The position numbers were made by a program, and so were the translations under genes. From assembly GCA_016841365.1 (NCBI GenBank), contig JAENZI010000001.1, positions 379,639-443,638 of the forward strand: a stretch of 64,000 nt of DNA, given 5' to 3'. Below, piece after piece: positions 1-64,000 of the stretch. This DNA is from Anaerolineaceae bacterium (GTDB lineage Bacteria; Chloroflexota; Anaerolineae; Anaerolineales; Anaerolineaceae). The notes beneath the pieces are model-generated. The model was not told the DNA's origin and ran no database searches. It saw only the letters and a list, made by a program, of their open reading frames with translations. Numbering within the stretch: the stretch's first letter is position 1; each line of letters opens with the position of its first letter.

Positions 1-8
1 GATAAGAC

Positions 9-3000
9 ATGAAGAAGAAAATTCGTAAGTACGGACAAAGGTTCTCGAGAGGATTGAAAATCCTGATCACCTTTGTCATTTTGTTTGCCGTCTTGCTGCC
101 ATCGGTTTTGGTCTTGGCAGATGACGGTACGATCTTCCGCCGGAATGTTTCAGACACACCTGAATATGAGACGGAGCATGCCGGGTTGCGCATGCTGCCA
201 GTATACGTGCCTGCTCAGGCGGCTGATGGCACCCTGCTTGTGGATGCTACCGATATTTACAATGCTGATGGTGGACTTTATGAGGAACGGGATTACGTTC
301 AGCCGTTGATCGTGCACTATGTGGATGGCCCTGTTGTGGTGCCTGAAGACTCGGGCGGTTTCCCCGGGCATGGCGAACGCGATGCTTTTGCAGGCGTCAG
401 CCTGGATGGCGGACTGACCTGGAAGACCACCAACCTGTCTAAATCGGCAGACCTTTCCTCCTTCAAGTTTAAGGATGGGAAGACCGTTGTGAAGTATCCT
501 GGTGACGTCGGTCGTAGCTTTATTTCTTCCGATGGCAACCAGGTGATGGTGGTATGGGTCTCGCGTTATGCTGGCGGCGGCAGCCCGACCTATGCCATGC
601 TTCCTGAAGAACGTGCGGCAGTCGCTGACTACTTGGTGACGAAGGGTGTCATAACCGATGCCACCGCCTGTACTGACGGGGATCTGATCACCACACCTTG
701 CCCTTACCTTGAAGATCATTTTGGAGTTGCGGGCTCGCAAGGCTCTTCTGATTTGGCGGATGAAGGCTATCCGACCGTTGGTATCCTGCCCTATGCGGCG
801 CTTTGGGTTTCACGCGGTGTGTTGATGCCGCCAGCAGCTGAAGGCGAACCCAGTAACTTCGTGTGGTTCAAGCCCGAGCGGCTCAGCTCAGCAAAACGTG
901 ATGCCAATCGACCAGAAGTTGCTTGTGTCAAAGGCGCTGGCTGCGCGCTGACCTGGCAGGAAGACCCCTTAGGCATCCGTCCCGGTGACGGCGAAGGCCC
1001 CGGCGAAGGCTGGAGCGGCGCTGTGGCTCACCACGAGACCGACATCTGGTATTCCTATATTGACTGGGAAGATTTCTCATTGGTTGCGGCTACAGAGGGC
1101 TACGGCAGCTTATATAACGAGACCGGCGACCTGGCGACCTGGGTTGCTGAAAACGAATTTGGTTCCCCCAGTGCCGCCATCCCGATGGCGATGCCCGTGC
1201 GCGTCAGCGATGATGCCATGTGTCAGCTAGATGACAGTGATCCCTACTGCTTTGTGGATTTTGACGGCAGCGGTACAGCCGATTTTTGCGCGAGCACCGT
1301 TACTGTTGTCACAGACACGCCTGAAGGACCGGATCAAACCATTGAAATGTGCGTGGCTGAAGACGGCCGCCTGATGCGTGGCAACACTGCCTCCACCCGA
1401 GCCCGCCTGGGTCTGCACGGCTACTCCTCTTTAGGCTTGTACGATCCAACTCAACCTGAACTGTACCCCATAGACAGTGCCTGGTTCTATACCCTTTACG
1501 AAGAGAGCAAGGGTTTGGGCGATGAGGGTGAGGACGAAGTCGTCCCTGAGGATCTGATTGAAAAGGTGGATATGGGCAAGAACGTCTGGTATCACACCTT
1601 TGACATGAACACCCCTGAAATGGTCTCGCAAGGCTTGATGATAAACCAGCCAGCGATTTACATGGAGGACTTCACTAACCCTGAGGGCTTCCTGACGCCT
1701 TATGGCGATTTGGGTTACAACTTCTACCAGATCGACCCCGACCCGGTGTATGAGACCCTGGCAGGGCTGGAGACCACATTGCTGCAGTCTGAAATTGCAC
1801 GGCGCCCCAGCAACATCTCTCAAGATTGGTATGATGCCGGCTTGACGGGCACCGTTGCCTTCCAAACCTGGAAGCAGGGTATCATCCGGCGCGGCGGCCC
1901 TGCCGATGTGATGGCACGCCGCTTTGTGATGCCAGTGGTAGAGGGTGATGAGGTATGTGAGGATGTTTACACGCTTTGCACAACCACATACGAACAATGC
2001 ACGACCACATACGAATACTTGACTATCACACAGGAGTGTCACACTGAAGAAGTCTGGGTTCCTTATGCGGCTAATCCTGCATACAAGCCGAATGCTTCTT
2101 GTGAATTAAAACCTGATCAATTGAAATGTTATCCATATATTGATCTAAACGATAATCCAACCTATGATGAAGGTTACTATGAAACACAGGATGTCTGTGA
2201 GGATGTTGAGACCTGGGAGACTGTTGAAATCTGTGACATAAGCGATGAAGCCTGCAGGTCGGAAACTATCTGTGAGCCCACGGATTGGTGCGATATCAAT
2301 GAGGATGGCTGTACGGCAACCGAAACCTGTGAAACTGTGGATTTGTGTGATGTTAATGACGCAGGATGCACCATGGAAGAGGATTGCACTGGTGGTGGCA
2401 CGATTGATATTCTCGCGAACCCCTACGACTATGCCAATATGGAATGTGTCAATGCGGACGGGACTTCAGGCTGGGCGTTTACTGACGGATTAAACCCACG
2501 CTATGTTAAGGGTCTGTGTGCCGCACCTCCGCTCAACATGTCCGGCAATACCATCCTGACCAGTGAGACATGCGGTGATGCGGCCACCTGTTTGGAAGCA
2601 TTCCCCTTCAATGAATACTTTGACGATAAGGACATGACCGACGCTGACCCGATCTCCAAGATCTACACTTGGGAGATGTACGGCCCCGGATACGGTGAGA
2701 CACCCCCTGATAACAGCAACCTGGATGACACCACCTGGGAGAACCCTTACGACATGGCTAAAGGACACCGCGGCTTCATGACTGGCGATATGGTCATGCT
2801 GCTGTATGCCTGGACGCCTAACTGGAATGCCCTGACCGGCGGTCACGATGTGGTCAACCTGTACATCCGCCGCTCCTTCGACGGCGGCGTTACCTGGAGC
2901 ACCTTGCCAGCCAGCTTTACACACACCAACGAAATCACCTACAGCGGCGATGGTACGACCACCTGTGAGTGGATGGATCCTGAAGGTGAGGAAACACCGG

Positions 3001-3581
3001 ATTGTGTAGACTATGCTGCCGGCCAATTTGAACAGGCACGCAACGTCTCACAATTGCTGGGCTCATCCGTGACGGTGATCGACCCCCGGTATGCCCCCAC
3101 CACCCGCAGTATCACCGAAGCCTCCGTGACGACAGCATCCTTGCCGGTTGGATTTACGGCACCGCTTTACCTGGATGACACCCGCGATCCCTCACGTTAT
3201 TTCATTGTCTACGAGACGGGTCTCAATAGTGCCTACGATGAAGGTGAAGCAACACCATTGGATTTGTTCTACAGCCGTGCGGTTGATTGGGGTGATGATT
3301 ACCTGGTCTGGCAGGACATCGCCGATACCTCCGCTTGCTTGCCTTCTGCTGATGGTGATGATGAGTTTGATCTGACGGGTTTCTGCAATGAGTATGATGC
3401 CCTGGAGGGCGACCGCTTGAACGAATCGGGTGAAGCCTCCATCATGGGCAGTCCCGGTGGTATGTTCCTGCAAGCGACCTGGAACCAGATCGATTTCACC
3501 ATGGATGGTGTTGAAATTCTCTCGGATGCCATCTGGCGAAGGGTGTTGTTCCTGGATGATTACGTACCTCCATTGGAGTAA
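9..3581 (+). CDS. Large secreted/surface acidic protein, resembles choice-of-anchor O family, with a Cys-rich insertion
   Basis: 1190-aa ORF. Basic N-region plus hydrophobic signal segment, very D/E-rich. Motifs SLDGGLTWKTTNLSKSAD, TWQEDPLGIRPGDGEGPGEGWSGA, KQGIIRRGGPAD and LYIRRSFDGGVTW (Asp-box-like) match my recollection of this family; not confirmed by search. Confidence 0.6.
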   Translation: MKKKIRKYGQRFSRGLKILITFVILFAVLLPSVLVLADDGTIFRRNVSDTPEYETEHAGLRMLPVYVPAQAADGTLLVDATDIYNADGGLYEERDYVQPLIVHYVDGPVVVPEDSGGFPGHGERDAFAGVSLDGGLTWKTTNLSKSADLSSFKFKDGKTVVKYPGDVGRSFISSDGNQVMVVWVSRYAGGGSPTYAMLPEERAAVADYLVTKGVITDATACTDGDLITTPCPYLEDHFGVAGSQGSSDLADEGYPTVGILPYAALWVSRGVLMPPAAEGEPSNFVWFKPERLSSAKRDANRPEVACVKGAGCALTWQEDPLGIRPGDGEGPGEGWSGAVAHHETDIWYSYIDWEDFSLVAATEGYGSLYNETGDLATWVAENEFGSPSAAIPMAMPVRVSDDAMCQLDDSDPYCFVDFDGSGTADFCASTVTVVTDTPEGPDQTIEMCVAEDGRLMRGNTASTRARLGLHGYSSLGLYDPTQPELYPIDSAWFYTLYEESKGLGDEGEDEVVPEDLIEKVDMGKNVWYHTFDMNTPEMVSQGLMINQPAIYMEDFTNPEGFLTPYGDLGYNFYQIDPDPVYETLAGLETTLLQSEIARRPSNISQDWYDAGLTGTVAFQTWKQGIIRRGGPADVMARRFVMPVVEGDEVCEDVYTLCTTTYEQCTTTYEYLTITQECHTEEVWVPYAANPAYKPNASCELKPDQLKCYPYIDLNDNPTYDEGYYETQDVCEDVETWETVEICDISDEACRSETICEPTDWCDINEDGCTATETCETVDLCDVNDAGCTMEEDCTGGGTIDILANPYDYANMECVNADGTSGWAFTDGLNPRYVKGLCAAPPLNMSGNTILTSETCGDAATCLEAFPFNEYFDDKDMTDADPISKIYTWEMYGPGYGETPPDNSNLDDTTWENPYDMAKGHRGFMTGDMVMLLYAWTPNWNALTGGHDVVNLYIRRSFDGGVTWSTLPASFTHTNEITYSGDGTTTCEWMDPEGEETPDCVDYAAGQFEQARNVSQLLGSSVTVIDPRYAPTTRSITEASVTTASLPVGFTAPLYLDDTRDPSRYFIVYETGLNSAYDEGEATPLDLFYSRAVDWGDDYLVWQDIADTSACLPSADGDDEFDLTGFCNEYDALEGDRLNESGEASIMGSPGGMFLQATWNQIDFTMDGVEILSDAIWRRVLFLDDYVPPLE

Positions 3582-3644
3582 ACGATGATCGGTTGAGGCA
3601 ACTGAAGTAACCGTTCGCCCCGATCAATCTCTCAACCACAAATC

Positions 3645-3673
3645 AAGCCACCCGCATTGCGGGTGGCTTTTTT
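3645..3673. terminator. Intrinsic terminator between convergent genes
   Basis: aagccacccgca-t-tgcgggtggctt inverted repeat followed by a T-run on +. Confidence 0.85.
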
Positions 3674-3737
3674 ATGTCTATTTAGTTGTTTTGCTGCTCA
3701 TGTGCAGCCAAAGTGAAATTCTATTGTTGCTTCAGAC

Positions 3738-5690
3738 TTAATAAACGGTGAAGATGCTTTCTGCTGTCCCGGGCTGGTAACCATCTTTGTCAGCGGTCAC
3801 GGATAGGGCGTATTGGCCGTTGCCGGTCTTGCGGACGATGACTTTGTAATCAAAACTGACGGTGCCATCTGCAGCAGTGGTGCCTTTGAGGGTTTGGGGC
3901 TTAAACTGCGTGGATTCAATCGTCACGGTCACTGCGGCACCTTCGACAGGGTTGACGCCATCGGTCACGAATATCTCGATCGGGACGGTATCGCGGTCTG
4001 TGAATTGTGCGGCATGTTCAGGGCTGGTGATTGTCACCACAAGCTCGTCTTCCGTTGGGGGTGGGGGTGTCAGTTCTTCAAGATAGTCAAGCGCAAGCAC
4101 AGCCTGCACCAGGCCAAACCCGAAGGCGATATCCCGTTCATCATCGCCTAAATCAAGGGCGGTCATGGTCATTGCTTCACGGACTTGCTCATTTGTCCAG
4201 TCCGGGTTAGCCGACCAAATCAGGGCTGCCACGCCGGCAACATGCGGGGTCGCCATGGAGGTTCCGCCCCAGGCTTCATAGCCGTTACCTGGTTTTTCAA
4301 GCACGCTGGAGACGGTCGCTGGCAAGCCAACTTTTCCGAGCATCGCCAGGCCGTTTTCCATCGTTGTGCTCACAGAAATGATCTCAGATGTATTGCCTTC
4401 CCCCAGGGTGGCATACAGGTCTTCATTTTCGACATTATTATAAATGACCGCTGCCACGCCGCCGCTGTTCTGAACATTCATTGTTTTCTGATAGAAATCA
4501 TTGGTTCCGCGACTGCATAATACGACATTACCCGCCCAATCGCCTGTGGCGGTGCATAAACCCCCGTCCACCAGCGTGCCGTTGGCTGTGCCATAAGCAG
4601 CATATTCTGTATGATTGACTTTATATTCAGTCCCGTCAACCGTAACGGAATTTGTTTCAATGTAGGGTAGTGTGGAGAGCACTCCTACGCCCGGTGCTGC
4701 CAGCTCGACGGGTTCATTCTGGGCTGAGAAATCTGCAATTGAAAGGTTTGCGTCGAGCGCGGCTACTGCGATGACGGACTCATAGGATGCCGGGTAGTGA
4801 AGGACGCCGGGTTCTTCTACCTGATGGTTCCCGGCAGCGGCCACATGCAGGATTCCGGCGGCATACAGCTCGTCAAAGGCTTGCTGTTCTTTGGTATTGG
4901 AACCGCTACCGCTCAGGCTCATGCTGATCACATTTGCGCCGGCGGATTGGCATTCGTAAATCGCGGCTGTCAGGTCTGACGCATGGGCTTTGCTGACCCA
5001 AGCGCCAGCGTCATCGAAGATCTTCACGATATGCAGGTCGACCATGCCAGGGCTGACGCCAACCACCCCGTAATCATTGTTGAGGGCTGAGATGGTGCCG
5101 GCGACGTGCGTGCCGTGTCCGTAACCATCCCGGGTCCAGTCATCATCAACCTGGGATATACCGGTCACACCATCAACCTTATCTAACAGGTCCTCGTGAT
5201 CGGCATAATAACCGGTGTCGATGATGCAGACCTTCCTGCCCTCACCGCTGGGGGTGCCAGGTTCAACAACAGTATTACCGTCCGGGTCCCAAACCTCACG
5301 GGCTTGCACGGCATCAATCCCCCAAGGGATGGTCTGCCCATTAAAGTCAAGAGCGTCCTCGAATTGGGAGTTAAAATGTACACGGACGGGTTCAACGGGA
5401 TAGCGTTCGGGGTCATTTTCAACGGCGGTCACGAAGGGGTTACGCAAGATGCCGTTGAGCGCTGCTGCCGGCATGCTGACGACATAAGCCTCCAACTCGG
5501 GGAAGTCATAGTGCACGCTGGCGTTCTCACGTGTCAGCGTTTGGAAGACTTCTGCCTTGCGGCCGCTTTGGTAGGTGACCCAAACCCGCACGGTATCCTG
5601 TGCATCGGCTTTGACGGAGATGGCTGTAGTGAAAAGGATCGTCAATAATAAAAACACGGATAAGACTAAATACTTTTTGGAAACATTCAT
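3738..5690 (-). CDS. Secreted S8 subtilisin-like serine protease with propeptide, PA insert and C-terminal Ig-like domain
   Basis: Signal peptide; catalytic motifs IIDTG, GHGTHVAG and GTSMATPHVAG; PA-domain segment VVLCSRG...AAVIYNN. Confidence 0.92.
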   Translation of the reverse strand: MNVSKKYLVLSVFLLLTILFTTAISVKADAQDTVRVWVTYQSGRKAEVFQTLTRENASVHYDFPELEAYVVSMPAAALNGILRNPFVTAVENDPERYPVEPVRVHFNSQFEDALDFNGQTIPWGIDAVQAREVWDPDGNTVVEPGTPSGEGRKVCIIDTGYYADHEDLLDKVDGVTGISQVDDDWTRDGYGHGTHVAGTISALNNDYGVVGVSPGMVDLHIVKIFDDAGAWVSKAHASDLTAAIYECQSAGANVISMSLSGSGSNTKEQQAFDELYAAGILHVAAAGNHQVEEPGVLHYPASYESVIAVAALDANLSIADFSAQNEPVELAAPGVGVLSTLPYIETNSVTVDGTEYKVNHTEYAAYGTANGTLVDGGLCTATGDWAGNVVLCSRGTNDFYQKTMNVQNSGGVAAVIYNNVENEDLYATLGEGNTSEIISVSTTMENGLAMLGKVGLPATVSSVLEKPGNGYEAWGGTSMATPHVAGVAALIWSANPDWTNEQVREAMTMTALDLGDDERDIAFGFGLVQAVLALDYLEELTPPPPTEDELVVTITSPEHAAQFTDRDTVPIEIFVTDGVNPVEGAAVTVTIESTQFKPQTLKGTTAADGTVSFDYKVIVRKTGNGQYALSVTADKDGYQPGTAESIFTVY

Positions 5691-5967
5691 TTTTGCCTCC
5701 TAAAAAATTGGTTGATAAACCCATTATAACCCAAATTTATTAGTTCTTATTAAATCAATACTGCTTGATGTCCGAAATTTTAATCATTGGCTGGCGACAT
5801 CACTTCAAGATGAAATAGGTAAAAGGAAGCCAATAAACACAAGGTAGACAGCAAATTTGAATCGTGCGGGGATGATTTGTCGCGTTTCTGTATTTCAATC
5901 GAGTGAGAAACCAAGAATTTTATTCACGATCCTCAGGTGCTTTCTGGAGATTGATATAATTAAGCCT

Positions 5968-6573
5968 ATGTTGAGATATTCGCGTGATCAAATCAAGGCG
6001 GCGGTCGATGCTTACCAGATGCAGCAGCAGGCGCGGTATGCTGAGATCTTTACATTAAAAGAAATTAAGCGTCTTCGTCCTTCAGCGGTGCTAATCCCGC
6101 TTTTGAAGCATGAGGGGCGCTGGCATGTTCTATTGACTCAGCGTTCTCAAAACCTTCTTGAGCATCGCGGGCAGGTCGCATTTCCTGGTGGGGCGCGTGA
6201 GAGGGGAGATGCTGATCTGCAAGCAACCGCACTGCGTGAAATGCATGAGGAGATTGGCGTTGCCCCTGCTGATGTAGACCTTTACGGATATCTGGGTGAT
6301 ATGCCGGTCATCACGGGTTACATGGTGCGGGTGTTTGTGGGTGAGATTCCCTGGCCTTATGAACTAGAGATCAATGCTGATGAAGTTGAAAGCGCATTTA
6401 TCATCCCGTTGGATTGGCTGCTGGATCCGGTTCATCGCACGGTGCAGTATCGCAGCTATGCGGGTAGGGAGATCCCTGTGATTTACTTTGATCTCTTTGA
6501 GGGGCATCAACTGTGGGGTGCCAGCGCTGAAATGACCGTTGCCTTGCTTGAGGCGCTTCAGTCCATCCAATAG
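5968..6573 (+). CDS. Nudix hydrolase, CoA pyrophosphatase type
   Basis: LLTQRS..LLEHRGQVAFPGG followed by the Nudix box ALREMHEEIG. Start moved from 5857 to the ATG at 5968. Confidence 0.88.
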   Translation: MLRYSRDQIKAAVDAYQMQQQARYAEIFTLKEIKRLRPSAVLIPLLKHEGRWHVLLTQRSQNLLEHRGQVAFPGGARERGDADLQATALREMHEEIGVAPADVDLYGYLGDMPVITGYMVRVFVGEIPWPYELEINADEVESAFIIPLDWLLDPVHRTVQYRSYAGREIPVIYFDLFEGHQLWGASAEMTVALLEALQSIQ

Positions 6574-6590
6574 TCCTGGCATATAGAAAT

Positions 6591-6621
6591 AAAAAAAGAT
6601 GCCTGTGAAGGCATCTTTTTT
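6591..6621. terminator. Bidirectional intrinsic terminator
   Basis: aaaaaaagatgcc-tgtgaa-ggcatctttttt between convergent Nudix and rplY genes. Confidence 0.88.
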
Positions 6622-6643
6622 GTAATTAATTTGAGTTTTCCGA

Positions 6644-7336
6644 TCAGTCTTCTTCGGAGTCGAACTCGTCTTCTTTCTTGCCTTTTTCGATGACTTCAGG
6701 TTCGACATCTTCGTCGAGAAGCTCTGCGAATTCGGCTTCTTCTTCCTCTTCTTCTTCCTCTTCCTCAATCGTCACGTAGGTTACGCCGGCGATCAATTCA
6801 TCGGGGTCGGTGAGGACTTCGTATGTATCCGGCAGGTCAAGGTCTCGCACGTAGATCGCGCTTTCCATGTCCACCAATACTGTCGCATCCACCTCAATGC
6901 GCTCGGGCATGTCTTGCGGGAGACATTCGATTTCAAGTTCTGAAATACCTGTGACCACAACGGCAGCCATGTTGATCTCGGCGGGTGCCTGGCCGATCAG
7001 TTCGATCGGGACTGCGGTCTGGAATTTCTCGGTGAGGGAAACGGCCATGAAGTCCACATGGCGCAAGGTGCCATAGATCACGTCTTTTTGAGCTTCACGC
7101 AACACAACGGGATATTCTTCGCCTTCTACATCCAGCGAGACGAGGCTTGACCCCGTCAGTCGGTTGATCGTCTTTGAGGCTTCGTGGAGATCCATCTGGA
7201 TCATGATCGGTTCGATTTGTTCTTTGCCGATCCGCCCGTAAATGATCCCGGGCAAGAGACCTTCCCGTCGTAAACTGCTAACCTGTTTTCCTTTGATCGT
7301 TCTTTTTTGTACTTCTAATGCAATTTTTTCAGACAT
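6644..7336 (-). CDS. rplY: 50S ribosomal protein L25/Ctc (TL5-type) with acidic tail
   Basis: LRREGLLPGIIYG and HVDFMAV motifs, C-terminal beta domain, poly-Glu tail. Confidence 0.93.
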   Translation of the reverse strand: MSEKIALEVQKRTIKGKQVSSLRREGLLPGIIYGRIGKEQIEPIMIQMDLHEASKTINRLTGSSLVSLDVEGEEYPVVLREAQKDVIYGTLRHVDFMAVSLTEKFQTAVPIELIGQAPAEINMAAVVVTGISELEIECLPQDMPERIEVDATVLVDMESAIYVRDLDLPDTYEVLTDPDELIAGVTYVTIEEEEEEEEEEAEFAELLDEDVEPEVIEKGKKEDEFDSEED

Positions 7337-7489
7337 TATTCCATCCTTCGAGCGCCTCTCACCCTTGATGCGTGGGTTACCTTCGCTCTCTGATTAAGTT
7401 GGGTTGATTGCTGGACAATCCAGCGACATTGAATTCTATCCGGATCGCAGTAAAAGGTCAAGGTAAATGGCACTTTAAGACTATTCACC

Positions 7490-7517
7490 TTGACAAACCT
7501 CGATATCGTGATATAAA
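7490..7517 (+). promoter_or_regulatory. Sigma70 promoter for the gamma-lyase operon
   Basis: TTGACA (7490-7495) and extended -10 TGaTATAAA (7509-7517). Confidence 0.8.
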
Positions 7518-7521
7518 TGAA

Positions 7522-7545
7522 GCAAACGTTTGCGTAAACGATTGC
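7522..7545. promoter_or_regulatory. Tandem LacI/PurR-type operators
   Basis: Perfect palindrome GCAAACGTTTGC (7522-7533) followed directly by GTAAACGATTGC (7534-7545). The same motif pair occurs upstream of the LacI gene at 21013-21037. Confidence 0.85.
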
Positions 7546-7817
7546 CTGAATTAATTAGCCTTATTGAAGTTTCCGCAACAATCAACAGAAACGCGAATTT
7601 TTATTGGTAGCAGCAACCAATAACAGCAACAATCTGATCAGCATTGATAGATTGGATGATTGTTTTAACCATTGATGTCACTTAGGCTTGTTGATGGATA
7701 GATGGGATGGTTTTCTTACCGATCTAAAAGGAGGTTTCGACACGGTTCTTGAACGACTGATCGATTTTGTTTTCTACACAGGCAACTTTTTTAAATAACT
7801 CTGGAGGAGCTTAATTA

Positions 7818-9017
7818 ATGACACACGATTTATCAAATAAGGGGTTTGCAACACGGCAGATTCACGCAGGCAGTATTGACATCCCAGGCATCAAGCCGCT
7901 GGCGACACCAATATTTCAGACGAGCACCTTCGTCTTTGATAGCGCTGCGCAAGGTGCTGCGCGGTTTGCTGGTGAAGAAGATGGCTTTATCTACACCCGT
8001 ATGGGTAATCCTAATCATGAGCAGGTAGGGCAGAAGATTGCCTCCCTCGAAAATGCCGAAGCCGGTCTGGTGCTCAGTTCGGGGATGGGTGCGATCAATA
8101 CTTGTTTGTTGACGATTCTGCGCAGTGGCGATCACCTGCTGGCTGATGAGACGCTGTATGGCGCAACATTTTCCTTCCTGGCAAAAGGCATGTCCCACTA
8201 TGGGATCGATGTGACCTTTACCGATTTTTCGGATATTGAAAACGTCACAGATAATATCAAACCCAATACCAAAGCGGTTTATTTTGAAACGCCTGCGAAC
8301 CCAACCTTGAAGGTTTTGGATCTTGAGCTGGTTGCGGATACCGTTCATGCCGTCAATCAAGACATCAAAGTGATTGTTGACAATACCTTCTGCACGCCTT
8401 ACATTCAACGCCCGATAGAACTGGGCGTGGATGTTGTGATTCATTCAGGGACCAAGTATTTGAACGGTCACGGCGATGTGATCAGCGGGATGATTTGCGG
8501 CACGAAAGAATTTGTCGGCCAGTGTAAGGATTTTGGCCTCAAATTGGTGACAGGCGCTGTTGTCAGCCCCTTTGACGCTTTCTTGATCAGTCGGGGTATG
8601 AAAACCCTGGATATCCGCATGGAAAAGCATTGCAGCAACGCCATGAAAGTGGCTGAGTTCCTCGAAGGGCATGAGAAGGTCGCTAAAGTGTATTATCCCG
8701 GTTTGCCAAGCTTCTCAGGTTATGAAATTGCTAAGAAACAGATGCGGCTCCCCGGCGGGATCATCACCTTTGAGTTGGACGCCACCAAGGAACAATCCGA
8801 ATCATTTATTAACACCCTTGAGTTGTGTTCTTTAGCAGTCAGCCTGGGTGATACCGAGACGCTCATCCAGCATCCGGCATCAATGACCCACGCCTCTTAT
8901 TCAAAAGAGGAATTGAAGGAAGCCAAAATATCTGAGAGCATGATTCGCCTTTCAGTCGGGTTAGAAACGGCTGAAGATATCATTGAGGATTTACGAGTCG
9001 GTTTGGATCGATTGTAG
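7818..9017 (+). CDS. PLP-dependent Cys/Met metabolism lyase (methionine gamma-lyase-like)
   Basis: PIFQTSTF, YTRMGNP, SSGMGAI, HSGTKYLNGHGD (PLP Lys) and IRLSVGLE motifs. Has LYGAT in place of the LYGCT of canonical MGL. Confidence 0.9.
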   Translation: MTHDLSNKGFATRQIHAGSIDIPGIKPLATPIFQTSTFVFDSAAQGAARFAGEEDGFIYTRMGNPNHEQVGQKIASLENAEAGLVLSSGMGAINTCLLTILRSGDHLLADETLYGATFSFLAKGMSHYGIDVTFTDFSDIENVTDNIKPNTKAVYFETPANPTLKVLDLELVADTVHAVNQDIKVIVDNTFCTPYIQRPIELGVDVVIHSGTKYLNGHGDVISGMICGTKEFVGQCKDFGLKLVTGAVVSPFDAFLISRGMKTLDIRMEKHCSNAMKVAEFLEGHEKVAKVYYPGLPSFSGYEIAKKQMRLPGGIITFELDATKEQSESFINTLELCSLAVSLGDTETLIQHPASMTHASYSKEELKEAKISESMIRLSVGLETAEDIIEDLRVGLDRL

Positions 9018-9055
9018 ATTAACCTTTCAATGATCAAACTTTATTAATACGATAT

Positions 9056-9092
9056 CAGTGCCAATTCTTATGAAAGGATTGGCACTGTTTTT
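9056..9092 (+). terminator. Terminator-like hairpin between the lyase and the ProC-like gene
   Basis: cagtgccaat...attggcactg stem followed by TTTTT. Confidence 0.6.
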
Positions 9093-9114
9093 ACCCTACA
9101 AGAAAAGGTAAATA

Positions 9115-10221
9115 ATGTCAGAGCGGACACCAAGAATTGCAATTATTGGTTTGGGTTTTTTGATGCGTTACATGAAACCCTGTTTTGAGGCATTAACCAG
9201 AAATGCTTACGCTACCAATGTTGTCGCGACCACTGCTACTGAAGCATCTATCTCAGCCAAGCAGGCGGAAATGGGGATTCGCATCTACCATCATCATGAA
9301 TTGGGGGTCCTCAAGGCTTTCAAACCTGACATTATCATGTTTGCGCCGCCGCCTTCTGCAGTAGCGAATCTGACGCGCGATGTGCTTGTGCCTTACTATC
9401 GCGAAATAAAAGAAGGAAATAAGCCTCTGCCAGATCTGTATGCTTTTGCACCAGATCCGCGTGTGGAATATTATCAGACCCAATTGGGCAATGACGGCTT
9501 TTATGTCAATATATTGCCTAATATGACCTTTGATCCATCTGGTGACGCGCCGGCATGCTATTCGGTGGTCACTTATCCGGATTACCAGGCACACAATGTG
9601 GAAAAAATTGCGCGTGTTGAAGCATTTCTGTCACCGTTGGGGTCTGTCCTAAACATGCCATCAGAGTGGATCACGCCCTTCATCGGTGGGTATGTGGTCT
9701 GTCATTTGGTCCTGAATTTTGCTTTTGCCTGTTATGACGCGTTGAACACATCGGGATACCTGGTATCAATGGAACAGATTGCAGATGTGTTTCAGGATTC
9801 TTTATCGAATGATAATATTTCTTTCGATAGCAATAATGAGGGCAGTGCTGAAACCGTTTGCCGGTTCGTCCTGAAAAGTTTTCAAAACGGATTAATTAGT
9901 TATTATGCTCAATCCGGCATATCAGAAGGATTTGCACGGAACGCGATCACGGTCCAATTGAACGCGTTCATTGAACGTTTACGGTCTGAAACGCGGGAGA
10001 ATTTAATCAGGGACAGTCAGAATCATGCTACAAAGGGTGGTCTGCTTGAAAACGCCGAAAGATATTTCCATGACAATATTCACGCAAACCTTCTTGACCG
10101 TTTATCTTCCCCGGAAGGCGATCTTGAGACGTTATCCGAAAAAATTTCGCAGTTTGCCTATGATGCTGCAGCCTTTATTTCTGCATTTAGCGATGGATAT
10201 TCTGGGATCACCGGGAATTAA
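9115..10221 (+). CDS. Divergent pyrroline-5-carboxylate reductase (ProC)-like NAD(P)-dependent oxidoreductase
   Basis: Rossmann IAIIGLGFL; DIIMFAPPP (ProC VLAVKP); VNILPNM (ProC VRxMPN); LSPLGSV; ATKGG (ProC TSPGG). Longer than typical ProC. Confidence 0.65.
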   Translation: MSERTPRIAIIGLGFLMRYMKPCFEALTRNAYATNVVATTATEASISAKQAEMGIRIYHHHELGVLKAFKPDIIMFAPPPSAVANLTRDVLVPYYREIKEGNKPLPDLYAFAPDPRVEYYQTQLGNDGFYVNILPNMTFDPSGDAPACYSVVTYPDYQAHNVEKIARVEAFLSPLGSVLNMPSEWITPFIGGYVVCHLVLNFAFACYDALNTSGYLVSMEQIADVFQDSLSNDNISFDSNNEGSAETVCRFVLKSFQNGLISYYAQSGISEGFARNAITVQLNAFIERLRSETRENLIRDSQNHATKGGLLENAERYFHDNIHANLLDRLSSPEGDLETLSEKISQFAYDAAAFISAFSDGYSGITGN

Positions 10222-10255
10222 TGCAGGTTTTCTAACTCAATAATTATTAAACAAA

Positions 10256-10301
10256 GCACCCCTGGAAAATTTCGGATAAGAGGAATGAAATCCAGGGGTG
10301 C
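10256..10301. terminator. Inverted repeat at the junction of the two convergent operons
   Basis: gcacccctgga (10256-10266) ... tccaggggtgc (10291-10301). Confidence 0.55.
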
Positions 10302-10360
10302 AGAAGTTTGTAAATTGGTAATTTTCGAAATTAATAAACGCTTGTCGTTACTGAATTACC

Positions 10361-10999
10361 TTATTCATTTTCTAAAACAAATTCAGCGAAAGAAGTCAGC
10401 ATCAGTTTGGCGACGGCTGCGCCGGGGTCAACTAATTTTCGGGAAGCTTCGCCGCGTGCAGCAGCACGGCCGTGTTTGGCGATCATGGTTGTTGTTTTTT
10501 CGAGGTCTTTATCGGCGGCGGCGATGATCATTGGTGCACTTTCTTTCAGGCTTCTGCCGGTTTCAGCACCTTCTTTTAGGATTTCTAAAGACCCGATCAT
10601 CCCATCCAGGAATGTTTTCTCGCCAAGCTCAGCGTGGCCAAGGTTCTTCACCCCATCGAAATAAGCTTCAAAGAATTCAGCAATACCTTGCTCATCAAGC
10701 TTGTCTGTGCCTCGTAAAGCCTTCCCTGCGGACATAAACCCTTGTGACATTAATGTTCCCATAGACGAGGGAACGGCGCGAGACATCGCCTTGCCGGAAA
10801 AGTAGGATAGCTTGCCGATGTCCGTTTCATCAAGATCCTCGACAGCGTGAACGGCAGCGGCAAAACCTTCACTCATTGTAAGGCCTAAATCAGCATCTCC
10901 AACGATGCTGTCAAGACCAATTAGGTAATCTTTATGCTGCAGCATGACTTCTGCCCAAGCGTTGAGCAACTGTTTGAATTCGAGATGTGTGATGATCAT
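10361..10999 (-). CDS. dhaL: Dihydroxyacetone kinase family subunit L (copy 1)
   Basis: LDSIVGDADLG, SSMGTL, EKTFLDG and GRA motifs. Confidence 0.9.
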   Translation of the reverse strand: MIITHLEFKQLLNAWAEVMLQHKDYLIGLDSIVGDADLGLTMSEGFAAAVHAVEDLDETDIGKLSYFSGKAMSRAVPSSMGTLMSQGFMSAGKALRGTDKLDEQGIAEFFEAYFDGVKNLGHAELGEKTFLDGMIGSLEILKEGAETGRSLKESAPMIIAAADKDLEKTTTMIAKHGRAAARGEASRKLVDPGAAVAKLMLTSFAEFVLENE

Positions 11000-11022
11000 G
11001 TCTAAAACCCTCCTGTTTATTT

Positions 11023-12030
11023 CTACATTTGTGTGAAGAATGGTGTGTCTGCCGGGTCGGCAATCATTTCTCTTAATTCGTCATCAAGTTTGAGTAGCGA
11101 AATGGAGGCACCAGCCATCTCCATTGATGAGGCGAATTCGCCAACATATGCTTTGAAGACATCAATCTTTTTCTCTTCAAGAATGTGAGCAACGCAGCGA
11201 TACATCACATATAGTTCTTCGAGTGGGGTGGCACCTAATCCATTGATCAGAACAGCGACTTCATCACCAGATTGGAATGGCAGATCGTTGAGGATCTGTT
11301 CCATCATTTCATTGACAATTTCATCTGCGGGTTGCAGCTTTCCGGTTCGCATGCCGGGTTCGCCGTGGATGCCCATCCCAATTTCCATTTCATCTTCTTT
11401 GATCTGGAAACTTGGCCGGCCGACTTTGGGGACAATACACGGGGTGAGGGCAACACCCAGGGTGCGCACATTGGCATTTGCTTTTTCAGCCACGCGCTTC
11501 ACCTCATCCAGGTCCATCATCCTTTTTGCTGCTGCACCGGCACATTTGTAAACGAAGAACATCCCGGCAACACCTCTACGGGTGCTTTTTTCGCCTGGCT
11601 GGGGTGCTGGGGAGGCAACGTCATCGGCCAAGATCACGGTCTCGACCCGGATGTCTTCCTCAAAATCAGCCATTTCCGCAGCCATGTCGAAATTGAAGAT
11701 GTCGCCGTTGTAATTGCCATAGATATAAAGGACGCCAGCACCTGAATCGATTGCTTTGGTGACCTCAAACATTTGCTCTGCACTGGGTGATTGGAACACA
11801 TCACCAACAGAGCAGCCATCCAGCAAGCCGTCGCCTACATAGCCGAGGAACAATGGTAAATGGCCTGATCCTCCGCCAGTTGCCAGGCCGACTTTATTTT
11901 CGATTTTATTTTTGGTTACATAACAGTGGTAATCGTCATTGACAAATTCCACCATGTCCTTATGGGCAAGGTAGATACCTTCAAGCATTTCATTCACCAT
12001 CGCTTCGGGTTTATTTATGATTTTTTTCAT
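11023..12030 (-). CDS. dhaK: Dihydroxyacetone kinase family subunit K (copy 1)
   Basis: GGGSGHLP, NYNGD, DDVAS, RRGVAG and GMGIHGEPG (catalytic His) motifs. Confidence 0.92.
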   Translation of the reverse strand: MKKIINKPEAMVNEMLEGIYLAHKDMVEFVNDDYHCYVTKNKIENKVGLATGGGSGHLPLFLGYVGDGLLDGCSVGDVFQSPSAEQMFEVTKAIDSGAGVLYIYGNYNGDIFNFDMAAEMADFEEDIRVETVILADDVASPAPQPGEKSTRRGVAGMFFVYKCAGAAAKRMMDLDEVKRVAEKANANVRTLGVALTPCIVPKVGRPSFQIKEDEMEIGMGIHGEPGMRTGKLQPADEIVNEMMEQILNDLPFQSGDEVAVLINGLGATPLEELYVMYRCVAHILEEKKIDVFKAYVGEFASSMEMAGASISLLKLDDELREMIADPADTPFFTQM

Positions 12031-12193
12031 ATCTCCTCTTTTCTCAAAGATCCTGAGTTGATTGGGTTTTAAAAGCCATCTATTTTTTAACTATTATTAC
12101 CAGTAGCTAGATCGGGTTAATGAATATTTTATTTCTTACTGCCGTTAAATAAATTCTTTTGTTGTTGTTTATTAATAAATAAGTGCTTTAGCA

Positions 12194-12227
12194 AGAAAGG
12201 GCCCTAACCTAAGCCAAGGCCCTTTCT
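12194..12227 (-). terminator. Hairpin downstream of the solute-binding protein gene
   Basis: agaaagggcc...ggccctttct stem. The U-tract is weak, so it may be an mRNA-stabilising element. Confidence 0.45.
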
Positions 12228-12266
12228 CCATTCTTACATCATAAAATTTTTTACTGCTGAACGGCT

Positions 12267-13478
12267 TTAATTTTCCAGGGCGTTCAGGTTGACAAATTGA
12301 CCGTCAATGACCTGAATTGGCTGAAGTTGTCGAACTGCATCGCCAAGCTCGTTCATGGAATAGGTGCCTGCCAGGCATTCATAATCTTCCATGCCGGCGA
12401 GGGTGTCGCGGAGTGTTTGGCTATCGGTTGTACCAGCCTGTTCAATGGCTGTGGCAAGCTGCATCACGACATCGTAGGTCTGCATGACGAAGGCATCACC
12501 CTTCTTGCCGGTGCGCTCTTCATAGGCTGCCATAACTTCCTGGAAGCGTTCGGTTGCAATGTCGGGTGAGAAGGCATTCATCAGGAAAGCGCCATTGGCC
12601 AGTTCACCAGCTACATCGATCAGTTCCTGTTTGAGGGTTGAGCTGGAGAGGATCATTGGTACATCGAAGTCAAGGCCATCTGCCTGGATCAGGATGTTGG
12701 CTGAATCAGCATAGTATCCGATGGGGAAGAAGGCTTCAGGATTGGCTTCTTTGGCTTTTGAAATCATAGGTGTGAAGTCTGTGGTCTGGTTAGGAATGTA
12801 ATTTTCTGAGACCAAAACTTCGCCGCCCAATTCCTCAAATTTCTCAGTGAAGATTTTTGAGATGTTGTTGCCCCAGTCATCGTTCACATTCAGCAGAGCG
12901 ACGGTGCGGATGCCCATTTCATTGTAAACATATTCGGCATAGCCGGTGGTTTCAATTGCCTGGGTGGGGGTGTTGCGGAACAAGAAATCACCCATGGCTG
13001 AATAGTCAGCGTGTGATGCTGTGGGTGAATAGTTGACCATCTTGGCTTCCTGATAGAGGGGGGCGGCAGCCATGGTGCAGGTTGAGGAGAAGCCGCCGAT
13101 TGCCGCTGTGAATTTTCCGTCGCCAATGATCTTGTTCGCGATGATGACGGTTTCGCTGGCGTCGTTCTTGTCGTCGAAGAATTCAACGATCAGCTCACGA
13201 CCGCCCAATAAACCGCCCATTTCGCCATTGATTTTTTCGAGGGCGAGTTCAACAGCAACTTTTTCAGTATCGCCATATTGCTTTGCGTCACCGGTCAGGG
13301 GACCGTACCAGGCAAAGTAAATGGGTTCCATCGATGCTTCTTCTGTTTCTTCTTCCACAGGTTCCTGTTCTTCGACTACTTCAGGTTCTGTGGGTTCTTC
13401 GGCTTGTTGACAACCAGCCAGAAGTGCAAATATGGAAACGGCGATTAACAATACGGGTATTAATTTGCGAATCTTCAT
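12267..13478 (-). CDS. LIV-type (branched-chain amino acid family) ABC transporter substrate-binding lipoprotein
   Basis: Lipobox LLAGC, acidic linker, GPLTGDAKQYG, DDKND, GGFSST and SPTAS motifs of the LivJ/K fold. Confidence 0.88.
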   Translation of the reverse strand: MKIRKLIPVLLIAVSIFALLAGCQQAEEPTEPEVVEEQEPVEEETEEASMEPIYFAWYGPLTGDAKQYGDTEKVAVELALEKINGEMGGLLGGRELIVEFFDDKNDASETVIIANKIIGDGKFTAAIGGFSSTCTMAAAPLYQEAKMVNYSPTASHADYSAMGDFLFRNTPTQAIETTGYAEYVYNEMGIRTVALLNVNDDWGNNISKIFTEKFEELGGEVLVSENYIPNQTTDFTPMISKAKEANPEAFFPIGYYADSANILIQADGLDFDVPMILSSSTLKQELIDVAGELANGAFLMNAFSPDIATERFQEVMAAYEERTGKKGDAFVMQTYDVVMQLATAIEQAGTTDSQTLRDTLAGMEDYECLAGTYSMNELGDAVRQLQPIQVIDGQFVNLNALEN

Positions 13479-13636
13479 TTTCTCTAAACTCCTTAAAGTT
13501 TGTTATGGTTATTGACTCGGTAAAAATTGTCGGGCATTTGAATTATCCTTTCGATACTCTACTCCTTTCAGCAAATTTGGTTTTTATCTCCTGTATTTCT
13601 TTTAGTCAACCTCAGAATCGTGATGAGGAGACCTGG

Positions 13637-14263
13637 TTAGACAAGTGATTTAGCGATGATGGCGCACAGCATTGCGCCTGCGTCCGGGTATTCTGCAGCG
13701 CGTTTGCCCAGCCATTTTGCACGACCGATTCTGGCTTGCATGCCACGGGTTGCCTCTGCTGCTTCTTCAGCTGCAACAGCACCAGCCTTGAAGCTTTGGT
13801 AGAGGTCATTTGATTCTGCATAGGTCTCTTCAACGGCGTTGGCCATTGGGACCAGCGCATCCAGAATCGTTTTATCACCCAATTCTGCCTTCCCACGAGA
13901 AACAATCCCTTCAGTGAATGTTTTAGGCAGTGTGATAAGCTCTTGCTCTTCGATTGATGTTTTGGATTTGAGTAACTTTGCGATTGATAGGATTCCGCTG
14001 GAGATCAGCGTTCCCATTGTGGATGGGGCGGCACGGTTGCACGCCATTGAAGCTTTGAGCATCATCGCGCCCAGGTCGTCGCCATCATATTCCTGGCAGC
14101 TTGTATTAATTGCAGCAAATGCGGCTTCCATGCTTATGCCAAGATCGCCATCACCCGATTTACTATCCAAATCGCTGAGTGTGTCTTTGTTTTGGATGAC
14201 CGTGTTTGAAATCTCTGTAATTAAGGTTTTTACATCATCAATCGAATTCATCATAACTCTCAT
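13637..14263 (-). CDS. dhaL: Dihydroxyacetone kinase family subunit L (copy 2)
   Basis: LDSKSGDGDLG, STMGTL, DKTILDAL, GRA and PDAGA motifs. Confidence 0.9.
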   Translation of the reverse strand: MRVMMNSIDDVKTLITEISNTVIQNKDTLSDLDSKSGDGDLGISMEAAFAAINTSCQEYDGDDLGAMMLKASMACNRAAPSTMGTLISSGILSIAKLLKSKTSIEEQELITLPKTFTEGIVSRGKAELGDKTILDALVPMANAVEETYAESNDLYQSFKAGAVAAEEAAEATRGMQARIGRAKWLGKRAAEYPDAGAMLCAIIAKSLV

Positions 14264-14282
14264 TATTAACTTGATTGCTTGG

Positions 14283-15281
14283 TTAGAACTTCACAAAAGG
14301 CGTTTCTGCGGGGGTATCCAGCAGTGCCTTTAATTCCTCATCCAAAACCAATAAGCTGATCGAAGCACCCTGCATTTCCATCGATGTGGCGAATTCACCC
14401 ACATAGGTCTTTGAGATTTTGATATCGCGCTTATCCAGCTCTTGTTTAGCGTCATTGAAGAGGATGTAAAGTTCTTCACGGGAGGTCGCTCCCAGGCCAT
14501 TGACGAGGATTGCTATTTCAGCCCCTGGTTTGATGTCCAGGTCGCTGATCAGCCGTTCAACAATCATATTAGCGATTTCTGCGGAGGTCTTCAGGGTGGA
14601 GCGTTCTACGCCAGGTTCGCCATGGATGCCCATGCCCAATTCCATATCGTAATCGCTGATTTCGAAGATGGGTTTCTTTGCTCCGGGCAACTGGCATGAA
14701 GATAGTGCGATGCCCATGGTGACCGTGTTTTCACCAACTTTCTTAGTGACGTCAACGACCTCATTGAGGGAGGCACCTGTCCGTGCCTTTGCGCCTGCAA
14801 CCTTGTAGGCGAAGAAAAGACCTGCAACGCCTCGCCGGGTTTCCCATTCGTCTCTGGGTGCTGAGGCTACGTCATCCGATCCTTTTACGATCGCGGAAGG
14901 GATATCATCCATGGCTAAAATTTCACCAGCCATCTCGAAGTTCATTGTGTCACCGGTGTAGTTGCCGAACAGGAAGAGCACACCTTTACCGCCATGGGTT
15001 GCCTGGGCAGCGTTGACGATCGTTTCCGAACTTGGTGATGTAAACACATTGCCTGCTGCAACGCCATCACAAAATCCTTCGCCGACAAAGCCCAAAAAGG
15101 TGGGGAGGTGGCCGTAACCTCCGCCTGTGATGATGGCAACTTTATCTTTAACCGGGGCGGCAGCACGCACCACAGCGCGAATATCGTCACCGGCAAATTT
15201 GAGCATTTCTGGATGTGCAGCAACAATGCCTTTCAGGCTGTCATCGACGAATTGTGCAGGATTATTCATAATCTTTTTCAT
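14283..15281 (-). CDS. dhaK: Dihydroxyacetone kinase family subunit K (copy 2)
   Basis: GGGYGHLP, NYTGD, DDVAS, RRGVAG and GMGIHGEPG motifs. Confidence 0.92.
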   Translation of the reverse strand: MKKIMNNPAQFVDDSLKGIVAAHPEMLKFAGDDIRAVVRAAAPVKDKVAIITGGGYGHLPTFLGFVGEGFCDGVAAGNVFTSPSSETIVNAAQATHGGKGVLFLFGNYTGDTMNFEMAGEILAMDDIPSAIVKGSDDVASAPRDEWETRRGVAGLFFAYKVAGAKARTGASLNEVVDVTKKVGENTVTMGIALSSCQLPGAKKPIFEISDYDMELGMGIHGEPGVERSTLKTSAEIANMIVERLISDLDIKPGAEIAILVNGLGATSREELYILFNDAKQELDKRDIKISKTYVGEFATSMEMQGASISLLVLDEELKALLDTPAETPFVKF

Positions 15282-15294
15282 AGGTTCACTCCTT

Positions 15295-15807
15295 CTATTC
15301 TGGTTCTTGCACTTTAACTTTATCGAACCTGAGTTGGCAGACCGAATGTCCTTGGGCTATTGTCTTGCCCAGCGTGAAATTGATGGCAGGGAAGCAATCG
15401 CCAATAGCCCGGTCGCCTTCCATGGTGATGTCACAAAGTTCTGCGATCTCATCTTCAGGGATGCCCATCTTCAGCCATTGTGCCACATAAGGGCAATAGT
15501 GGAAGTCAATGTAGAGTTTGTCCTCTGTGGAGGCAACCGTTTCCATCTCGTAAATATCCCAGTTGTGATCTTTGCCGAAATATTTGGCAAGCTCCTCAAT
15601 GTCTGTGGGATCTTCCAGCATATTGTAGAAATCTTTTCCCATAGGGATGCCATACCGGTAAATTGCTCGACGGGCAAAACCTTCATCGAGGCCAAGTTCT
15701 TCCGCTTCTTCAATCATTAAGGCAATCGTAGCAGCCCGGCGTTCGCTGATGTTCCTCAGTCCGTTAACGCATTCGTTTTCGATGGTGGGTTTGTTGGTGA
15801 TAGTCAT
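15295..15807 (-). CDS. L-2-amino-thiazoline-4-carboxylic acid (ATC) hydrolase family protein (paralog 2)
   Basis: FHYCP...LCDITMEGDR...FTLGKTIAQGHSVCQLRF three-Cys pattern. The family name does not establish the activity. Confidence 0.7.
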   Translation of the reverse strand: MTITNKPTIENECVNGLRNISERRAATIALMIEEAEELGLDEGFARRAIYRYGIPMGKDFYNMLEDPTDIEELAKYFGKDHNWDIYEMETVASTEDKLYIDFHYCPYVAQWLKMGIPEDEIAELCDITMEGDRAIGDCFPAINFTLGKTIAQGHSVCQLRFDKVKVQEPE

Positions 15808-15818
15808 GTTTTTTATTC

Positions 15819-16319
15819 CTATTTCTTATTAAAGCGAATTTGACAGACTGGGTGACCCTGAGCGATGGTTTCACCCAATGTAAATTTCACTGTGGGGAAT
15901 TGGCTGGCAATTCCTCGATCACCATCCATGGCGATATCGCAGAGTTGTTCGATGTCTTCATCTGACACGCCTAATTTTTGCCAGGCTTTGACTAGGGGGC
16001 AGTAGTGAAAATCTAAGTAATATTTCTCTTCATCTTCTGCAAGAACTTCCATCTCAAAGACTTTTCGGCCAGTGCCAACAGCGAAGACCTGTTCGAACTC
16101 TTCAAGGCTGGTCTCATCTTGCATGAGTGCTTTGAAGCGTTCTCCGTGGATGCAACCTGTCTGTTTGATTGCTTCGCGTGCAAAATCATCCCAATCCAAA
16201 CCACGTTTTCTTGCTTCTTCCATCAGGAAATACATCCACGTGGCGCGGTGTTCAATTGCGTTTCTGACTTCGACAACGATTTCCTCGTCAATGGTTGCTT
16301 CATTTGTGATTTTCGTCAT
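15819..16319 (-). CDS. ATC hydrolase family protein (paralog 1)
   Basis: FHYCP...LCDIAMDGDR...FTLGETIAQGHPVCQIRF. Start moved to the ATG at 16319 (SD gaaagga upstream). Confidence 0.7.
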   Translation of the reverse strand: MTKITNEATIDEEIVVEVRNAIEHRATWMYFLMEEARKRGLDWDDFAREAIKQTGCIHGERFKALMQDETSLEEFEQVFAVGTGRKVFEMEVLAEDEEKYYLDFHYCPLVKAWQKLGVSDEDIEQLCDIAMDGDRGIASQFPTVKFTLGETIAQGHPVCQIRFNKK

Positions 16320-16359
16320 ATCTTCTCTTCCTTTCGAATGGGTTATTTTATTGAGTTGA

Positions 16360-17073
16360 TTAATCAAGGTTGCCTAAATACGCGGCCACCACTTTTGGAT
16401 CTTTTGCAAGGTCTGACCCCTTGCCTGACAAGCGGATGATACCGGTTTCCAAAACATATCCTCTATCCGAGATATTGAGCGCCATACGGGCATTTTGCTC
16501 TACGAGCAGGATCGTTGTGCCAATCTGATTGATCCGTTTGATCAAATCAAATATTTCCCTGATCAGCAATGGCGCTAATCCAAGTGAGGGCTCATCCAAC
16601 ATCAATAACTTGGATTTTGACATCAGTGCCCTGGCGACAGCCAACATTTGCTGTTCACCACCCGAGAGGGTGCCTGCGATCTGACTCAATCGTTCTTTGA
16701 GCACCGGGAACAATTTGAACGATTCTTCCATGTTCTCTTTCATGACTTCTTTTGAGACGGTGTACGCGCCCATTTGCAGATTTTCAAGGACGGTCATCCG
16801 TGGGAAGATCAACCGGCCTTCAGGTGCGAGTGTGATCCCGTGTTTAACGATCGTGGAGGAGTCTTCATGAGATATGTCCTCACCCTGGTAGAGGATTTCG
16901 CCCATTTTTGGCCGCAAGAGACCCATGATCGTGTTCATGGTTGTGCTTTTGCCAGCGCCATTTGCACCAATCAGGGTGACAATCTCGCCTTCGTTCACTT
17001 CGAAATTGATCCCACGCAAGGCGTTGATCGAGCCATAGGAAACGTGCAAGTTTTTGACTTCAAGCAATGCCAT
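16360..17073 (-). CDS. livF: LIV-type ABC transporter ATPase
   Basis: GANGAGKST, LSGGEQQMLA and LDEPSLGLAP motifs. Confidence 0.92.
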   Translation of the reverse strand: MALLEVKNLHVSYGSINALRGINFEVNEGEIVTLIGANGAGKSTTMNTIMGLLRPKMGEILYQGEDISHEDSSTIVKHGITLAPEGRLIFPRMTVLENLQMGAYTVSKEVMKENMEESFKLFPVLKERLSQIAGTLSGGEQQMLAVARALMSKSKLLMLDEPSLGLAPLLIREIFDLIKRINQIGTTILLVEQNARMALNISDRGYVLETGIIRLSGKGSDLAKDPKVVAAYLGNLD

Positions 17074-17077
17074 GATG

Positions 17078-17845
17078 TTAGTGCTCCTTTCCCAGATATG
17101 CTTCGATCACATCAGGGTTCGATTGGATCTCAGAGGGTTTTCCCTGCGCAATCAATTTACCGTGATCCAGCACATAAATCCGGTCGCAGATATTCATAAT
17201 GACGCGCATATCATGTTCGATGATCAGGATGGTGTAACCCAAATCTCGCAATTCACGGATGAACGCGATCAACTGAGAGGTTTCCATCTCGTTCATGCCA
17301 GCGCCGGGCTCATCTAACAACAATATTTCAGGCTCCGCAGCGAGTGCACGTGCGATCTCCAATTTTCTCTGTGAACCGTAGGGGAGTGATGTTGCATAGT
17401 TATACCGAAAATCTGCCAATCCGGTTAATTCGAGCACAGAGAGGGCTTTTTCGTGAGCTTTTTTCTCGGTTTCTTTGTGGTTTTTTAGGCGGAATAATGA
17501 GTCAACAATATTGGCTTTGGTTCTTGAGTGAACTCCAACCATCACGTTTTCAATCACGGTCATCCTGTCAAATAAGCGGATGTTCTGGAATGTGCGCGTA
17601 ATCCCTAATTCGGTGACCTCATAGGGCTTTTTGCCGGTAATATCTTTGCCCCGGTAAAATACCTGGCCTTCTGTTGGGTCATACATGCCGGTAATATCAT
17701 TAAAGAAGGTCGTTTTTCCGGCACCGTTAGGACCAATGATGCCGACAATTTCACCCTTATTCAGTTCCATACTCACTTGATCAACTGCAACAAGGCCGCC
17801 GAAGTGCTGGCTGACGTTATTAGCCCAAAGAATTTTTTCAGCCAT
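17078..17845 (-). CDS. livG: LIV-type ABC transporter ATPase
   Basis: GPNGAGKTT, RTFQNIRLF and LLDEPGAG motifs. Confidence 0.92.
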   Translation of the reverse strand: MAEKILWANNVSQHFGGLVAVDQVSMELNKGEIVGIIGPNGAGKTTFFNDITGMYDPTEGQVFYRGKDITGKKPYEVTELGITRTFQNIRLFDRMTVIENVMVGVHSRTKANIVDSLFRLKNHKETEKKAHEKALSVLELTGLADFRYNYATSLPYGSQRKLEIARALAAEPEILLLDEPGAGMNEMETSQLIAFIRELRDLGYTILIIEHDMRVIMNICDRIYVLDHGKLIAQGKPSEIQSNPDVIEAYLGKEH

Positions 17846-18945
17846 CAGGACTCACTCCTTTCCTGTGATTTGCGGAACATTGCTTGCTGCTTGATGTGCT
17901 TGAGATTGAAACTGCCCAACAGTCCATTAGGTTGGAATACCATCATAATAACAAGTACGAACCCGTAGATGATCAAACGGTAATCTATCAAAAACCGGAG
18001 TAATTCTGGCAAGGCTAGCAGTGTTAGGGCACCAAAAATGCTCCCAGCGATGCTGGCCATCCCGCCAAAAATGGTGACGGAGAGGATCAGGATTGACTGG
18101 GCAAACGAAAAGGCATTTGGATCGATGAAGCTCATATAATGCGCATAAAATGCACCAGCCAAACCAGCAAATGCGGCCGAGATGCTGAATACCATCAGCT
18201 TATACCCAAAAACATTAATGCCCATTGCTTCTGCTGCCACTTCATCATCCCGGATAGCGCTGATCGCCCTGCCGACCCGTGAGTTCATGATCGCGGCCAC
18301 AGCCAGAACAACAAGTACCAGGATTACCAGGATCACGTAATATTTCTGGGCTGGTGTTTTCATTATCCAACCAAATAAGCTCACCTTGGGGATGCCGGAA
18401 ATCCCTTGTGGACCTCGTGTTAAGGACATCCAGTTGAGCTCTACCATTCTCGCAATCTCACCAAACCCGAGCGTGACAATTGCTAAGAAGCGTCCTTTGA
18501 TCCGGAGGGAGGGCAGCCCTAAAAGCAAACCAAATAAACCAGCCATGGCTGCCCCTGCGAGGAAGGTGATTGGGAAATTTGCTCCTAAGCGGGTTGAAAG
18601 AATGGCTGCTGTGTAAGCCCCAATCCCTAAAAATGCAGCGTGGCTTAAGGAGGTGATGCCCATAAAGCCTGTGATCAGATTAAGGGATACGGACAGAGTT
18701 GCGTACAGCATCACATTTACACCAATTGAGAGAAAGTATTGCTGATTGAACAATATCGGAAAAAGAATGGCAATTGCAAGAAAGGCCAAAGAAATTGCTG
18801 TTTGGTGTTTAGCCCAAAACTCCAGAAGCGAGGTGAAAAACCTTTTGACCGGTTTTTCTTTGCTCTTGATAGGGGCTTTGATGACTGCTTCGTCTAAATT
18901 TTGCTGTGAAGCTTTATCGATTGGATTTTGATTGTTCTCGACCAT
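17845..18945 (-). CDS. livM: LIV-type ABC transporter permease
   Basis: SLSHAAFLGIGAY, GRFLAIVTLGFGE and GINVFGYK motifs; multiple TM segments. Confidence 0.9.
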   Translation of the reverse strand: MVENNQNPIDKASQQNLDEAVIKAPIKSKEKPVKRFFTSLLEFWAKHQTAISLAFLAIAILFPILFNQQYFLSIGVNVMLYATLSVSLNLITGFMGITSLSHAAFLGIGAYTAAILSTRLGANFPITFLAGAAMAGLFGLLLGLPSLRIKGRFLAIVTLGFGEIARMVELNWMSLTRGPQGISGIPKVSLFGWIMKTPAQKYYVILVILVLVVLAVAAIMNSRVGRAISAIRDDEVAAEAMGINVFGYKLMVFSISAAFAGLAGAFYAHYMSFIDPNAFSFAQSILILSVTIFGGMASIAGSIFGALTLLALPELLRFLIDYRLIIYGFVLVIMMVFQPNGLLGSFNLKHIKQQAMFRKSQERSES

Positions 18946-18950
18946 GGGTT

Positions 18951-19844
18951 TTATACCTTTGTCTCGATTTTGACGCCTAATAGGCCAGAAGGTTTTATTA
19001 ACAGAACAACAAACATGATGATAAATGCAATTGCATCTCGGAAACCCGAACCAACATAAGCAGCAAACATAGTTTCGACAATGCCGATGATAAAACCGCC
19101 GAACATCGCGCCGGGTAAACTGCCCATTCCGCCGAGTACTGCGGACGATATGGATTTGAGGCCAACGGAAGCGCCCATCAGGGTATCAATTTTTTGGTAA
19201 TAAGTCCCCATCATTGCGCCAGAGATAGCTGCAACAGCTGACCCGATGAGAAATGTGATGGTAATGACGGTATTGACATTGATGCCCATCAGCTTGGCGG
19301 CGGTTGCATTTTGTGAAATTGCTCGCATGGCGTTCCCGATTTTGGTGCGATATACGAGGTAAGAGAGACCAAGCATCAACAGAATGGCTACAACAAATAT
19401 GATGATCTGAAAAATTTGGATAACAGTGTCACCGACGTAAACCTTCCCTAACTGAAAAACATCCGGGAAAGGTTTTGATTCGGTCCCAAAGATCAATAAG
19501 ATCGAGTTGTTGATGATCGTTTGGACGCCTACGGTTGTCAGAAGGGCTGTAATGGGGGCACCATTTCTCTTGCGGATGGGTTCCAGTGAAGCCTTATCCA
19601 TTAAAGCGCCTAATAGGCCGGTAATGACGATGCTGATGCCCAGCCCGATAAAGAACCCCAGCGGGGTGACTCGCCCTAACAGCCAGGTCATGGAGAAGAC
19701 AGTCAGGTAGGCACCGAGCATGTAGAAAGAACTATGGGCAAAGTTGGTCAGTTCAAGCACACCATAAACCAGGTTGAATCCGATGGTGACGAGTGCGTAT
19801 GTGCTGCCGATGGTTAATCCGTTGACAAGTTGTTGAAAAAACAT
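18951..19844 (-). CDS. livH: LIV-type ABC transporter permease
   Basis: QQLVNGLTIGSTYAL, NFAH and LGGMGSLPGA motifs. Confidence 0.9.
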   Translation of the reverse strand: MFFQQLVNGLTIGSTYALVTIGFNLVYGVLELTNFAHSSFYMLGAYLTVFSMTWLLGRVTPLGFFIGLGISIVITGLLGALMDKASLEPIRKRNGAPITALLTTVGVQTIINNSILLIFGTESKPFPDVFQLGKVYVGDTVIQIFQIIIFVVAILLMLGLSYLVYRTKIGNAMRAISQNATAAKLMGINVNTVITITFLIGSAVAAISGAMMGTYYQKIDTLMGASVGLKSISSAVLGGMGSLPGAMFGGFIIGIVETMFAAYVGSGFRDAIAFIIMFVVLLIKPSGLLGVKIETKV

Positions 19845-19967
19845 AATTTTTCACCTGCTTAGGAAATAAAATTGGATATCAAGGAGCTGCATGTGAGTAA
19901 TTCCATCAAATTTAAACATGTGATATTTTACCTATAAATGTCGAAAGTAAGGATTCCTTTAGGTTCA

Positions 19968-20987
19968 TCAGTCTAATAAAATTGACCTCGTAGAGTCCCT
20001 GACAATGATCTTTGCAGGGAGGATGATTTCTTCATTTTCCCACGACGAAACATCCAGTTGAACTTTTTCTAAGAGCCGTTCAACAGCGGTTTCAGCAATC
20101 TTGCCGACAGGCTGGGCGATAGTTGTGAGGCTGGGCACTATGGCTGAGGCTAACTCAATATTGTCAAAGCCGACGAATGAGAAATCTTCGGGGATGCGGT
20201 AGCCGTTTCGGCGGGCGGTTGCCATCGCACCGATCGCCATCATATCGTTCAGGGCAAACACGGCTGTGGGGAGGGGTTCTGTTAAGAGTAGTTTTTCCAT
20301 GACAAAGGAGCCGCTCTTCATCGTGAAATCCCCTTGAACGATGTATTCGGGTTTTGGTTCAATCCCGATTTCTCGCAGTGCTTTTCGAAAGCCGCATTCT
20401 CGCATATGGCTTGGGGCTAATTCGGTTGGCCCGGTGATCAAAGCAATCCGCGTATGCCCCAGGTCAATCAGGTGTTTTGCACCATCGTAACCCGCTTGCT
20501 CATTATCCAGCAAGATCATGTCGGCCAGGCTGAGGGGGATATTGCGGTCTACCACAACAACGGGTGTACCGGTGTTTGCCAATCGCTGCAGATCTTCTTT
20601 TGATTCACCGGCAGAAATGAAGATCACACCATCAACCTGTTTGGCGATCAGGGTGTCGATGTAACTGCACTGTTTTTCGAGGTCATTGTCACTATTACAC
20701 AGGATGACACTGTAGCCATTTTTGAAACCCAGATCTTCGATCCGGCGGGCCATATCGGCAAAGAAGGGGTTGGACCCATCGGGCAGCATCAGTCCAATCG
20801 TTTTGGTTTCGCCGCTGCGCAAACTTCTCGCCAGTGTATTCGGATGGTATCCAAGATTAGACATTGCTTTTTCAACGGCATCGCGGGTGGGCTCGGCAAC
20901 AAACCGTGTGTTATTGATCACATGAGAAACCGTTGTTGTCGAAACACCTGCTTGATTGGCAACATCCTTGATTGTGACTTGTCTCAT
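19968..20987 (-). CDS. LacI-family transcriptional regulator (PurR/RbsR-like HTH)
   Basis: TIKDVANQAGVSTTTVSHVINNTRFV, ARSLR hinge, C-terminal sugar-binding domain (GFDN). Confidence 0.93.
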   Translation of the reverse strand: MRQVTIKDVANQAGVSTTTVSHVINNTRFVAEPTRDAVEKAMSNLGYHPNTLARSLRSGETKTIGLMLPDGSNPFFADMARRIEDLGFKNGYSVILCNSDNDLEKQCSYIDTLIAKQVDGVIFISAGESKEDLQRLANTGTPVVVVDRNIPLSLADMILLDNEQAGYDGAKHLIDLGHTRIALITGPTELAPSHMRECGFRKALREIGIEPKPEYIVQGDFTMKSGSFVMEKLLLTEPLPTAVFALNDMMAIGAMATARRNGYRIPEDFSFVGFDNIELASAIVPSLTTIAQPVGKIAETAVERLLEKVQLDVSSWENEEIILPAKIIVRDSTRSILLD

Positions 20988-21012
20988 TGAGTGAATACCT
21001 TGAATTTCCTTG

Positions 21013-21069
21013 GGAAAACGATTGCGTAAACGATTGCTTCAAATATATCAGGTTAACGGCGTTTGTCAA
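21013..21069 (-). promoter_or_regulatory. Sigma70 promoter plus tandem LacI operators for the lacI-liv-dha operon
   Basis: Minus strand reads TTGACAAAC-gccgttaacc-TGATATATTT-GAAGCAATCGTTTAC-GCAATCGTTTTC, with the same spacing as the promoter at 7490. Confidence 0.85.
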
Positions 21070-21393
21070 GGGTTTAACAGCAAGTTAATTTGGCGTTGCT
21101 TTTGATTTGATGAAAATTGGATTTGGAACGATGAATTCAATAAAAATTTTTGCTATCAACGATATTTGCCTGATTTTTAAAGAAGATGACTTTACAGTGT
21201 CAACCTTAAAAATATTGCAGTTTAGCTGATTATTGAACAAATAATTAGACTTTGTTGACATAGATGACCAGTTGAATTTAATCGGTGCCAGCACTTCGCT
21301 TCATTGACCATGCAGAATCTCAGCAACGCGTTTTCGAGTAAAATCAGAGTAGTAACCCAATGGATTAGTTTTCTTTAAGAGGGAAGTGTGATC

Positions 21394-24300
21394 ATGAAAA
21401 AGCTCATCAAATATTCGACCATCTTTATGATCTTAATTTTAACATTCACCGCTTGCCAGCAAAGCATAGAGACTCCCGCTGTAGAAACAGAAGCGCCACC
21501 AACTGAAGCGGCTGAGATGACAGTTGAGGAACCTGAGATTGTTGAAACGGTGGAACCCACTGAACCCCTCGAATTAAATAATGAGGTCTTGTACGTTAAC
21601 CTGACCTGGCATCAGCATCAGCCACTGTATTATAAGGATGCAGAGGGTGTCTATACCAGGCCGTGGGTAAGGGTGCATGCCACCAAGGATTACCTTGACA
21701 TGGTCCAGAAGGCTGCCATCTATGAGGATGTGCAGGTGTCATTCAACCTGACGCCTTCCTTGATCAGGCAGTTGAACGACTTCGCCAATGGTGCCAAGGA
21801 TATTTACTGGGTGTTAGGTGAAAAACCCATTTCGGAATTGACGGAAGCGGATAAGACATTTATTCTTGAGCGTTTTTTCGATGTCAATTGGACCAATATC
21901 ATTGCGCGTTATCCTCGTTTTCAGGAACTACTGGATAAGCGCGGCGGATCGGATGAGGCTGCCATTACGGCTGCTTTGGGTTCGTTCACCGATCAGGATT
22001 TTTTGGATCTGCAGGTGTGGTTTAATTTGGCGTGGTTTGACCCTGTCTTTTTAGCAGAGGAACCATTGAATACTCTGGTCGAAAAAGGAGGGAATTTTAC
22101 TGAAGAGGATAAGGAAGTTCTATTCTCTCAAATATTAAAGATTGTGCAGGAAGTTATCCCTTACCACAAACAACTGCAGGATGAGGGTCAAATTGAAGTC
22201 ACCACGACACCCTATGCCCATCCAATTTTGCCGTTGATCTATGACAATCAACTGGCTTTGGTTGGCAACCCAAATGCAGAAATGCCTGACGCAGCTTTTT
22301 CTTATCCGGAAGATGCAGAGCAGCATTTGGCCATCAGCGTTGAGATGTATGAGGAAAATTTCGGCCAGGGCGTGCGCGGCTTATGGCCGGGCGAAGGCTC
22401 TGTTGCTCAGGAGATCGTTCCGCTCGTTGCAGATGCCGGGTATGCGTTTATGCAAACCGGTGAGCCTGTTTTGGCTAAATCGTTGGGGATTGACGCGTTC
22501 ACTCGCGATTCCCAGGGCTTTGTCCAGGAAGCGGATGACCTTTACCGCCCTTATTATGTTAGTGACGAGGATGGGAATCAGGTGGCGGTTTTCTTTAGGG
22601 ACGGCAGCCTTTCAGACAATATTGGGTTTGTATATTCAGGCATGGACGGTGAAGCAGGCGCAGACGACCTGATCGACCACCTTGAAGCGATCCACGCGGC
22701 CTTTGTTGAAAATGAAGTTGCTGGACCGCATATCGTTTCGATTATTCTTGACGGCGAAAATGCCTGGGAATATTACCCAAATGATGGCAACGACTTTTTG
22801 AATGCACTTTATCAAAAATTCTCTGAAAGCGAAGTATTACAAACAGTGACTCCTTCCGCCTATTTAGAGATGTTCCCCGAACAAAGATCGTTGGACAACC
22901 TCTTCCCAGGTGCCTGGTTCAGCCCTAATTACGATACATGGATTGGTGAAACCGAAGAGGCTATTGCCTGGGATTATCTTGCCGAAGTTCGGCAGGACCT
23001 GGCAAAATATGAAACTGGCCAAATAAAGGTTGATGAAGAGGCTTTGGCACAAGCAATGGACTTTATGTACCTGGCTGAGGGCTCAGATTGGTTCTGGTGG
23101 TATGGGGACGACCAGGATTCTGGTCAGGACAGTTATTTTGACGAGGGATATCGTGCCTTACTTTCTGGCGTTTACGAATCGCTTGGCGAGGAGATACCGA
23201 AATTCGTGCAGGTGCCGATCATCCAGGCACAACCTGCTACAGCAACAACGCCCTTTGGCGGCATTTCAACGCCGGTAGTAGACGGTGAGGTTGATGAGGC
23301 CTGGGATACGGCCGCTTATTACGAATTTGATGAGGGCTATCCTGTTTTAGGGCTGTATTACACTTTGGATGAAGAAAACATCTATTTGCGGTTGGATTAT
23401 GACCAGGCGATATCTGGTAAGACACTTGGTTTCTACTTCAGCGTACCAGGCGCGGGGATGGCGTCATCTGCGTTCACGAAGGATTCTGAACAGATGCTGG
23501 GCTTCAGCGCTGGCAGGCTGATCGAGTGGACGGATGGGGAATTTGTGAGCGTGTATGAGGGTTCTGAAGAGGGTTGGGAATTGGCAGAATCAGAAGTGGG
23601 CAGTGCTTTCTTTGGCAATTCAACAGCAGAATTTGCTTTCCCCATATCACTTATAGGTGACCTTTCTGCAGGCGACTCGCTAAAATTTGCCATGGCGATT
23701 GAACCCGATAGTGTCCTGTTACCTTTATCTGGCCTTGCCAGGATTGTCATGCCGAATTTAGGTGAGGTGACAGCAGTTTTGCGAATTGAGGATCCGGAAG
23801 GGGATGATTACGGACCCGGATCTTATACCTATCCAACGGATGGCGTTTTCAAAGAGTCAGTGTATGATGTAAAATTCTTTGAAGTCGGCATTGATGAGGA
23901 AAACTATGTGTTTACCTTTGGATTTGTCGGACCGGTGGAAAATCCCTGGGGGTCGCCGGTGGACCTATCGGTGCAGACTATGGATGTCTATATTGATATG
24001 GACCCGGGTGCAGGTACAGGCGCTCGTATGTTGCTGCCTGGACGGAACGCTGCACTGATGGAAAGTTCGGGTTGGGAGTATGCAATTTGGATTGAAGGTT
24101 GGACGCCGCAAGTCGTACAGCCCGACCAGGAAACCCTGGAACCTAAAAATTATTCAGAGGCGTCAAGCGCGCTGACGATCACGGTGGATGCTGCCAAGAA
24201 TACTGTCACAGCGCGTGTCCCCAAGAGTTTCTTCCCGGAGGGAGACCCGGCGGATTGGGCTTATGCAGCGGTTGTGTTGGGACAGGAAGGCTATCCTGCT

Positions 24301-24531
24301 GAAGGTGTTTGGCGTGTGCGGAACGTGAGCCTGATGGCGGCGCAGTGGTTGTTTGGCGGGACAACCCTTGATTCAAATCACACACGGATCATCGATTTGG
24401 TTCTTCCTGAGAGCGCTGATCCATCTCAGGCAGAACTGCTATCAAATTATCCCAGCACCAATGATCCGATCGATAGCCTCAGTCCAGATGATTTCTCTCA
24501 GATCCCTATGATGTTAGCTGGTGAAGATTAG
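21394..24531 (+). CDS. GH57 amylopullulanase-like lipoprotein with C-terminal DOMON-like/glucodextranase-C domain
   Basis: Lipobox FTAC; WHQHQP, WPGEGSV (nucleophile), LDGENAWE (acid/base) and AEGSDWFWW motifs; C-terminal DPEGDDYGPGSYTYPT. Confidence 0.9.
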   Translation: MKKLIKYSTIFMILILTFTACQQSIETPAVETEAPPTEAAEMTVEEPEIVETVEPTEPLELNNEVLYVNLTWHQHQPLYYKDAEGVYTRPWVRVHATKDYLDMVQKAAIYEDVQVSFNLTPSLIRQLNDFANGAKDIYWVLGEKPISELTEADKTFILERFFDVNWTNIIARYPRFQELLDKRGGSDEAAITAALGSFTDQDFLDLQVWFNLAWFDPVFLAEEPLNTLVEKGGNFTEEDKEVLFSQILKIVQEVIPYHKQLQDEGQIEVTTTPYAHPILPLIYDNQLALVGNPNAEMPDAAFSYPEDAEQHLAISVEMYEENFGQGVRGLWPGEGSVAQEIVPLVADAGYAFMQTGEPVLAKSLGIDAFTRDSQGFVQEADDLYRPYYVSDEDGNQVAVFFRDGSLSDNIGFVYSGMDGEAGADDLIDHLEAIHAAFVENEVAGPHIVSIILDGENAWEYYPNDGNDFLNALYQKFSESEVLQTVTPSAYLEMFPEQRSLDNLFPGAWFSPNYDTWIGETEEAIAWDYLAEVRQDLAKYETGQIKVDEEALAQAMDFMYLAEGSDWFWWYGDDQDSGQDSYFDEGYRALLSGVYESLGEEIPKFVQVPIIQAQPATATTPFGGISTPVVDGEVDEAWDTAAYYEFDEGYPVLGLYYTLDEENIYLRLDYDQAISGKTLGFYFSVPGAGMASSAFTKDSEQMLGFSAGRLIEWTDGEFVSVYEGSEEGWELAESEVGSAFFGNSTAEFAFPISLIGDLSAGDSLKFAMAIEPDSVLLPLSGLARIVMPNLGEVTAVLRIEDPEGDDYGPGSYTYPTDGVFKESVYDVKFFEVGIDEENYVFTFGFVGPVENPWGSPVDLSVQTMDVYIDMDPGAGTGARMLLPGRNAALMESSGWEYAIWIEGWTPQVVQPDQETLEPKNYSEASSALTITVDAAKNTVTARVPKSFFPEGDPADWAYAAVVLGQEGYPAEGVWRVRNVSLMAAQWLFGGTTLDSNHTRIIDLVLPESADPSQAELLSNYPSTNDPIDSLSPDDFSQIPMMLAGED

Positions 24532-24591
24532 CAAATATAATTGATATTGTTGTGCTTAGACCAATAGAACGAAATAAAGGTAGAGAAGTGT

Positions 24592-26319
24592 ATGGGAAAT
24601 AAAATTGAAGTAACAGAAAAGATGCGCGAATCAATCGAAGTTTTGTTTGAGGACGGAACGATCATGAGCGGGCCGCGTCACACACCGGTGGAAGAGTTCA
24701 TGAAAGTCTACCAGGATCCTGACAAGCCGTTGATTGTCGGCGCAGTAGTCGATAATGATCTGCGGGAGTTAACCTTTCCAATCGCTGCGGATGCCAGGGT
24801 CAGACCGATCAATATGTCTGATACGGATGGCGCACGGATCTACAGGCGATCGCTGACATTCTTATTGGAAGTTGCTTTCATCGAACTTTTCTCTCAGTGG
24901 AAGTTGACCATCGATCACTCCGTTTCCTCTGGTGCTTATTATTGCCACGTGCCTGAGCAAGAACCATTCAAACAGGAGAATTTGGATGCGCTTGAAAAGC
25001 GTATGCGCGAGCTTGTTGCAGCGGATGAACCCATGCTGCGGGAAAAAGAAGAACTTGAAAATGCAATTGCATTCTTCCAAAAGCATGGTCAGGATGATAA
25101 ACTGCGTTTGTTAAAATATCGCCAGGGTGACTATCTGATCTTGTATAACCTGAAAGGCAAACGAGATTATCACCATGGTTACATGGTGCCCTCGACAGGA
25201 TATCTTCAATGGTTTGACCTGCAACTGGTGGGGTCAGGATTTGTCCTGCGTTTCCCGAGACGGCATGCCCCAAACCAGCTTTCGCCCATGCCAAGTTACC
25301 CAACCTTGCTTTCCACCTTTCGTCAATACGGTCAGTGGTTGGAGACGTTGGGCATCCAGAGTGTGGGTGCGTTGAATGATGCGATTAAAGACGGCCGAAT
25401 CAACGAGGTGATTTTAGTTTCTGAAGCGCTGCACGCGCAGCAAATTTCTGAGATCGCAAATATTATTCACGATAAAAAGGACAAAGTGCGTGTGATCCTG
25501 ATTGCTGGCCCCAGTTCTTCAGGGAAAACGACATTTTCGAAGCGTCTGACAATCCAGTTATTGACGGAGGGGATATCGCCTTTCGCCTTAGAGATGGATA
25601 ATTATTTTGTCAATCGAGAAGATACCCCCAGGGATGAAGACGGCAAGCTCGATTTTGAACATCTTGATGCGGTTAACCGAGCACTGCTGAATGAGCACAT
25701 AGAAAAACTGACAAATGGTGAAAAGGTGCAGCTCCGCCGTTATAACTTCCACAAAGGGATCAATGAGCCCGGTGAGGAAGTTCAGCTCGAACCAGGACAA
25801 ATGATCATCTTAGAGGGTATTCACGGTTTGAACCCCAAATTATTGGAAGGGATTCCGAGTGAGCAGACCTATCGAATATATGTTTCTTGTTTGACGCAGC
25901 TTAACCTTGATCGGCACAACCGGATTTCAACGACGGATACGCGGGAACTGCGGCGTATATTGAGGGATGCCCGCGATCGGGGCTACTCTGCCCAACAAAC
26001 GATCAGTCAATGGGAAATGGTCCGACGCGGAGAAAAAGAACACATCTTTCCATATCAGGAAAACGCAGACATCATGTTCAACTCAGCGTTGGCGTATGAG
26101 TTGACCGCTTTAAAACCCCTGGTTGAACCGTTGCTGCGCCAGGTGCCTTACGGCTCGATGGAATATATTGAAGCGAAGCGTTTGTTGAAGTTCCTGCAAT
26201 GGTTCTTGCCGATTGATCCTCAACTGATTCCAGATAATTCCATTTTGAGGGAGTTTATCGGAGATTCAATTTTGCAAAACTTTAAAATTTGGCAGAACAA
26301 CACCCGAATGAGCTACTGA
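24592..26319 (+). CDS. Nucleoside (uridine)-kinase family protein with N-terminal ThrRS-like (TGS/editing-like) region
   Basis: IAGPSSSGKTT P-loop, MDNYF and ILEGIHGLN. N-terminal half resembles the threonyl-tRNA synthetase N domains. Confidence 0.82.
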   Translation: MGNKIEVTEKMRESIEVLFEDGTIMSGPRHTPVEEFMKVYQDPDKPLIVGAVVDNDLRELTFPIAADARVRPINMSDTDGARIYRRSLTFLLEVAFIELFSQWKLTIDHSVSSGAYYCHVPEQEPFKQENLDALEKRMRELVAADEPMLREKEELENAIAFFQKHGQDDKLRLLKYRQGDYLILYNLKGKRDYHHGYMVPSTGYLQWFDLQLVGSGFVLRFPRRHAPNQLSPMPSYPTLLSTFRQYGQWLETLGIQSVGALNDAIKDGRINEVILVSEALHAQQISEIANIIHDKKDKVRVILIAGPSSSGKTTFSKRLTIQLLTEGISPFALEMDNYFVNREDTPRDEDGKLDFEHLDAVNRALLNEHIEKLTNGEKVQLRRYNFHKGINEPGEEVQLEPGQMIILEGIHGLNPKLLEGIPSEQTYRIYVSCLTQLNLDRHNRISTTDTRELRRILRDARDRGYSAQQTISQWEMVRRGEKEHIFPYQENADIMFNSALAYELTALKPLVEPLLRQVPYGSMEYIEAKRLLKFLQWFLPIDPQLIPDNSILREFIGDSILQNFKIWQNNTRMSY

Positions 26320-26329
26320 TCCAGAGACA

Positions 26330-26365
26330 ACAAAAAGCGTGCGATGATCATCGCACGCTTTTTGT
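26330..26365. terminator. 36-bp perfect palindrome, bidirectional terminator
   Basis: acaaaaagcgtgcgatga|tcatcgcacgctttttgt between convergent genes. Confidence 0.85.
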
Positions 26366-26381
26366 GTTTAATTTGAGGATT

Positions 26382-27602
26382 CTATATGAGGTTGTCTTTG
26401 ATGACCTTCGCCAGGCGCTTGATCCCTTCTACGATGATCTCTGGCTTTGAATACGAGAAGTTCAAACGCATGGTGTTTTCACCTCCGCCCAATGGATGGA
26501 AGGAACCGCCGGGCACAAAGGCGACCTTTGCCTCAACAGCGGTCTTGAAGATTGCGCCTGAATCCATGCCTTCTGGCAGTGTGACCCACAGGAACAAACC
26601 GCCCTTTGGTTCTGTCCATTTCACGCCTTCGGGCATGTATTCTCTCAACGCTTCGATCATCACGTTTCGCCGTTCAGAGTATACAGTGCGAATGTTCCTG
26701 ATGTGGGTTTTCATCCAGGGCGTGTTTGCCACCTGATAAGCAAGAAATTGAGTGAGTGTGGAGGTATTCAGGTCTGCTCCCTGTTTGGCTTGCACCAGTT
26801 TTTTAATTACCTCAGTCGGTGCGACAACCCAGGCCAGGCGTAAACCGGGTGCCAGAATTTTTGAGAATGTGCTTGTGTAGATCACATTCCCGCTATAGAT
26901 TGGCACTTCTTTAGCCCGCATCTCGTTATCCATCACGACGACAGGCGGGAGGTGTTCACCCTCGTAACGGAGTTGACCATACGGGTCATCTTCAACGATG
27001 GGCACGCCGTATGCGTCCGCCATTTCTACCAACACTTTCCTCCGCTCTCGTGAGAGCGTCACCCCGGTAGGATTTTGGAAATTAGGGAGGACATAGATGA
27101 ACTTGATCCCCGTCCGCAAGCGGGATTCCAGTAAGTCAGTTTGCATGCCATCATCATCAAAGGGGATGGTGACATATTTGACGCCATACGCATTCCACGC
27201 CTGGATTGCACCAAGGTAGGTAGGGGATTCGACCAGGACACGATCACCTCTGTTGATAAAGATCCTGCCGAGGAGATCGAGCGCCTGCTGAGATCCGGTT
27301 GTGATCAGCACATTGTCCGGCGAAATTTGTAAGCCGTATTTTGTGGCATTGCGGGCGAGCATCTCGCGCAGCGGCTGGTAGCCCTCAGTGGTGCCGTATT
27401 GCAGCGCGCTGGGTCCCATTTCAGTCAAAACGACCTCAGCCGCTTCTTTGAATTTGTCGATTGGGAAAACATCCGGCGCCGGCAGTCCGCCAGCAAATGA
27501 GATCACATCAGGCAGTGAGGTGAGCTTGAGTAATTCGCGGATCGCTGAACTTGAGATGTTGTCCGTTCTTAGGGCGAATCGTTCGTCCCATAACGTGTGC
27601 AT
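26382..27602 (-). CDS. PLP-dependent class I/II aminotransferase (LysN/ARO8-like)
   Basis: ISFAGGLPA, PNFQNPTG, EDDPYG and STFSKILAPGLR motifs. Confidence 0.9.
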   Translation of the reverse strand: MHTLWDERFALRTDNISSSAIRELLKLTSLPDVISFAGGLPAPDVFPIDKFKEAAEVVLTEMGPSALQYGTTEGYQPLREMLARNATKYGLQISPDNVLITTGSQQALDLLGRIFINRGDRVLVESPTYLGAIQAWNAYGVKYVTIPFDDDGMQTDLLESRLRTGIKFIYVLPNFQNPTGVTLSRERRKVLVEMADAYGVPIVEDDPYGQLRYEGEHLPPVVVMDNEMRAKEVPIYSGNVIYTSTFSKILAPGLRLAWVVAPTEVIKKLVQAKQGADLNTSTLTQFLAYQVANTPWMKTHIRNIRTVYSERRNVMIEALREYMPEGVKWTEPKGGLFLWVTLPEGMDSGAIFKTAVEAKVAFVPGGSFHPLGGGENTMRLNFSYSKPEIIVEGIKRLAKVIKDNLI

Positions 27603-27616
27603 AAATATTTCTCTCC

Positions 27617-30600
27617 TTATCTTTTGAACCTTGAAATGACGGTCGCCCGGGCTGGTAAGGTGACCCGGTCGCCTTTGGTGAGTTTTGCCGGTGCTTTGCC
27701 GGCGTCTTGCGGTGAGCCTTGATAGATATAAATCACTGATCCTTCGCTGGCGTATTTTTCTAAAATGTATGCCTGGCCGGTGAGAGAGCCTTCGGTATTA
27801 ATTGCGCAGGAGGTCACAGTGCCGATCACTTTTCCGCGCTCATCCAGGATAGGATCACCAAGATGAGCCATTTTAGTGCGTTGATCGTCAAACGCAAAGC
27901 GGACGACGATGCTGTTTCGTTGTTCTTCTTGCTGCAGGTATGCTTTCCTGCCGATGAACCATGGTTTGTGGATTTTGACAAAGTTTCCAAACCCAGCCTG
28001 GCCGACGCCGAGGTTGAGCATACCGCCCATCTCATGGCCATAAAGGGGCAATCCTGCTTCTGTGCGGAGGGAGTCACGCGCACCCAGTCCGCAAGGTTTG
28101 AGCCCCAAGTCTTTGCCTGCCTCCATCAGCGATTGCCATAATTTCACGGCATTCTCGGGATGCACGAATAACTCAAATCCCATCCTTTCACCAGTGTAAC
28201 CCGTTCTGGATACAACGAGGTCAATGCCGTTCAATGTCGCTTCGCATAAGTTCGCCCAATTCAAGCCTTCGATAGCCTGCCGATCGGTAAGAGAGACGTC
28301 AAGCTTGAGTAAGATTTCACGAGATTTTGGCCCTTGCAGGGCGATATCCACACGCTGCTCTTTGCCAGATTCTGGCAAGCGCAAATTTTTGAGAGTCACA
28401 TTTCTGCCGAAGGCAACTGCCCAAGGCAAATCGTTGTCAACCAATACCTCGCCTTTGCGGACGGCATTCAGCCACGCCCAATCTTTGTCGTCATTGGCAG
28501 CATTGACAACCACCAGGTATTTTTGCGGGGCACGGCGGTAAACGAGCAGGTCATCCAGCACGTTGGCATCCTGATCGAGGAAGTGCGTATAGCAGGATTC
28601 GCCGACTTCAAGGCTGCCGATATCATTCCCGCAGACACTATCCAGGAAGACGCAGGCATCTGGACCTTCAGCCTGGTAAACGCCCATGTGGGTGACATCG
28701 AAAAGCCCGGCCGCTTGGCGCACGGCAGTATGTTCCTCAAGGACAGATGAATACCACACTGGCATATCCCAGCCGGCAAAGGGCACCATTTTAGCGCCCA
28801 TTTCTCGATGGGTTAGGTTAAGGGGTGTGGTGAGAAGGGTTTCGCTTTCGACAGGTTGCCAGTCAAAGGCCGGTTTGGAAGTACCCTGCTGTTCGTCATT
28901 TTCAAAGCCGATGTAAAAGGGTTTTTTAATCCCGATTGGGTTTTCGTCAGTTGTTTCAGGTTTTTCAGCAGGGGCATCTTCGATCCGCATCGGACCCGGC
29001 ACACGCATCGCAAGGTCTTGATTGAATTGGATGTAGGCATCCGAGAGATCACGCAGCCAGGCACTGGCTAAGCCTGCCTGGTTTCCGGGCGTTGTCAGGA
29101 TGAACGTTTCGGGATCAACACATTTAACCCACACCTCTACATCACCTTGTGTGGTGTGAATCAGAGTGGGCTGGCTTTCACCTTTTGCCAATGACTCCAC
29201 ATCGCTTGTGAGGACATAGTCCAGGAATTGTCGGATCTGTTCACCGGAAAGTTTAAAACTCGCCCATTCGGCATCATCGTTGTCTGCAATATCGAAGAAG
29301 TGCGGATAGCTGTGGATTGGCGCAGATTCGGAGAAGTTTTCGGCTTTTTGTGCCAGTGCTTTAACTCTCAGTTTGGCGTCTTCCAGAACTTCGAAATCAA
29401 CTTTTGCCCGTCGTTTAGGAGATTTGCGCCCGGGCATGTTGTAGGGTGTTGTGCCTTCAAAGAGATCCGCAATGATTCCTGCTACCTCACGCAGGTCATC
29501 CTCTTTGAAACCTCGTTGAGTTAACCAGGTTGTGCCAAAACGCACCCCCGTAGCCGAAAAGGCAGAGCGGTCACCCGGGATAGTGTTGCGGTTGGCGACA
29601 ATCCCGGCGACATCCAGGATGCGGGCACCCATATCGCCTGAAAGGTAAGCGCCGTCTTTGGCTTTGATCGATTTACAATCAATCAGCACAATGTGGCTGT
29701 TTGTGCCATCGTAAGGCACTCTAATCCCGCGTTTTTTGAGTTGATCTGAAAAAGCAACAGCGTTTTTGATGATTTGCTCTTGCAGTTTTTTGAAGGATGC
29801 TGATTGTGCAATTTTGAAAGTCAGGGCAAGTGCTGCAATGGTATTGATGTGCGGACCGCCCTGTTCGCCCGGGAAGACTGCCTTATCAATTTTGCTGGCG
29901 AGGGATTTGTCATCTGTGATGATGATTGCACCGCGAGGCCCGATCATGGTTTTATGGGTAGTGAAGGTGATCACATGGGCGAAACCAACAGGTGAGGGCA
30001 CATGCCCGGCAGCGATTAAGCCCGCAATGTGAGAAACATCCGCTAAAAGGAGCGCGCCGACACTATCGGCGATTTCTCGGAATTTTTGCCAATCTGGGAT
30101 GTAGGGGTAGCTGGAGTAACCGGCAATGATGATCTTGGGTTTTGTTTCCACCGCTTTTTGAAGGATGGCGTCGTAATCCAGCAATTCTGTTTTCGGATCT
30201 ACCGTGTAATGCTGGGCGTTGTAGAACATGCCAGAGCGGTTGACTGATGAGCCATGCGAGAGGTGACCGCCATGCAGGAGATTCATCCCGAGGATGGTGT
30301 CACCCGGTTCAAGGAACGCAGTGTAAACAGCATTATTAGCCGGTGCACCGGATAGTGGCTGCACATTGACATAAAGATCATCTGCTGTCAAACCATTTGC
30401 GGCGAAAGCTTCAGCACACCGCCGCCGGGCTAAGGCTTCGACCATATCCACATATTCAACGCCTTTATAATATCGGGGGTCGCTATACCGGCGATAGGTA
30501 CCCAAGCTATTCGTATAGTCGAGGATTTCCGCTTCCGTTTGGTTACGAGTTTCAGGCCTGGGGTAACCTTCGGCGTAGATGTTCGTAAAAGAAGATCCCA

Positions 30601-30751
30601 GTGTTTCCCGCACAGCTTTTGGTGCGATGCTTTCACTGGGGATCATGATCAGTCTTCTGGCTTGCCGTTCATCTTCAAGCCGAATTAAATCAAAAAGCCC
30701 TGGGTCAATTGATTCCAGGTCTTTTTTTTGTTGAGATAAAGTCATGTACAC
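27617..30751 (-). CDS. glyA/gcvT: Serine hydroxymethyltransferase - glycine cleavage T protein fusion
   Basis: N-terminal SHMT motifs YAEGYP, NVQPLSGAPAN, HGGHLSHG, TTHKT and PGEQGGP; C-terminal GcvT motifs PFAGWDMP, LFDVTHMG, SRTGYTGE and GARDSLRTEAG; one continuous 1044-aa ORF. Confidence 0.9.
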   Translation of the reverse strand: MYMTLSQQKKDLESIDPGLFDLIRLEDERQARRLIMIPSESIAPKAVRETLGSSFTNIYAEGYPRPETRNQTEAEILDYTNSLGTYRRYSDPRYYKGVEYVDMVEALARRRCAEAFAANGLTADDLYVNVQPLSGAPANNAVYTAFLEPGDTILGMNLLHGGHLSHGSSVNRSGMFYNAQHYTVDPKTELLDYDAILQKAVETKPKIIIAGYSSYPYIPDWQKFREIADSVGALLLADVSHIAGLIAAGHVPSPVGFAHVITFTTHKTMIGPRGAIIITDDKSLASKIDKAVFPGEQGGPHINTIAALALTFKIAQSASFKKLQEQIIKNAVAFSDQLKKRGIRVPYDGTNSHIVLIDCKSIKAKDGAYLSGDMGARILDVAGIVANRNTIPGDRSAFSATGVRFGTTWLTQRGFKEDDLREVAGIIADLFEGTTPYNMPGRKSPKRRAKVDFEVLEDAKLRVKALAQKAENFSESAPIHSYPHFFDIADNDDAEWASFKLSGEQIRQFLDYVLTSDVESLAKGESQPTLIHTTQGDVEVWVKCVDPETFILTTPGNQAGLASAWLRDLSDAYIQFNQDLAMRVPGPMRIEDAPAEKPETTDENPIGIKKPFYIGFENDEQQGTSKPAFDWQPVESETLLTTPLNLTHREMGAKMVPFAGWDMPVWYSSVLEEHTAVRQAAGLFDVTHMGVYQAEGPDACVFLDSVCGNDIGSLEVGESCYTHFLDQDANVLDDLLVYRRAPQKYLVVVNAANDDKDWAWLNAVRKGEVLVDNDLPWAVAFGRNVTLKNLRLPESGKEQRVDIALQGPKSREILLKLDVSLTDRQAIEGLNWANLCEATLNGIDLVVSRTGYTGERMGFELFVHPENAVKLWQSLMEAGKDLGLKPCGLGARDSLRTEAGLPLYGHEMGGMLNLGVGQAGFGNFVKIHKPWFIGRKAYLQQEEQRNSIVVRFAFDDQRTKMAHLGDPILDERGKVIGTVTSCAINTEGSLTGQAYILEKYASEGSVIYIYQGSPQDAGKAPAKLTKGDRVTLPARATVISRFKR

Positions 30752-30847
30752 ACTCCTTAGATATCGGATCTTGTGAGGTGAGATTGTATTAATTCTGTAA
30801 ATCTATTTTAATCCCGTCGCAGATACTGGTCAAGGAAGGGCAGTTAC

Positions 30848-31690
30848 TTAAACCTTTGCCTGCTGGTTTAGCCACTCAATCATTTTGGCAATCACCTGTT
30901 GTTTTCCGAGGTCATTGTGTGTCTCATGATAGTAGCCCTCCCATAGAACGAGTTCCACTGGGCTGCCGGCTTTTTGTGCGAATTCTTGACTGGCCTTTGG
31001 GGAAGTGATCCTGTCAGCAGTGCCGTGCATCAAGAGCAGCGGAAGTTGCCAATGGCTGGCGTGTTCTAAGGCGTAAGTGCCACTATCAAATAGATCCATG
31101 GCAAGTTTTGTTGAAATGTGGTCATGTACCAGGACATCATCAGTATAAGCTTTGACAATGGCTTTATCCCTTGAAAGTGCATCTTGTTCAAGCCCATTAT
31201 TCATCAGCATGGAAGGCATTACAGCAGCAATAACTTTTCCCATGATTAATTTTAATTTTGGGGGTGCAAAGGCTAAACGTAGTGAAGGCGAGGTCGCAAT
31301 AATCCCCGAAAGGTCAGCAGAACGGCGCAAACCGAAATTTAACACGATATTCGCCCCCAGGCTGTGACCGTAAAGAAATTTTGCATCAAACTGCCCAAAC
31401 CGCTTTCCGATTTCATCAAGAAAGGATTGTACGTCATCAAGAAGTGTCTCAAGATTGGGTGAATGACCGCGTTTGCCTTCTGAAAGGCCGTGCCCGCGCA
31501 AATCAAATCCAACCAGGTGATAACCAGCGTCGTTCAGGGCTTTGGCAATATGGGCATATCGACCGGAATGCTCACCTAAACCATGCACCAGATGGACCAT
31601 GCCCCTGATGTCGGGCTGGTTTGAAAGCCAGGCTCGACCCAGCAGCGATAACCCATCCTTGCTCGAAAAATTAAATGTTGAATGATTCAT
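30848..31690 (-). CDS. Alpha/beta hydrolase (lysophospholipase/monoacylglycerol lipase type)
   Basis: HGLGEHSGRY, DLRGHG and GHSLG nucleophile elbow. Confidence 0.9.
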   Translation of the reverse strand: MNHSTFNFSSKDGLSLLGRAWLSNQPDIRGMVHLVHGLGEHSGRYAHIAKALNDAGYHLVGFDLRGHGLSEGKRGHSPNLETLLDDVQSFLDEIGKRFGQFDAKFLYGHSLGANIVLNFGLRRSADLSGIIATSPSLRLAFAPPKLKLIMGKVIAAVMPSMLMNNGLEQDALSRDKAIVKAYTDDVLVHDHISTKLAMDLFDSGTYALEHASHWQLPLLLMHGTADRITSPKASQEFAQKAGSPVELVLWEGYYHETHNDLGKQQVIAKMIEWLNQQAKV

Positions 31691-31834
31691 TCCTTTTCCT
31701 TTTCTAAATCATAAAGATTTCTTATAATGAATTAGGTATTAGTTCTTCATTATACAATGAATGTCATGTGATCATATTGTCTATTTTAAGTATATTGATG
31801 TGCCTGACGTGCATCATTCGTGACCAGGATTTTT

Positions 31835-32524
31835 ATGACAAGATTTTCGTATTTCTCTCTTGAAAAAGCTCGACACGCACTTGGCGCGGTGGTCGTAATT
31901 GATGTTTTACGGGCGTTTACCACGGCTGCTTATGCTTTTCAGGCGGGAGCATCAAAAATTATCCCTGTTGCTGAGGTTGAAGAAGCGCTCAAGATGCATG
32001 ATGAATACGAACAGGCTTTTATCATGGGCGAAGAGGGGGGGTTTAAGCCTGATGCATTTGATTTTAGTAATTCTCCGGCTGAAATCCTCCAACAGGATTT
32101 GAGCGGTGCCACTTTGATTCAACGTACAACCGCCGGCACCCAAGGGCTCAATCAAGCCAACCAAGCAAACACACTCTTAGCGGCATCTTTTGTGGTTGCT
32201 AAGGCAACGGCGCAGTATCTTAAGCAGCTTAATCCTCCACAGGTTTCTTTTATCATCACAGGTGACTCATTAGGGCGGGATGGCAAAGAGGATCGAGCCT
32301 GTGCTGGTTATATCGAAGCATTGATGCGTGGTGAAGAGGTGGACCCAAAGCCATATATAAACCAGGCGTGTCAATCCAGCGTGGTGCGAGGGTTTTCCAC
32401 CGGTGAGGTTCAATACCTGTCTCAGGAGGACCTTGATTTGAGCATGCATGTGGATGTTTTTGATTTTTACTTGCCGGTCAGAAGGCGAATGGGCCATCTG
32501 GAAATGACCAGAGGATCGGCATAA
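31835..32524 (+). CDS. ComB-family (2-phosphosulfolactate phosphatase-like) protein
   Basis: VVIDVLRAFTT, DFSNSP, RTTAGT and EDRACA motifs. The start could instead be the GTG at 31820. Confidence 0.82.
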   Translation: MTRFSYFSLEKARHALGAVVVIDVLRAFTTAAYAFQAGASKIIPVAEVEEALKMHDEYEQAFIMGEEGGFKPDAFDFSNSPAEILQQDLSGATLIQRTTAGTQGLNQANQANTLLAASFVVAKATAQYLKQLNPPQVSFIITGDSLGRDGKEDRACAGYIEALMRGEEVDPKPYINQACQSSVVRGFSTGEVQYLSQEDLDLSMHVDVFDFYLPVRRRMGHLEMTRGSA

Positions 32525-32635
32525 ATCAGGCTGATAAAATGGCAAACTCTGGGATTTTATGATAGATTTAATTTTAATGTGTCACTTTTATGCGATTTTT
32601 TTGTTAATTAAATCAGACAATCAAAGGTTGTTACG

Positions 32636-33187
32636 TTGAGCAAAAATAATGACGAAATAGCCTTGATTGATGCCGCCAAAAATGATCCAGCCGCCTTTGG
32701 CGATCTTTATAAGCGCTACGTGGATAAGATCTACAGCTATGTTTACTACCGGATTGGGAATGCAAAAGATGCTGAAGATCTGACCGAGCGGGTGTTTTTT
32801 AAGGCAATGGATCACATCAAAGGTTACAAGCATATGGGATTGCCTTTTTCGGCGTGGCTTTACCGAATTGCTCATAACCTTGTTGCCAACTATCATCGAG
32901 ATCGATCTCGCAAGCAGGAGATTTCTCTGGATCATGTGCCGGGGCAGGTGCTGCCTCAGTCAAGTTTGCAGCCTGAATCCCGGATTGTGAAGAATCAGGA
33001 GGTTGAGGCTTTGTTGGATACGATCCGTGACCTTGCTGATAACCGGCAGGAATTGTTGATTTTGAAATTTGTTGACGAATTGTCAAATTATGAAATTGGA
33101 CAAATCATGCGGAAAAGTGAAGGCGCTATCAAGAGTTTGTATCACCGCACCTTGCTCGAACTGCGTGAGAAAATGAATTCAGATTGA
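32636..33187 (+). CDS. ECF RNA polymerase sigma factor
   Basis: DAEDLT..VFFKA, FSAWLYRIAHN and region 4 (GAIKSLYHR). Confidence 0.9.
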   Translation: MSKNNDEIALIDAAKNDPAAFGDLYKRYVDKIYSYVYYRIGNAKDAEDLTERVFFKAMDHIKGYKHMGLPFSAWLYRIAHNLVANYHRDRSRKQEISLDHVPGQVLPQSSLQPESRIVKNQEVEALLDTIRDLADNRQELLILKFVDELSNYEIGQIMRKSEGAIKSLYHRTLLELREKMNSD

Positions 33188-33200
33188 AAAAGGAAATGGG

Positions 33201-34046
33201 ATGCTAAGGATAATTGTGGATGGATCAGCAGATATGCCTGATGGCTGGGCAGAAGAATTTCAATTTGAGATTTTACCGATGCCCATCCAAATCGGTGAAA
33301 AAACTTATTATCAGGGTGAGGATATTGATACCAAGTTGTTCTATGAATTATTGGAGGATAAGAGTGTTCAACCAAAATCTGCTGCACCATCGCCCACCCG
33401 TATCGCCAAATTCATCGAAAAAGTGGCTGATTTTGGGGATACCGTCCTTTCACTGAATGTATCCGGCAAAATGTCATCTACTGTCACGATGGCAAGGCAT
33501 GCTGCTAGAGACCTTAAGGATAAGATGGAGATGGTGGTATTCGACTCGGAAGCGGGTTCGGCTGTCTTGGCCTTTATGGCTCGTGAAGCCAGGTTGCGAG
33601 AAAAAGCGGGTGAGTCGCTCGAAGAGATTCTTAGTGTGTTAGAAAGAATCCGCGATAAAGTGATGGTCGTGCTGACGGTTGACTCTCTGGAATTTGCTCG
33701 TCGTTCGGGGCGGGTTGGAACATTAAAGGCAGCGTTAACCTCCTTGCTTAAGATTAAACCAATTGTCACGCTGAATGAGGGGGCATTGGATGTTTCAGAG
33801 TTGGTTCGCACACGGCGGAAATCGCTTGAAAGCATCGTCTCACAGGTTGAGGGACGATTTGGCAAGACACCAGTCAAAATCGCCATCGTCCACGCCCATG
33901 ACCAGGAATCAGCAGATATCTTAAAAGAAATGGTTGAGAAAGCCCTGAATACTGTTGAAACGGTCTTTACGGAACTCTCCATCTCTGTTGCAGCAAATTT
34001 AGGGCCGAAGACAGTTGGGATTGTTGCTATGCCGGATCAAATTTAG
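33201..34046 (+). CDS. DegV family (fatty-acid binding) protein
   Basis: IIVDGSAD, KSAAPSP, LSLNVSGKMSST, SGR and NLGP motifs. Confidence 0.88.
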   Translation: MLRIIVDGSADMPDGWAEEFQFEILPMPIQIGEKTYYQGEDIDTKLFYELLEDKSVQPKSAAPSPTRIAKFIEKVADFGDTVLSLNVSGKMSSTVTMARHAARDLKDKMEMVVFDSEAGSAVLAFMAREARLREKAGESLEEILSVLERIRDKVMVVLTVDSLEFARRSGRVGTLKAALTSLLKIKPIVTLNEGALDVSELVRTRRKSLESIVSQVEGRFGKTPVKIAIVHAHDQESADILKEMVEKALNTVETVFTELSISVAANLGPKTVGIVAMPDQI

Positions 34047-34057
34047 GGAGGTTGTTG

Positions 34058-34306
34058 ATGTCAGAAAAAGTGTCCACAAATGAAGAGCTGTTGGCAATCG
34101 AAGAAGCGTTAAGGACACGGTTGAACCCGGTTCATCCCAATCAGAAATTTGTGTCTAATCTGCGTCAGAGATTGGTAGAATCACCTGCTTATCAGCAGCG
34201 CCGGCAAAAAGCGGCAAAATTGTTGACTGTTGCCGGGGGATTGTTGTTTGGCTTGGTGGTGTTCTTGATTGGGCGGCGATTAATTGAGGGCTCTGAAAGC
34301 ACTTAG
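34058..34306 (+). CDS. Small single-TM protein, possible minimal anti-sigma factor
   Basis: SD ggagg; P..KFVSNLRQRL helix followed by one hydrophobic segment. Confidence 0.6.
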   Translation: MSEKVSTNEELLAIEEALRTRLNPVHPNQKFVSNLRQRLVESPAYQQRRQKAAKLLTVAGGLLFGLVVFLIGRRLIEGSEST

Positions 34307-34330
34307 TACACTCAGATTGATATCACAAAG

Positions 34331-34585
34331 TCAATTTCTATGTAATAGGGCGTCTAATTTTTCATTTAATTGGTGATTGGTCGGTTCAACGAGAATTGTG
34401 CCGTCCGGAAAGAAGATCGTGGGCACACTGCGATAGCCGTGGTTTGTCTGGATCACCAGAGCAGCACCTTCTTTTGATTGGTTGATGTCCACCCACTCAT
34501 ATTGGATCTTCCGCTCATCAAGGATCCGTAATGCCCTGATTGTATCCCCGCACCAGCGTGTGCCATAGACTTTGATTTTTTCCAT
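34331..34585 (-). CDS. Glutaredoxin/NrdH (mycoredoxin-like) protein with CGDT active site
   Basis: YGTRWCGDT and cis-Pro loop RSVPTIFF. Confidence 0.82.
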   Translation of the reverse strand: MEKIKVYGTRWCGDTIRALRILDERKIQYEWVDINQSKEGAALVIQTNHGYRSVPTIFFPDGTILVEPTNHQLNEKLDALLHRN

Positions 34586-34817
34586 CAAGTAGTGTCCTCA
34601 TCATTCCAAGATTTTGACAAAAATTTTATTCTTTGCGGCTTATTCTTACGGGCAACAGGAATAAGATAGTAACCCGTCTATTTTTTTGATGATATGCCCT
34701 ATCAATCTTAATTATTTTATGTTCGAATTATAAACGTAATTTATTGGAAGAAGAAAATCTATTTTCGATAGATATTCAAAAAGCAGATAAGAAGGCGAGT
34801 GTAGATGTGTTAAAATT

Positions 34818-35750
34818 ATGCCTATGAACACACGTATTGTATTTATGGGATCACCTGATTTTGCCTTGCCAACACTTGAGGCATTGCATCGTGCATTTGA
34901 TGTTGTGGGCGTGGTCACACAGCCTGATCGACCTGCCGGACGCGGACGGGCGTTGCGTCCGCCGGATGTGAAAGTCCTTGCTGAGAGATTGGGCTTGCCG
35001 TTGATTCAGCCAAAAACGCTTAAGTCACAAGATGCGATTGACCAGCTTAAACAATGGGCACCAGATGTGATTGTTGTGGCTGCCTTCGGTCAAATCCTGC
35101 GGGAGGATGTGCTCAACCTGCCGGCATATGGCTGTTTAAACGTGCACGCTTCGCTGCTGCCTCGCTGGCGCGGGGCGGCACCAGTTCAGGCAGCGATTCT
35201 TAATGATGATGCTACGGGTGTTACGATCATGAAAATGGACCCCGGGCTAGATACCGGGCCGATCCTGGCACAAAGCCAAATCGAGATTGAACCCAAAATG
35301 ACTGCCGGCGAGCTTTTTGACATCTTAGCCCAGATGGGGGCGGATCTGCTCGTTGAAATACTCCCTAAATATTTACGAGGTGAGATCCATCCTCAGCCCC
35401 AAAATGACGCAGAGTCGACCTACGCTCCCCGCTTGGCAAAATCAGATGGCTTGTTAGACTTTAATCAACCTGCGGCGTTCCTGGCACGCAAGGTGCGCGC
35501 CTTCAACCCGTGGCCTGGGGCTTTTCAATTTTTCGATGATACCCGCCTGAAAATCTACATGGCTCACGCAACAGCAATGGAAGACGCTGGCATTGGCAGG
35601 CGGTATGTGTTTGAGGATAAGCCTGCCTGGGGAACGGCAGACGGTTTGTTGGTATTGGACGAGGTCCACGCTTCCGGTAAAAGCAGAGTAACAGGACAGG
35701 AATTCTTGCGAGGTGCAAAGGATTGGATTGAAGAAGAGGAGAGGGATTAA
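34818..35750 (+). CDS. fmt: Methionyl-tRNA formyltransferase
   Basis: [21 protein letters not shown] and [15 protein letters not shown] motifs. Confidence 0.96.
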
Positions 35751-37246
35751 TGGCGCAATTCATATTAGCAATTGACCAGGGAACAACCAGCACTCGGGCG
35801 ATGATCTTTGATCATAAGGGTCAGGTCGTCGGATGGAAACAAAAGGAACATGAACAACACTACCCTAAACCAGGATGGGTGGAACACGATCCGCTTGAGA
35901 TTTGGTCTTCGACCCAATTCGTGGTTCAGGGTGTTTTGAATGAAAACAACCTGACTTCAAAAAATATTGCTGCGATTGGGATAACCAATCAGAGGGAAAC
36001 AACCTTGGTGTGGAACCGGGACACCGGGAAACCATATTATCCTGCGGTCGTTTGGCAGGATACCCGCACAGATAAAATCTGCAACCAGTTGGCCAAAGAG
36101 GGGGGGCAGGACCGCTTCCGCAAGATTACGGGTTTGCCGCTGGCGACATACTTCTCAGGGCCGAAGATTGCTTGGCTGCTTGAGAACGTTGAAGGCTTGC
36201 GAGAGGATGCTGAAACGGGCAAAGCCATATTTGGCACGCTGGATTCCTGGCTTGTATGGAATTTGACAGGCGGTCCACAGGGCGGATTGCATCTGACAGA
36301 TGTGACCAACGCGTCACGGACGTTATTGATGAACCTGGAAACGCTGGATTGGGATGATGGCATGCTGTCGGTGCTGAGCATTCCCAGAGCAATGCTACCC
36401 AAAATTGTTTCATCATCAGATGTTTATGGCCGGGCAAAGGGCGTGCTAGAAGGGGTTCCCGTTGCAGGGATCCTCGGTGATCAGCAAGCGGCTTTGTTTG
36501 GTCAGGCTTGCTACAACGCGGGCGAGGCAAAAAATACCTACGGCACCGGTTGTTTTATGTTGATGAACACCGGGCACATGCCGACCCCGAGTGAGTCTGG
36601 TCTTTTGACGACTGTCGGATACAAAATCGGTGAGCAGGCAGCAGTCTATGCTCTGGAAGGTTCAATTGCCATCACGGGGGCGCTGGTGCAATGGCTGCGG
36701 GATAACCTGCGGATGATTGACACGGCTGCCGAAATTGAGACATTAGCACAAACGGTTGAAGATGCCGGCGGCATTTATTTTGTCCCGGCATTCTCAGGTC
36801 TGTTCGCCCCTTATTGGCGCAGCGATGCACGCGGTGCAATCGTTGGGCTGACACGCTATATCAACCGGGGGCATATTGCCCGTGCGGTTTTGGAGGCGTC
36901 AGCTTATCAAACCCGGGAAGTGCTGGATGCCATGGAAAAAGATTCGGGCGTCAGGCTTAAGGCGCTGAAGGTTGATGGCGGGATGGTTAAGAACGAATTG
37001 CTCATGCAATTTCAGGCGGATATTCTGAACGTCCCGGTTATCCGACCTGTTGTCGCTGAAACCACCAGCCTGGGTGCTGCATATGCGGCTGGGTTAGCTG
37101 TTGGCTACTGGCAAAATGAGGATGAACTCCGTGAAAAATGGCAAAAAGACGTCCAATGGGATCCTGTTATGGCGGCATCCCAGCGAGAAACTTGCTACGC
37201 CGGTTGGAAAAAAGCTGTCACACGAACTTTTGATTGGATTGAATAG
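35750..37246 (+). CDS. glpK: Glycerol kinase
   Basis: [32 protein letters not shown] and KNTYGTGCF motifs. Confidence 0.96.
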
Positions 37247-37254
37247 GAAACCGG

Positions 37255-37911
37255 ATGAATTTTTATACCCTAACATTTCTACGACATGCAGAATCTTCTG
37301 GCAATGCCGAAGGTTACTACCAGGGGCAGAAAGATTACCCGCTGACAAAGCGGGGTATCAACCAGGTTCGGCGTTTGATCTCACGCTGGCAATCTGATGG
37401 GACGCGCATTGATCAGATTATCTCCAGCCCCCTGACCCGATCGAAGGATACGGCTGAAATGATCAGCCAGGTTTTTGGCTGGCCGGTTGAGGTGGACCCT
37501 TTATGGCGAGAGCGTGACATGGGTCTGCTGACGGGAGTTAAACGGCAGGAGTCGGAAGCAGTTTATCCAAAACCGAAATTTTTCACGCCTTATGAAAACA
37601 TGGCAGGGACAGGTGAAGGCAATTGGGCTTTATATCTCCGAGCAGGAAAGGCGATCCACAACATTCTCAAACGTCCGCCGGCGCGTTATTTGATCGTTTC
37701 ACATGGCGGAATCCTGAACCAGGCGCTGCATGTTGTGTTCGGCATGACGCCGCAAGCCGGGGGTCAGGGCGTTCATTTTCGGTTTGTGCATACCGCGTTT
37801 TCGACAGTGTATTACGATCCATCTCAGCATAAATGGGTTGTTTGGGGTCTGAATGATTTTACACATTTGGCAGTGAGAGACTTTAACTTGGATGAGGAAG
37901 AGGAATCCTGA
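37255..37911 (+). CDS. Histidine phosphatase family protein
   Basis: LRHAES, SSPLTRS and VSHGG motifs. Confidence 0.85.
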   Translation: MNFYTLTFLRHAESSGNAEGYYQGQKDYPLTKRGINQVRRLISRWQSDGTRIDQIISSPLTRSKDTAEMISQVFGWPVEVDPLWRERDMGLLTGVKRQESEAVYPKPKFFTPYENMAGTGEGNWALYLRAGKAIHNILKRPPARYLIVSHGGILNQALHVVFGMTPQAGGQGVHFRFVHTAFSTVYYDPSQHKWVVWGLNDFTHLAVRDFNLDEEEES

Positions 37912-37996
37912 TAGAACATTAAACTTTGCATTGTTTAACGATCAGCAATTCCTAAATAAATAATTATGAAATCAATCTTTAGAAAAGGGAGAGAAA

Positions 37997-39355
37997 ATGT
38001 TATTTAAAAGGTACGTTTCTGAAGGTTTAGCGCACTATTCATATCTGATTGCAGATCAAGGCCAGGCGGCGGTGATCGACCCTCGCCGTGATATTGATGT
38101 TTACCTGGCAGATGCTGCTGAGGACCAGGCGCATATAACGTTGGTCTTCGAGACACATCGCAATGAGGATTATTTGATTGGCTCGTGCGAGATTGAAGCG
38201 GCAACTGGGGCAAAGGTTTTTCATGCGGATAAGCAGTGGGATTACCAATACGGCACCCCGGTGGATGATGGACAGGAATGGATGGTGGGGCGGCTCAAAT
38301 TAAAGGCTATCCACACACCCGGCCATACCCCCGGTTCGATGAGCTATCTCTTACACGATCCTGACGGCAACCCCTGGGTGCTGTTTTCGGGTGACGCGCT
38401 CTTCAGCGGTGATGCGGGTCGTGTAGATTTGTTAGGCGAGGATCGTTTGCACGAGATGGCGGAATTACTTTATGACTCCATCTTCAACAAGATATTACCC
38501 TTAGGCGATTCAGTTCTCCTTTGCCCGGCGCATGGTGCAGGCTCCGTGTGCGGTGCAAAAATTGCTGAACGAACCTGGTCAACAATTGGGATGGAGCGTA
38601 AATACAATCCAATCTACCAGGTGCAATCACTGCAGGCGTTTATCGAACGGCATGCAAAGATGCTCGATCGCCCGCCTTATTTCCGGATGATGGAGAAACT
38701 GAACCTTGAAGGTGCGCCTGTGCTGGGCAACTTACCCATTCTTAAGCCCCTTTCTCCGAAAGAATTTAAGGAATTAGTATCAGAAGCACAAATTGTGGAT
38801 ACCAGAGATATGATCGGGTTTGGGGCGGCACATATTGGTGGCAGTCTTTCAATCTTAGAGCGGATTCTGCCCAATTATGCCGGATGGTTCTTGAATTATG
38901 ATCAGCCAATCCTGTTTGTGTGTGACCCGGACTCAGTGGATGGTGTCGTGCGGACGATGCTCAGATTGGGCTTCGATGATCTCGTGGGATATTTAGGCGC
39001 GGGGATGCTTGGTTGGGGCTTAGCCGGTTTCCCGATCGAGAGCATCCCGTTGGTTTTTATCGATGCGTTTTGTGAATTGATGAGATCTGGTTCAGATAAA
39101 TATTTGCTGGATGTGCGCGGCAAAAATGAGATGTCGAACGGGGGTTTAACGCATGCTGAACATATCCATCTACCGGAACTGCTTGAGCATTTGGATGACA
39201 TCCCTAAAACCATCACCGTGTATCCGTTATGCAGGAGCGGCAGCCGCTCGATGCTTGCTGCCAGCTTGTTAAAGCGGGAGGGCTGGGATAACCTGGCAGT
39301 CCTCGCCGGTGGGTTGGGCGCTTGGAATGCCTATGGTTGCGAATTTGACTTATAG
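37997..39355 (+). CDS. MBL-fold metallohydrolase with two rhodanese domains
   Basis: FETHRNED, HTPGHTPG, FSGDALF and CPAHGAGS; C-terminal rhodanese CRSGSRS. Confidence 0.88.
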   Translation: MLFKRYVSEGLAHYSYLIADQGQAAVIDPRRDIDVYLADAAEDQAHITLVFETHRNEDYLIGSCEIEAATGAKVFHADKQWDYQYGTPVDDGQEWMVGRLKLKAIHTPGHTPGSMSYLLHDPDGNPWVLFSGDALFSGDAGRVDLLGEDRLHEMAELLYDSIFNKILPLGDSVLLCPAHGAGSVCGAKIAERTWSTIGMERKYNPIYQVQSLQAFIERHAKMLDRPPYFRMMEKLNLEGAPVLGNLPILKPLSPKEFKELVSEAQIVDTRDMIGFGAAHIGGSLSILERILPNYAGWFLNYDQPILFVCDPDSVDGVVRTMLRLGFDDLVGYLGAGMLGWGLAGFPIESIPLVFIDAFCELMRSGSDKYLLDVRGKNEMSNGGLTHAEHIHLPELLEHLDDIPKTITVYPLCRSGSRSMLAASLLKREGWDNLAVLAGGLGAWNAYGCEFDL

Positions 39356-39410
39356 ATTAGATGTAATTAGATGTCTGGCAAGGGGAGTAATTACTCCCGT
39401 TGCTCTTCGA

Positions 39411-39608
39411 TTAATCTTCGCTTGAACCACGCTGCTTTTGATTCATGTCCATGATTGCACCAACAAGAATACCCAGGCTCATACCGATGCCCATCCCAAA
39501 AGCGAAATTTTCCATGTCTATGATTAAGCTAAAAACCAATCCTATTAGCATCCCGTAAATGATCCCCATGCCGACATAAGAAGTCGCTTTTTGTTTCTTG
39601 TCTTCCAT
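39411..39608 (-). CDS. Small Gly-rich two-TM membrane protein
   Basis: 65 aa with repeated GxxxG motifs; SD ggag upstream. Confidence 0.6.
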   Translation of the reverse strand: MEDKKQKATSYVGMGIIYGMLIGLVFSLIIDMENFAFGMGIGMSLGILVGAIMDMNQKQRGSSED

Positions 39609-39765
39609 AAAAACTCCCTATTAACTAATGTATGTTCGCAATCAAAGCAGAGTAAATTTTAAGGGACAGAGTTTGGGTCGTCACTGGTCAGCCGTATAGT
39701 GTGTGACGACCCTGGCGACTGGTTTTTTGGGGCTAGTTTGTGATTTGATAATTTGCTTATATTTT

Positions 39766-40107
39766 TTAGTTTTGATAGGCATTAGAGGTCTTGGCTGCCA
39801 TGATGAAATCGTTCATGTGCAAGCCTTTGATGCTGTGCGTCCACCATTCAATGGTGACCTTGCCCCAGGTTAATTCGATCAGGGGATGATGCCCTTCGGT
39901 TTCAGCCAGCTCACCGACGGTGTTGGTGAAAGCTAAGGCCTCGGCAAAATCTTTGAACTCAAAGGACCGTTTCAGGTGTGGGATGCCCTCAAACTTGACC
40001 ACTTCCCAGTTTGGGGTTTCTCTGAGAAATTCGCTGATTTGTGCTTCGGTCAGTGGTGGTTCATCACCTTTGCAGGGGACACATTGTTGTTTTAATAAGT
40101 CTGTCAT
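39766..40107 (-). CDS. phhB: Pterin-4-alpha-carbinolamine dehydratase
   Basis: AETEGHHP, WWTH and GLHMNDFIMAAK motifs. Confidence 0.9.
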   Translation of the reverse strand: MTDLLKQQCVPCKGDEPPLTEAQISEFLRETPNWEVVKFEGIPHLKRSFEFKDFAEALAFTNTVGELAETEGHHPLIELTWGKVTIEWWTHSIKGLHMNDFIMAAKTSNAYQN

Positions 40108-40191
40108 CGGATATCCTTTTTTAGTGTTTGGGTAACTTGCTTATATGTTAATGGATACCTCAATTTTGCATCTTTGACAAATAATGAAAAT

Positions 40192-40215
40192 AGCCTATCC
40201 GAATTTGGATAGGCT
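40192..40215 (-). terminator. mutS terminator
   Basis: agcctatcc-gaattt-ggataggct with a T-rich tail on the minus strand. Confidence 0.65.
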
Positions 40216-40248
40216 TAATGAGTTATAGCAAATGAGCGTATCTGCGTG

Positions 40249-42819
40249 TTAATCTTCCTCGCTGATATAGCGCCGACGCCAATCATAAAGCAAATTCAGG
40301 GCTTCAATCGGGCTGAGGCTGTTGATATCCAGTTCACGGAAGGCTTCTAAGATGGCGTTGTTTTCGGGGAACAATGTTAGCTGTTGTTTAACCGTTTCCT
40401 CTTGCTTGAGCGTTGTCCCGGAAGAATCCTCCAGTTGTTTGAGGATCTCATTGGCGCGCTGGATGACAGGTTTCGGCAAGCCAGCGATCTGGGCAACGTG
40501 GATACCATAAGAACGATCTGCCCCGCCGGGGATGATCTTATGCAGGAAGACGACCTTGCCATCGGATTCTGAGACGGCGACATTGTAATTCCGCACACCG
40601 GGTAAGAGCTGCGCTAATTGGGTGAGTTCATGGTAGTGGGTTGCAAAAAGTGTGTAGGATTTCAGGTCTGGGTGGCTGTGAATATACTCGATCATTGCCC
40701 AGGCAATCGAAACGCCATCATAAGTGCTTGTGCCGCGCCCGATTTCATCCAGGATCAGCAAACTGCGGGTGGTGGCATTATGGAGGATGTTGGCTGCCTC
40801 GATCATTTCCACCATGAAAGTGGATTGACCCGCATGGATCTCATCCTGTGCGCCGATGCGGGTGAAGATGCGGTCAACCAGGCCAATCTTGGCGGAGTCG
40901 GCTGGGATGAACGACCCCATTTGCGCCATCAAAACGATTAAGGCGACCTGGCGTAAAATGGTCGATTTACCGCTCATGTTTGGCCCCGTGATGACGCGGA
41001 TGATTTCATTCTCATCCATAATCGCATCATTTGGCACAAACCGCTCTGAGGTACGTAATTTTTCAACGACGGGGTGCCGCCCATCCGTAATTTCGAGGCA
41101 TTTCTCATCAACAACATCCGGCCTGTGATAACCGTTGATCGCAGCAGACTCGGCTAATGAAAGGTAGGCGTCCAATTCAGCCAAACCACGCGCGGTTGAG
41201 AGCAGGTCACTGGCGCTGCCGGCAAGCTCTTCACACACCTGGGCAAACACACGCCCTTCAATTTCATGGATCCGTTCTTCGGCGTTCAAAACCAGCGTTT
41301 CATATTCCTTCAACTCAGGGGTGATATAACGTTCTGCATTGACCAGGGTTTGTTTGCGGATGTATTCCTCGGGAACCAGATCGGTGTTGGATTTCGTCAC
41401 TTCGATATAGTATCCGTAAACCTTGTTGTAACTGACTTTGAGCGATTTAATCCCTGTGCGTTCTTTTTCGACTTTTTCTAATCCAGCGATCCACTCACGA
41501 GCATGTTTTGAGGAATCAAGCACATTATCGAGTTCAGCTGAAAATCCTTTGCGGATGATGCCGGTGTTGGCCAGTGTAGCAGGCGGATCATCTTGAATAG
41601 CTGCATTTAAAAGGGCAAGCTGCCCTTTGCATTCACGGATTTTTCCGACCGTTTCACCAAGCGCGAGAGAATCTTGCTGGAGTAGTTTCCTTAACCCAGG
41701 TATACGGCTTAGATTTTCGCGAATAGCCACCAAATCCCTTGGCTGGGCATGACCGGAGATCACACGGTTTGTCAGGCGCTCCAAGTCGTCAAATTCCTGC
41801 AGGGCGTCCATCGCCTCTGCCCTCAAAAGGCCATTTTTGTAAAAGAACTCGACCGCATCCAAACGTTGATTGATTTTGTTGACGTCCAAGAGGGGTTTGC
41901 TGACCCACTGATGTAGCAGGCGCCCGCCCATCGGCGTTTGGGTGTTATCCAGAATTCCCAAGAGCGACCCCTGGGTTTTTCCGGTGCGAATAGTTTCTGT
42001 TAATTCGAGATTGCGGCGGGTTTCCGCATCCAGCACCATGAATTCATCCAGGGTGTAGGTGCTCAGTGCGTTGAGCAATTTGAGAGATTGGCGCTGGGTG
42101 TCCTCCAGATAGGATAGAATCGCGCCGGCAGCCCTGATCGCCATCGGTTTTCCGCGCAGTCCGAACCCATCCAGTGTGGTGACTTCGAAGTGATCTTGCA
42201 GATGTTCTGTGCAGCGTGCGAGCTCAAAATGCCATGATTCATAAGGCGAGATGAACCCGGGCAGTCCCTCAACTTGAGGAAGGGAATCAGGCCACAGGAT
42301 TTCGGAGGGTTGTAAGCGGTAGATCTCTGATCTGATTTGGTTAAGAATGTCTTTGCCGCTCAAGGCAGTTGCGGCGAATTCACCTGTGGAGATATCCACA
42401 TAAGCAATGCCTGCCTGATTGTCCTGATAGAACACGGCAGCCAGGTAGTTGTTGTGATGATGCTGCAGGAGTCCGGGTTCAACCACCGTCCCCGGGGTGA
42501 CCACACGTACCACCTCACGAGGCACCAGGCCGTTTTCTGGTTCGTCAGCGACCTGTTCGCAGATCGCTACATGGTAGCCTTTATCGATCAGGCGGGAAAG
42601 GTAATTCTCGGCGGCATGATGGGGGATGCCTGCCATGGGCACCCGTACGCCCTTAGAGACCGGCCGCGAAGTCAGGACGATATCCAGCTCACGGGATGTG
42701 ATCTTGGCATCCTCGTCAAAAGTCTCATAGAAATCACCGAGCCGAAAGAAGACGATTGCATCGGGATGCTGCCGTTTGACGTCTAAGTATTGTTGCCGTA
42801 AGGGTGTAATTTGTGGCAT
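40249..42819 (-). CDS. mutS: DNA mismatch repair protein MutS
   Basis: FFRLGDFYE, GPNMSGKST, STFMVEM and DEIGRGTSTYDG motifs. Confidence 0.97.
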   Translation of the reverse strand: MPQITPLRQQYLDVKRQHPDAIVFFRLGDFYETFDEDAKITSRELDIVLTSRPVSKGVRVPMAGIPHHAAENYLSRLIDKGYHVAICEQVADEPENGLVPREVVRVVTPGTVVEPGLLQHHHNNYLAAVFYQDNQAGIAYVDISTGEFAATALSGKDILNQIRSEIYRLQPSEILWPDSLPQVEGLPGFISPYESWHFELARCTEHLQDHFEVTTLDGFGLRGKPMAIRAAGAILSYLEDTQRQSLKLLNALSTYTLDEFMVLDAETRRNLELTETIRTGKTQGSLLGILDNTQTPMGGRLLHQWVSKPLLDVNKINQRLDAVEFFYKNGLLRAEAMDALQEFDDLERLTNRVISGHAQPRDLVAIRENLSRIPGLRKLLQQDSLALGETVGKIRECKGQLALLNAAIQDDPPATLANTGIIRKGFSAELDNVLDSSKHAREWIAGLEKVEKERTGIKSLKVSYNKVYGYYIEVTKSNTDLVPEEYIRKQTLVNAERYITPELKEYETLVLNAEERIHEIEGRVFAQVCEELAGSASDLLSTARGLAELDAYLSLAESAAINGYHRPDVVDEKCLEITDGRHPVVEKLRTSERFVPNDAIMDENEIIRVITGPNMSGKSTILRQVALIVLMAQMGSFIPADSAKIGLVDRIFTRIGAQDEIHAGQSTFMVEMIEAANILHNATTRSLLILDEIGRGTSTYDGVSIAWAMIEYIHSHPDLKSYTLFATHYHELTQLAQLLPGVRNYNVAVSESDGKVVFLHKIIPGGADRSYGIHVAQIAGLPKPVIQRANEILKQLEDSSGTTLKQEETVKQQLTLFPENNAILEAFRELDINSLSPIEALNLLYDWRRRYISEED

Positions 42820-42893
42820 AAATTCATTTCTAATGATTGATTTTTGGATTATGTGCCATCAAGCAGAACCTTAGTGGTCCACTTGCGCTTTTA

Positions 42894-45635
42894 TCATCCT
42901 TGTTTTAGATTTTCTTGAATATAAACCCGGACGTGATCAAGCGCTTCGGAGAGTTTTGAGGTGTCATTGCCGCCTGCTTGCGCAAGTGTCGGCCTGCCGC
43001 CTCCGCCGCCGCCCACAATTTTTGCGACACTTTGCACAAGGTTGCCTGCATGCAGGCCGCGTTTGACCAGGTCTTCGGTGACAGCCGCGATCAGAATTGG
43101 TTTGCCGTCTTTATCTGATGCCAGCAGCGCCACACCAGACTCATAGTTTTGGCGGAATTTATCAGCCATTTCTCGCAGCGAATCGATGTTAGCGCCGGGG
43201 AGGATGGTCAGCATCACCGGGATACCTTCGATTTCTTCTGTGTCGTCTAATTTTTCCTCAAACGCACTGGCAACTCGCTGTGTCTGCAGTTTTTCAATTT
43301 CTTTTTCAGCTGCAGAGAGGTTGTCTTTGAGCGACGTAATCTTTTGTATGATTTCGGAGTGGGCAGTACCAAGCATGTGGTTCGCCTGCTCAAGGATGTT
43401 CATCCGTTCCCGGGCATATTGATATGCCTGCCAGCCGGTGATCGCTTCGATCCGCCTGATGCCAGCAGCGATGCTGCCTTCGTAGGTGATGATGAATAAG
43501 CCAATATCGCTGGTCTCATCCACGTGGGTTCCACCGCACAGCTCGTATGAGAGGGTTTCCTGATCACCAATTTGGATGGTGCGCACCACGGACTCATATT
43601 TTTCACCAAACAAAGCCATGGCACCTTCATCTATGGCCTCATTCAGGGGCTTTTCAGCAATGCGGAGTTGAAACCCTGCCAGAATTGCCTGGTTCACATG
43701 AGCCTCAACCGCTAAAATCTCATCCTTTGTCATCGGTTGCGGGTGAGTGAAATCAAAGCGTAGACGATCAGGGGCGACCAATGAACCTGCTTGACGTGCG
43801 TGGTCTCCGAGTACTTGATGCAATGCAGCGTGTAGCAGGTGGGTTGCGGTATGGTTGCGCATGATATGAGTGCGGCGGGTTTCATCCACCTGAATAAGCG
43901 CCATATCCCCAACCTGGGGGCTGCCTTTAAGGACCTCACCTACGTGGACAATCACACCTGCTGCTGGTTTGCGCATATCGGTTACCCGGATAGCCCAGTC
44001 TGAGTCTCCTGTGCCAATGATTTGTCCGGTGTCTGAAACCTGCCCGCCCGATTCAATATAAAACCAGGTTTTTGGGAGCAGAACTTCAACGCGCTCGCCA
44101 ACTGCTGCTTTATCAACAGATTTTCCATCCTGGACCAGCGCAATCACTTCAACCGGTCCGCTGATCGGCTGATAGGGGCTATAAAAAACACCGGCTTGCA
44201 GGAGTTTGTCATCTTGGCGGAGGCTTTCAATGATCTCTGCGTAGACCTGAACATCCTCGCCGCCCATCTCGCCAAACTCTTTCCCAGCACCAGATGCGAG
44301 CCGATGCGCTTCCATTGCTTCTCCGAAGCCCTGTGTGTCCACATCCAATCCCTGCTCCTGGGCAATATCGCGTGTGATTTCCAGCGGTAAGCCGTGGGTC
44401 GCGTAAAGGTCGAAAGCTTTTTCGGCGTTCAGAACGCTTTCCTGGTGAGACGTCAGTTCTTCGAGCAAATCGTTGAGGTATTCAAGGCCGGCGTTGACCG
44501 TTTTCTTAAACTGGATTTCTTCGCGGGTCAGGTTGTCGAGAATGGTCTTCGCATTCCGCTTTAATTCTGGGAAGAACCCGCCGTATTCGTTAATCACAAT
44601 TTTGGCGACTTCTGCCATGAAGGGCTCATGCAGGTTGAGTTTCATCCCGAACCGTGCTGCCCGGCGGATCAGCATCCGGCAGACATAATTCCGCCCGATG
44701 TTTCCCGGCACGACACCATCAGCGATCAGGAAGGCAGTGGCGCGTGCGTGGTCTGCGATCACCCGATAGGGGGTCAGGTTCGCGTCTCGTTCCTGGTTGC
44801 TGTGCCCTGTCAGTGATTGCACATGCCGGATCAAGGGCATGAACAGGTCGGTTTCATAGTTGGAAGAAACACCTTGCAGAATGGAGACAATCCGTTCAAA
44901 GCCCATACCTGTATCGACGTGAGTCTTGGCCAAAGGTTCCAGCTTGGTGGGGGAGAGGCGATTGTATTGGATGAAAACATTATTCCAAAATTCTAAGAAA
45001 CGCTCACAGTCGCCATTCACGCGACAAACGTGATCCGGATCTTCTGCAAGGTTGCAAAATTCCGGGCCCCGGTCAATGTGGATCTCGCTGTCCGGTCCAC
45101 ATGGGCCGGTATCCGCCATTTCCCAAAAGTTTTCTTTACGCCCAAAGGGAATCAGATGGTCAGGGTCAAAACCTGGTTCTTGAAGCCAGATTTCTGCTGC
45201 TTCGCGGTCTTCCGGGATTTCACCGAGTTCGTCCTTAAAGTAGGTTGCCCATAATCGGTCTTTCGGCAATTGCCAGACTTCTGTAAGCAGTTCCCATGCC
45301 CAGGTGATGGCTTCTTTTTTATAATAATCGCCAAAGGACCAGTTTCCGAGCATTTCGAAGAAGGTGTGGTGGGTGTTGTCACGTCCAACCTGTTCGAGGT
45401 CGTTGTGTTTGCCTGAAACACGCAAGCATTTTTGAGAGTTAACCGCCCGGGTGTAGGGGCGAATATCAGTGCCTAAAAAGACGTCTTTAAATTGAACCAT
45501 ACCGGCGTTAGTGAATAATAAAGTTGAATCACCGCCGGGGACCAGCGAGGATGAAGGTACAAAGGTGTGCCCGCGTTCGAGGAAAAAATTGACGAAATCT
45601 TGGCGGATTTGTGCCCCTGTTCGTTTTTCTTGCAT
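42894..45635 (-). CDS. alaS: Alanine--tRNA ligase
   Basis: LLFTNAGMVQFK, HHTFFEMLGN, DTGMGFER, NHTATHLLH and CGGTH motifs. Start set at ATG 45635 (SD aggag). Confidence 0.97.
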   Translation of the reverse strand: MQEKRTGAQIRQDFVNFFLERGHTFVPSSSLVPGGDSTLLFTNAGMVQFKDVFLGTDIRPYTRAVNSQKCLRVSGKHNDLEQVGRDNTHHTFFEMLGNWSFGDYYKKEAITWAWELLTEVWQLPKDRLWATYFKDELGEIPEDREAAEIWLQEPGFDPDHLIPFGRKENFWEMADTGPCGPDSEIHIDRGPEFCNLAEDPDHVCRVNGDCERFLEFWNNVFIQYNRLSPTKLEPLAKTHVDTGMGFERIVSILQGVSSNYETDLFMPLIRHVQSLTGHSNQERDANLTPYRVIADHARATAFLIADGVVPGNIGRNYVCRMLIRRAARFGMKLNLHEPFMAEVAKIVINEYGGFFPELKRNAKTILDNLTREEIQFKKTVNAGLEYLNDLLEELTSHQESVLNAEKAFDLYATHGLPLEITRDIAQEQGLDVDTQGFGEAMEAHRLASGAGKEFGEMGGEDVQVYAEIIESLRQDDKLLQAGVFYSPYQPISGPVEVIALVQDGKSVDKAAVGERVEVLLPKTWFYIESGGQVSDTGQIIGTGDSDWAIRVTDMRKPAAGVIVHVGEVLKGSPQVGDMALIQVDETRRTHIMRNHTATHLLHAALHQVLGDHARQAGSLVAPDRLRFDFTHPQPMTKDEILAVEAHVNQAILAGFQLRIAEKPLNEAIDEGAMALFGEKYESVVRTIQIGDQETLSYELCGGTHVDETSDIGLFIITYEGSIAAGIRRIEAITGWQAYQYARERMNILEQANHMLGTAHSEIIQKITSLKDNLSAAEKEIEKLQTQRVASAFEEKLDDTEEIEGIPVMLTILPGANIDSLREMADKFRQNYESGVALLASDKDGKPILIAAVTEDLVKRGLHAGNLVQSVAKIVGGGGGGRPTLAQAGGNDTSKLSEALDHVRVYIQENLKQG

Positions 45636-45877
45636 AATGACTCCTGATACCAAATAAATTTCTTGTAACCTATCCATTATACGATATATGGAAAGGTGAT
45701 GCTGGATAAAATCCGATTTCGAGCAAGCGCCGCAGGTAAAAGACCGAAGTGTTTCTGTTTACGAATAAAACTCGTGAAAGGCAGAAAATGCATTTGTTTG
45801 TTGCTTTAGGATAACGTGCAATTTAAATGCAAAGTCACCCCTTCTAATAAACAGCAAGATTATGTTTTTAAGGGATA

Positions 45878-46336
45878 TTAAATTTGCTTCGCCCAGGTGA
45901 TGGCGCGTTCCAGATCGCCCTCAACAAGCGGGCCTTCTGTATCGGTCACGCCGAACCCTTCGCTTGGAAGCGCAATCGTTGCGCCTGTTTTTGACAGGGC
46001 TTTTTCGATATGCTTATCTGCGTAACCGAAGAGTTTGATCATAAAACGGAGAAAGCCCGAATTGGTTTTATCCTTAGGGATGCGGGTGTCAAAAGCCGCG
46101 GCTTTTACACCTGTGAGTTTGTCAGGTTCAAATGTTTTTATGAAAGTAAGAATAGCTGGTGTAGGCCGGAATGCCCTTGTGGGGGAACCGACGAATAGGG
46201 TCTTGAGCCCTTCCAGATCGCTTTCCTGAACAGCATCTACTTTTTGTGCTATACCGCCGATTGCTTCAGCAATGGCTTCTGATACACGTTGTGTGTTGCC
46301 AAAATATGAATCATATACAACCAATTTTTCAGCCAT
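45878..46336 (-). CDS. Flavodoxin family protein
   Basis: YDSYFGNT, GSPTRAF and AAFDTR motifs. Confidence 0.85.
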   Translation of the reverse strand: MAEKLVVYDSYFGNTQRVSEAIAEAIGGIAQKVDAVQESDLEGLKTLFVGSPTRAFRPTPAILTFIKTFEPDKLTGVKAAAFDTRIPKDKTNSGFLRFMIKLFGYADKHIEKALSKTGATIALPSEGFGVTDTEGPLVEGDLERAITWAKQI

Positions 46337-46448
46337 TTCAATTTCCTTTCACTGAATAATGCGTAACTGTTGTGGGTTGAATGAAGTATAGAAAAATACT
46401 AAATAAAAATTATTAATAATGAGAAATTGACAGTAAAATTATACGAAA

Positions 46449-47057
46449 TTAATCTAAATTTTGTCTTCCAGCCAGGGCTCGCAGGAGCGTATTTTGGTCA
46501 GCATATTCCAAATCGCCGCCAACCGGTAAGCCCAGCGCAAGGCGAGTGATGCGTAGATCCAGTCCGGAGAGACGTTCGTGCAGGTACATGGCCGTGGCAT
46601 CCCCTTCCATGCTGGGGTTGGTCGCCAGGATGATTTCTTTGAAATCGTTTTTCTTTAATCGCTCATACAACTCTTTGATTTTTAAATCTTCCGGACCAAT
46701 CCCCTCAATCGGCGAGAGAACGCCGTGCAGAACGTGGTATAAGCCGTTATAACCGGCTGTCTTTTCTATGGCCAGTACGTCTAAAGGTTCCTCAACGATG
46801 CATAAAGTAGATCTATCCCGCTGTTCACTGGCGCAAATCTCGCAGATTTTTGTGTCTTTGTTGGTAATATTAAAACATATTTCGCATAGACCGGTATCCT
46901 GCTTGATCCCGATCAAGGCTTCAGACAGGTTTTTTGATAATTCTTCAGGCGCGCGTAGCAGGTAGAACGTCAGGCGTGAAGCCGTTTTTGGACCAATCCC
47001 CGGCAAACGGGAAAAGGCATCCACTAATCTTTGGACTGGTTCAGGTAGGGTGCGCAT
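46449..47057 (-). CDS. recR: Recombination mediator RecR
   Basis: LPGIGPKTA, C4 zinc finger, ATNPSMEGDAT and GGDLEYAD motifs. Confidence 0.96.
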   Translation of the reverse strand: MRTLPEPVQRLVDAFSRLPGIGPKTASRLTFYLLRAPEELSKNLSEALIGIKQDTGLCEICFNITNKDTKICEICASEQRDRSTLCIVEEPLDVLAIEKTAGYNGLYHVLHGVLSPIEGIGPEDLKIKELYERLKKNDFKEIILATNPSMEGDATAMYLHERLSGLDLRITRLALGLPVGGDLEYADQNTLLRALAGRQNLD

Positions 47058-47066
47058 ACCGTGAGT

Positions 47067-47411
47067 CTATAGACCCAAGCCAAGCCCGCCGAGCATGTCG
47101 GTGAATGGGCTCATTTTTTCTGACGAGCGTTCGCGGGATTTTTCTAAAGCCGCATTAATTCCGCTGACGATCAAATCTTGAAGCATCTCAACATCAGCAT
47201 CTTCAAGCAGCTCTGGTGCAATTCTTACTTCTTTGCACACCTGGTCGCCGGTCATAACCACACTGATCACGCCGCCGCCCACGGAGGCTTCTACTGTTTC
47301 TTCTGCAAGTTCAGCCTGGGCATCAGCCATTTGCTGCTGCATTTGTTGAATTTGAGCCATCATACCGCCACCGGTTTTACCAGTGCGGGGTCTGTTATAT
47401 CCTTTAGCCAT
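47067..47411 (-). CDS. ybaB: YbaB/EbfC nucleoid-associated protein
   Basis: GGGVISVVMTG and DVEMLQDLI motifs; canonical dnaX-ybaB-recR order. Confidence 0.92.
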   Translation of the reverse strand: MAKGYNRPRTGKTGGGMMAQIQQMQQQMADAQAELAEETVEASVGGGVISVVMTGDQVCKEVRIAPELLEDADVEMLQDLIVSGINAALEKSRERSSEKMSPFTDMLGGLGLGL

Positions 47412-47441
47412 AAGTTATTCCTTTCAATCTCGTTAACTAAT

Positions 47442-49124
47442 TTATTCAGCTTCTTCAGCTTTGCTGATTTTACCACCCAGATCGCGGGTTGCGGTGCTGA
47501 CCATTCCATCTTTATCAAATTCAAGGTCATCAGGCAACGCACTGGATTGATTTGTTGAAACAATACATTTTACGATGATTGGCTTCCCCAAAACTTCTTG
47601 TAAGATGTCATTTGTGAGGTTGAGGTTCCCCTCTTTTTCCATGAAACCTTTTACCATTTCGGAGGCAAAACCCAACACCAGCGTTTTTTCACTCATACCG
47701 GCGATTTTTGCGCTGTTTAAGATGCCTTCGGTGCGCGGGTTGTGCTGGCGAACCTTTGCTTTGATCGCATCCCAGGCCCGGTGAATATCATTTAAGGTGA
47801 TATCGCCGCCTGGTTGGGTGATGGTGACAGGCTCAATTTCAGCAGGTTCTGAATCCTGAACCTCCTGTTTTGGTTTTTCTTCTACCGTCTTCTTTTTAGG
47901 GGTTTGTGCAGGCTGCTTGGATTGGGGTGCCTTTGCCGGCGCCGATTGGGATGCGGGTTGTTTTACCGGTTGGCGAGATTTTACAGCAGGATTTTGGGTT
48001 TTAACCGCAACCGGTTCAGGTTGATGGGCAGGTGTTATCGGAACTTCTGGCTGAATGAGAAAGGTTGTGAAGGCTAACTCTAAACCCAACCCCGGGTGCC
48101 AATTGGCGTGTTCTTCAATGGTTGCCTGGTTAAAGGATTCGATCGCTTTGAGCAAATCCGGCATAGACATCTTTCCGGCGTGTTCATGGATGTTCGCACG
48201 AACATCCTCGGCAACTTCAACCTGGCCTTCGTTATTCATCTTGAACAACAGCACATTCCGCAAATAGCTCACGATTTGCCGTGCTAATTGACGGGGATCC
48301 GTGCCGCTGTCCAGCGCTTTGTTGATTTGGGTCAGACCCCGCGAGGTGTCTTTTTCGATCAGCGCATCAACGATTTCGATCACGCGTGTGTCGGTGGCTG
48401 TGCCAAGTACTTGCTGTGCCATCTTGAGTGTAATCTTTTCATCGGATGATGTGAGCTGATCTAAGAGTGAAATGGCGTCTCGTAAACTGCCGGTTGCTTG
48501 GCGTGCAATTTCGACGAAGACCGGGTCTTCCACCTGGAAATTCTCTTCTTTACTCTTGGCTTTGAGATGGTCAACGATCACATTCACTGGAATACGCCGA
48601 AATTCGTGCTGCTGGCAGCGGGAAAGCACGGTTGCCGGGATTTTGTGGATCTCGGTGGTTGCCAGGATGAAAATGGCATGTGGTGGGGGTTCTTCGAGGG
48701 TTTTGAGCAAGGCGTTAAACGCTGCAGTGGATAACATGTGGACTTCGTCGATGATATACACCTTGAACTTGCCCTGCGACGGCGAAAAATTGATCTTTTC
48801 ACGCAGGTCGCGGACATCATCCACACTGGTGTTGGAGGCGGCATCAATCTCGATCAGATCCATGAAACGGCCTTGATTAAGCGCCAGGCAGTGCTCACAT
48901 TTATTGCAGGGACGTTTTTCGAGGTCGGGTTCAAGACAGTTGAGCGCTTTTGCCAAAAGCCGGGCTGAAGTAGTCTTGCCAGTGCCGCGGGGGCCGGCAA
49001 ATAGGTAGGCATGAGCCACACGGTCATGCACAACGGCATTGCGCAATGTTTGGATAACATGCTCCTGGGCGACGACTTCATCCCAATCCTTGGGGCGCCA
49101 TTTTCGATAAAGTGCTTTTGCCAT
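47442..49124 (-). CDS. dnaX: DNA polymerase III subunit gamma/tau
   Basis: LYRKWRP, GPRGTGKTT, IIDEVHML, LKTLEEPP and TVLSRCQ motifs. Confidence 0.96.
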   Translation of the reverse strand: MAKALYRKWRPKDWDEVVAQEHVIQTLRNAVVHDRVAHAYLFAGPRGTGKTTSARLLAKALNCLEPDLEKRPCNKCEHCLALNQGRFMDLIEIDAASNTSVDDVRDLREKINFSPSQGKFKVYIIDEVHMLSTAAFNALLKTLEEPPPHAIFILATTEIHKIPATVLSRCQQHEFRRIPVNVIVDHLKAKSKEENFQVEDPVFVEIARQATGSLRDAISLLDQLTSSDEKITLKMAQQVLGTATDTRVIEIVDALIEKDTSRGLTQINKALDSGTDPRQLARQIVSYLRNVLLFKMNNEGQVEVAEDVRANIHEHAGKMSMPDLLKAIESFNQATIEEHANWHPGLGLELAFTTFLIQPEVPITPAHQPEPVAVKTQNPAVKSRQPVKQPASQSAPAKAPQSKQPAQTPKKKTVEEKPKQEVQDSEPAEIEPVTITQPGGDITLNDIHRAWDAIKAKVRQHNPRTEGILNSAKIAGMSEKTLVLGFASEMVKGFMEKEGNLNLTNDILQEVLGKPIIVKCIVSTNQSSALPDDLEFDKDGMVSTATRDLGGKISKAEEAE

Positions 49125-49145
49125 AATTAAAGTATCTTTTTCTAC

Positions 49146-49682
49146 TTAAGGTATTGAATAGGTTGAGATGGTCTCCCCGGCATCGTTCAGCAGGGAGGCG
49201 GTTTCGCCGGATTGCCAAATTGGCGTTTCTGCCTGCCAGAATAATTCTATCACCGTCGGATTGCCTGGTTTTGAGAGGACCTTGATCGCACCCTGGCTAT
49301 TGAGGATGAATGCGGGGAAGGTGAAGGTTTGATTGTTTTCATCCCGGATTTGCCATCCTGTCAGGTCCACCGCACCCTGACCTTCGTTGCGGATTTCTAC
49401 ATACTCCATATCCAAATTGCCTGCACCAACGATAGCATAAATCGATACTTGATCACCCTGATCGGAGAATTCTATCTCCGATTCAGAAGTTTGTGCGGGG
49501 TCATTATTTAATTCTGAGTCAGCAGGTAGCGTGCTGTTTTGATCCTGTGGAGAAGTTGCAGACGAATTGAAAACGGGTGTTGGGTGAGCGCGTTCCCAGA
49601 GCCAGAGGATGGTCAGGATTGTCACGGAAGTGACGAAAATATTCAGGATGATGAAGAAAATTAATCGAGAACCGTTTTTCAT
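49146..49682 (-). CDS. Membrane-anchored lamin tail domain protein
   Basis: N-terminal TM segment; EYVEIRNEG..VDLTGWQI and GETASLLN. Start moved to ATG 49682. Confidence 0.78.
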   Translation of the reverse strand: MKNGSRLIFFIILNIFVTSVTILTILWLWERAHPTPVFNSSATSPQDQNSTLPADSELNNDPAQTSESEIEFSDQGDQVSIYAIVGAGNLDMEYVEIRNEGQGAVDLTGWQIRDENNQTFTFPAFILNSQGAIKVLSKPGNPTVIELFWQAETPIWQSGETASLLNDAGETISTYSIP

Positions 49683-49941
49683 GGCGTAACCCTTCTCACA
49701 GTTTAGAATGATAGCATACCTTGGGTGTTTTGCCAAAATCATTTGCTTAATCGTCTGTCTTAAAATAAAAATGATACATAAAAATTTGAATTAACATATC
49801 GATAACAAAACATTCTATTTTCATTAATAGCCGTATGATATCCTGATTATGGTTTCGGGAATTTGATTTCTCTCCTTTCAAGTTTGACCTGAGACAAAAG
49901 TTGTGGATAACGCAACTGAGAAAAAGGTGAGCTTAACGAAG

Positions 49942-49973
49942 CAAAGCAGGCGTTTGGTGAGGCGCCTGCTTTG
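49942..49973. terminator. Intrinsic terminator hairpin
   Basis: caaagcaggcg...cgcctgctttg. Confidence 0.65.
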
Positions 49974-49993
49974 TGTTTTAAGTAATTGTTCTT

Positions 49994-50707
49994 CTATTTT
50001 TCTGAAAAAGCCAGCTCTTTAATATGCTCGATGTGGTCGCGTTGATGCCAGAGGGTGCGGCGCAAGATTTTCCGGTAGGACCAAATTTCTCCTTCGATGC
50101 CTTTGACAGTTGCTTGCCCGGTAAAGGTCGGGAAGATGGTATCGATTTGTTTAGCGGTTTGGGCTAGACGCTTTTCGGGGTCGCTCGTGAGTTGCTGATA
50201 CTTGAGCTCAGTCAGATCAAGGCGCTGGAGATACCACAGTTCTGCATTTGCAATGTGCCTGGCAATGCCCAATATGTTCCAGCGCTGCCCGGGGAAATTC
50301 TTCTCGAGGATTTCAGCATCAAGCGTGCTCAATCCAGCCAGCAGTTCTTCACGCTGCCAGTGAAATATTTTCAAGCCCTGATGGATTTCATCAGAGGAGA
50401 GCGGGCGCCAATCGTCAGTGAACCAGGCATTGATTTCATATCCCTGACCAGGGGGCGCAGGGAGATAATCTTCACCCATCCTAAAAGTCTCGTAATGTTC
50501 AACCACATGCATGCCAAGATCGTCAAAATTGACCCAGGAATCCGCCGTGTGATTCTTGATCCAATACTCATATTCAAGCAGGGCTCGGGGCAAGCGGATG
50601 AGCGCTTCGGTTTCATCCTTACCATAGGCAAAGCACCCCGGGTAATCAAGCGCCCAGGCGAGGGTTCGTCCCTCGATGTTATTTTCTAATCCGACACGAA
50701 TATGCAT
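49994..50707 (-). CDS. HicB-like N-terminal domain fused to a DinB-like helical domain
   Basis: AWALDYPGCFAYGKDETEAL (HicB-like); WNILGIARHIANAE...WHQRDH (DinB His pattern). Start at ATG 50707. Confidence 0.65.
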   Translation of the reverse strand: MHIRVGLENNIEGRTLAWALDYPGCFAYGKDETEALIRLPRALLEYEYWIKNHTADSWVNFDDLGMHVVEHYETFRMGEDYLPAPPGQGYEINAWFTDDWRPLSSDEIHQGLKIFHWQREELLAGLSTLDAEILEKNFPGQRWNILGIARHIANAELWYLQRLDLTELKYQQLTSDPEKRLAQTAKQIDTIFPTFTGQATVKGIEGEIWSYRKILRRTLWHQRDHIEHIKELAFSEK

Positions 50708-50831
50708 CTTATCTCCTGTGCTGAATCTGAGATTTATTAGCATGAATTATAAGAGAAAATGGAAGAGAGGCGGAAATACTTTTCAGAAAAATATTGAAAA
50801 CCTTCCTTATTGAAGTGAATTTAAACGAAAA

Positions 50832-50867
50832 CCCCAACAGCACGGTCATCCATTTACGCTGTTGGGG
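50832..50867 (-). terminator. Terminator of the small peptide gene
   Basis: ccccaacagc...gctgttgggg stem; the minus strand continues TTTTCGTTT. Confidence 0.7.
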
Positions 50868-50894
50868 CATCCCGGTTGTCGGTTAGCTTTTGGG

Positions 50895-50981
50895 TCATTT
50901 TCCATGTTCCAGCCCAATCAGGCTGATCAACGCGAACACAACGCCAACCAAGCCGACGACAAAATAAATTACAGCGCTCAT
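50895..50981 (-). CDS. 28-aa hydrophobic small protein MSAVIYFVVGLVGVVFALISLIGLEHGK
   Basis: SD AAAGGAGG 6 nt before the ATG, one TM helix, own terminator; below the ORF-track length cutoff. Confidence 0.7.
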   Translation of the reverse strand: MSAVIYFVVGLVGVVFALISLIGLEHGK

Positions 50982-51231
50982 GGACTTCCTCCTTTCATTA
51001 TGATTTACGCATAATTACAAAAATAGTTGCAATTAATCAGACGTTTCTGCTGTTGAAAAAGTTCCAGGACTTTCTCATATGAATTAACACAAATTTTGCT
51101 AATTCGTCACGTTTCAAGGATAGTTCTTTTTAAGGCAGCATCACACCGTCAGGCGGTGAGTGTTTTAAATGACAACCGGCAAGGAAAAACCTGGCCGGTG
51201 GATAGGTTGCTGTAAAATGAATTTTGATGGA

Positions 51232-51786
51232 TTAATCAGAAAAAACAGGGAGATGGCCCAGCGCGATGATATCTGACCATTTTGCCCGTTCACCTTCGGT
51301 GAGGATCGCAGCTTCAGCGGCCACGGTTGCGCCAGCTTTTTCGAGGATCATGCGCATACCCTGCAGCGTGGACCCGGTGCTGATCACATCGTCGACTATC
51401 ACCACTCGGTGATCTTTGATTAATTCACGGTCCTTCTCGTCAAGGTAAAGGGTTTGGGGCTTTCCGGTAGTGATGGAAAGGGTTTCAGATTTAAAGGCAT
51501 CCCCCATGTAGGGCTTGTAGGATTTGCGAAGGATCACGTAGGGTTTGCCAGTCACCACTGAGAGCGCGTGCGCCAGTGGTATGCTTTTTGCTTCAGCCGT
51601 CACGAGTGCGTCATACTCGACTTTATCTAATTTTTTAGCTAATGCTCGAGCGCAGGCTTCAACAAGCTCAGTGTCCCCCAGGATGTTCAAAATGGCAATG
51701 CGTAAGCCTGGCTTGACCTCAAATAATTCCAATTCCCGATGAATGCCGGCGATATCGATGCTGTAGGTTTCACGTTTTTCACTCAT
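51232..51786 (-). CDS. Type I phosphoribosyltransferase (adenine PRT-like)
   Basis: TAEAKSIPLA, ILRKS and PRPP-binding VVIVDDVISTGST. Confidence 0.88.
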   Translation of the reverse strand: MSEKRETYSIDIAGIHRELELFEVKPGLRIAILNILGDTELVEACARALAKKLDKVEYDALVTAEAKSIPLAHALSVVTGKPYVILRKSYKPYMGDAFKSETLSITTGKPQTLYLDEKDRELIKDHRVVIVDDVISTGSTLQGMRMILEKAGATVAAEAAILTEGERAKWSDIIALGHLPVFSD

Positions 51787-52159
51787 TATTCTCTCCTGTA
51801 AGATTTAGTGCTTGTTATCCAAATTATAATTCAGGTTCATTAATTGGGTTGGCGGATAGCAGAATATCTTGACTGATTTGCTCACGATTTATCTTCGAAA
51901 GTTAAAATTAGAACGTGCCAGGGACGCCGACCCTGGCACGTTCATTAAGGAGGAGAAGAAGAGAAGTTGTCTTTACAATTCATATCATAATGGTGAACTC
52001 GAATTTGTACTTGACGGTAAACCTACGATTGCCCTACGATCGGGCACTGATTTGTCGCTAATAGCACCTCATAGAGCCAACCCAGATAAGCGATTCCGGC
52101 TTTTAAGGTATGATTGAAAGTGTAATTAATCCAATAATTGACATTGAAGAGGTGCATTT

Positions 52160-52681
52160 TTGGGGCTCACATTTGCTGAGTTGACAGATACAAAAATAGG
52201 TCCGATCAGCTTTGCCGCTGGCGATAGGGGTTTGACTCATGTGTATTTCGGCAAATTAAGCGGATTAAAATCAGGATTAGGCTTAAGCGAGGATGTACCA
52301 TCACTACCCGGCCTTGAAACGGTTGGTGCGTTGCTGGTTGAGATGAACGAGTATCTCTTTGGGATTAGGAAATCTTTCTCGGTGGATCTGGATTGGACTG
52401 GTATGACGGGGTTTCAAAGGAGAGTACTGGAGATAACAGCAACGATCCCGTTTGGAGCAGTGATGACCTATGGCGAAATCGCTCGTCAATTGGGTCAGCC
52501 CAAAGCAGCCCGTGCCGTGGGTACTGCCTTGGGCGCGAATCCAATGCCAATCGTGATTCCGTGTCACCGTGTGATAGGGAGTGGTCACCTTTTGCATGGC
52601 TACGCCGGAGGATTACCCGTAAAATCAACGCTGCTGACGCTTGAAGGGTTGAATGTTGAGAACGACTTGGTGGTTTTGTAG
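52160..52681 (+). CDS. ogt: Methylated-DNA--protein-cysteine methyltransferase
   Basis: TYGEIA, ARAVG and IPCHRV active site; TTG start with SD gagg. Confidence 0.92.
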   Translation: MGLTFAELTDTKIGPISFAAGDRGLTHVYFGKLSGLKSGLGLSEDVPSLPGLETVGALLVEMNEYLFGIRKSFSVDLDWTGMTGFQRRVLEITATIPFGAVMTYGEIARQLGQPKAARAVGTALGANPMPIVIPCHRVIGSGHLLHGYAGGLPVKSTLLTLEGLNVENDLVVL

Positions 52682-52720
52682 GCAGGAACGCCAATTCATA
52701 ATTAAGATAAGGAAAAACTG

Positions 52721-53644
52721 ATGAATGACTATGATGGTAAGGATTTTTCTGGCTACAAGTCGGGCTATGTCGCCCTGGTTGGCAAACCCAATGTCGGGAA
52801 GTCAACGCTTTTAAATGCCTATATTGGTCAGAAGATCGCAGCAGTTTCTTATAAACCTCAAACCACTCGTAAGCGGCAGTTGGGGATCCTGACCAATGAA
52901 AAAGCGCAAATCATATTCATCGACACGCCTGGTTTGCATTCGGGCGATTATAAACTGAGCGAATTTATCAATCAAGAGGCGCAATACGCGTTGATGGACG
53001 CGGATTTGCTGTTGTTCCTGGTGGATGTCAGCCAGCCGCCCGATGATGAGGATCGCAAACTGGCGGCAGAAGTTTTTGAAAAATCCGGCAATTCGAAGAA
53101 ACTGCTGGTTCTGAATAAAATGGATCTTGCTTCCCGTGATGAAATCGAACGCCATCAGCAAGCGTATCAGGAATTGCTCGATTTCACAGACCAGATCAGG
53201 ATATCTGCCATCCGGGAAGCTGGGCGAGAGGCTTTGCTGGATCGAGTTATTGACCTGCTTGATGAGGGGCCTCAATATTTCCCCGAGGATCAAATAACTG
53301 ACGTGTACGAACGTGATATCGCCGAGGATTTGATCCGCGCAGCTGCGCTGCAAAACTTGCGAGATGAGGTGCCTTATAGTCTGTTTGTGCGGGTCAACGA
53401 TTATGCGCTGCGTGAAGACGGGATGCGCTATGTGCATGCAACCCTTTTTGTGGAGCGCGACTCACAAAAGGGAATTGTGATCGGTAAGGGCGGCAGCATG
53501 ATCAAAAAGATCAGTACGGAGGCGCGCCAGGAGATTGAAGAAATGAGCGGCGAGCCGGTTTTTTTGGAGCTCTCTGTTAAGGTAGAGAAGAATTGGCGCA
53601 ATAACCCGGACTTTTTACGCAGATATGGGCTGACACATGATTGA
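52721..53644 (+). CDS. era: GTPase Era
   Basis: GKPNVGKST, PQTTR, DTPG, NKMD and KH-domain IVIGKGG. Confidence 0.96.
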   Translation: MNDYDGKDFSGYKSGYVALVGKPNVGKSTLLNAYIGQKIAAVSYKPQTTRKRQLGILTNEKAQIIFIDTPGLHSGDYKLSEFINQEAQYALMDADLLLFLVDVSQPPDDEDRKLAAEVFEKSGNSKKLLVLNKMDLASRDEIERHQQAYQELLDFTDQIRISAIREAGREALLDRVIDLLDEGPQYFPEDQITDVYERDIAEDLIRAAALQNLRDEVPYSLFVRVNDYALREDGMRYVHATLFVERDSQKGIVIGKGGSMIKKISTEARQEIEEMSGEPVFLELSVKVEKNWRNNPDFLRRYGLTHD

Positions 53645-54362
53645 TATCACCGATTTTTCGATCTATTGGACGGCAGGTGTTTTCTTAGCCTTCATATTTG
53701 ATTGGATTTGCATTGCTTTCAGGTGGCGGAGAATTGAATTCATTTCAAAGCCTCTGGCAATGCTATCTGTGATTTTGTGGACAATAAATGCCATTGGTTG
53801 GGAGATTCATGGACTGCTGATATTGCTTGTTTTAGCGCAGGCTTTCGGTTTGATCGGGGACATTCTGCTGCTGAAATCTGAACATTGGTTCATTGGCGGG
53901 TTGAGCGCATTTTTGATTGGACATTTGCTTTATAATAGCTTGCTGGCGATCATCATCCGAGATTCATTCCTGCCTGGCTTGTCTGGTTTTCAACTTGCCT
54001 GGCGGTTATTGGTGGTTTTGATATTGTGGGCGCTTATTCTGCTGTATTTTTACAAAACCTTCAAACCGCTATCTGTCGGGAAATCCATCAGTATGCGGTT
54101 GTGGGAAGCCATTCAATTATATGGCTGGATTTTAAGTGGTTTGGTTGTTTTAGCCATCTTTACAATTTTGGTCATTCCTGAGTTTTTGTGGTTGTCGCTG
54201 ACGCTACCGGTGGGGGCGTTCCTATTCTTGATTTCAGATATGCTTCTTTCTTACAATCGCTTTGTGAGGCCCATAAAAAATGCGAAGCTGTGGGTAAGAA
54301 TCAGCTACCATTTAGCTCAATTTGGTCTGGCTGTGGGATTTCTGACTGTTTTGAATGCATGA
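53637..54362 (+). CDS. YhhN/lysoplasmalogenase family membrane protein
   Basis: SKPLAM, GDILL, FLIGHLLY, GAFLFLISD and SYHLAQ motifs. Confidence 0.82.
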   Translation: MIDITDFSIYWTAGVFLAFIFDWICIAFRWRRIEFISKPLAMLSVILWTINAIGWEIHGLLILLVLAQAFGLIGDILLLKSEHWFIGGLSAFLIGHLLYNSLLAIIIRDSFLPGLSGFQLAWRLLVVLILWALILLYFYKTFKPLSVGKSISMRLWEAIQLYGWILSGLVVLAIFTILVIPEFLWLSLTLPVGAFLFLISDMLLSYNRFVRPIKNAKLWVRISYHLAQFGLAVGFLTVLNA

Positions 54363-54466
54363 TTTGTAAGATCTAAGCACAAAAAAATTTGACATTGGCC
54401 TCCAAAATTTGCATAATGGAATTGGAAAGATAATTTAAACCAATCAAATGACGCAAGGAGGTCAAA

Positions 54467-55330
54467 GTGCGCAGGAAATCCCCCTTAATCCCTTTATTAG
54501 TATTATTGTTGGCAAGCGTTCTTCTTTCGGGCTGTGACGCGCTTTTCGGCGGTAGCGAAGAACTAGATACTGAGGCGTTGGTTGCAACAGCGGTAGCACA
54601 AACAGCGCCTGCCAGACCGGGTGTTGACCAGGAAGAAGATAGCACAGCGCCGGAAACAGAAATGCCGGCAACGGCTGAAATTCCGACGGCTACGGCAACC
54701 ATCACGCTGACACCGACACTAACACTCACGGCTACCGAGACGCTGACACCCACGCTTTCTGCCCCACAGGTGCATGTGGATGTGGATACCAATTGCCGGA
54801 CAGGCCCGGGCGAAATTTACGACATTGTGGGTGGTTTGCTGGTCGGTGAACAGGCTGAAGTGGTTGGCCGATGGCCGGGCGGCAATTACTGGATCATCCC
54901 TAACCCGGATGGGCCTGGTGAATGCTGGCTTTGGGGCTATTATGCCACAATTGAAGGTCCTGCGGCTGACCTGCCGGCTTATACACAACCGCCAACGCCA
55001 ACACCCATTATTGATTGGTCCGGCACCTGGACGACATTCATTGGCGACCCGGCAGGGCCATATGACACAGTTACGGTTACGATAAATCAAACAGACATGG
55101 CAGTGACAGGATCATTTAGCTACGCAGGTGGCAATTATACGCTCAGCGGCACGCTTTCCGCAGATCGGATGACATTGTCCGGAACATGGAACAGGAGCGG
55201 TTCGACGGGTCCGTTTTTGTGGCACTGGTTGAATATGAATCAGTTTAACGGCAACGAAGATAACGGAAATTATGCCTGGTGCGGCAATCGAGAGGGGGCT
55301 GGGCAGCCATCACCTTGTTTGTATCCGTAA
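54467..55330 (+). CDS. Lipoprotein with Thr/Pro-rich linker, SH3-like domain and small beta domain
   Basis: Lipobox LLSGC; TPT repeats; NCRTGPGEIYD (SH3-like). Confidence 0.75.
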   Translation: MRRKSPLIPLLVLLLASVLLSGCDALFGGSEELDTEALVATAVAQTAPARPGVDQEEDSTAPETEMPATAEIPTATATITLTPTLTLTATETLTPTLSAPQVHVDVDTNCRTGPGEIYDIVGGLLVGEQAEVVGRWPGGNYWIIPNPDGPGECWLWGYYATIEGPAADLPAYTQPPTPTPIIDWSGTWTTFIGDPAGPYDTVTVTINQTDMAVTGSFSYAGGNYTLSGTLSADRMTLSGTWNRSGSTGPFLWHWLNMNQFNGNEDNGNYAWCGNREGAGQPSPCLYP

Positions 55331-55347
55331 TTCTATAAAGGTATCTC

Positions 55348-55389
55348 AAGCACCCTTACACTTTTGTTTTGGTGTAAGGGTGCTTTTTT
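55348..55389 (+). terminator. Intrinsic terminator
   Basis: aagcacccttacac...gtgtaagggtgctt followed by a T-run. Confidence 0.88.
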
Positions 55390-55407
55390 ATCTCACAGAT
55401 TGACGTA

Positions 55408-55436
55408 TTGACAAATTAGAACACTTGTTCTATAAT
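55408..55436 (+). promoter_or_regulatory. Consensus sigma70 promoter with a LexA (SOS) box in the spacer
   Basis: TTGACA (55408-55413), 17-nt spacer, TATAAT (55431-55436); TAGAAC-actt-GTTCTA at 55417-55432. Confidence 0.88.
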
Positions 55437-55473
55437 TGGAATCAGTCAGCTTCTATTCGTTTTGGAGGTTCCA

Positions 55474-56223
55474 ATGAATGTTAGTCAATCAATCCAATCT
55501 TCTTTTTCAAAATCGCTGTCATCCATCAAAACCCGTAAAGGCGTCGTCTACATGCTGATTTTCATCATGGCGCTGATCGCCTTTGAGGCATTTAATTTCA
55601 GCACGACTGATTTTGCTCTATCCGACCTGTTGGGCGACCTGCGGTTCATGGGCATTCGCTGGGCTACACTGCTTTCCATCGCGTTTTGCGGCATAGACTT
55701 TGCGGGTATTGCCAGGCTGTTCACCCCGCAATCGGAAGATGAGGAGCCGCGCTCGGTTTGGTTCATGTTTGGGGCGTGGATATTGGCTGCCACCATGAAC
55801 ACAATCCTCACGTGGTGGGGCGTTGTGATGGCCATGCAGACGCACCCGATCGTGAGCGCAGGTGTGGTGAACACAACATTTGTCACAAAAGTTGTCCCGA
55901 TCTTTATCGCATTGATGGTGTGGGTGATCCGGGTTTTGCTGATTGGCACCTTTTCAAAGAAAAGCAGCCAATTAATCCAAAAAACCAAAGCCTCTGAAGC
56001 GCGAACCCTCTCACGGCGTGAATTTCGCCAGGCGCAAAGCAGGGCGGCTCATGCGTCGCAGGCAATCCCTGCTGTTTCAGCCGGGTTCAAGCCATCCGTG
56101 AAAAACAACACGGGCAGAGGCAACAAGTCTGGTTTTCGCCCTGAGCCGAAATACATCCCGATGCAGGAAGAAGCCGCATTCCACTCATTGAAGTCTTCCG
56201 ATGCCAGCCAGCGCAGGTTTTAA
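55474..56223 (+). CDS. Hypothetical multi-pass membrane protein with basic cytoplasmic tail, predicted SOS-inducible
   Basis: SD GGAGG before ATG 55474; about 4 hydrophobic segments, then a K/R/S/Q-rich tail; no family recognised. Confidence 0.78.
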   Translation: MNVSQSIQSSFSKSLSSIKTRKGVVYMLIFIMALIAFEAFNFSTTDFALSDLLGDLRFMGIRWATLLSIAFCGIDFAGIARLFTPQSEDEEPRSVWFMFGAWILAATMNTILTWWGVVMAMQTHPIVSAGVVNTTFVTKVVPIFIALMVWVIRVLLIGTFSKKSSQLIQKTKASEARTLSRREFRQAQSRAAHASQAIPAVSAGFKPSVKNNTGRGNKSGFRPEPKYIPMQEEAAFHSLKSSDASQRRF

Positions 56224-56233
56224 TATAATTTTA

Positions 56234-56262
56234 TTGACTTTTAGGGGAACCCATAGTAAGAT
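56234..56262 (+). promoter_or_regulatory. tRNA promoter
   Basis: TTGACT-17 nt-TAAGAT. Confidence 0.6.
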
Positions 56263-56286
56263 ATCGGACACACAAAATGGTGTCCT

Positions 56287-56358
56287 GGCGAAGTAGCTCA
56301 ATGGTAGAGCAGTGGACTCATAAGCCATTGGTTGGCGGTTCAAATCCGCCCTTCGCCA
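56287..56358 (+). tRNA. tRNA-Met(CAT), elongator type (Ile2 not excluded); CCA not encoded
   Basis: Cloverleaf GGCGAAG/CTTCGCC, D-stem GCTC/GAGC, loop CTCATAA, T-arm GGCGG-TTCAAAT-CCGCC. G1:C72 is paired, so it is not an initiator. Confidence 0.92.
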
Positions 56359-56365
56359 CTTGAAC

Positions 56366-56391
56366 AAATCTCCCGTAAATTGGGAGATTTT
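56366..56391 (+). terminator. tRNA terminator
   Basis: aaatctccc-gtaaatt-gggagatttt. Confidence 0.7.
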
Positions 56392-56719
56392 CGGTTAACA
56401 ATTACCATATATTTAATGATTATTCATTGGTTTGATTAAGGATTACAACTGCGCTCTCTGTCTTTGGATCGAGAGCGTTTCGTACAAACAATCTGTCATG
56501 CAAGCCGGTTACTTGCGTCTAACTGGCTGTTCAGGATCTAAACCTTAATTTTCCTACAGTCAATAAGATTCTCTTAAGTATTCATTGGATATTTTATGCA
56601 CTGAGATCAAAGATTTGATAAATCCTGCAGATGTGAAAACCAAAGACGATTATTTGAAATAGCTTGATGAATAGTTTTTATGATTTTTCGTTGTTTAGTG
56701 ATGAATCTCTGATAAACCA

Positions 56720-57706
56720 TTAACTATCTCTTTTGACCCCTTCATAAAGACCCAGCTTAAAGCTCAATACGACTGCCCCGTAAACCCCAATAAAAATGGT
56801 ACACGCCTTGACGATCAGGTCTTCAACTAATGTCGAATCCTCCAGGTTGATCAGCTCAAGGATCCCGTCAAAAGCTAACATCGTCAAAAAGAAAAAACTG
56901 ACTCCGAGAAGTGCTCGAATGGCTCGCTTCCACCAAATTGCCCTGTCATCCGGGTCGCCGTCATATTTCGAATGCACCATAATTGAAACTGCATTTATTC
57001 CCAATAAATAACCTGCTCCAGTCCCGAAAATATCCGGGGCTGCCAAACCCAGCACCAGTGGAACGCCAAACATGAAGATCAAGCGGAGGACATTCGGTAG
57101 CTTATCCTGCAAATTCCAACGTTCTATCAAAAGGTATGTGATCAATAATATAATTCCTCCTGATATTATTCCGCCAAGAACATCTGCTAAGAAATGTCGC
57201 CCTAGATATACCCGGGAAATTGCCACAAAGATGGTCAAGACCGCTGCTAACATGTATAATGCACGCTTCTTAAAAACTTGTGCCAACCCGCCCCAAAGCA
57301 CCGTCGTTGTTGAAACATGTCCCGATGGGAATCCATACTCACTGGATCCGTCTGAGCGGAAGACTTCAACCACTTTAGGATCCAATCTGACGAAAAACGA
57401 ATTAGCGCCAGGGCTTGTTAATGATGATGGAGGTTTGTCCTCGAATTGCAGGTTCTGAATATTGCTATTCACAAACCTTGGCCGCGGCAGTTTGAATCCG
57501 GCTTTCAGGGAATCATTAAGCATTAGCCCCCAGAAAAACATCTGGTTTAAGAATATCCCTTTCTTAAAGCTGATCCCCACGATAATTATCAGCAGAAAAA
57601 TCCCAAAGAATTTATCATCGCCGAAACTAGTGATCGTACGCATCAAGCTGGTCAGCACGTCGGAAGAAAATGATTGTAGGAAAAGAATTAGTTCTGTTTG
57701 GAACAT
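56720..57706 (-). CDS. PAP2 family membrane phosphatase
   Basis: K......RP, FPSGH and SRVYLGRH motifs. Confidence 0.88.
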   Translation of the reverse strand: MFQTELILFLQSFSSDVLTSLMRTITSFGDDKFFGIFLLIIIVGISFKKGIFLNQMFFWGLMLNDSLKAGFKLPRPRFVNSNIQNLQFEDKPPSSLTSPGANSFFVRLDPKVVEVFRSDGSSEYGFPSGHVSTTTVLWGGLAQVFKKRALYMLAAVLTIFVAISRVYLGRHFLADVLGGIISGGIILLITYLLIERWNLQDKLPNVLRLIFMFGVPLVLGLAAPDIFGTGAGYLLGINAVSIMVHSKYDGDPDDRAIWWKRAIRALLGVSFFFLTMLAFDGILELINLEDSTLVEDLIVKACTIFIGVYGAVVLSFKLGLYEGVKRDS

Positions 57707-57877
57707 TATTTACCGCCTTCTTTCAGCCATTACACCAGGATGCTTTCAGGAAGCAGTGTACTTGCAAAACTTGAGACAAAATTTTAGTCCATAAAAATTG
57801 ATTAATTCCGAACCGCTCACACCGATTTCTGTTTGTTTACAACACATCATTAAACCGAAGAATTACCAAAACAGCGT

Positions 57878-58525
57878 TTAAATAATTATTTGTCTGGCAA
57901 AAATATCCTGGACTTTTAATAAAAGTGCCATTCCCAATTTTCTATGCCCTTCAACATCAAGATGCACGCCATCAACAGGACTGGGTTTGGTTATTGTTCC
58001 CGCATCTAAAAAATAACAATTCTTGTCTATTGCCACCTTGCTGAAATACTGTCCGAACATCCTGGATTTTTCTTTACCCCCAGCGAATAAGGTATCAAGA
58101 TCAGATCCCGGGTGGGGATCTATTTGGGGAGGGGCAACCAATAACACTTGTGGAGCAGAATTAAATGGCCCGTGTTCACATTGACTGATGATTGTTACTA
58201 ACGCTCCTGCACCCATCGCAATTTCGAAAGCATTCAAAGAAAAATATGACTTCAATTCATTTGACCCTAACATGAGGATGACAAGATCAATCGGTGTATG
58301 AGAATACAGACAGGGGATTAAATAGATCTTCCCGTTTTTTGACTCATAAAAAGGGTCTTCCCGTACTGTTGTCCTGCCTGGCAACCCTTCCTCAATGACT
58401 TTATAAGTCTGACCTAACCCGGATTGTAAAATTCCTGGCCACCTTTGGTCAGGTGGGAATCTGGACATATCATTTGGATTCCAACCCCAGGTGTTTGAGT
58501 CCCCAAAACATAGTATTGTTTTCAT
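57878..58525 (-). CDS. SGNH/GDSL hydrolase (esterase)
   Basis: FGDSNT, GLPGRT, MLGSNE and DGVH motifs. Confidence 0.9.
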   Translation of the reverse strand: MKTILCFGDSNTWGWNPNDMSRFPPDQRWPGILQSGLGQTYKVIEEGLPGRTTVREDPFYESKNGKIYLIPCLYSHTPIDLVILMLGSNELKSYFSLNAFEIAMGAGALVTIISQCEHGPFNSAPQVLLVAPPQIDPHPGSDLDTLFAGGKEKSRMFGQYFSKVAIDKNCYFLDAGTITKPSPVDGVHLDVEGHRKLGMALLLKVQDIFARQIII

Positions 58526-58567
58526 AGTGACTCTTTATTTCTTGTTTAGTCCGTTCACTTGTTTAAT

Positions 58568-60448
58568 CTATGATTGTCTTATCCAAACTTGCATATCGCC
58601 GTAATCTCGATTTCCCCAAGCAAAATATGGAATTGCCAGCATGCTTGTTGATTCTTCGCTAATTTGGTCCGGATGTATGGGCTCATACAAAGCAGCGTTC
58701 TTTGTCAGGGGTTGGTTAATCCTTCTGGTACCTTGCACTTCAATCATTTTTACATGCCCTAATTCCTTGCCAGCATATTTGAAATTGAAGGATGATTTTG
58801 GGGATAACACAAAATTATCTGCCTCAGGCATAAACTCATCAATGTGTTCAAGGCAAAATACAATTGGTCCACTGGTTAATGCGACTCTGTTCGCCAAATG
58901 CTTGATATTCGGATTTGCAATCATTGGTTGAACAGGCATCGGCAAGTTTAATTCGACAACATCGCCAAATTGCCAATGACGATCAACCTTGACATACGAT
59001 TGTGGAACGAGTCGATCTTTCCAAACCTCTCCATTTATGGATAATGATGCGTCAGGATGACACCAGCCTGGTATGCGTAAAAAGAGTGCGAAGGCCGCAC
59101 TATCTGTAATTTTCAAGTGGATATGCCCATCCCAGGGGTAGGATGAAGACAATTCAAATTGAACTTTTGTACCATCAGGTAAATTAGCATCGCAAGTGCT
59201 CTCTGCATACAAATTTACCCACAACCCCTCTTCAGATGTTGTATACAAATACCCAGATAAAGATGCCAAAACCCTCGCAACATTCGGCGGGCAGCAACTA
59301 ATAGCAAACCATGGTTGCCTGCGATGCATGCAATCAGATGCTAATGGGTTTGAATAAAAATAGCTTACACCATCCAAACCTATCCCTGCTAACATTGCAT
59401 TGAACAGTGTTAATTCAAGGTCATTGGCATATTTTGCATCCCCAGTGATTAACAACATACGCCAATCCCAAAATATCTTCCCGATTGCAGCACAGGTCTC
59501 AGCATAAGCTTCTGCATCAGGTAATTCGTAATCAGCCCCAAAAGCCTCCCCATCATCTCTTGAACCGATTCCGCCAGTAACATACACTTGATAATTGGTC
59601 ATATGGTGCCACATAACCTCAAGGGCATTCAGTAAACTTTTGTCGCCTGTTTCTAAATATACATCCGCGATACCTGCGTTTAAATAGACGGCTCTAACCG
59701 CATGGCCGTGCATGCGTTGTAATGCTCTTACTGGCTTGTGATCTTGATAATATTCGCCATAACCTAAATGCCCATGTCCTCGATTGTCAATGAAGCGCAA
59801 TGCCTGAGCCAGATATTGCTTTTCTCCGGTATAACGGAATAACGCAACCAGCGCCAGCTCAATCTCAGGATGCCCGGGTGTGCCATTTGGAAATTTCCTC
59901 GAAGCGCCAAAAGTTTCAACAATCAAGTCCGCGTATCGTATGGCTGCAGTAAGCAATTTGTCATCTCCAGTTGAACGGTGGATAGCAATTGCGGCCTCTA
60001 TCAGATGACCTGCACAATAAAGTTCGTGCTTATCTTTTAAATCTGTCCAGCGAAGAGACTCATTTTCTCCAACAAAATATGCGTTCAAGTAACCATCAGG
60101 CTGCTGAATGGCAATGATTTTGTTCACCACTTCTCCAAGAAGTTTTTTGAGGTCTTCATTCGGAAATTGTGCTAATGAATAGGCAACTGCTTCAAGCCAT
60201 TTGTAGACATCGGATTCATTAAAATATAAGCCCTGGAACGGTTCAGAAAGATCTTTTACCACGCGCTCAAAGTTTGCAATCCGTCCTGTGATTTCAAGTT
60301 GCTGGTATTGCGTTAATAATGTTCTCTCGCTGAGAAGATTAATTCGCGGTGCCCAAAATTTATCCTTCAATCGTACTGAGTCAGGTTTGACCGGAATTAA
60401 TTTCTGATACGGACTTTTATTTTTCTTGTACCTGTAATTGATTTTCAA
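58568..60448 (-). CDS. GH127 beta-L-arabinofuranosidase family protein (cytoplasmic)
   Basis: ESDVYKWLEA, HELYCAGH, GHAVRA, ETCAAIG and SCCPPN (Zn/Cys site) motifs; no signal peptide; TTG start. Confidence 0.88.
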   Translation of the reverse strand: MKINYRYKKNKSPYQKLIPVKPDSVRLKDKFWAPRINLLSERTLLTQYQQLEITGRIANFERVVKDLSEPFQGLYFNESDVYKWLEAVAYSLAQFPNEDLKKLLGEVVNKIIAIQQPDGYLNAYFVGENESLRWTDLKDKHELYCAGHLIEAAIAIHRSTGDDKLLTAAIRYADLIVETFGASRKFPNGTPGHPEIELALVALFRYTGEKQYLAQALRFIDNRGHGHLGYGEYYQDHKPVRALQRMHGHAVRAVYLNAGIADVYLETGDKSLLNALEVMWHHMTNYQVYVTGGIGSRDDGEAFGADYELPDAEAYAETCAAIGKIFWDWRMLLITGDAKYANDLELTLFNAMLAGIGLDGVSYFYSNPLASDCMHRRQPWFAISCCPPNVARVLASLSGYLYTTSEEGLWVNLYAESTCDANLPDGTKVQFELSSSYPWDGHIHLKITDSAAFALFLRIPGWCHPDASLSINGEVWKDRLVPQSYVKVDRHWQFGDVVELNLPMPVQPMIANPNIKHLANRVALTSGPIVFCLEHIDEFMPEADNFVLSPKSSFNFKYAGKELGHVKMIEVQGTRRINQPLTKNAALYEPIHPDQISEESTSMLAIPYFAWGNRDYGDMQVWIRQS

Positions 60449-60480
60449 TTTTCCGCCAAATAAATTATTAGTTGGTTAAA

Positions 60481-61263
60481 CTACATAAGAGCTTTAACTG
60501 TTTTCGTTTCTTTTTTAGAGTGATTTCCCTTAATGATGATATTTTCAAGGTCTTCAAGTGTGGTCGTTTTGACATCTATGATTCCTTGGCTCTCTCCTCC
60601 CTTTAAGACCATAACCCGATCACCAACAGCTAAGACGTCCGTCAATCTATGGGTGATCAATATGATTCCTAACCCTTGATCTCTGAGATGTGTAACCAGC
60701 TCTAACAACCGACCTGATTCCTGAACACCGAGGGCAGCCGATGGTTCATCCATTATCATAATTTTTGCATCAAAACCAATAGCCCGTGCGATTGCCACCA
60801 TCTGCCGCTGTCCACCAGACATTCGCTCCACAAGCAAGCGCGATGAAACAATATTAATTTTTAATCGCTCAATGAGTTCGTCGGTTTCGTTATACATTCG
60901 GCTCTTGTTGAGGAATAGACCACCTAAAAAGGCATTTGTGTGTTCTCGCCCTGCATACACATTAGCAGCGACATCCAAATTTGGAAATAAGGCAAGATCT
61001 TGATAGACCATGGCGATCCCTGCTTGTTGCGCGTCAGCCGGGCTTCGAAATAGCATTTGGTTCCCGTTAATCACGATGTCTCCCTGATCGGGAATTACTG
61101 CTCCATAAAGGATCTTCATCAAAGTTGATTTCCCGGCAGCATTATCGCCAACCAAACCTAAAACCTCGCCTGGCTTTAATTCCAGATTTACATTTTTTAG
61201 TGCTTGAATATTTCCAAATTTCTTAGAAATGTTTCTCATCTCAACAATATATGGATTATTCAT
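60481..61263 (-). CDS. Sugar ABC transporter ATPase (single domain, CUT2 type)
   Basis: GDNAAGKST, MSGGQRQ and MDEPSAALG motifs. Confidence 0.9.
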   Translation of the reverse strand: MNNPYIVEMRNISKKFGNIQALKNVNLELKPGEVLGLVGDNAAGKSTLMKILYGAVIPDQGDIVINGNQMLFRSPADAQQAGIAMVYQDLALFPNLDVAANVYAGREHTNAFLGGLFLNKSRMYNETDELIERLKINIVSSRLLVERMSGGQRQMVAIARAIGFDAKIMIMDEPSAALGVQESGRLLELVTHLRDQGLGIILITHRLTDVLAVGDRVMVLKGGESQGIIDVKTTTLEDLENIIIKGNHSKKETKTVKALM

Positions 61264-61286
61264 CGCGTCTCTTTCGCTGAATGCTT

Positions 61287-61318
61287 AAAAAGGGATAACA
61301 ATTTTGTTATCCCTTTTT
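61287..61318. terminator. Intra-operon hairpin after the binding-protein gene
   Basis: aaaaagggataacaa-tt-ttgttatcccttttt. Confidence 0.7.
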
Positions 61319-61329
61319 CTCGGGTCGGA

Positions 61330-62367
61330 TTAATTGAAATATTCTGAGTCTATTTGTTGCTTGAGTACTTCCCAGTTGGATTTCATGGTATCCATATAAG
61401 AATCGACATTCTCTGCGTCAATGATTGTAACTCCCGTATCAATGAATTTCTGGGTGGGCATTTTTCCTTCGTTCATCAGATAGTTTAAGTAAACCATCAT
61501 ATAGCCTTGCCCAAAAGGTTGCTGTGCTACCGAGAAGGTAATTACACCCTTTCGAATGCCTTCCAGAACCTCGGGGGAGTCATCGTAGGCCGTCACAATA
61601 ATATCGTCTCTACCAGCGGCCGGGAACACCGAAACCGGACCGACAGCCTGATACTGACCGGTGGCAATATATGCATTCATCTCAGGATAGGTTGATATCG
61701 CATTTTCAGCACATGCTACCGTACCAGTTGGGTTGTCACAATCATTCAATACGCCAATGATCTTGATGTCCGGGTAATTAGCAGTGATGTAATCTGAAAA
61801 AGCTAATTCGCGTTCTTTTTGACCCGCATCGGGTTGTTGGGTAGCAATTACAACATTTCCTTTGCCCCCTAACATTGTAGCCACTTTCTCTGCAATCATT
61901 GCACCCGCAGCTTTGAAATCGGTGGAGTAACAAAGTGCAGATATATTGTTCTCGGCGCGTCGATCCCATTCGGCCGGATCTGTTCCACAACCGCTCATCT
62001 GGTGTGCAACAATCCCCATTTCGTTTGCCGTTTGTAGAACAGTCTCTACCGATCCGGGGTCTGCGGCCATTACTGAAAGGCCTTTTACACACGGAATAGA
62101 AAGTGAGGATTCTGCCAATTCAACCTGTTTATTTACATTGAAATCCGCGGACGAAAGCCACATCAACTCTACGCCCAGATCTTTAGCAGCTTGTTCGGCA
62201 CCTTGATTCATGATCGTCAGGTATGGATGCACCAAAGGCATAGCAATTACGTAGCGGTCTTGCGCGCATGTGGTCTCTGGTTCGTCCGCTGTTTCTGCCT
62301 GGCCACAAGCGGTCAGTAGAAATACTGCTAACATAGCCAGGGATAACCATTTGAAAATTCGTTTCAT
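61330..62367 (-). CDS. Sugar ABC transporter substrate-binding lipoprotein (RbsB-like)
   Basis: Lipobox LLTAC; periplasmic binding protein fold motifs (YDDSPE, QQPFGQG). Start moved to ATG 62367 (SD aggag). Confidence 0.88.
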   Translation of the reverse strand: MKRIFKWLSLAMLAVFLLTACGQAETADEPETTCAQDRYVIAMPLVHPYLTIMNQGAEQAAKDLGVELMWLSSADFNVNKQVELAESSLSIPCVKGLSVMAADPGSVETVLQTANEMGIVAHQMSGCGTDPAEWDRRAENNISALCYSTDFKAAGAMIAEKVATMLGGKGNVVIATQQPDAGQKERELAFSDYITANYPDIKIIGVLNDCDNPTGTVACAENAISTYPEMNAYIATGQYQAVGPVSVFPAAGRDDIIVTAYDDSPEVLEGIRKGVITFSVAQQPFGQGYMMVYLNYLMNEGKMPTQKFIDTGVTIIDAENVDSYMDTMKSNWEVLKQQIDSEYFN

Positions 62368-62463
62368 GACCTTTTCTCCTTTTATTTTTGCTTGATGTTC
62401 TTTTAGTATTAAAAACACGCTTATCACAAAAACGAAATCTGAATTTTCCTCCTTTCACTATTA

Positions 62464-63513
62464 CTAGCGATCTTTTCCAATGATGATTTTCCATGTAAGT
62501 AGCCCACGTCGGAATTGATCAATGATTAACGCAACAACAACGAGTGCTCCTTGCGCAACATCCTGTAAAAAAAGGTCCACTTGCAATATAGCGAGAGAAT
62601 TTCTCACGATCCCCATAATTGATGCACCTATGAGTGTTCCAAGCATGGAACCTACCCCCCCAGAAGTTAACGTGCCGCCAATAATCGTTGCCGTTACAAC
62701 AGGAAATAGAAGATCGGAGCCAATGGATGGAATACTTGCCCCTGTACGCCCAACAGCCACCAAGCCACCAAGAGCCGATAAAAACCCACTGATCATGTAA
62801 ATGTTGACGCGAATTTTTTCAATCTTTAAGCCAAGTGAAATCGCCACATCTGTATTTCCCCCAATCATGAAAACCCTCCGACCAAACAGTGTTTTGGTGA
62901 GTAATATTTGCATCAAGAAAGTTACTAATAACATGATCAAAACAGGCGCAGGAATAAAGAAAAGATTGCCCTTTCCAAGCCACAAGAATGTTTCTGGCAA
63001 TCCTGTTACCGGGTCTCCTCTGCTTGCAAAGAATGATAGCCCTAAAAAAATTGTAGATGTAGCTAACGTCATGACAAATGGATGCAAACGTAAGCGTGCA
63101 GCCAACATGCCGTTGAAATACCCACAAGCGATACCAATCAGCAGTCCCAAAGAAATCGCTAATAAGGGACTGAATCCCCATCGTTGCCAAGCAATTGCTG
63201 AGACCATAGAGGCCAAACCTGCTATGGCACCTTGTGATAAATCAAACGCCCCTGAGATGATGACCAAGGTCTGTCCCATACCTAAAATGGACGCTACGGA
63301 TATTTGTTTTAAAATAACAGTGAGGTTATAGGGGGTCCTAAATGGGGGAGAAACCGCGACCATGACCAGAAAAAAGATTGTTAATGCAACGAATACCCCT
63401 GACTCATTTGCGCGAAAAATTGTTTTAAGACCACTTACAAAACGCTGTCTGATCGATTGCCACCACCTATTGGTAAAGATTTTATGCAATGAGGTATCTT
63501 TTGAATCGCCCAT
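62464..63513 (-). CDS. Sugar ABC transporter permease (RbsC-like)
   Basis: GQTLVIISGAFDLS, PFVMTLA and IIGGT..SGGVGS motifs. Confidence 0.9.
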   Translation of the reverse strand: MGDSKDTSLHKIFTNRWWQSIRQRFVSGLKTIFRANESGVFVALTIFFLVMVAVSPPFRTPYNLTVILKQISVASILGMGQTLVIISGAFDLSQGAIAGLASMVSAIAWQRWGFSPLLAISLGLLIGIACGYFNGMLAARLRLHPFVMTLATSTIFLGLSFFASRGDPVTGLPETFLWLGKGNLFFIPAPVLIMLLVTFLMQILLTKTLFGRRVFMIGGNTDVAISLGLKIEKIRVNIYMISGFLSALGGLVAVGRTGASIPSIGSDLLFPVVTATIIGGTLTSGGVGSMLGTLIGASIMGIVRNSLAILQVDLFLQDVAQGALVVVALIIDQFRRGLLTWKIIIGKDR

Positions 63514-63583
63514 GCTCCCTCCTACAATTATTGAAAGTAGTCTGTTAAATGAGCCGACTTGCGGCTATTGGCTATCTTGCCAA

Positions 63584-64000
63584 TTAAATGGATGAGACAC
63601 TATTCCTTTGCACGATTGTGCTACGCATTTTCTTTTGAAATGGTTTTTCTTTTTTACGATTGTTGATCATTTTGATCAGATGCAAAACGGATTGTTGCCC
63701 CATCTCGTAATAAGGCAATCGAACCGTTGTCAAAGGAGGGTTAAGATAGCTGGCGATTTCCTGATCGTCATAGCCAACGATCGAAATATCATTAGGGATT
63801 TGCAAACCCATGCTGTGGACCGCCTCATACGCTCCTAAAGCAATGAGATCATTTCCACAAAACAAAGCCGTAGGTGGGTTAGGGATAGACAAAAGTTCTT
63901 TTGTGTGTCGATAGCCACTATCAGGACGCCAGTTGCCATCACGAACAATGTCTGGATCATATGAGATACCCGCTTTAGCTAACGCTTTTTTATATCCCAC
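63584..64000 (-). CDS. LacI-family regulator, C-terminal part (truncated by the window edge)
   Basis: PTALFCGND, IPNDISIVGYDD and PPLTTV motifs. Confidence 0.88.
   Translation of the reverse strand: MGYKKALAKAGISYDPDIVRDGNWRPDSGYRHTKELLSIPNPPTALFCGNDLIALGAYEAVHSMGLQIPNDISIVGYDDQEIASYLNPPLTTVRLPYYEMGQQSVLHLIKMINNRKKEKPFQKKMRSTIVQRNSVSSI

Follow-up and report, generated by a model that had tools for sequence, protein, structure and literature searches.

In the AtcB/AtcC pathway of Pseudomonas, ring opening is followed by deacylation of the product, and the cysteine cluster of the phenol sensor MopR holds a structural zinc. The thiazoline ring is opened through C-S cleavage by one member of the ATC_hydrolase family (PF14196), a purified hydrolase, as cited in PMC5847659 (reference 46 therein), which also describes the cysteine cluster of this family as common to the V4R sensor domains of PoxR and MopR. 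Furthermore, ProC of E. coli oxidizes thioproline and 1,3-thiazinane-4-carboxylate (PMC12899673).

We found that two convergent operons, opened by the same promoter/operator block, fill positions 7490-21069 of the 64-kb window, that is, the whole stretch of 64,000 nucleotides analyzed from an uncultured anaerobic Chloroflexi bacterium. The plus-strand operon carries a methionine gamma-lyase (MGL) gene and then a gene for a 368-aa protein, and the minus-strand operon encodes, in order, a LacI-family repressor, LivH/M/G/F, two PF14196 ATC_hydrolase proteins, DhaK2/DhaL2, a Peripla_BP_6 binding protein and DhaK1/DhaL1. Pfam and NCBIfam profile matches bore out the gene calls of an earlier note on this DNA, with the sole exception of the label "ProC-like" given to the 368-aa protein. 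With a probability of about 0.5, these operons constitute one LacI/PurR-type regulon that imports and breaks down a conjugate of an amino acid with a small sugar-like carbonyl. The amino acid would most probably be cysteine or homocysteine. The earlier note had not recognized this as a described pathway, and the literature we searched likewise holds no description of the cluster or its core enzymes. The features are as follows.

7488-7546, plus strand: promoter/operator of the lyase operon, with -35 TTGACA (7490-7495), TG (7509-7510) and TATAAA (7512-7517)
7522-7533 and 7534-7545, plus strand: tandem LacI/PurR-type boxes of the lyase promoter, GCAAACGTTTGC and GTAAACGATTGC, overlapping the expected transcription start
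7818-9017, plus strand: MGL, a PLP enzyme of the Cys/Met metabolism family (PF01053, E=2e-141)
9056-9092, plus strand: terminator- or attenuator-like hairpin in the gap between the lyase and oxidoreductase genes (14-bp stem, 4-nt loop, TTTTT)
9115-10221, plus strand: 368-aa NAD(P)-type oxidoreductase of a rare unnamed family, with a Rossmann N-domain and a helical C-domain
10256-10301, no strand assigned: inverted repeat at the convergent operon junction, read from the sequence (11-bp GC-rich stem GCACCCCTGGA/TCCAGGGGTGC, 24-nt loop)
10361-10999, minus strand: DhaL1, nucleotide-binding subunit of a dihydroxyacetone-type kinase (PF02734, E=1.7e-36)
11023-12030, minus strand: DhaK1, substrate-binding subunit (PF02733, E=4.9e-122)
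12267-13478, minus strand: periplasmic/extracellular substrate-binding protein of the LIV (HAAT) type (PF13458, E=1.6e-52)
13637-14263, minus strand: DhaL2 (PF02734, E=1e-38)
14283-15281, minus strand: DhaK2 (PF02733, E=1.7e-114)
15295-15807, minus strand: ATC_hydrolase-family protein b, 170 aa (PF14196, 74.2 bits against a cut-off of 28.1)
15819-16367, or 15819-16319 with the likely true start, minus strand: ATC_hydrolase-family protein a (PF14196, 96.2 bits)
16360-17073, 17078-17845, 17845-18945 and 18951-19844, minus strand: LivF-, LivG-, LivM- and LivH-like ATPases and permeases of an ABC importer
19968-20987, minus strand: LacI-family repressor (PF00356 and Peripla_BP_1/3/4), first gene of the long operon
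21013-21071, minus strand: promoter/operator of the LacI-liv-atc-dha operon, with TTGACA, a 16-nt spacer, a TG-extended TATATT, and GCAATCGTTTAC and GCAATCGTTTTC

Common to both promoters are the -35 TTGACAAAC, a 16-nt spacer and a TGn-extended -10 (TATAAA or TATATT), with 12-bp CG-centred PurR-type boxes in tandem directly 3' of the -10. The arms at 7488-7546 (plus) and 21013-21071 (minus) rank first among the inverted repeats of the region; all of their functional elements agree, but the 59 nt are just 78% identical, so that the wording "near-identical" used previously was a little generous. A 26-nt operator pattern, TGAAGCAAWCGTTTRCGYAAWCGWTT, matched twice, at the two operon starts only (0.00 expected in the 64-kb window), with no match upstream of glpK or elsewhere in the window, and the 12-mer operator core matched 4 times against 0.07 expected. 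A relative with 86% identity (L001) shows 100% conservation of the promoter/operator stretch that precedes the lyase gene, whereas its remaining leader has diverged. As the first gene of its own long operon, LacI is probably autoregulated; the repressor would act on tandem operators that overlap the transcription starts of both operons, its own included, and is assumed to be released from the DNA upon binding the substrate or a phosphorylated product. Its best NCBIfam matches were PurR (300 bits), RbsR and CytR, all under cut-off, and given this likeness a sugar effector is an assumption. Within the plus-strand operon, the hairpin at 9056-9087, which is followed by T5 and whose stem is kept in L001 with a varying loop, separates the lyase gene from the 368-aa gene, suggesting that the latter is probably expressed at a lower level by read-through. 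The inverted repeat at 10256-10301 may act as a bidirectional transcription stop; its loop is too long for the terminator scan to have called it.

Among the 56 related loci compared, the oxidoreductase is fused to a PF14196 ATC_hydrolase domain in 27, the domain being C-terminal in bacteria and N-terminal in archaea (Asgard); the bacterial and Asgard fusions arose independently. A further 11 loci carry a separate PF14196 gene at a distance of up to 10 kb. In Anaerolineales (L001 and L002), many Clostridia, those of gut and rumen among them, and Desulfobacterota (L034 and L041), the oxidoreductase occurs with two ATC domains and a LIV-type ABC importer, which together make up the core; its enzymes are also found in gut bacteria at large and in Asgard archaea. 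The co-occurrence in other genomes on which the earlier note had staked its reading is thus found across distant phyla. Between Chloroflexota and Bacillota, with proteins 30-47% identical, the order ABC-ATC-ATC-DhaK-DhaL-(SBP) is preserved, together with a convergent oxidoreductase gene. A point against the regulon reading is that relatives of the oxidoreductase lack ATC and ABC neighbors in Actinomycetota and several Desulfobacterales. Because the operator is shared and oxidoreductase-ATC fusions, which join the enzyme of the plus-strand operon to a domain of the minus-strand operon, occur in many lineages, the two operons form one functional unit, as had been proposed.

These data also bear on whether the clustering is fortuitous, with a dihydroxyacetone/glyceraldehyde operon that holds an amino-acid importer and a separate methionine/cysteine lyase operon answering to a common regulator on global grounds, for instance carbon status, and sharing no substrate. 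PurR- or CcpA-type members of the LacI family can govern numerous operons of unrelated function, and the terminator-like hairpin parts MGL from the oxidoreductase gene. In addition, both MGL and LacI are missing in a 47%-identity relative (L002); the sulfur-amino-acid step therefore lies outside the invariant core, and the two genes are lineage-specific additions. However, the gene order retained between Chloroflexota and Bacillota, the 27 fusions and the absence of any further operator in the window, including upstream of glpK, make fortuitous clustering very improbable.

With regard to the amino acid, the lyase scored under cut-off with both NCBIfam MGL models (614.6 against 666, and 536.1 against 549.7), and its nearest relatives among solved structures are without exception MGL enzymes (5dx5, for example, at 527 bits). 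MGL is replaced in 15 loci by a homologue of L-cysteine desulfidase (solved structure 9he0, E=8e-29), and in one locus (L034) a homocysteine S-methyltransferase domain is found; both observations independently support the earlier proposal that a sulfur amino acid is one product. Similarly, a sugar-like second product is supported by the interchangeability of the kinases, since other clusters carry a ribokinase-like PfkB or an SKI-family kinase. The His/Asp/His catalytic motifs are present in both DhaK paralogues of the locus: DhaK1 keeps GGGSGH, NYNGD and GIHGEPG when aligned to the E. coli and L. lactis proteins, and DhaK2 keeps GGGYGH, NYTGD and GIHGEPG. The importer matched LivF/G/M/H best and then UrtE/D/C/B among NCBIfam models, all under the equivalog cut-offs, and the binding protein is well under those for LivJ/K and urea. 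The contact residues of LivJ are, we presume, Tyr18, Ser79, Thr102, Tyr202 and the ammonium-binding Glu226. Residues aligned with the first four are kept here (Thr102 as Ser), but the Glu226 position is Ser, and every cluster-linked binding protein examined has either Ser or Gly there. Retention of the carboxylate-binding residues together with loss of the ammonium-binding one suggests an N-substituted or ring amine as the ligand.

The 368-aa oxidoreductase has IIGLGFLM and FAPPP motifs in its Rossmann N-domain and an invariant ATKGGxLE in its helical C-domain. No Pfam or NCBIfam model matched it, PF03807 reaching 13.4 bits against a cut-off of 21.6. A search of 5.8 billion clusters found only 30 relatives, and in a set of 1.84 billion the family amounted to about 100 clusters at 50% identity. 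The best Foldseek matches of its AF2 model (pLDDT 88.8) were prephenate dehydrogenase, PYCR1/ProC, KARI and G3PDH at TM 0.4-0.55, and they include 6xp2, which is PYCR1 bound to L-thiazolidine-4-carboxylate. The likeness to ProC is therefore weak and at the level of the fold, as opposed to the family; since it is common to prephenate dehydrogenase, KARI and G3PDH as well, we put forward C-N oxidation as a proposal.

The two ATC proteins are 47% identical, and the pair is kept in L001, L002 and L006. Homologues of protein a match its residues 17-182 only, and the ATG at 16319, giving 166 aa, is likely its true start. Three cysteines are invariant in protein a, and its AF2 model (pLDDT 91.9) shows the Bet3 / V4R (PoxR, MopR) / H-NOX fold, which is known mostly from ligand-binding, non-catalytic proteins. 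This raises the possibility that the ATC proteins are V4R/Bet3-type small-molecule-binding subunits, and not hydrolases, and that they sense the substrate or present it to the oxidoreductase. The pathway would then be a plain dehydrogenation of an amino acid with a polyol or hydroxy substituent, the kinases phosphorylating the oxidized product. Such a role would agree with the predicted fold, since Bet3/TRAPP, the PoxR/MopR/DmpR phenol-sensor domains and H-NOX are all ligand binders, and with the hydroxyl dehydrogenases among the oxidoreductase fold matches. Close homologues in other Anaerolineales, 63-70% identical to protein a, are encoded singly and lack a conserved context, and the three invariant cysteines correspond to the PoxR/MopR V4R cluster described in PMC5847659. 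Nonetheless, the family includes at least one purified hydrolase (reference 46 of that paper), and the TIGR01891-class amidohydrolase beside the ATC domain in sister clusters implies a ring-opened product that needs deacylation; we thus regard a purely binding role as quite unlikely.

The same sister clusters, in which an ATC domain and an N-acyl-amino-acid amidohydrolase (TIGR01891 class) parallel Pseudomonas AtcB/AtcC, are where the previously suggested route from thiazolidine to thiazoline and then to the opened ring fits best. In the present locus it fails to account for the kinases. Oxidation of a 2-substituted thiazolidine at C2 followed by thiazoline hydrolysis would give an N-acyl-cysteine, which needs an amidase that is absent here, and a sugar acid, which is no DhaK substrate, and the simple thiazoline route therefore leaves the kinases unexplained. 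Among the related loci, DhaK/DhaL occurs in 10 and the M20 N-acyl-amino-acid amidohydrolase in 16, and the two occur together in none. Of the earlier interpretation, the single functional unit, the sulfur amino acid and the sugar-like product are thus supported, but this locus must either use a chemistry other than the simple thiazoline route or act on an adduct that is N-alkyl and not an N,S-acetal.

A product at the carbonyl oxidation level required by DhaK would be retained if the substrate had no thiazolidine ring at all and were an opine-like, reduced-Schiff-base (N-polyhydroxyalkyl amino acid) or Amadori-type compound. The oxidoreductase would then make an imine from a secondary-amine C-N bond and the ATC proteins would hydrolyze it, releasing the free amino acid and dihydroxyacetone, glyceraldehyde or erythrulose for phosphorylation by DhaK/DhaL. 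This would account for the DhaKL clusters without amidase and for a binding protein that lacks Glu226, a loss that suggests an N-substituted amine; fold superfamily matches place the oxidoreductase in a class that includes C-N dehydrogenases, those of the opine type among them. We consider such a route unlikely, however, because it leaves unexplained the recurrent association with enzymes of thiol amino acids, namely MGL, the homologue of cysteine desulfidase and the homocysteine methyltransferase domain. Moreover, no natural N-(dihydroxypropyl) amino acid is known to us, nor was one found in the searched literature. The sole characterized PF14196 enzyme also cuts a thiazoline C-S bond, according to PMC5847659.

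For the preferred reading, a regulon for a conjugate of cysteine or homocysteine, the best candidate substrate is a Cys/Hcy-carbonyl adduct that is either thiazolidine-like or N-substituted. The LIV-type ABC system would take up this conjugate, and the oxidoreductase, in a putative complex with both ATC paralogues, would oxidize it and then hydrolytically open the C-N/C-S linkage; the paralogues, with their Bet3/V4R-type fold and three-cysteine site, would probably form a heterodimer. The two ATP-dependent DhaK/DhaL kinases would trap the C3/C4 hydroxy-aldehyde or hydroxy-ketone as a glycolytic phosphate ester, and the thiol amino acid set free would be converted by MGL to a 2-oxo acid, ammonia and H2S. 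The kinase paralogues are 48% (DhaK2 and DhaK1) and 32% (DhaL2 and DhaL1) identical, and the DhaK1/DhaL1 pair is kept in L001 and L002. The clostridial clusters have one DhaK each, which scored 394 bits against DhaK1 and 328 against DhaK2, DhaK1 being the closer paralogue.

The cluster consists of 14 ORFs, all of which were assigned in the one genome window at hand, and its placement between the genes for ribosomal protein L25 on one side and a GH57 glycoside hydrolase on the other indicates that it is chromosomal; other genes of the window, which derives from an uncultured bacterium of the Anaerolineales (Chloroflexota), include mutS, alaS, dnaX, fmt and glpK. The minus-strand operon encodes LacI, LivH, LivM, LivG, LivF, two PF14196 (ATC_hydrolase) paralogues (ATCa and ATCb), DhaK2, DhaL2, a Peripla_BP_6 binding protein (SBP), DhaK1 and DhaL1, and it converges with a plus-strand operon for a lyase and a 368-aa oxidoreductase. 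Apart from the label "ProC-like" for the latter, the gene map drawn in the earlier note was borne out by the ORF list, Pfam and NCBIfam. The L25 gene and the two genes of the plus-strand operon are located as follows.

6644-7336, minus strand: ribosomal protein L25 gene, its protein 81-88% identical to "Anaerolineales bacterium", "Brevefilum sp." and "Chloroflexota bacterium" proteins
7818-9017, plus strand: methionine gamma-lyase (MGL) gene, from the ORF list, Pfam and NCBIfam
9115-10221, plus strand: gene of the 368-aa protein, from the ORF list, without a Pfam or NCBIfam match

Ten of the first 30 relatives of the oxidoreductase were proteins of about 610 aa in which its domain is joined to a PF14196 ATC_hydrolase domain, the latter being C-terminal in bacteria and N-terminal in Promethearchaeota, and in Lokiarchaeum the two are encoded by separate, adjacent genes. 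A co-occurrence census seeded with the oxidoreductase covered 56 loci holding a relative, counted without de-replication; fusions were present in 27 of these, and a separate ATC gene lay within 10 kb in a further 11. Because independent fusions occur in both orientations, these comparisons provide strong evidence that the oxidoreductase of the plus operon and the ATC proteins of the minus operon act together.

The whole arrangement is present on the contig L001 (86% identity). At L002 (47%), the oxidoreductase is convergent with DhaL-DhaK-SBP-DhaL-DhaK-ATC-ATC-livFGMH, with neither MGL nor LacI, and in four gut clostridial loci (L006, L009, L010 and L037; about 33% identity) it is convergent with SBP, SDH_alpha, DhaL-DhaK-ATC-ATC and livFGMH, the regulator of the clostridial clusters being a histidine kinase with an AraC-type response regulator. 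A second, commoner type has the order SBP-livHMGF-ATC-(oxidoreductase~ATC fusion)-M20-SDH_alpha (for example L007, L017, L019, L024-L026 and L031). The M20 protein of these sister clusters matches TIGR01891, the N-acyl-L-amino-acid amidohydrolase subfamily (278 bits against a cut-off of 154), and the SDH_alpha protein is a homologue of a solved L-cysteine desulfidase (9he0, E=8e-29), with no serine dehydratase among its matches. In the 56-locus census, DhaKL was found in 10 loci and M20 in 16, the two never together, and the desulfidase homologue co-occurs with either. Further variants carry a ribokinase-like PfkB beside DhaKL (L028, L029 and L032), an SKI-family kinase with a GntR regulator (L041), or a homocysteine S-methyltransferase domain (L034). 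Comparison across L001, L002, the clostridial, M20-type and other variants thus indicates that the oxidoreductase, a pair of ATC domains and the importer make up the invariant part, and that the regulator and the enzymes which handle the amino acid and the sugar can be exchanged. The expectation that the genes would co-occur in other genomes was borne out for importer, ATC and oxidoreductase, with DhaKL alongside in its 10 loci; MGL and LacI are missing in L002. At L002, the cluster also adjoins three tandem B12-binding radical-SAM genes (about 660 aa) and the gene of an unannotated 629-aa protein (936-6997).

The 368-aa protein had no match in Pfam or NCBIfam at default thresholds, its profile found nothing meaningful among PDB sequences, and the family is small: only 30 relatives were found among 5.8 billion clusters, and an exhaustive profile search among 1.84 billion yielded about 100 clusters at 50% identity covering the 368-aa domain. 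Its AlphaFold model (pLDDT 88.8) has a Rossmann domain and, after it, a helical one, and the best Foldseek matches were prephenate dehydrogenase, which came first, PYCR1/ProC, KARI and G3PDH, with TM scores of only 0.37-0.55. The PYCR1/ProC structures among these top matches (E about 5e-7, TM in the same range) included 6xp2, the complex of PYCR1 with L-thiazolidine-4-carboxylate. The "ProC-like" of the earlier note therefore survives at most as a weak likeness of predicted fold, and not as sequence membership, since PF03807 reached 13.4 bits against a cut-off of 21.6 (it was matched weakly by 11 of the 30 relatives) and neither the P5CR dimerisation domain nor the NCBIfam proC model matched the protein. 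Like ProC/PYCR, it would be NAD(P)-dependent and has two domains, Rossmann and helical, with ProC/PYCR1 among its best fold matches; it differs in its length (368 aa, against about 270 for ProC), in its motif ATKGGxLE, and in the lack of a significant sequence match to ProC, prephenate dehydrogenase being an equally good match at these TM scores. On the strength of the model, we regard it as an NAD(P)-type oxidoreductase of the 6-phosphogluconate-dehydrogenase-like class that resembles ProC and lies outside the ProC family. In four Desulfobacterales loci (L033, L035, L036 and L038), the relative is without ATC or ABC neighbours and is followed by a gene for a 440-aa protein which, judged by eye, resembles aminotransferases of the glutamate-1-semialdehyde-aminomutase type; this neighbour hints that the family may be put to another use there. 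The archaeal and actinobacterial surroundings of the oxidoreductase, with an MFS transporter or unrelated genes, were uninformative.

Both ATC proteins belong to PF14196 (96.2 and 74.2 bits against a cut-off of 28.1); they are 47% identical to each other, and L001, L002 and L006 all have an orthologue of each. Cys123, Cys143 and Cys175 (numbered on the 182-aa form) do not vary among 7 cluster paralogues and 40 homologues, so that the proteins carry the three-cysteine cluster common to V4R domains. The ATCa sequence had no meaningful match among solved structures, and its model (pLDDT 91.9) matched Bet3/TRAPP subunits, the phenol-sensor (V4R) domains of PoxR, MopR and DmpR, and H-NOX. This fold match and the invariant cysteines agree with a remark, in PMC5847659, that PF14196, V4R and H-NOB are related and have a common three-cysteine cluster, and the same paper describes the characterised PF14196 enzyme as cutting a thiazoline C-S bond. 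The modelled Bet3/V4R-type fold is known mostly as a ligand binder, which calls for caution about the predicted role of the ATC proteins as hydrolases. Bet3-family proteins form heterodimers of paralogues, and by analogy the constant pair of ATC domains would fit a Bet3-like paralogue heterodimer. Stand-alone homologues of ATCa (63-70% identical) in other Anaerolineales, at L057 (10001-10510) and L058 (10001-10507), have unrelated, non-conserved neighbours, indicating that the PF14196 family is also active outside the cluster.

Among the enzymes that would act on the products, both DhaK and both DhaL proteins are full length (Dak1, 407 and 382 bits; Dak2, 126 and 133 bits). In DhaK, the His of GIHGEPG binds the substrate as a hemiaminal, and the His of GGGSGH and the Asp of NYxGD serve as acid/base. 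Alignments to 3ct4 and 4lrx show the GGGxGH, NYxGD and GIHGEPG motifs intact in both paralogues. No DhaM is encoded among the 14 cluster ORFs, as the PTS-dependent type would need, and the proteins do not reach the equivalog cut-offs for dhaK1 and dhaL, a higher score being given by NF011049, the model of the ATP-dependent family; the missing DhaM and this best-scoring model suggest that the proteins probably use ATP to phosphorylate a hydroxy-aldehyde or hydroxy-ketone. The Clostridia have the DhaK1L1 pair in common with the window, and DhaK2L2 is an extra Anaerolineales pair. The lyase scored just below both MGL cut-offs (614.6 against 666 for NF004876 and 536.1 against 549.7 for TIGR01328) and its 20 best solved relatives are all methionine gamma-lyases, placing it by homology as a close relative of the authentic enzymes. 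Family by family, the assignments to LacI, Dak1/Dak2 and PF14196 stand, those to ProC, the named Liv equivalogs and a PTS-type DhaK do not, and that to MGL is borderline.

All components of the importer scored below the Liv equivalog cut-offs (LivH, LivM, LivG, LivF and LivJ/K; SBP, 117.7 against 477), which places it in the wider HAAT family only, with the SBP a distant LIV-type protein on these scores. In E. coli LivJ, we take Tyr18, Ser79, Thr102 and Tyr202 to hold the carboxylate and Glu226 to bind the free alpha-ammonium group of the ligand. Equivalents of the first four are kept in the SBP (Ser in place of Thr102) in an alignment at about 22% identity; at the position of Glu226 it has Ser, and all 27 aligning cluster-linked SBPs have Ser, Gly, Thr or Ala, never an acidic residue. 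Since the Glu226 equivalent is replaced by a non-acidic residue, the alignment gives a weak hint that the ligand, instead of plain Leu/Ile/Val, is a compound whose nitrogen is substituted or weakly basic.

The two operons are also linked by their promoters. The near-identical promoter/operator blocks that had been claimed for both are indeed present at both operon starts, as a common block of 59 nt with 78% identity that forms the top inverted repeat of the region; in it, TTGACAAAC is separated by a 16-nt spacer from a TGn-extended -10, after which come, side by side, two 12-bp boxes centred on CG, with GCAAACGTTTGC and related boxes just 3′ of the -10 at both starts. In the lyase promoter, the first of the boxes, AAGCAAACGTTTGCGT, comes close to a perfect PurR-type (PUR) box. 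The 26-nt operator pattern has only two sites in the 64-kb window (0 expected) and its 12-mer core four (0.07 expected); no further operator copy was found in the window outside the two promoters with up to 2-3 mismatches, and loose 12-mer matches were at chance level (16 found, 14.5 expected). L001, 86% identical at the protein level, matches the window without a change over the promoter/operator stretch and has diverged in the leader downstream, a phylogenetic footprint. Lying directly past the -10, the boxes overlap the expected start site, a position that would fit repression and, as lacI is the first gene of its own operon, autoregulation of lacI too. The LacI protein has the domains of its family, an N-terminal HTH (PF00356, E=2e-20) and an effector domain resembling periplasmic binding proteins (PF00532, PF13377 and PF13407), and a CG-centred palindromic operator lies over the promoter/start of both operons. 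None of the named regulators in NCBIfam (PurR, RbsR, CytR and CcpA) was reached (best, PurR, 300 bits against a cut-off of 501), so that these scores point to no particular effector.

Within the plus operon, a terminator-like hairpin (9056-9092, plus strand; stem of 14 bp, then a T-run) lies between the lyase and the 368-aa gene, and in L001 its stem is kept and its loop is variable. Because this conserved hairpin precedes it, the 368-aa gene is probably reached by read-through at a reduced level, and the arrangement suggests attenuation, or expression of the lyase and 368-aa genes at different levels. The lyase leader (7549-7817, plus strand; about 270-290 nt) has parts that are kept in L001, such as AAAAGGAGGTTTCGACACG around 7727. 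A leader RNA element for the lyase gene was rejected, since an Rfam scan of the whole window returned one tRNA only and no riboswitch in the roughly 290-nt leader, and the folding of the leader was without signal (z=0.01).

We put at about 0.5 the probability that the cluster serves the uptake and breakdown of a conjugate between an amino acid and a small carbonyl compound, the most economical reading being that the amino acid is cysteine or homocysteine. Such a conjugate would be imported and then opened oxidatively and hydrolytically by the oxidoreductase/ATC complex, the released C3/C4 hydroxy-carbonyl compound would be phosphorylated, and MGL would desulfurate the freed amino acid. The version in which the conjugate is a thiazolidine, named first among several options in the earlier note, is more doubtful. 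For the M20-type sister clusters, precedents exist for each step of a thiazoline route, in which oxidation of a thiazolidine would lead to opening of the thiazoline, release of cysteine by an aminoacylase or carbamoylase, and its breakdown by a desulfidase; ProC oxidises thioproline and 1,3-thiazinane-4-carboxylate (PMC12899673), and AtcB opens a thiazoline (PMC5847659). In the window, oxidation at C2 would give N-acyl-cysteine and an acid, and such a simple route is chemically difficult here because N-acyl-cysteine needs an amidase and the acid would not feed DhaK. Possible ways out are an N-alkyl adduct, the imine of which could be hydrolysed to an amine and a carbonyl compound, oxidation on the alpha-carbon side, or ring opening by the ATC pair without net oxidation. 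2-Aminothiazoline-4-carboxylate as the substrate could fit the M20-type sister clusters but would leave the kinases of the window unexplained. S-glycerylcysteine (from lipoproteins), S-ribosylhomocysteine, serinol and betaine-lipid head groups were set aside on chemical grounds only, because none yields a DhaK substrate together with a need for a C-N/C-S hydrolase.

A broader proposal, which we advance as one tentative joint claim, is that an unrecognised enzyme machine, common to anaerobes among the Chloroflexota, the Clostridia of gut and rumen, the Desulfobacterota and the Asgard archaea, dismantles spontaneous thiazolidine/thiazinane adducts of cysteine or homocysteine with sugars and aldehydes; that in this machine a pair of three-cysteine hydrolases with the Bet3/V4R fold would be bound or fused to an NAD(P) oxidoreductase of a new, ProC-like family; and that the modular tail enzymes (DhaK/DhaL, ribokinase, SKI-type kinase or amidohydrolase) would set the adduct for each cluster.

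Known systems match parts of this scheme. In Pseudomonas, AtcB is the L-2-amino-thiazoline-4-carboxylate hydrolase, with N-carbamoyl-L-cysteine as its product, and AtcC is the N-carbamoyl-L-cysteine amidohydrolase. Two window proteins are in the family of AtcB (PF14196, 96 and 74 bits) and close to it in size. The sister clusters follow the same logic of ring opening, deacylation and cysteine, as they also encode an M20 amidohydrolase and an enzyme that degrades cysteine. In contrast to AtcB/AtcC, the window has no M20 amidohydrolase and adds an ABC importer and DhaK/DhaL kinases, the cluster always has two ATC domains, with one of which its dedicated NAD(P) oxidoreductase is often fused, and the Pseudomonas substrate is a 2-amino-thiazoline, synthetic or cyanide-derived, to which nothing in the window points. 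With the DhaK systems (DhaK-DhaL-DhaM of E. coli and L. lactis, the ATP-dependent DAK of Citrobacter and the mycobacterial erythrulose kinases) the window has full Dak1/Dak2 domains and the catalytic residues in common, but its two split K/L pairs, mutually only 48% and 32% identical, sit inside an amino-acid-type importer operon, and the cluster is without DhaM, DhaR, DhaS and DhaQ.

The frl and moc/soc operons split an amino-acid-sugar conjugate, phosphorylate the sugar part and pass the amino acid to metabolism. The cluster is like frlABCD (fructoselysine) and the Agrobacterium moc/soc genes (mannopine, santhopine) in being a regulated operon with ABC import of a conjugate; its splitting enzymes are of other families, as Pfam and NCBIfam found no FrlB-type deglycase, FrlD, FAD amadoriase or MocC-type oxidoreductase in it. 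In ectoine degradation (DoeA cyclic-amidine hydrolase and DoeB/DoeB2 N-acetyl-diaminobutyrate deacetylase), as in the sister clusters, opening of a cyclic C=N bond is followed by an M20-type deacylase, and the M20 protein of the sister cluster L007 also matches the DoeB2 model (217 bits, below the cut-off); however, the ring-opening family is another one, the ectoine route has no oxidoreductase or kinase, and the importers differ.

We classify the cluster as a putative repressor-controlled catabolic operon for a conjugate, centred on an undescribed enzyme pair. The searched literature yielded no description of its gene combination or of the 368-aa oxidoreductase family, and nothing on PF14196 with DhaK, thiazolidine catabolic clusters, thioproline/N-formylcysteine, cysteine desulfidase with thiazolidine, or DhaK with branched-chain transport. 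If our reading is right, it adds a catabolic route not found in that literature and a new oxidoreductase family, the partner domain of which, PF14196, has one characterised member only. Both cysteine and homocysteine form adducts with aldehydes and sugars of their own accord, and we know of no way in which anaerobes recover the two amino acids from these. The same core is also found in Asgard archaea and in Clostridia from the gut of humans and animals, and the scheme, if true, would amount to a general salvage and nutrient route for carbonyl-locked sulfur amino acids in anoxic habitats. With one repressor, two defined operators and a dedicated SBP, the window is an unusually clean starting point for experiments, and the natural gene fusions show which proteins belong together for purification.

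Elsewhere in the window, a single 1044-aa ORF (27617-30751, minus strand) joins serine hydroxymethyltransferase (residues about 17-433) to the glycine-cleavage T-protein/aminomethyltransferase (about 639-1007), an unusual fusion of two full domains, both folate-dependent C1 enzymes. A 1190-aa ORF (9-3581, plus strand), with no Pfam match at E<=1e-5, adjoins a subtilase with a PA domain (3738-5690, minus strand). A drop in G+C, to 0.42-0.43 after about 0.47-0.48, and a reversal in the sign of the GC skew come directly past a tRNA (56287-56358, plus strand), and the genes between 56000 and 64000 include an aceric-acid-hydrolase-like protein (58568-60448) and sugar ABC permeases; this segment may be an acquired polysaccharide-utilisation island.

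Follow-up and report, generated by a model that had tools for sequence, protein, structure and literature searches.

The two promoter–operator cassettes that face each other in the window (the whole stretch of 64,000 nucleotides analysed here) are probably kept, each on its own, under simple repression by the LacI-family protein encoded downstream of one of them, an arrangement that would include autoregulation and dispense with a DNA loop. On this reading, which is drawn from the sequence and its relatives, each cassette would combine a strong σ-70-type promoter (TTGACA, 16 nt, TGnTAnnnT) with a 24-bp double operator, and a dimeric PurR/RbsR-like repressor (19968-20987) would bind both double operators. 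Seated at about -2 to +22 from the start, the classic position for such interference, it would prevent either formation of the open complex or escape from the promoter. Promoter B would drive lacI, resulting in negative autoregulation, and probably also the genes for a Liv-type ABC transporter, ATC-hydrolase and DhaKL proteins, and promoter A would drive a methionine-gamma-lyase-like gene by way of a 272-nt leader. The repressor is expected to be released by a small molecule, probably the substrate that is transported or a phosphorylated product, and the two cassettes would work independently of each other. The simple model leaves the role of the second operator unexplained, since the contact zones of dimers placed 12 bp apart overlap, and the ways in which the paired sites might be occupied are therefore weighed below.

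Anatomy of the two cassettes

The elements of the two cassettes, here called A and B, are the following:

7490-7495, + strand: -35 hexamer TTGACA of promoter A, read in the sequence
7509-7517, + strand: extended -10 element TGaTATAAA of promoter A (TG 7509-7510; TATAAA 7512-7517), 16 nt past the -35
7522-7533, + strand: operator A-proximal, GCAAACGTTTGC, a perfect palindrome that covers the inferred start at ~7524
7534-7545, + strand: operator A-distal, GTAAACGATTGC, its centre 12 bp from the A-proximal centre
21064-21069, - strand: -35 hexamer TTGACA of promoter B, read in the sequence
21042-21050, - strand: extended -10 element TGaTATATT of promoter B (TG 21050-21049; TATATT 21047-21042), 16 nt past the -35
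21026-21037, - strand: operator B-proximal, GCAATCGTTTAC, which covers the inferred start at ~21035
21014-21025, - strand: operator B-distal, GCAATCGTTTTC, abutting B-proximal

The original prediction had described two cassettes of equal spacing, each with two abutting 12-bp operators over the start site, and this anatomy proved exact to the base, with the operator pair present in both A and B and covering the inferred starts. Both cassettes have TGAA (4 nt) between the -10 box and the first operator, both have the CpG centres of the paired 12-mers 12 bp apart, and an ungapped alignment of one with the other gives 45 identical nucleotides out of 60. They are oriented towards each other with 13,579 bp between them. 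All four 12-mers fit the LacI/GalR-type palindrome, that is, a central CpG with AA-N-CG-N-TT arms, and the B-proximal operator is the exact reverse complement of the A-distal one. The start sites (~7524 for A and ~21035 for B) were inferred from the -10 boxes, which end at 7517 and 21042, respectively, and relative to them the double operators span about -2 to +22. The lacI gene, with its ATG at 20987, lies 27 nt downstream of operator B. In a consensus scan promoter B was the top promoter-like site in 17 kb (11/12 with TG); promoter A scores 10/12 with TG and was unlisted in that scan because the last base of its -10 box is an A. A further promoter-like site, TTGACC-17-TAGAAT, at 7433-7461 on the - strand, is directed at the L25/Ctc gene (6644-7336) and stands back to back with promoter A, the two -35 boxes being 29 bp apart.

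Two other ways of reading the operator region were considered and set aside. The palindrome formed at the junction of the 12-mers (TTGC/GCAA) was rejected as a real binding centre, because its arms are everted (TT-N-CG-N-AA) and unfit for a LacI-type hinge and helix-turn-helix. The cre consensus has TG...CA ends and W positions, and a CcpA/cre reading was rejected by eye, as the 14-mers around the sites miss both.

Rarity of the motif in the genome

A genome-wide scan for the motif, which had been proposed together with the original prediction, confined its strict form to the two local promoters. GYAAWCGWTTRC occurs three times in the window, where 0.09 occurrences would be expected, and the whole 2.86-Mb genome holds it in just those three places, all at the two promoters; the same scan of the 2.86-Mb genome placed no GYAAWCGWTTRC site at the pur genes. 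When tandem pairs at an offset of 12 were sought, three scoring at least 18/20 were found in the genome, namely A, B, and one within a coding region, and none in five third-order Markov-simulated genomes. The coding-region pair, at C3:202413 inside a 500-codon frame, has no CpG centre and was attributed to chance.

Operator architecture among related repressors

Neither the 36 genomes searched from its genus, nor the 24 from its order, nor the species-genome collection contained an orthologue of the repressor more than 56% identical, and the only two 95% orthologues found are both on metagenome contigs (L100 and L101). Homologues with a TVSH-type helix, 48-60% identical, occur commonly both in genomes of Anaerolineae and on metagenome contigs; these relatives carry GCAAnCGnTTGC sites, and homologues with a TVSR helix carry other palindromes. 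Almost every TVSH-type repressor gene is preceded by the same module, made of TTGACA, a spacer of 16-17 nt, a -10 box that is often extended, 2-5 nt, and two 12-mers. The 12-bp register was examined without presetting it, by seeking, in each of the 28 loci that have a strong site, the highest-scoring partner at distances of 8-45 bp: this partner stood precisely 12 bp away in 27 of them, and never at 11 or 13 bp, nor at 16 bp or beyond. In two loci, L013 and L111, another site follows at 24 bp; in L013 the three 12-bp-phased palindromes upstream of the repressor gene (5157-5192) read GCAACCGCTTGC GCAAGCGGTTGC GCAAGCGGTTGC, and L111 is likewise triple.

The same -35/-10 layout is present in 25 related promoters, whose profile contains a conserved 22-bp block, AAACGaTTGC-GCAAaCGtTTgc. 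Both CpG centres and both sets of AA/TT arms are conserved in this profile, and freedom to vary is confined to the two outermost positions of the proximal operator, near the start site; the sites were picked by consensus match, so that only the relative conservation values count. Five related promoters have CC instead of CG at the centre of the proximal site. The facing arrangement also recurs, since L002 and L006 have a second cassette, facing the first, 9-10.6 kb downstream. In both loci, L006 being Longilinea arvoryzae KOME-1, lacI-pfkB converges on a Bmp/PnrA-type ABC operon whose own promoter faces back and has the same double operator. The double operator and the facing-twin layout recur in relatives and are, therefore, family traits, not peculiarities of the window. 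Abutting tandem palindromes were also seen beside unrelated LacI homologues in the Bacillota loci L022, L021, L023, L029, and L032; Pelosinus has GTAAACGTTTAC twice at 12 bp, and Peptococcaceae has GAAAACGTTTTC repeats at 13 bp.

Conservation in strains and orthologues

In the orthologous contigs L100 and L101, the 105-nt block that starts 28 nt ahead of the promoter B -35 and ends right before the lacI ATG differs at just one position, 3 nt short of the start codon, and the B-proximal operator is 100% identical in both; further upstream of the block, identity is about 60-75%. Strain variants taken from four DNA metagenomes gave a similar profile at promoter B, with 0-1 substitutions in 20994-21094 versus about 24 in 21095-21260, and with no substitutions in the B-distal operator in X1, X2, X5, and X6. 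At the other end of the cluster, the A-distal operator is invariant in four metagenome strain variants. The -35 of promoter A is the same in all strain variants, and its extended -10 carries no substitutions in them. One variant of site A differs at five spacer bases (7498 and 7500-7503) and in a partly replaced leader beyond 7551 but keeps its -35, its -10, and the two operators intact, and a further contig shares only 7508-7545, that is, the -10 and both operators, its spacer being different with TTGACA kept, and its downstream sequence being different as well. Taken as a pattern of substitutions, these comparisons show strong purifying selection on both operators. The 28 nt immediately upstream of the -35 of promoter B (21070-21097) are 100% identical in the 95% orthologues, with divergence beyond, and could be a UP element or a further protein site.

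Occupancy of the overlapping sites

In the survey of Ravcheev et al. (2014, PMC4052901), the distances between LacI-family sites peak at 13, 22, and 32 bp, and overlapping sites about 13 bp apart occur upstream of 110 operons, with functional evidence cited for E. coli GntR at gntKU. The zero-gap tandem operators that the original prediction had considered unusual are thus a recurrent pattern and, in this clade, the rule. The same authors pointed out that side chains make contacts as far as 7 bp from the centre of a site, so that the contact zones of two such dimers overlap, an arrangement that is hard to fit to known structures (PMC4052901).

Two dimers may nevertheless hold both 12-bp-phased sites at once, one at each CpG, possibly with DNA distortion besides, and we give this reading somewhat less than an even chance. 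Joint occupancy would make repression cooperative and switch-like, and it would refine the simple-repression model, with no contradiction. It is favored by the exact 12-bp register in 27 of the 28 loci, by the third site at 24 bp in L013 and L111, by the conservation of both CpG centres and AA/TT arms in the 25-promoter profile, and by the invariance of both sites in strains; it has to face, however, the overlap of the contact zones and the difficulty of fitting dimers so spaced to structures (PMC4052901), as well as the CC centre of the proximal site in five related promoters.

A single dimer bound at a time is a comparable candidate, quite possible though short of probable. The overlapping registers could be alternative landing sites, which would increase occupancy and protect +1 as well as +11 to +22, or there could be one better site that matters, for which the neighbour merely provides a favourable flank (G-Y at positions 7-8, like that of the 16-bp PurR box). 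The steric argument (PMC4052901) speaks for such a mode, and so do the two barely conserved outer bases of the proximal site and the neighbouring GC/GT, which matches the PurR-box flank in ACGCAAACGTTTGCGT-type sites. This mode leaves unexplained, on the other hand, why a whole second palindrome is conserved, CpG centre included, why the offset of 12 is invariable, and why triple arrays exist. On the sequence evidence, the odds for joint and for single occupancy are about equal.

A stronger form of joint occupancy is also conceivable, in which the clade uses an obligate phased array, with two dimers (three at some loci) bound simultaneously and their CpG centres 12 bp apart; we regard it as tentative, and on balance doubtful. 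If true, each hinge pair would kink the DNA, giving a continuous repressor–DNA superstructure; the binding mode would be new among the solved LacI-family complexes, and it would account for the 12-13-bp peak of LacI site spacing.

The candidate repressor

Under the preferred model, simple repression at both promoters, the acting protein would be the product of the first gene downstream of promoter B:

19968-20987, - strand: LacI-family repressor gene, 339 aa, PurR/RbsR/CytR-like (Pfam PF00356, PF00532, PF13377)

The protein matches PurR structures at E 1e-68. The PurR-like helix VSTTTVSHVIN that had been reported for it was indeed found, and it is identical to that of E. coli PurR; across the DNA-binding domain 36 of 56 residues are identical to E. 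coli PurR, and the hinge ARSL is identical. The NCBIfam models give 300 bits for PurR, 279 for RbsR, and 275 for CytR, all far below the equivalog cut-offs (for the PurR equivalog NF007979, 501 bits). The genome has nine LacI paralogues and the PurR helix occurs only in the local one, the other eight having VS(R/F)-type helices, unlike the PurR type. As for the sites, the PurR core palindrome invoked in the original prediction finds a direct counterpart, since the E. coli PurR sites identified by ChIP contain the GCAAACGTTTGC core and variants such as GTAATCGTTTGC and TTAAACGATTGC (PMC3159470), so that the same 12-mer cores are shared.

Because the motif is unique in the genome, the local LacI is the sole paralogue with a PurR helix, and 12-mers are shared with the PurR ChIP sites, we strongly infer that this protein binds both cassettes. 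It is by far the best candidate for this role, given the uniqueness of the motif, the sole PurR helix, the co-occurrence in the clade, and the purifying selection, and it would then repress both operons and itself, as originally predicted.

Another regulator, either a LacI paralogue or a global factor, might instead occupy the sites, with the adjacency of lacI being coincidental. Eight further LacI paralogues are encoded in the genome and could be considered for this role, but all eight helices differ from the PurR type, at least two of these paralogues have different palindromes of their own adjoining their genes (C1:45871; C3:25523 and 26596), and helix and operator co-vary across the clade, which makes this alternative very unlikely. 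Perfect palindromes, GCAACCGGTTGC, stand at C3:25523 and C3:26596, on both flanks of the LacI paralogue C3:25570-26556, which is thus a second regulator in this genome with sites on either side of its gene.

Transcription and the genes probably controlled

The features on the two sides of the cluster that bear on transcription are the following:

7546-7817, + strand: 272-nt transcribed leader before the PLP-lyase gene (RNA contigs)
7818-9017, + strand: gene of a methionine-gamma-lyase-like PLP enzyme, the target of promoter A (Pfam PF01053, E 2e-141)
9056-9087, + strand: strong terminator-like hairpin, 14 pairs and a T run, directly after the lyase gene
10361-19844, - strand: eleven genes downstream of lacI, on the same strand (Pfam and synteny)

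Transcription downstream of promoter A was observed in two unrelated metatranscriptome studies, with RNA contigs at 7547-7876 (X4) and 7549-7699 (X8) that run through the leader into the lyase gene; among the metatranscriptome contigs there was none in 7404-7546. For lacI, the RNA contigs extend to 20967, and none of the metatranscriptome contigs lies in 20968-21400. The RNA contigs begin 22-25 nt past the predicted start and, being low-depth assemblies from related strains, they bracket the 5' ends and do not map them; as such, they are consistent with starts at ~7524 and ~21035.

Rfam was searched with 7300-7900, and nothing in the 272-nt leader matched at E values up to 1. The leader is probably not a conserved riboswitch, because about 100 nt of it (7551-7650) are swapped for unrelated sequence in some strains. 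For the lyase itself, the NCBIfam methionine gamma-lyase subfamily scores 615 bits, below its cut-off of 666. The ProC-like gene that follows (9115-10221) may lie outside the control of promoter A, its co-regulation being uncertain because of the hairpin at 9056-9087. A second long hairpin, GCACCCCTGGA...TCCAGGGGTGC, occupies ~10256-10301, between the two sets of convergent genes.

The eleven genes at 10361-19844 comprise a LivHMGF-type ABC transporter, two ATC-hydrolase-family proteins, DhaK/DhaL, a Peripla_BP_6 binding protein, and a second DhaK/DhaL, and they are probably co-transcribed, at least partly. The synteny of this minus-strand cluster is retained in L100. Within it, the gaps of 123-236 nt contain no operator-like site and could contain unregulated internal promoters. 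The cluster of Liv, ATC-hydrolase, and two DhaK-DhaL pairs was found only here and in one 95% relative; its absence beside all the other repressor homologues examined suggests a recently assembled or transferred island.

The original prediction also envisaged looping between the two ends of the cluster, with repressor at both cassettes bridging the 13.6 kb, and two near-identical cassettes that face each other, in a twin layout that recurs in L002 and L006, would suit such a bridge; the twins are, however, more simply two convergent operons of one regulon with terminator hairpins between them, and a loop is extremely unlikely because the local LacI has no tetramerisation tail, the alignment of the 339-aa protein being restricted to residues 1-329 of Lac repressor and the protein ending 6 residues later, and the nearest solved relatives, PurR, CcpA, and RbsR, being dimers. 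The report on loop assays in PMC8053113 contains nothing on dimeric LacI-family proteins.

Significance and comparison with known systems

The overlapping double-site layout is known and recurrent, and the regulatory design is otherwise ordinary; the interest of the present case lies mainly in its unusual regulon and in the natural series that it offers for overlapping operators. A regulator and a two-promoter regulon are now assigned to an unusual cluster of an uncultured Anaerolineae lineage. This regulon does not look like one for a sugar, and the repressor is a practical handle for finding the substrate of the cluster through a screen of effectors. In addition, a clean natural series for the overlapping-operator question raised in 2014 is provided by at least 27 loci, in which the register is always 12 bp and arrays are occasionally triple.

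Among known systems, E. coli PurR, with its 16-bp PUR box of the ACGCAAACGTTTGCGT type, has the identical STTTVSHVIN helix and ARSL hinge, and is a dimer without a tetramerisation tail, as the local LacI would be by its sequence. The targets differ, however, since those of the local LacI would be an uptake and catabolic cluster and not purine biosynthesis, and the local gene sits in its own operon; unlike the corepressor-dependent PurR, the local protein most likely responds to an inducer, and double operators take the place of the single sites of PurR. The RbsR/CytR branch falls in the same clade by score, and its Anaerolineae relatives L006 and L002 have the same promoter, the same 12-bp-phased double operator, and the same facing twins. 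Whereas a pfkB kinase and a Bmp/PnrA-type ABC system are found in those relatives, the regulator of the window would control a Liv-type ABC transporter, two DhaK/DhaL pairs, ATC-hydrolase-family proteins, and a methionine-gamma-lyase-like enzyme.

The cassettes also resemble the class described by Ravcheev et al. (2014), to which E. coli GntR at gntKU belongs, in having overlapping palindromes at the promoter that are conserved in an orthologous group (PMC4052901). They differ from it in that the register of this clade is 12 bp instead of 13, and invariant; as far as the text of that study shows, Chloroflexota/Anaerolineae are not among its genomes (PMC4052901). Finally, E. coli Lac repressor has the same family and fold and an operator that likewise overlaps the start site, but its operators O1, O2, and O3 are 92 or 401 bp apart, whereas the local sites abut within each cassette and the cassettes themselves are 13.6 kb apart.
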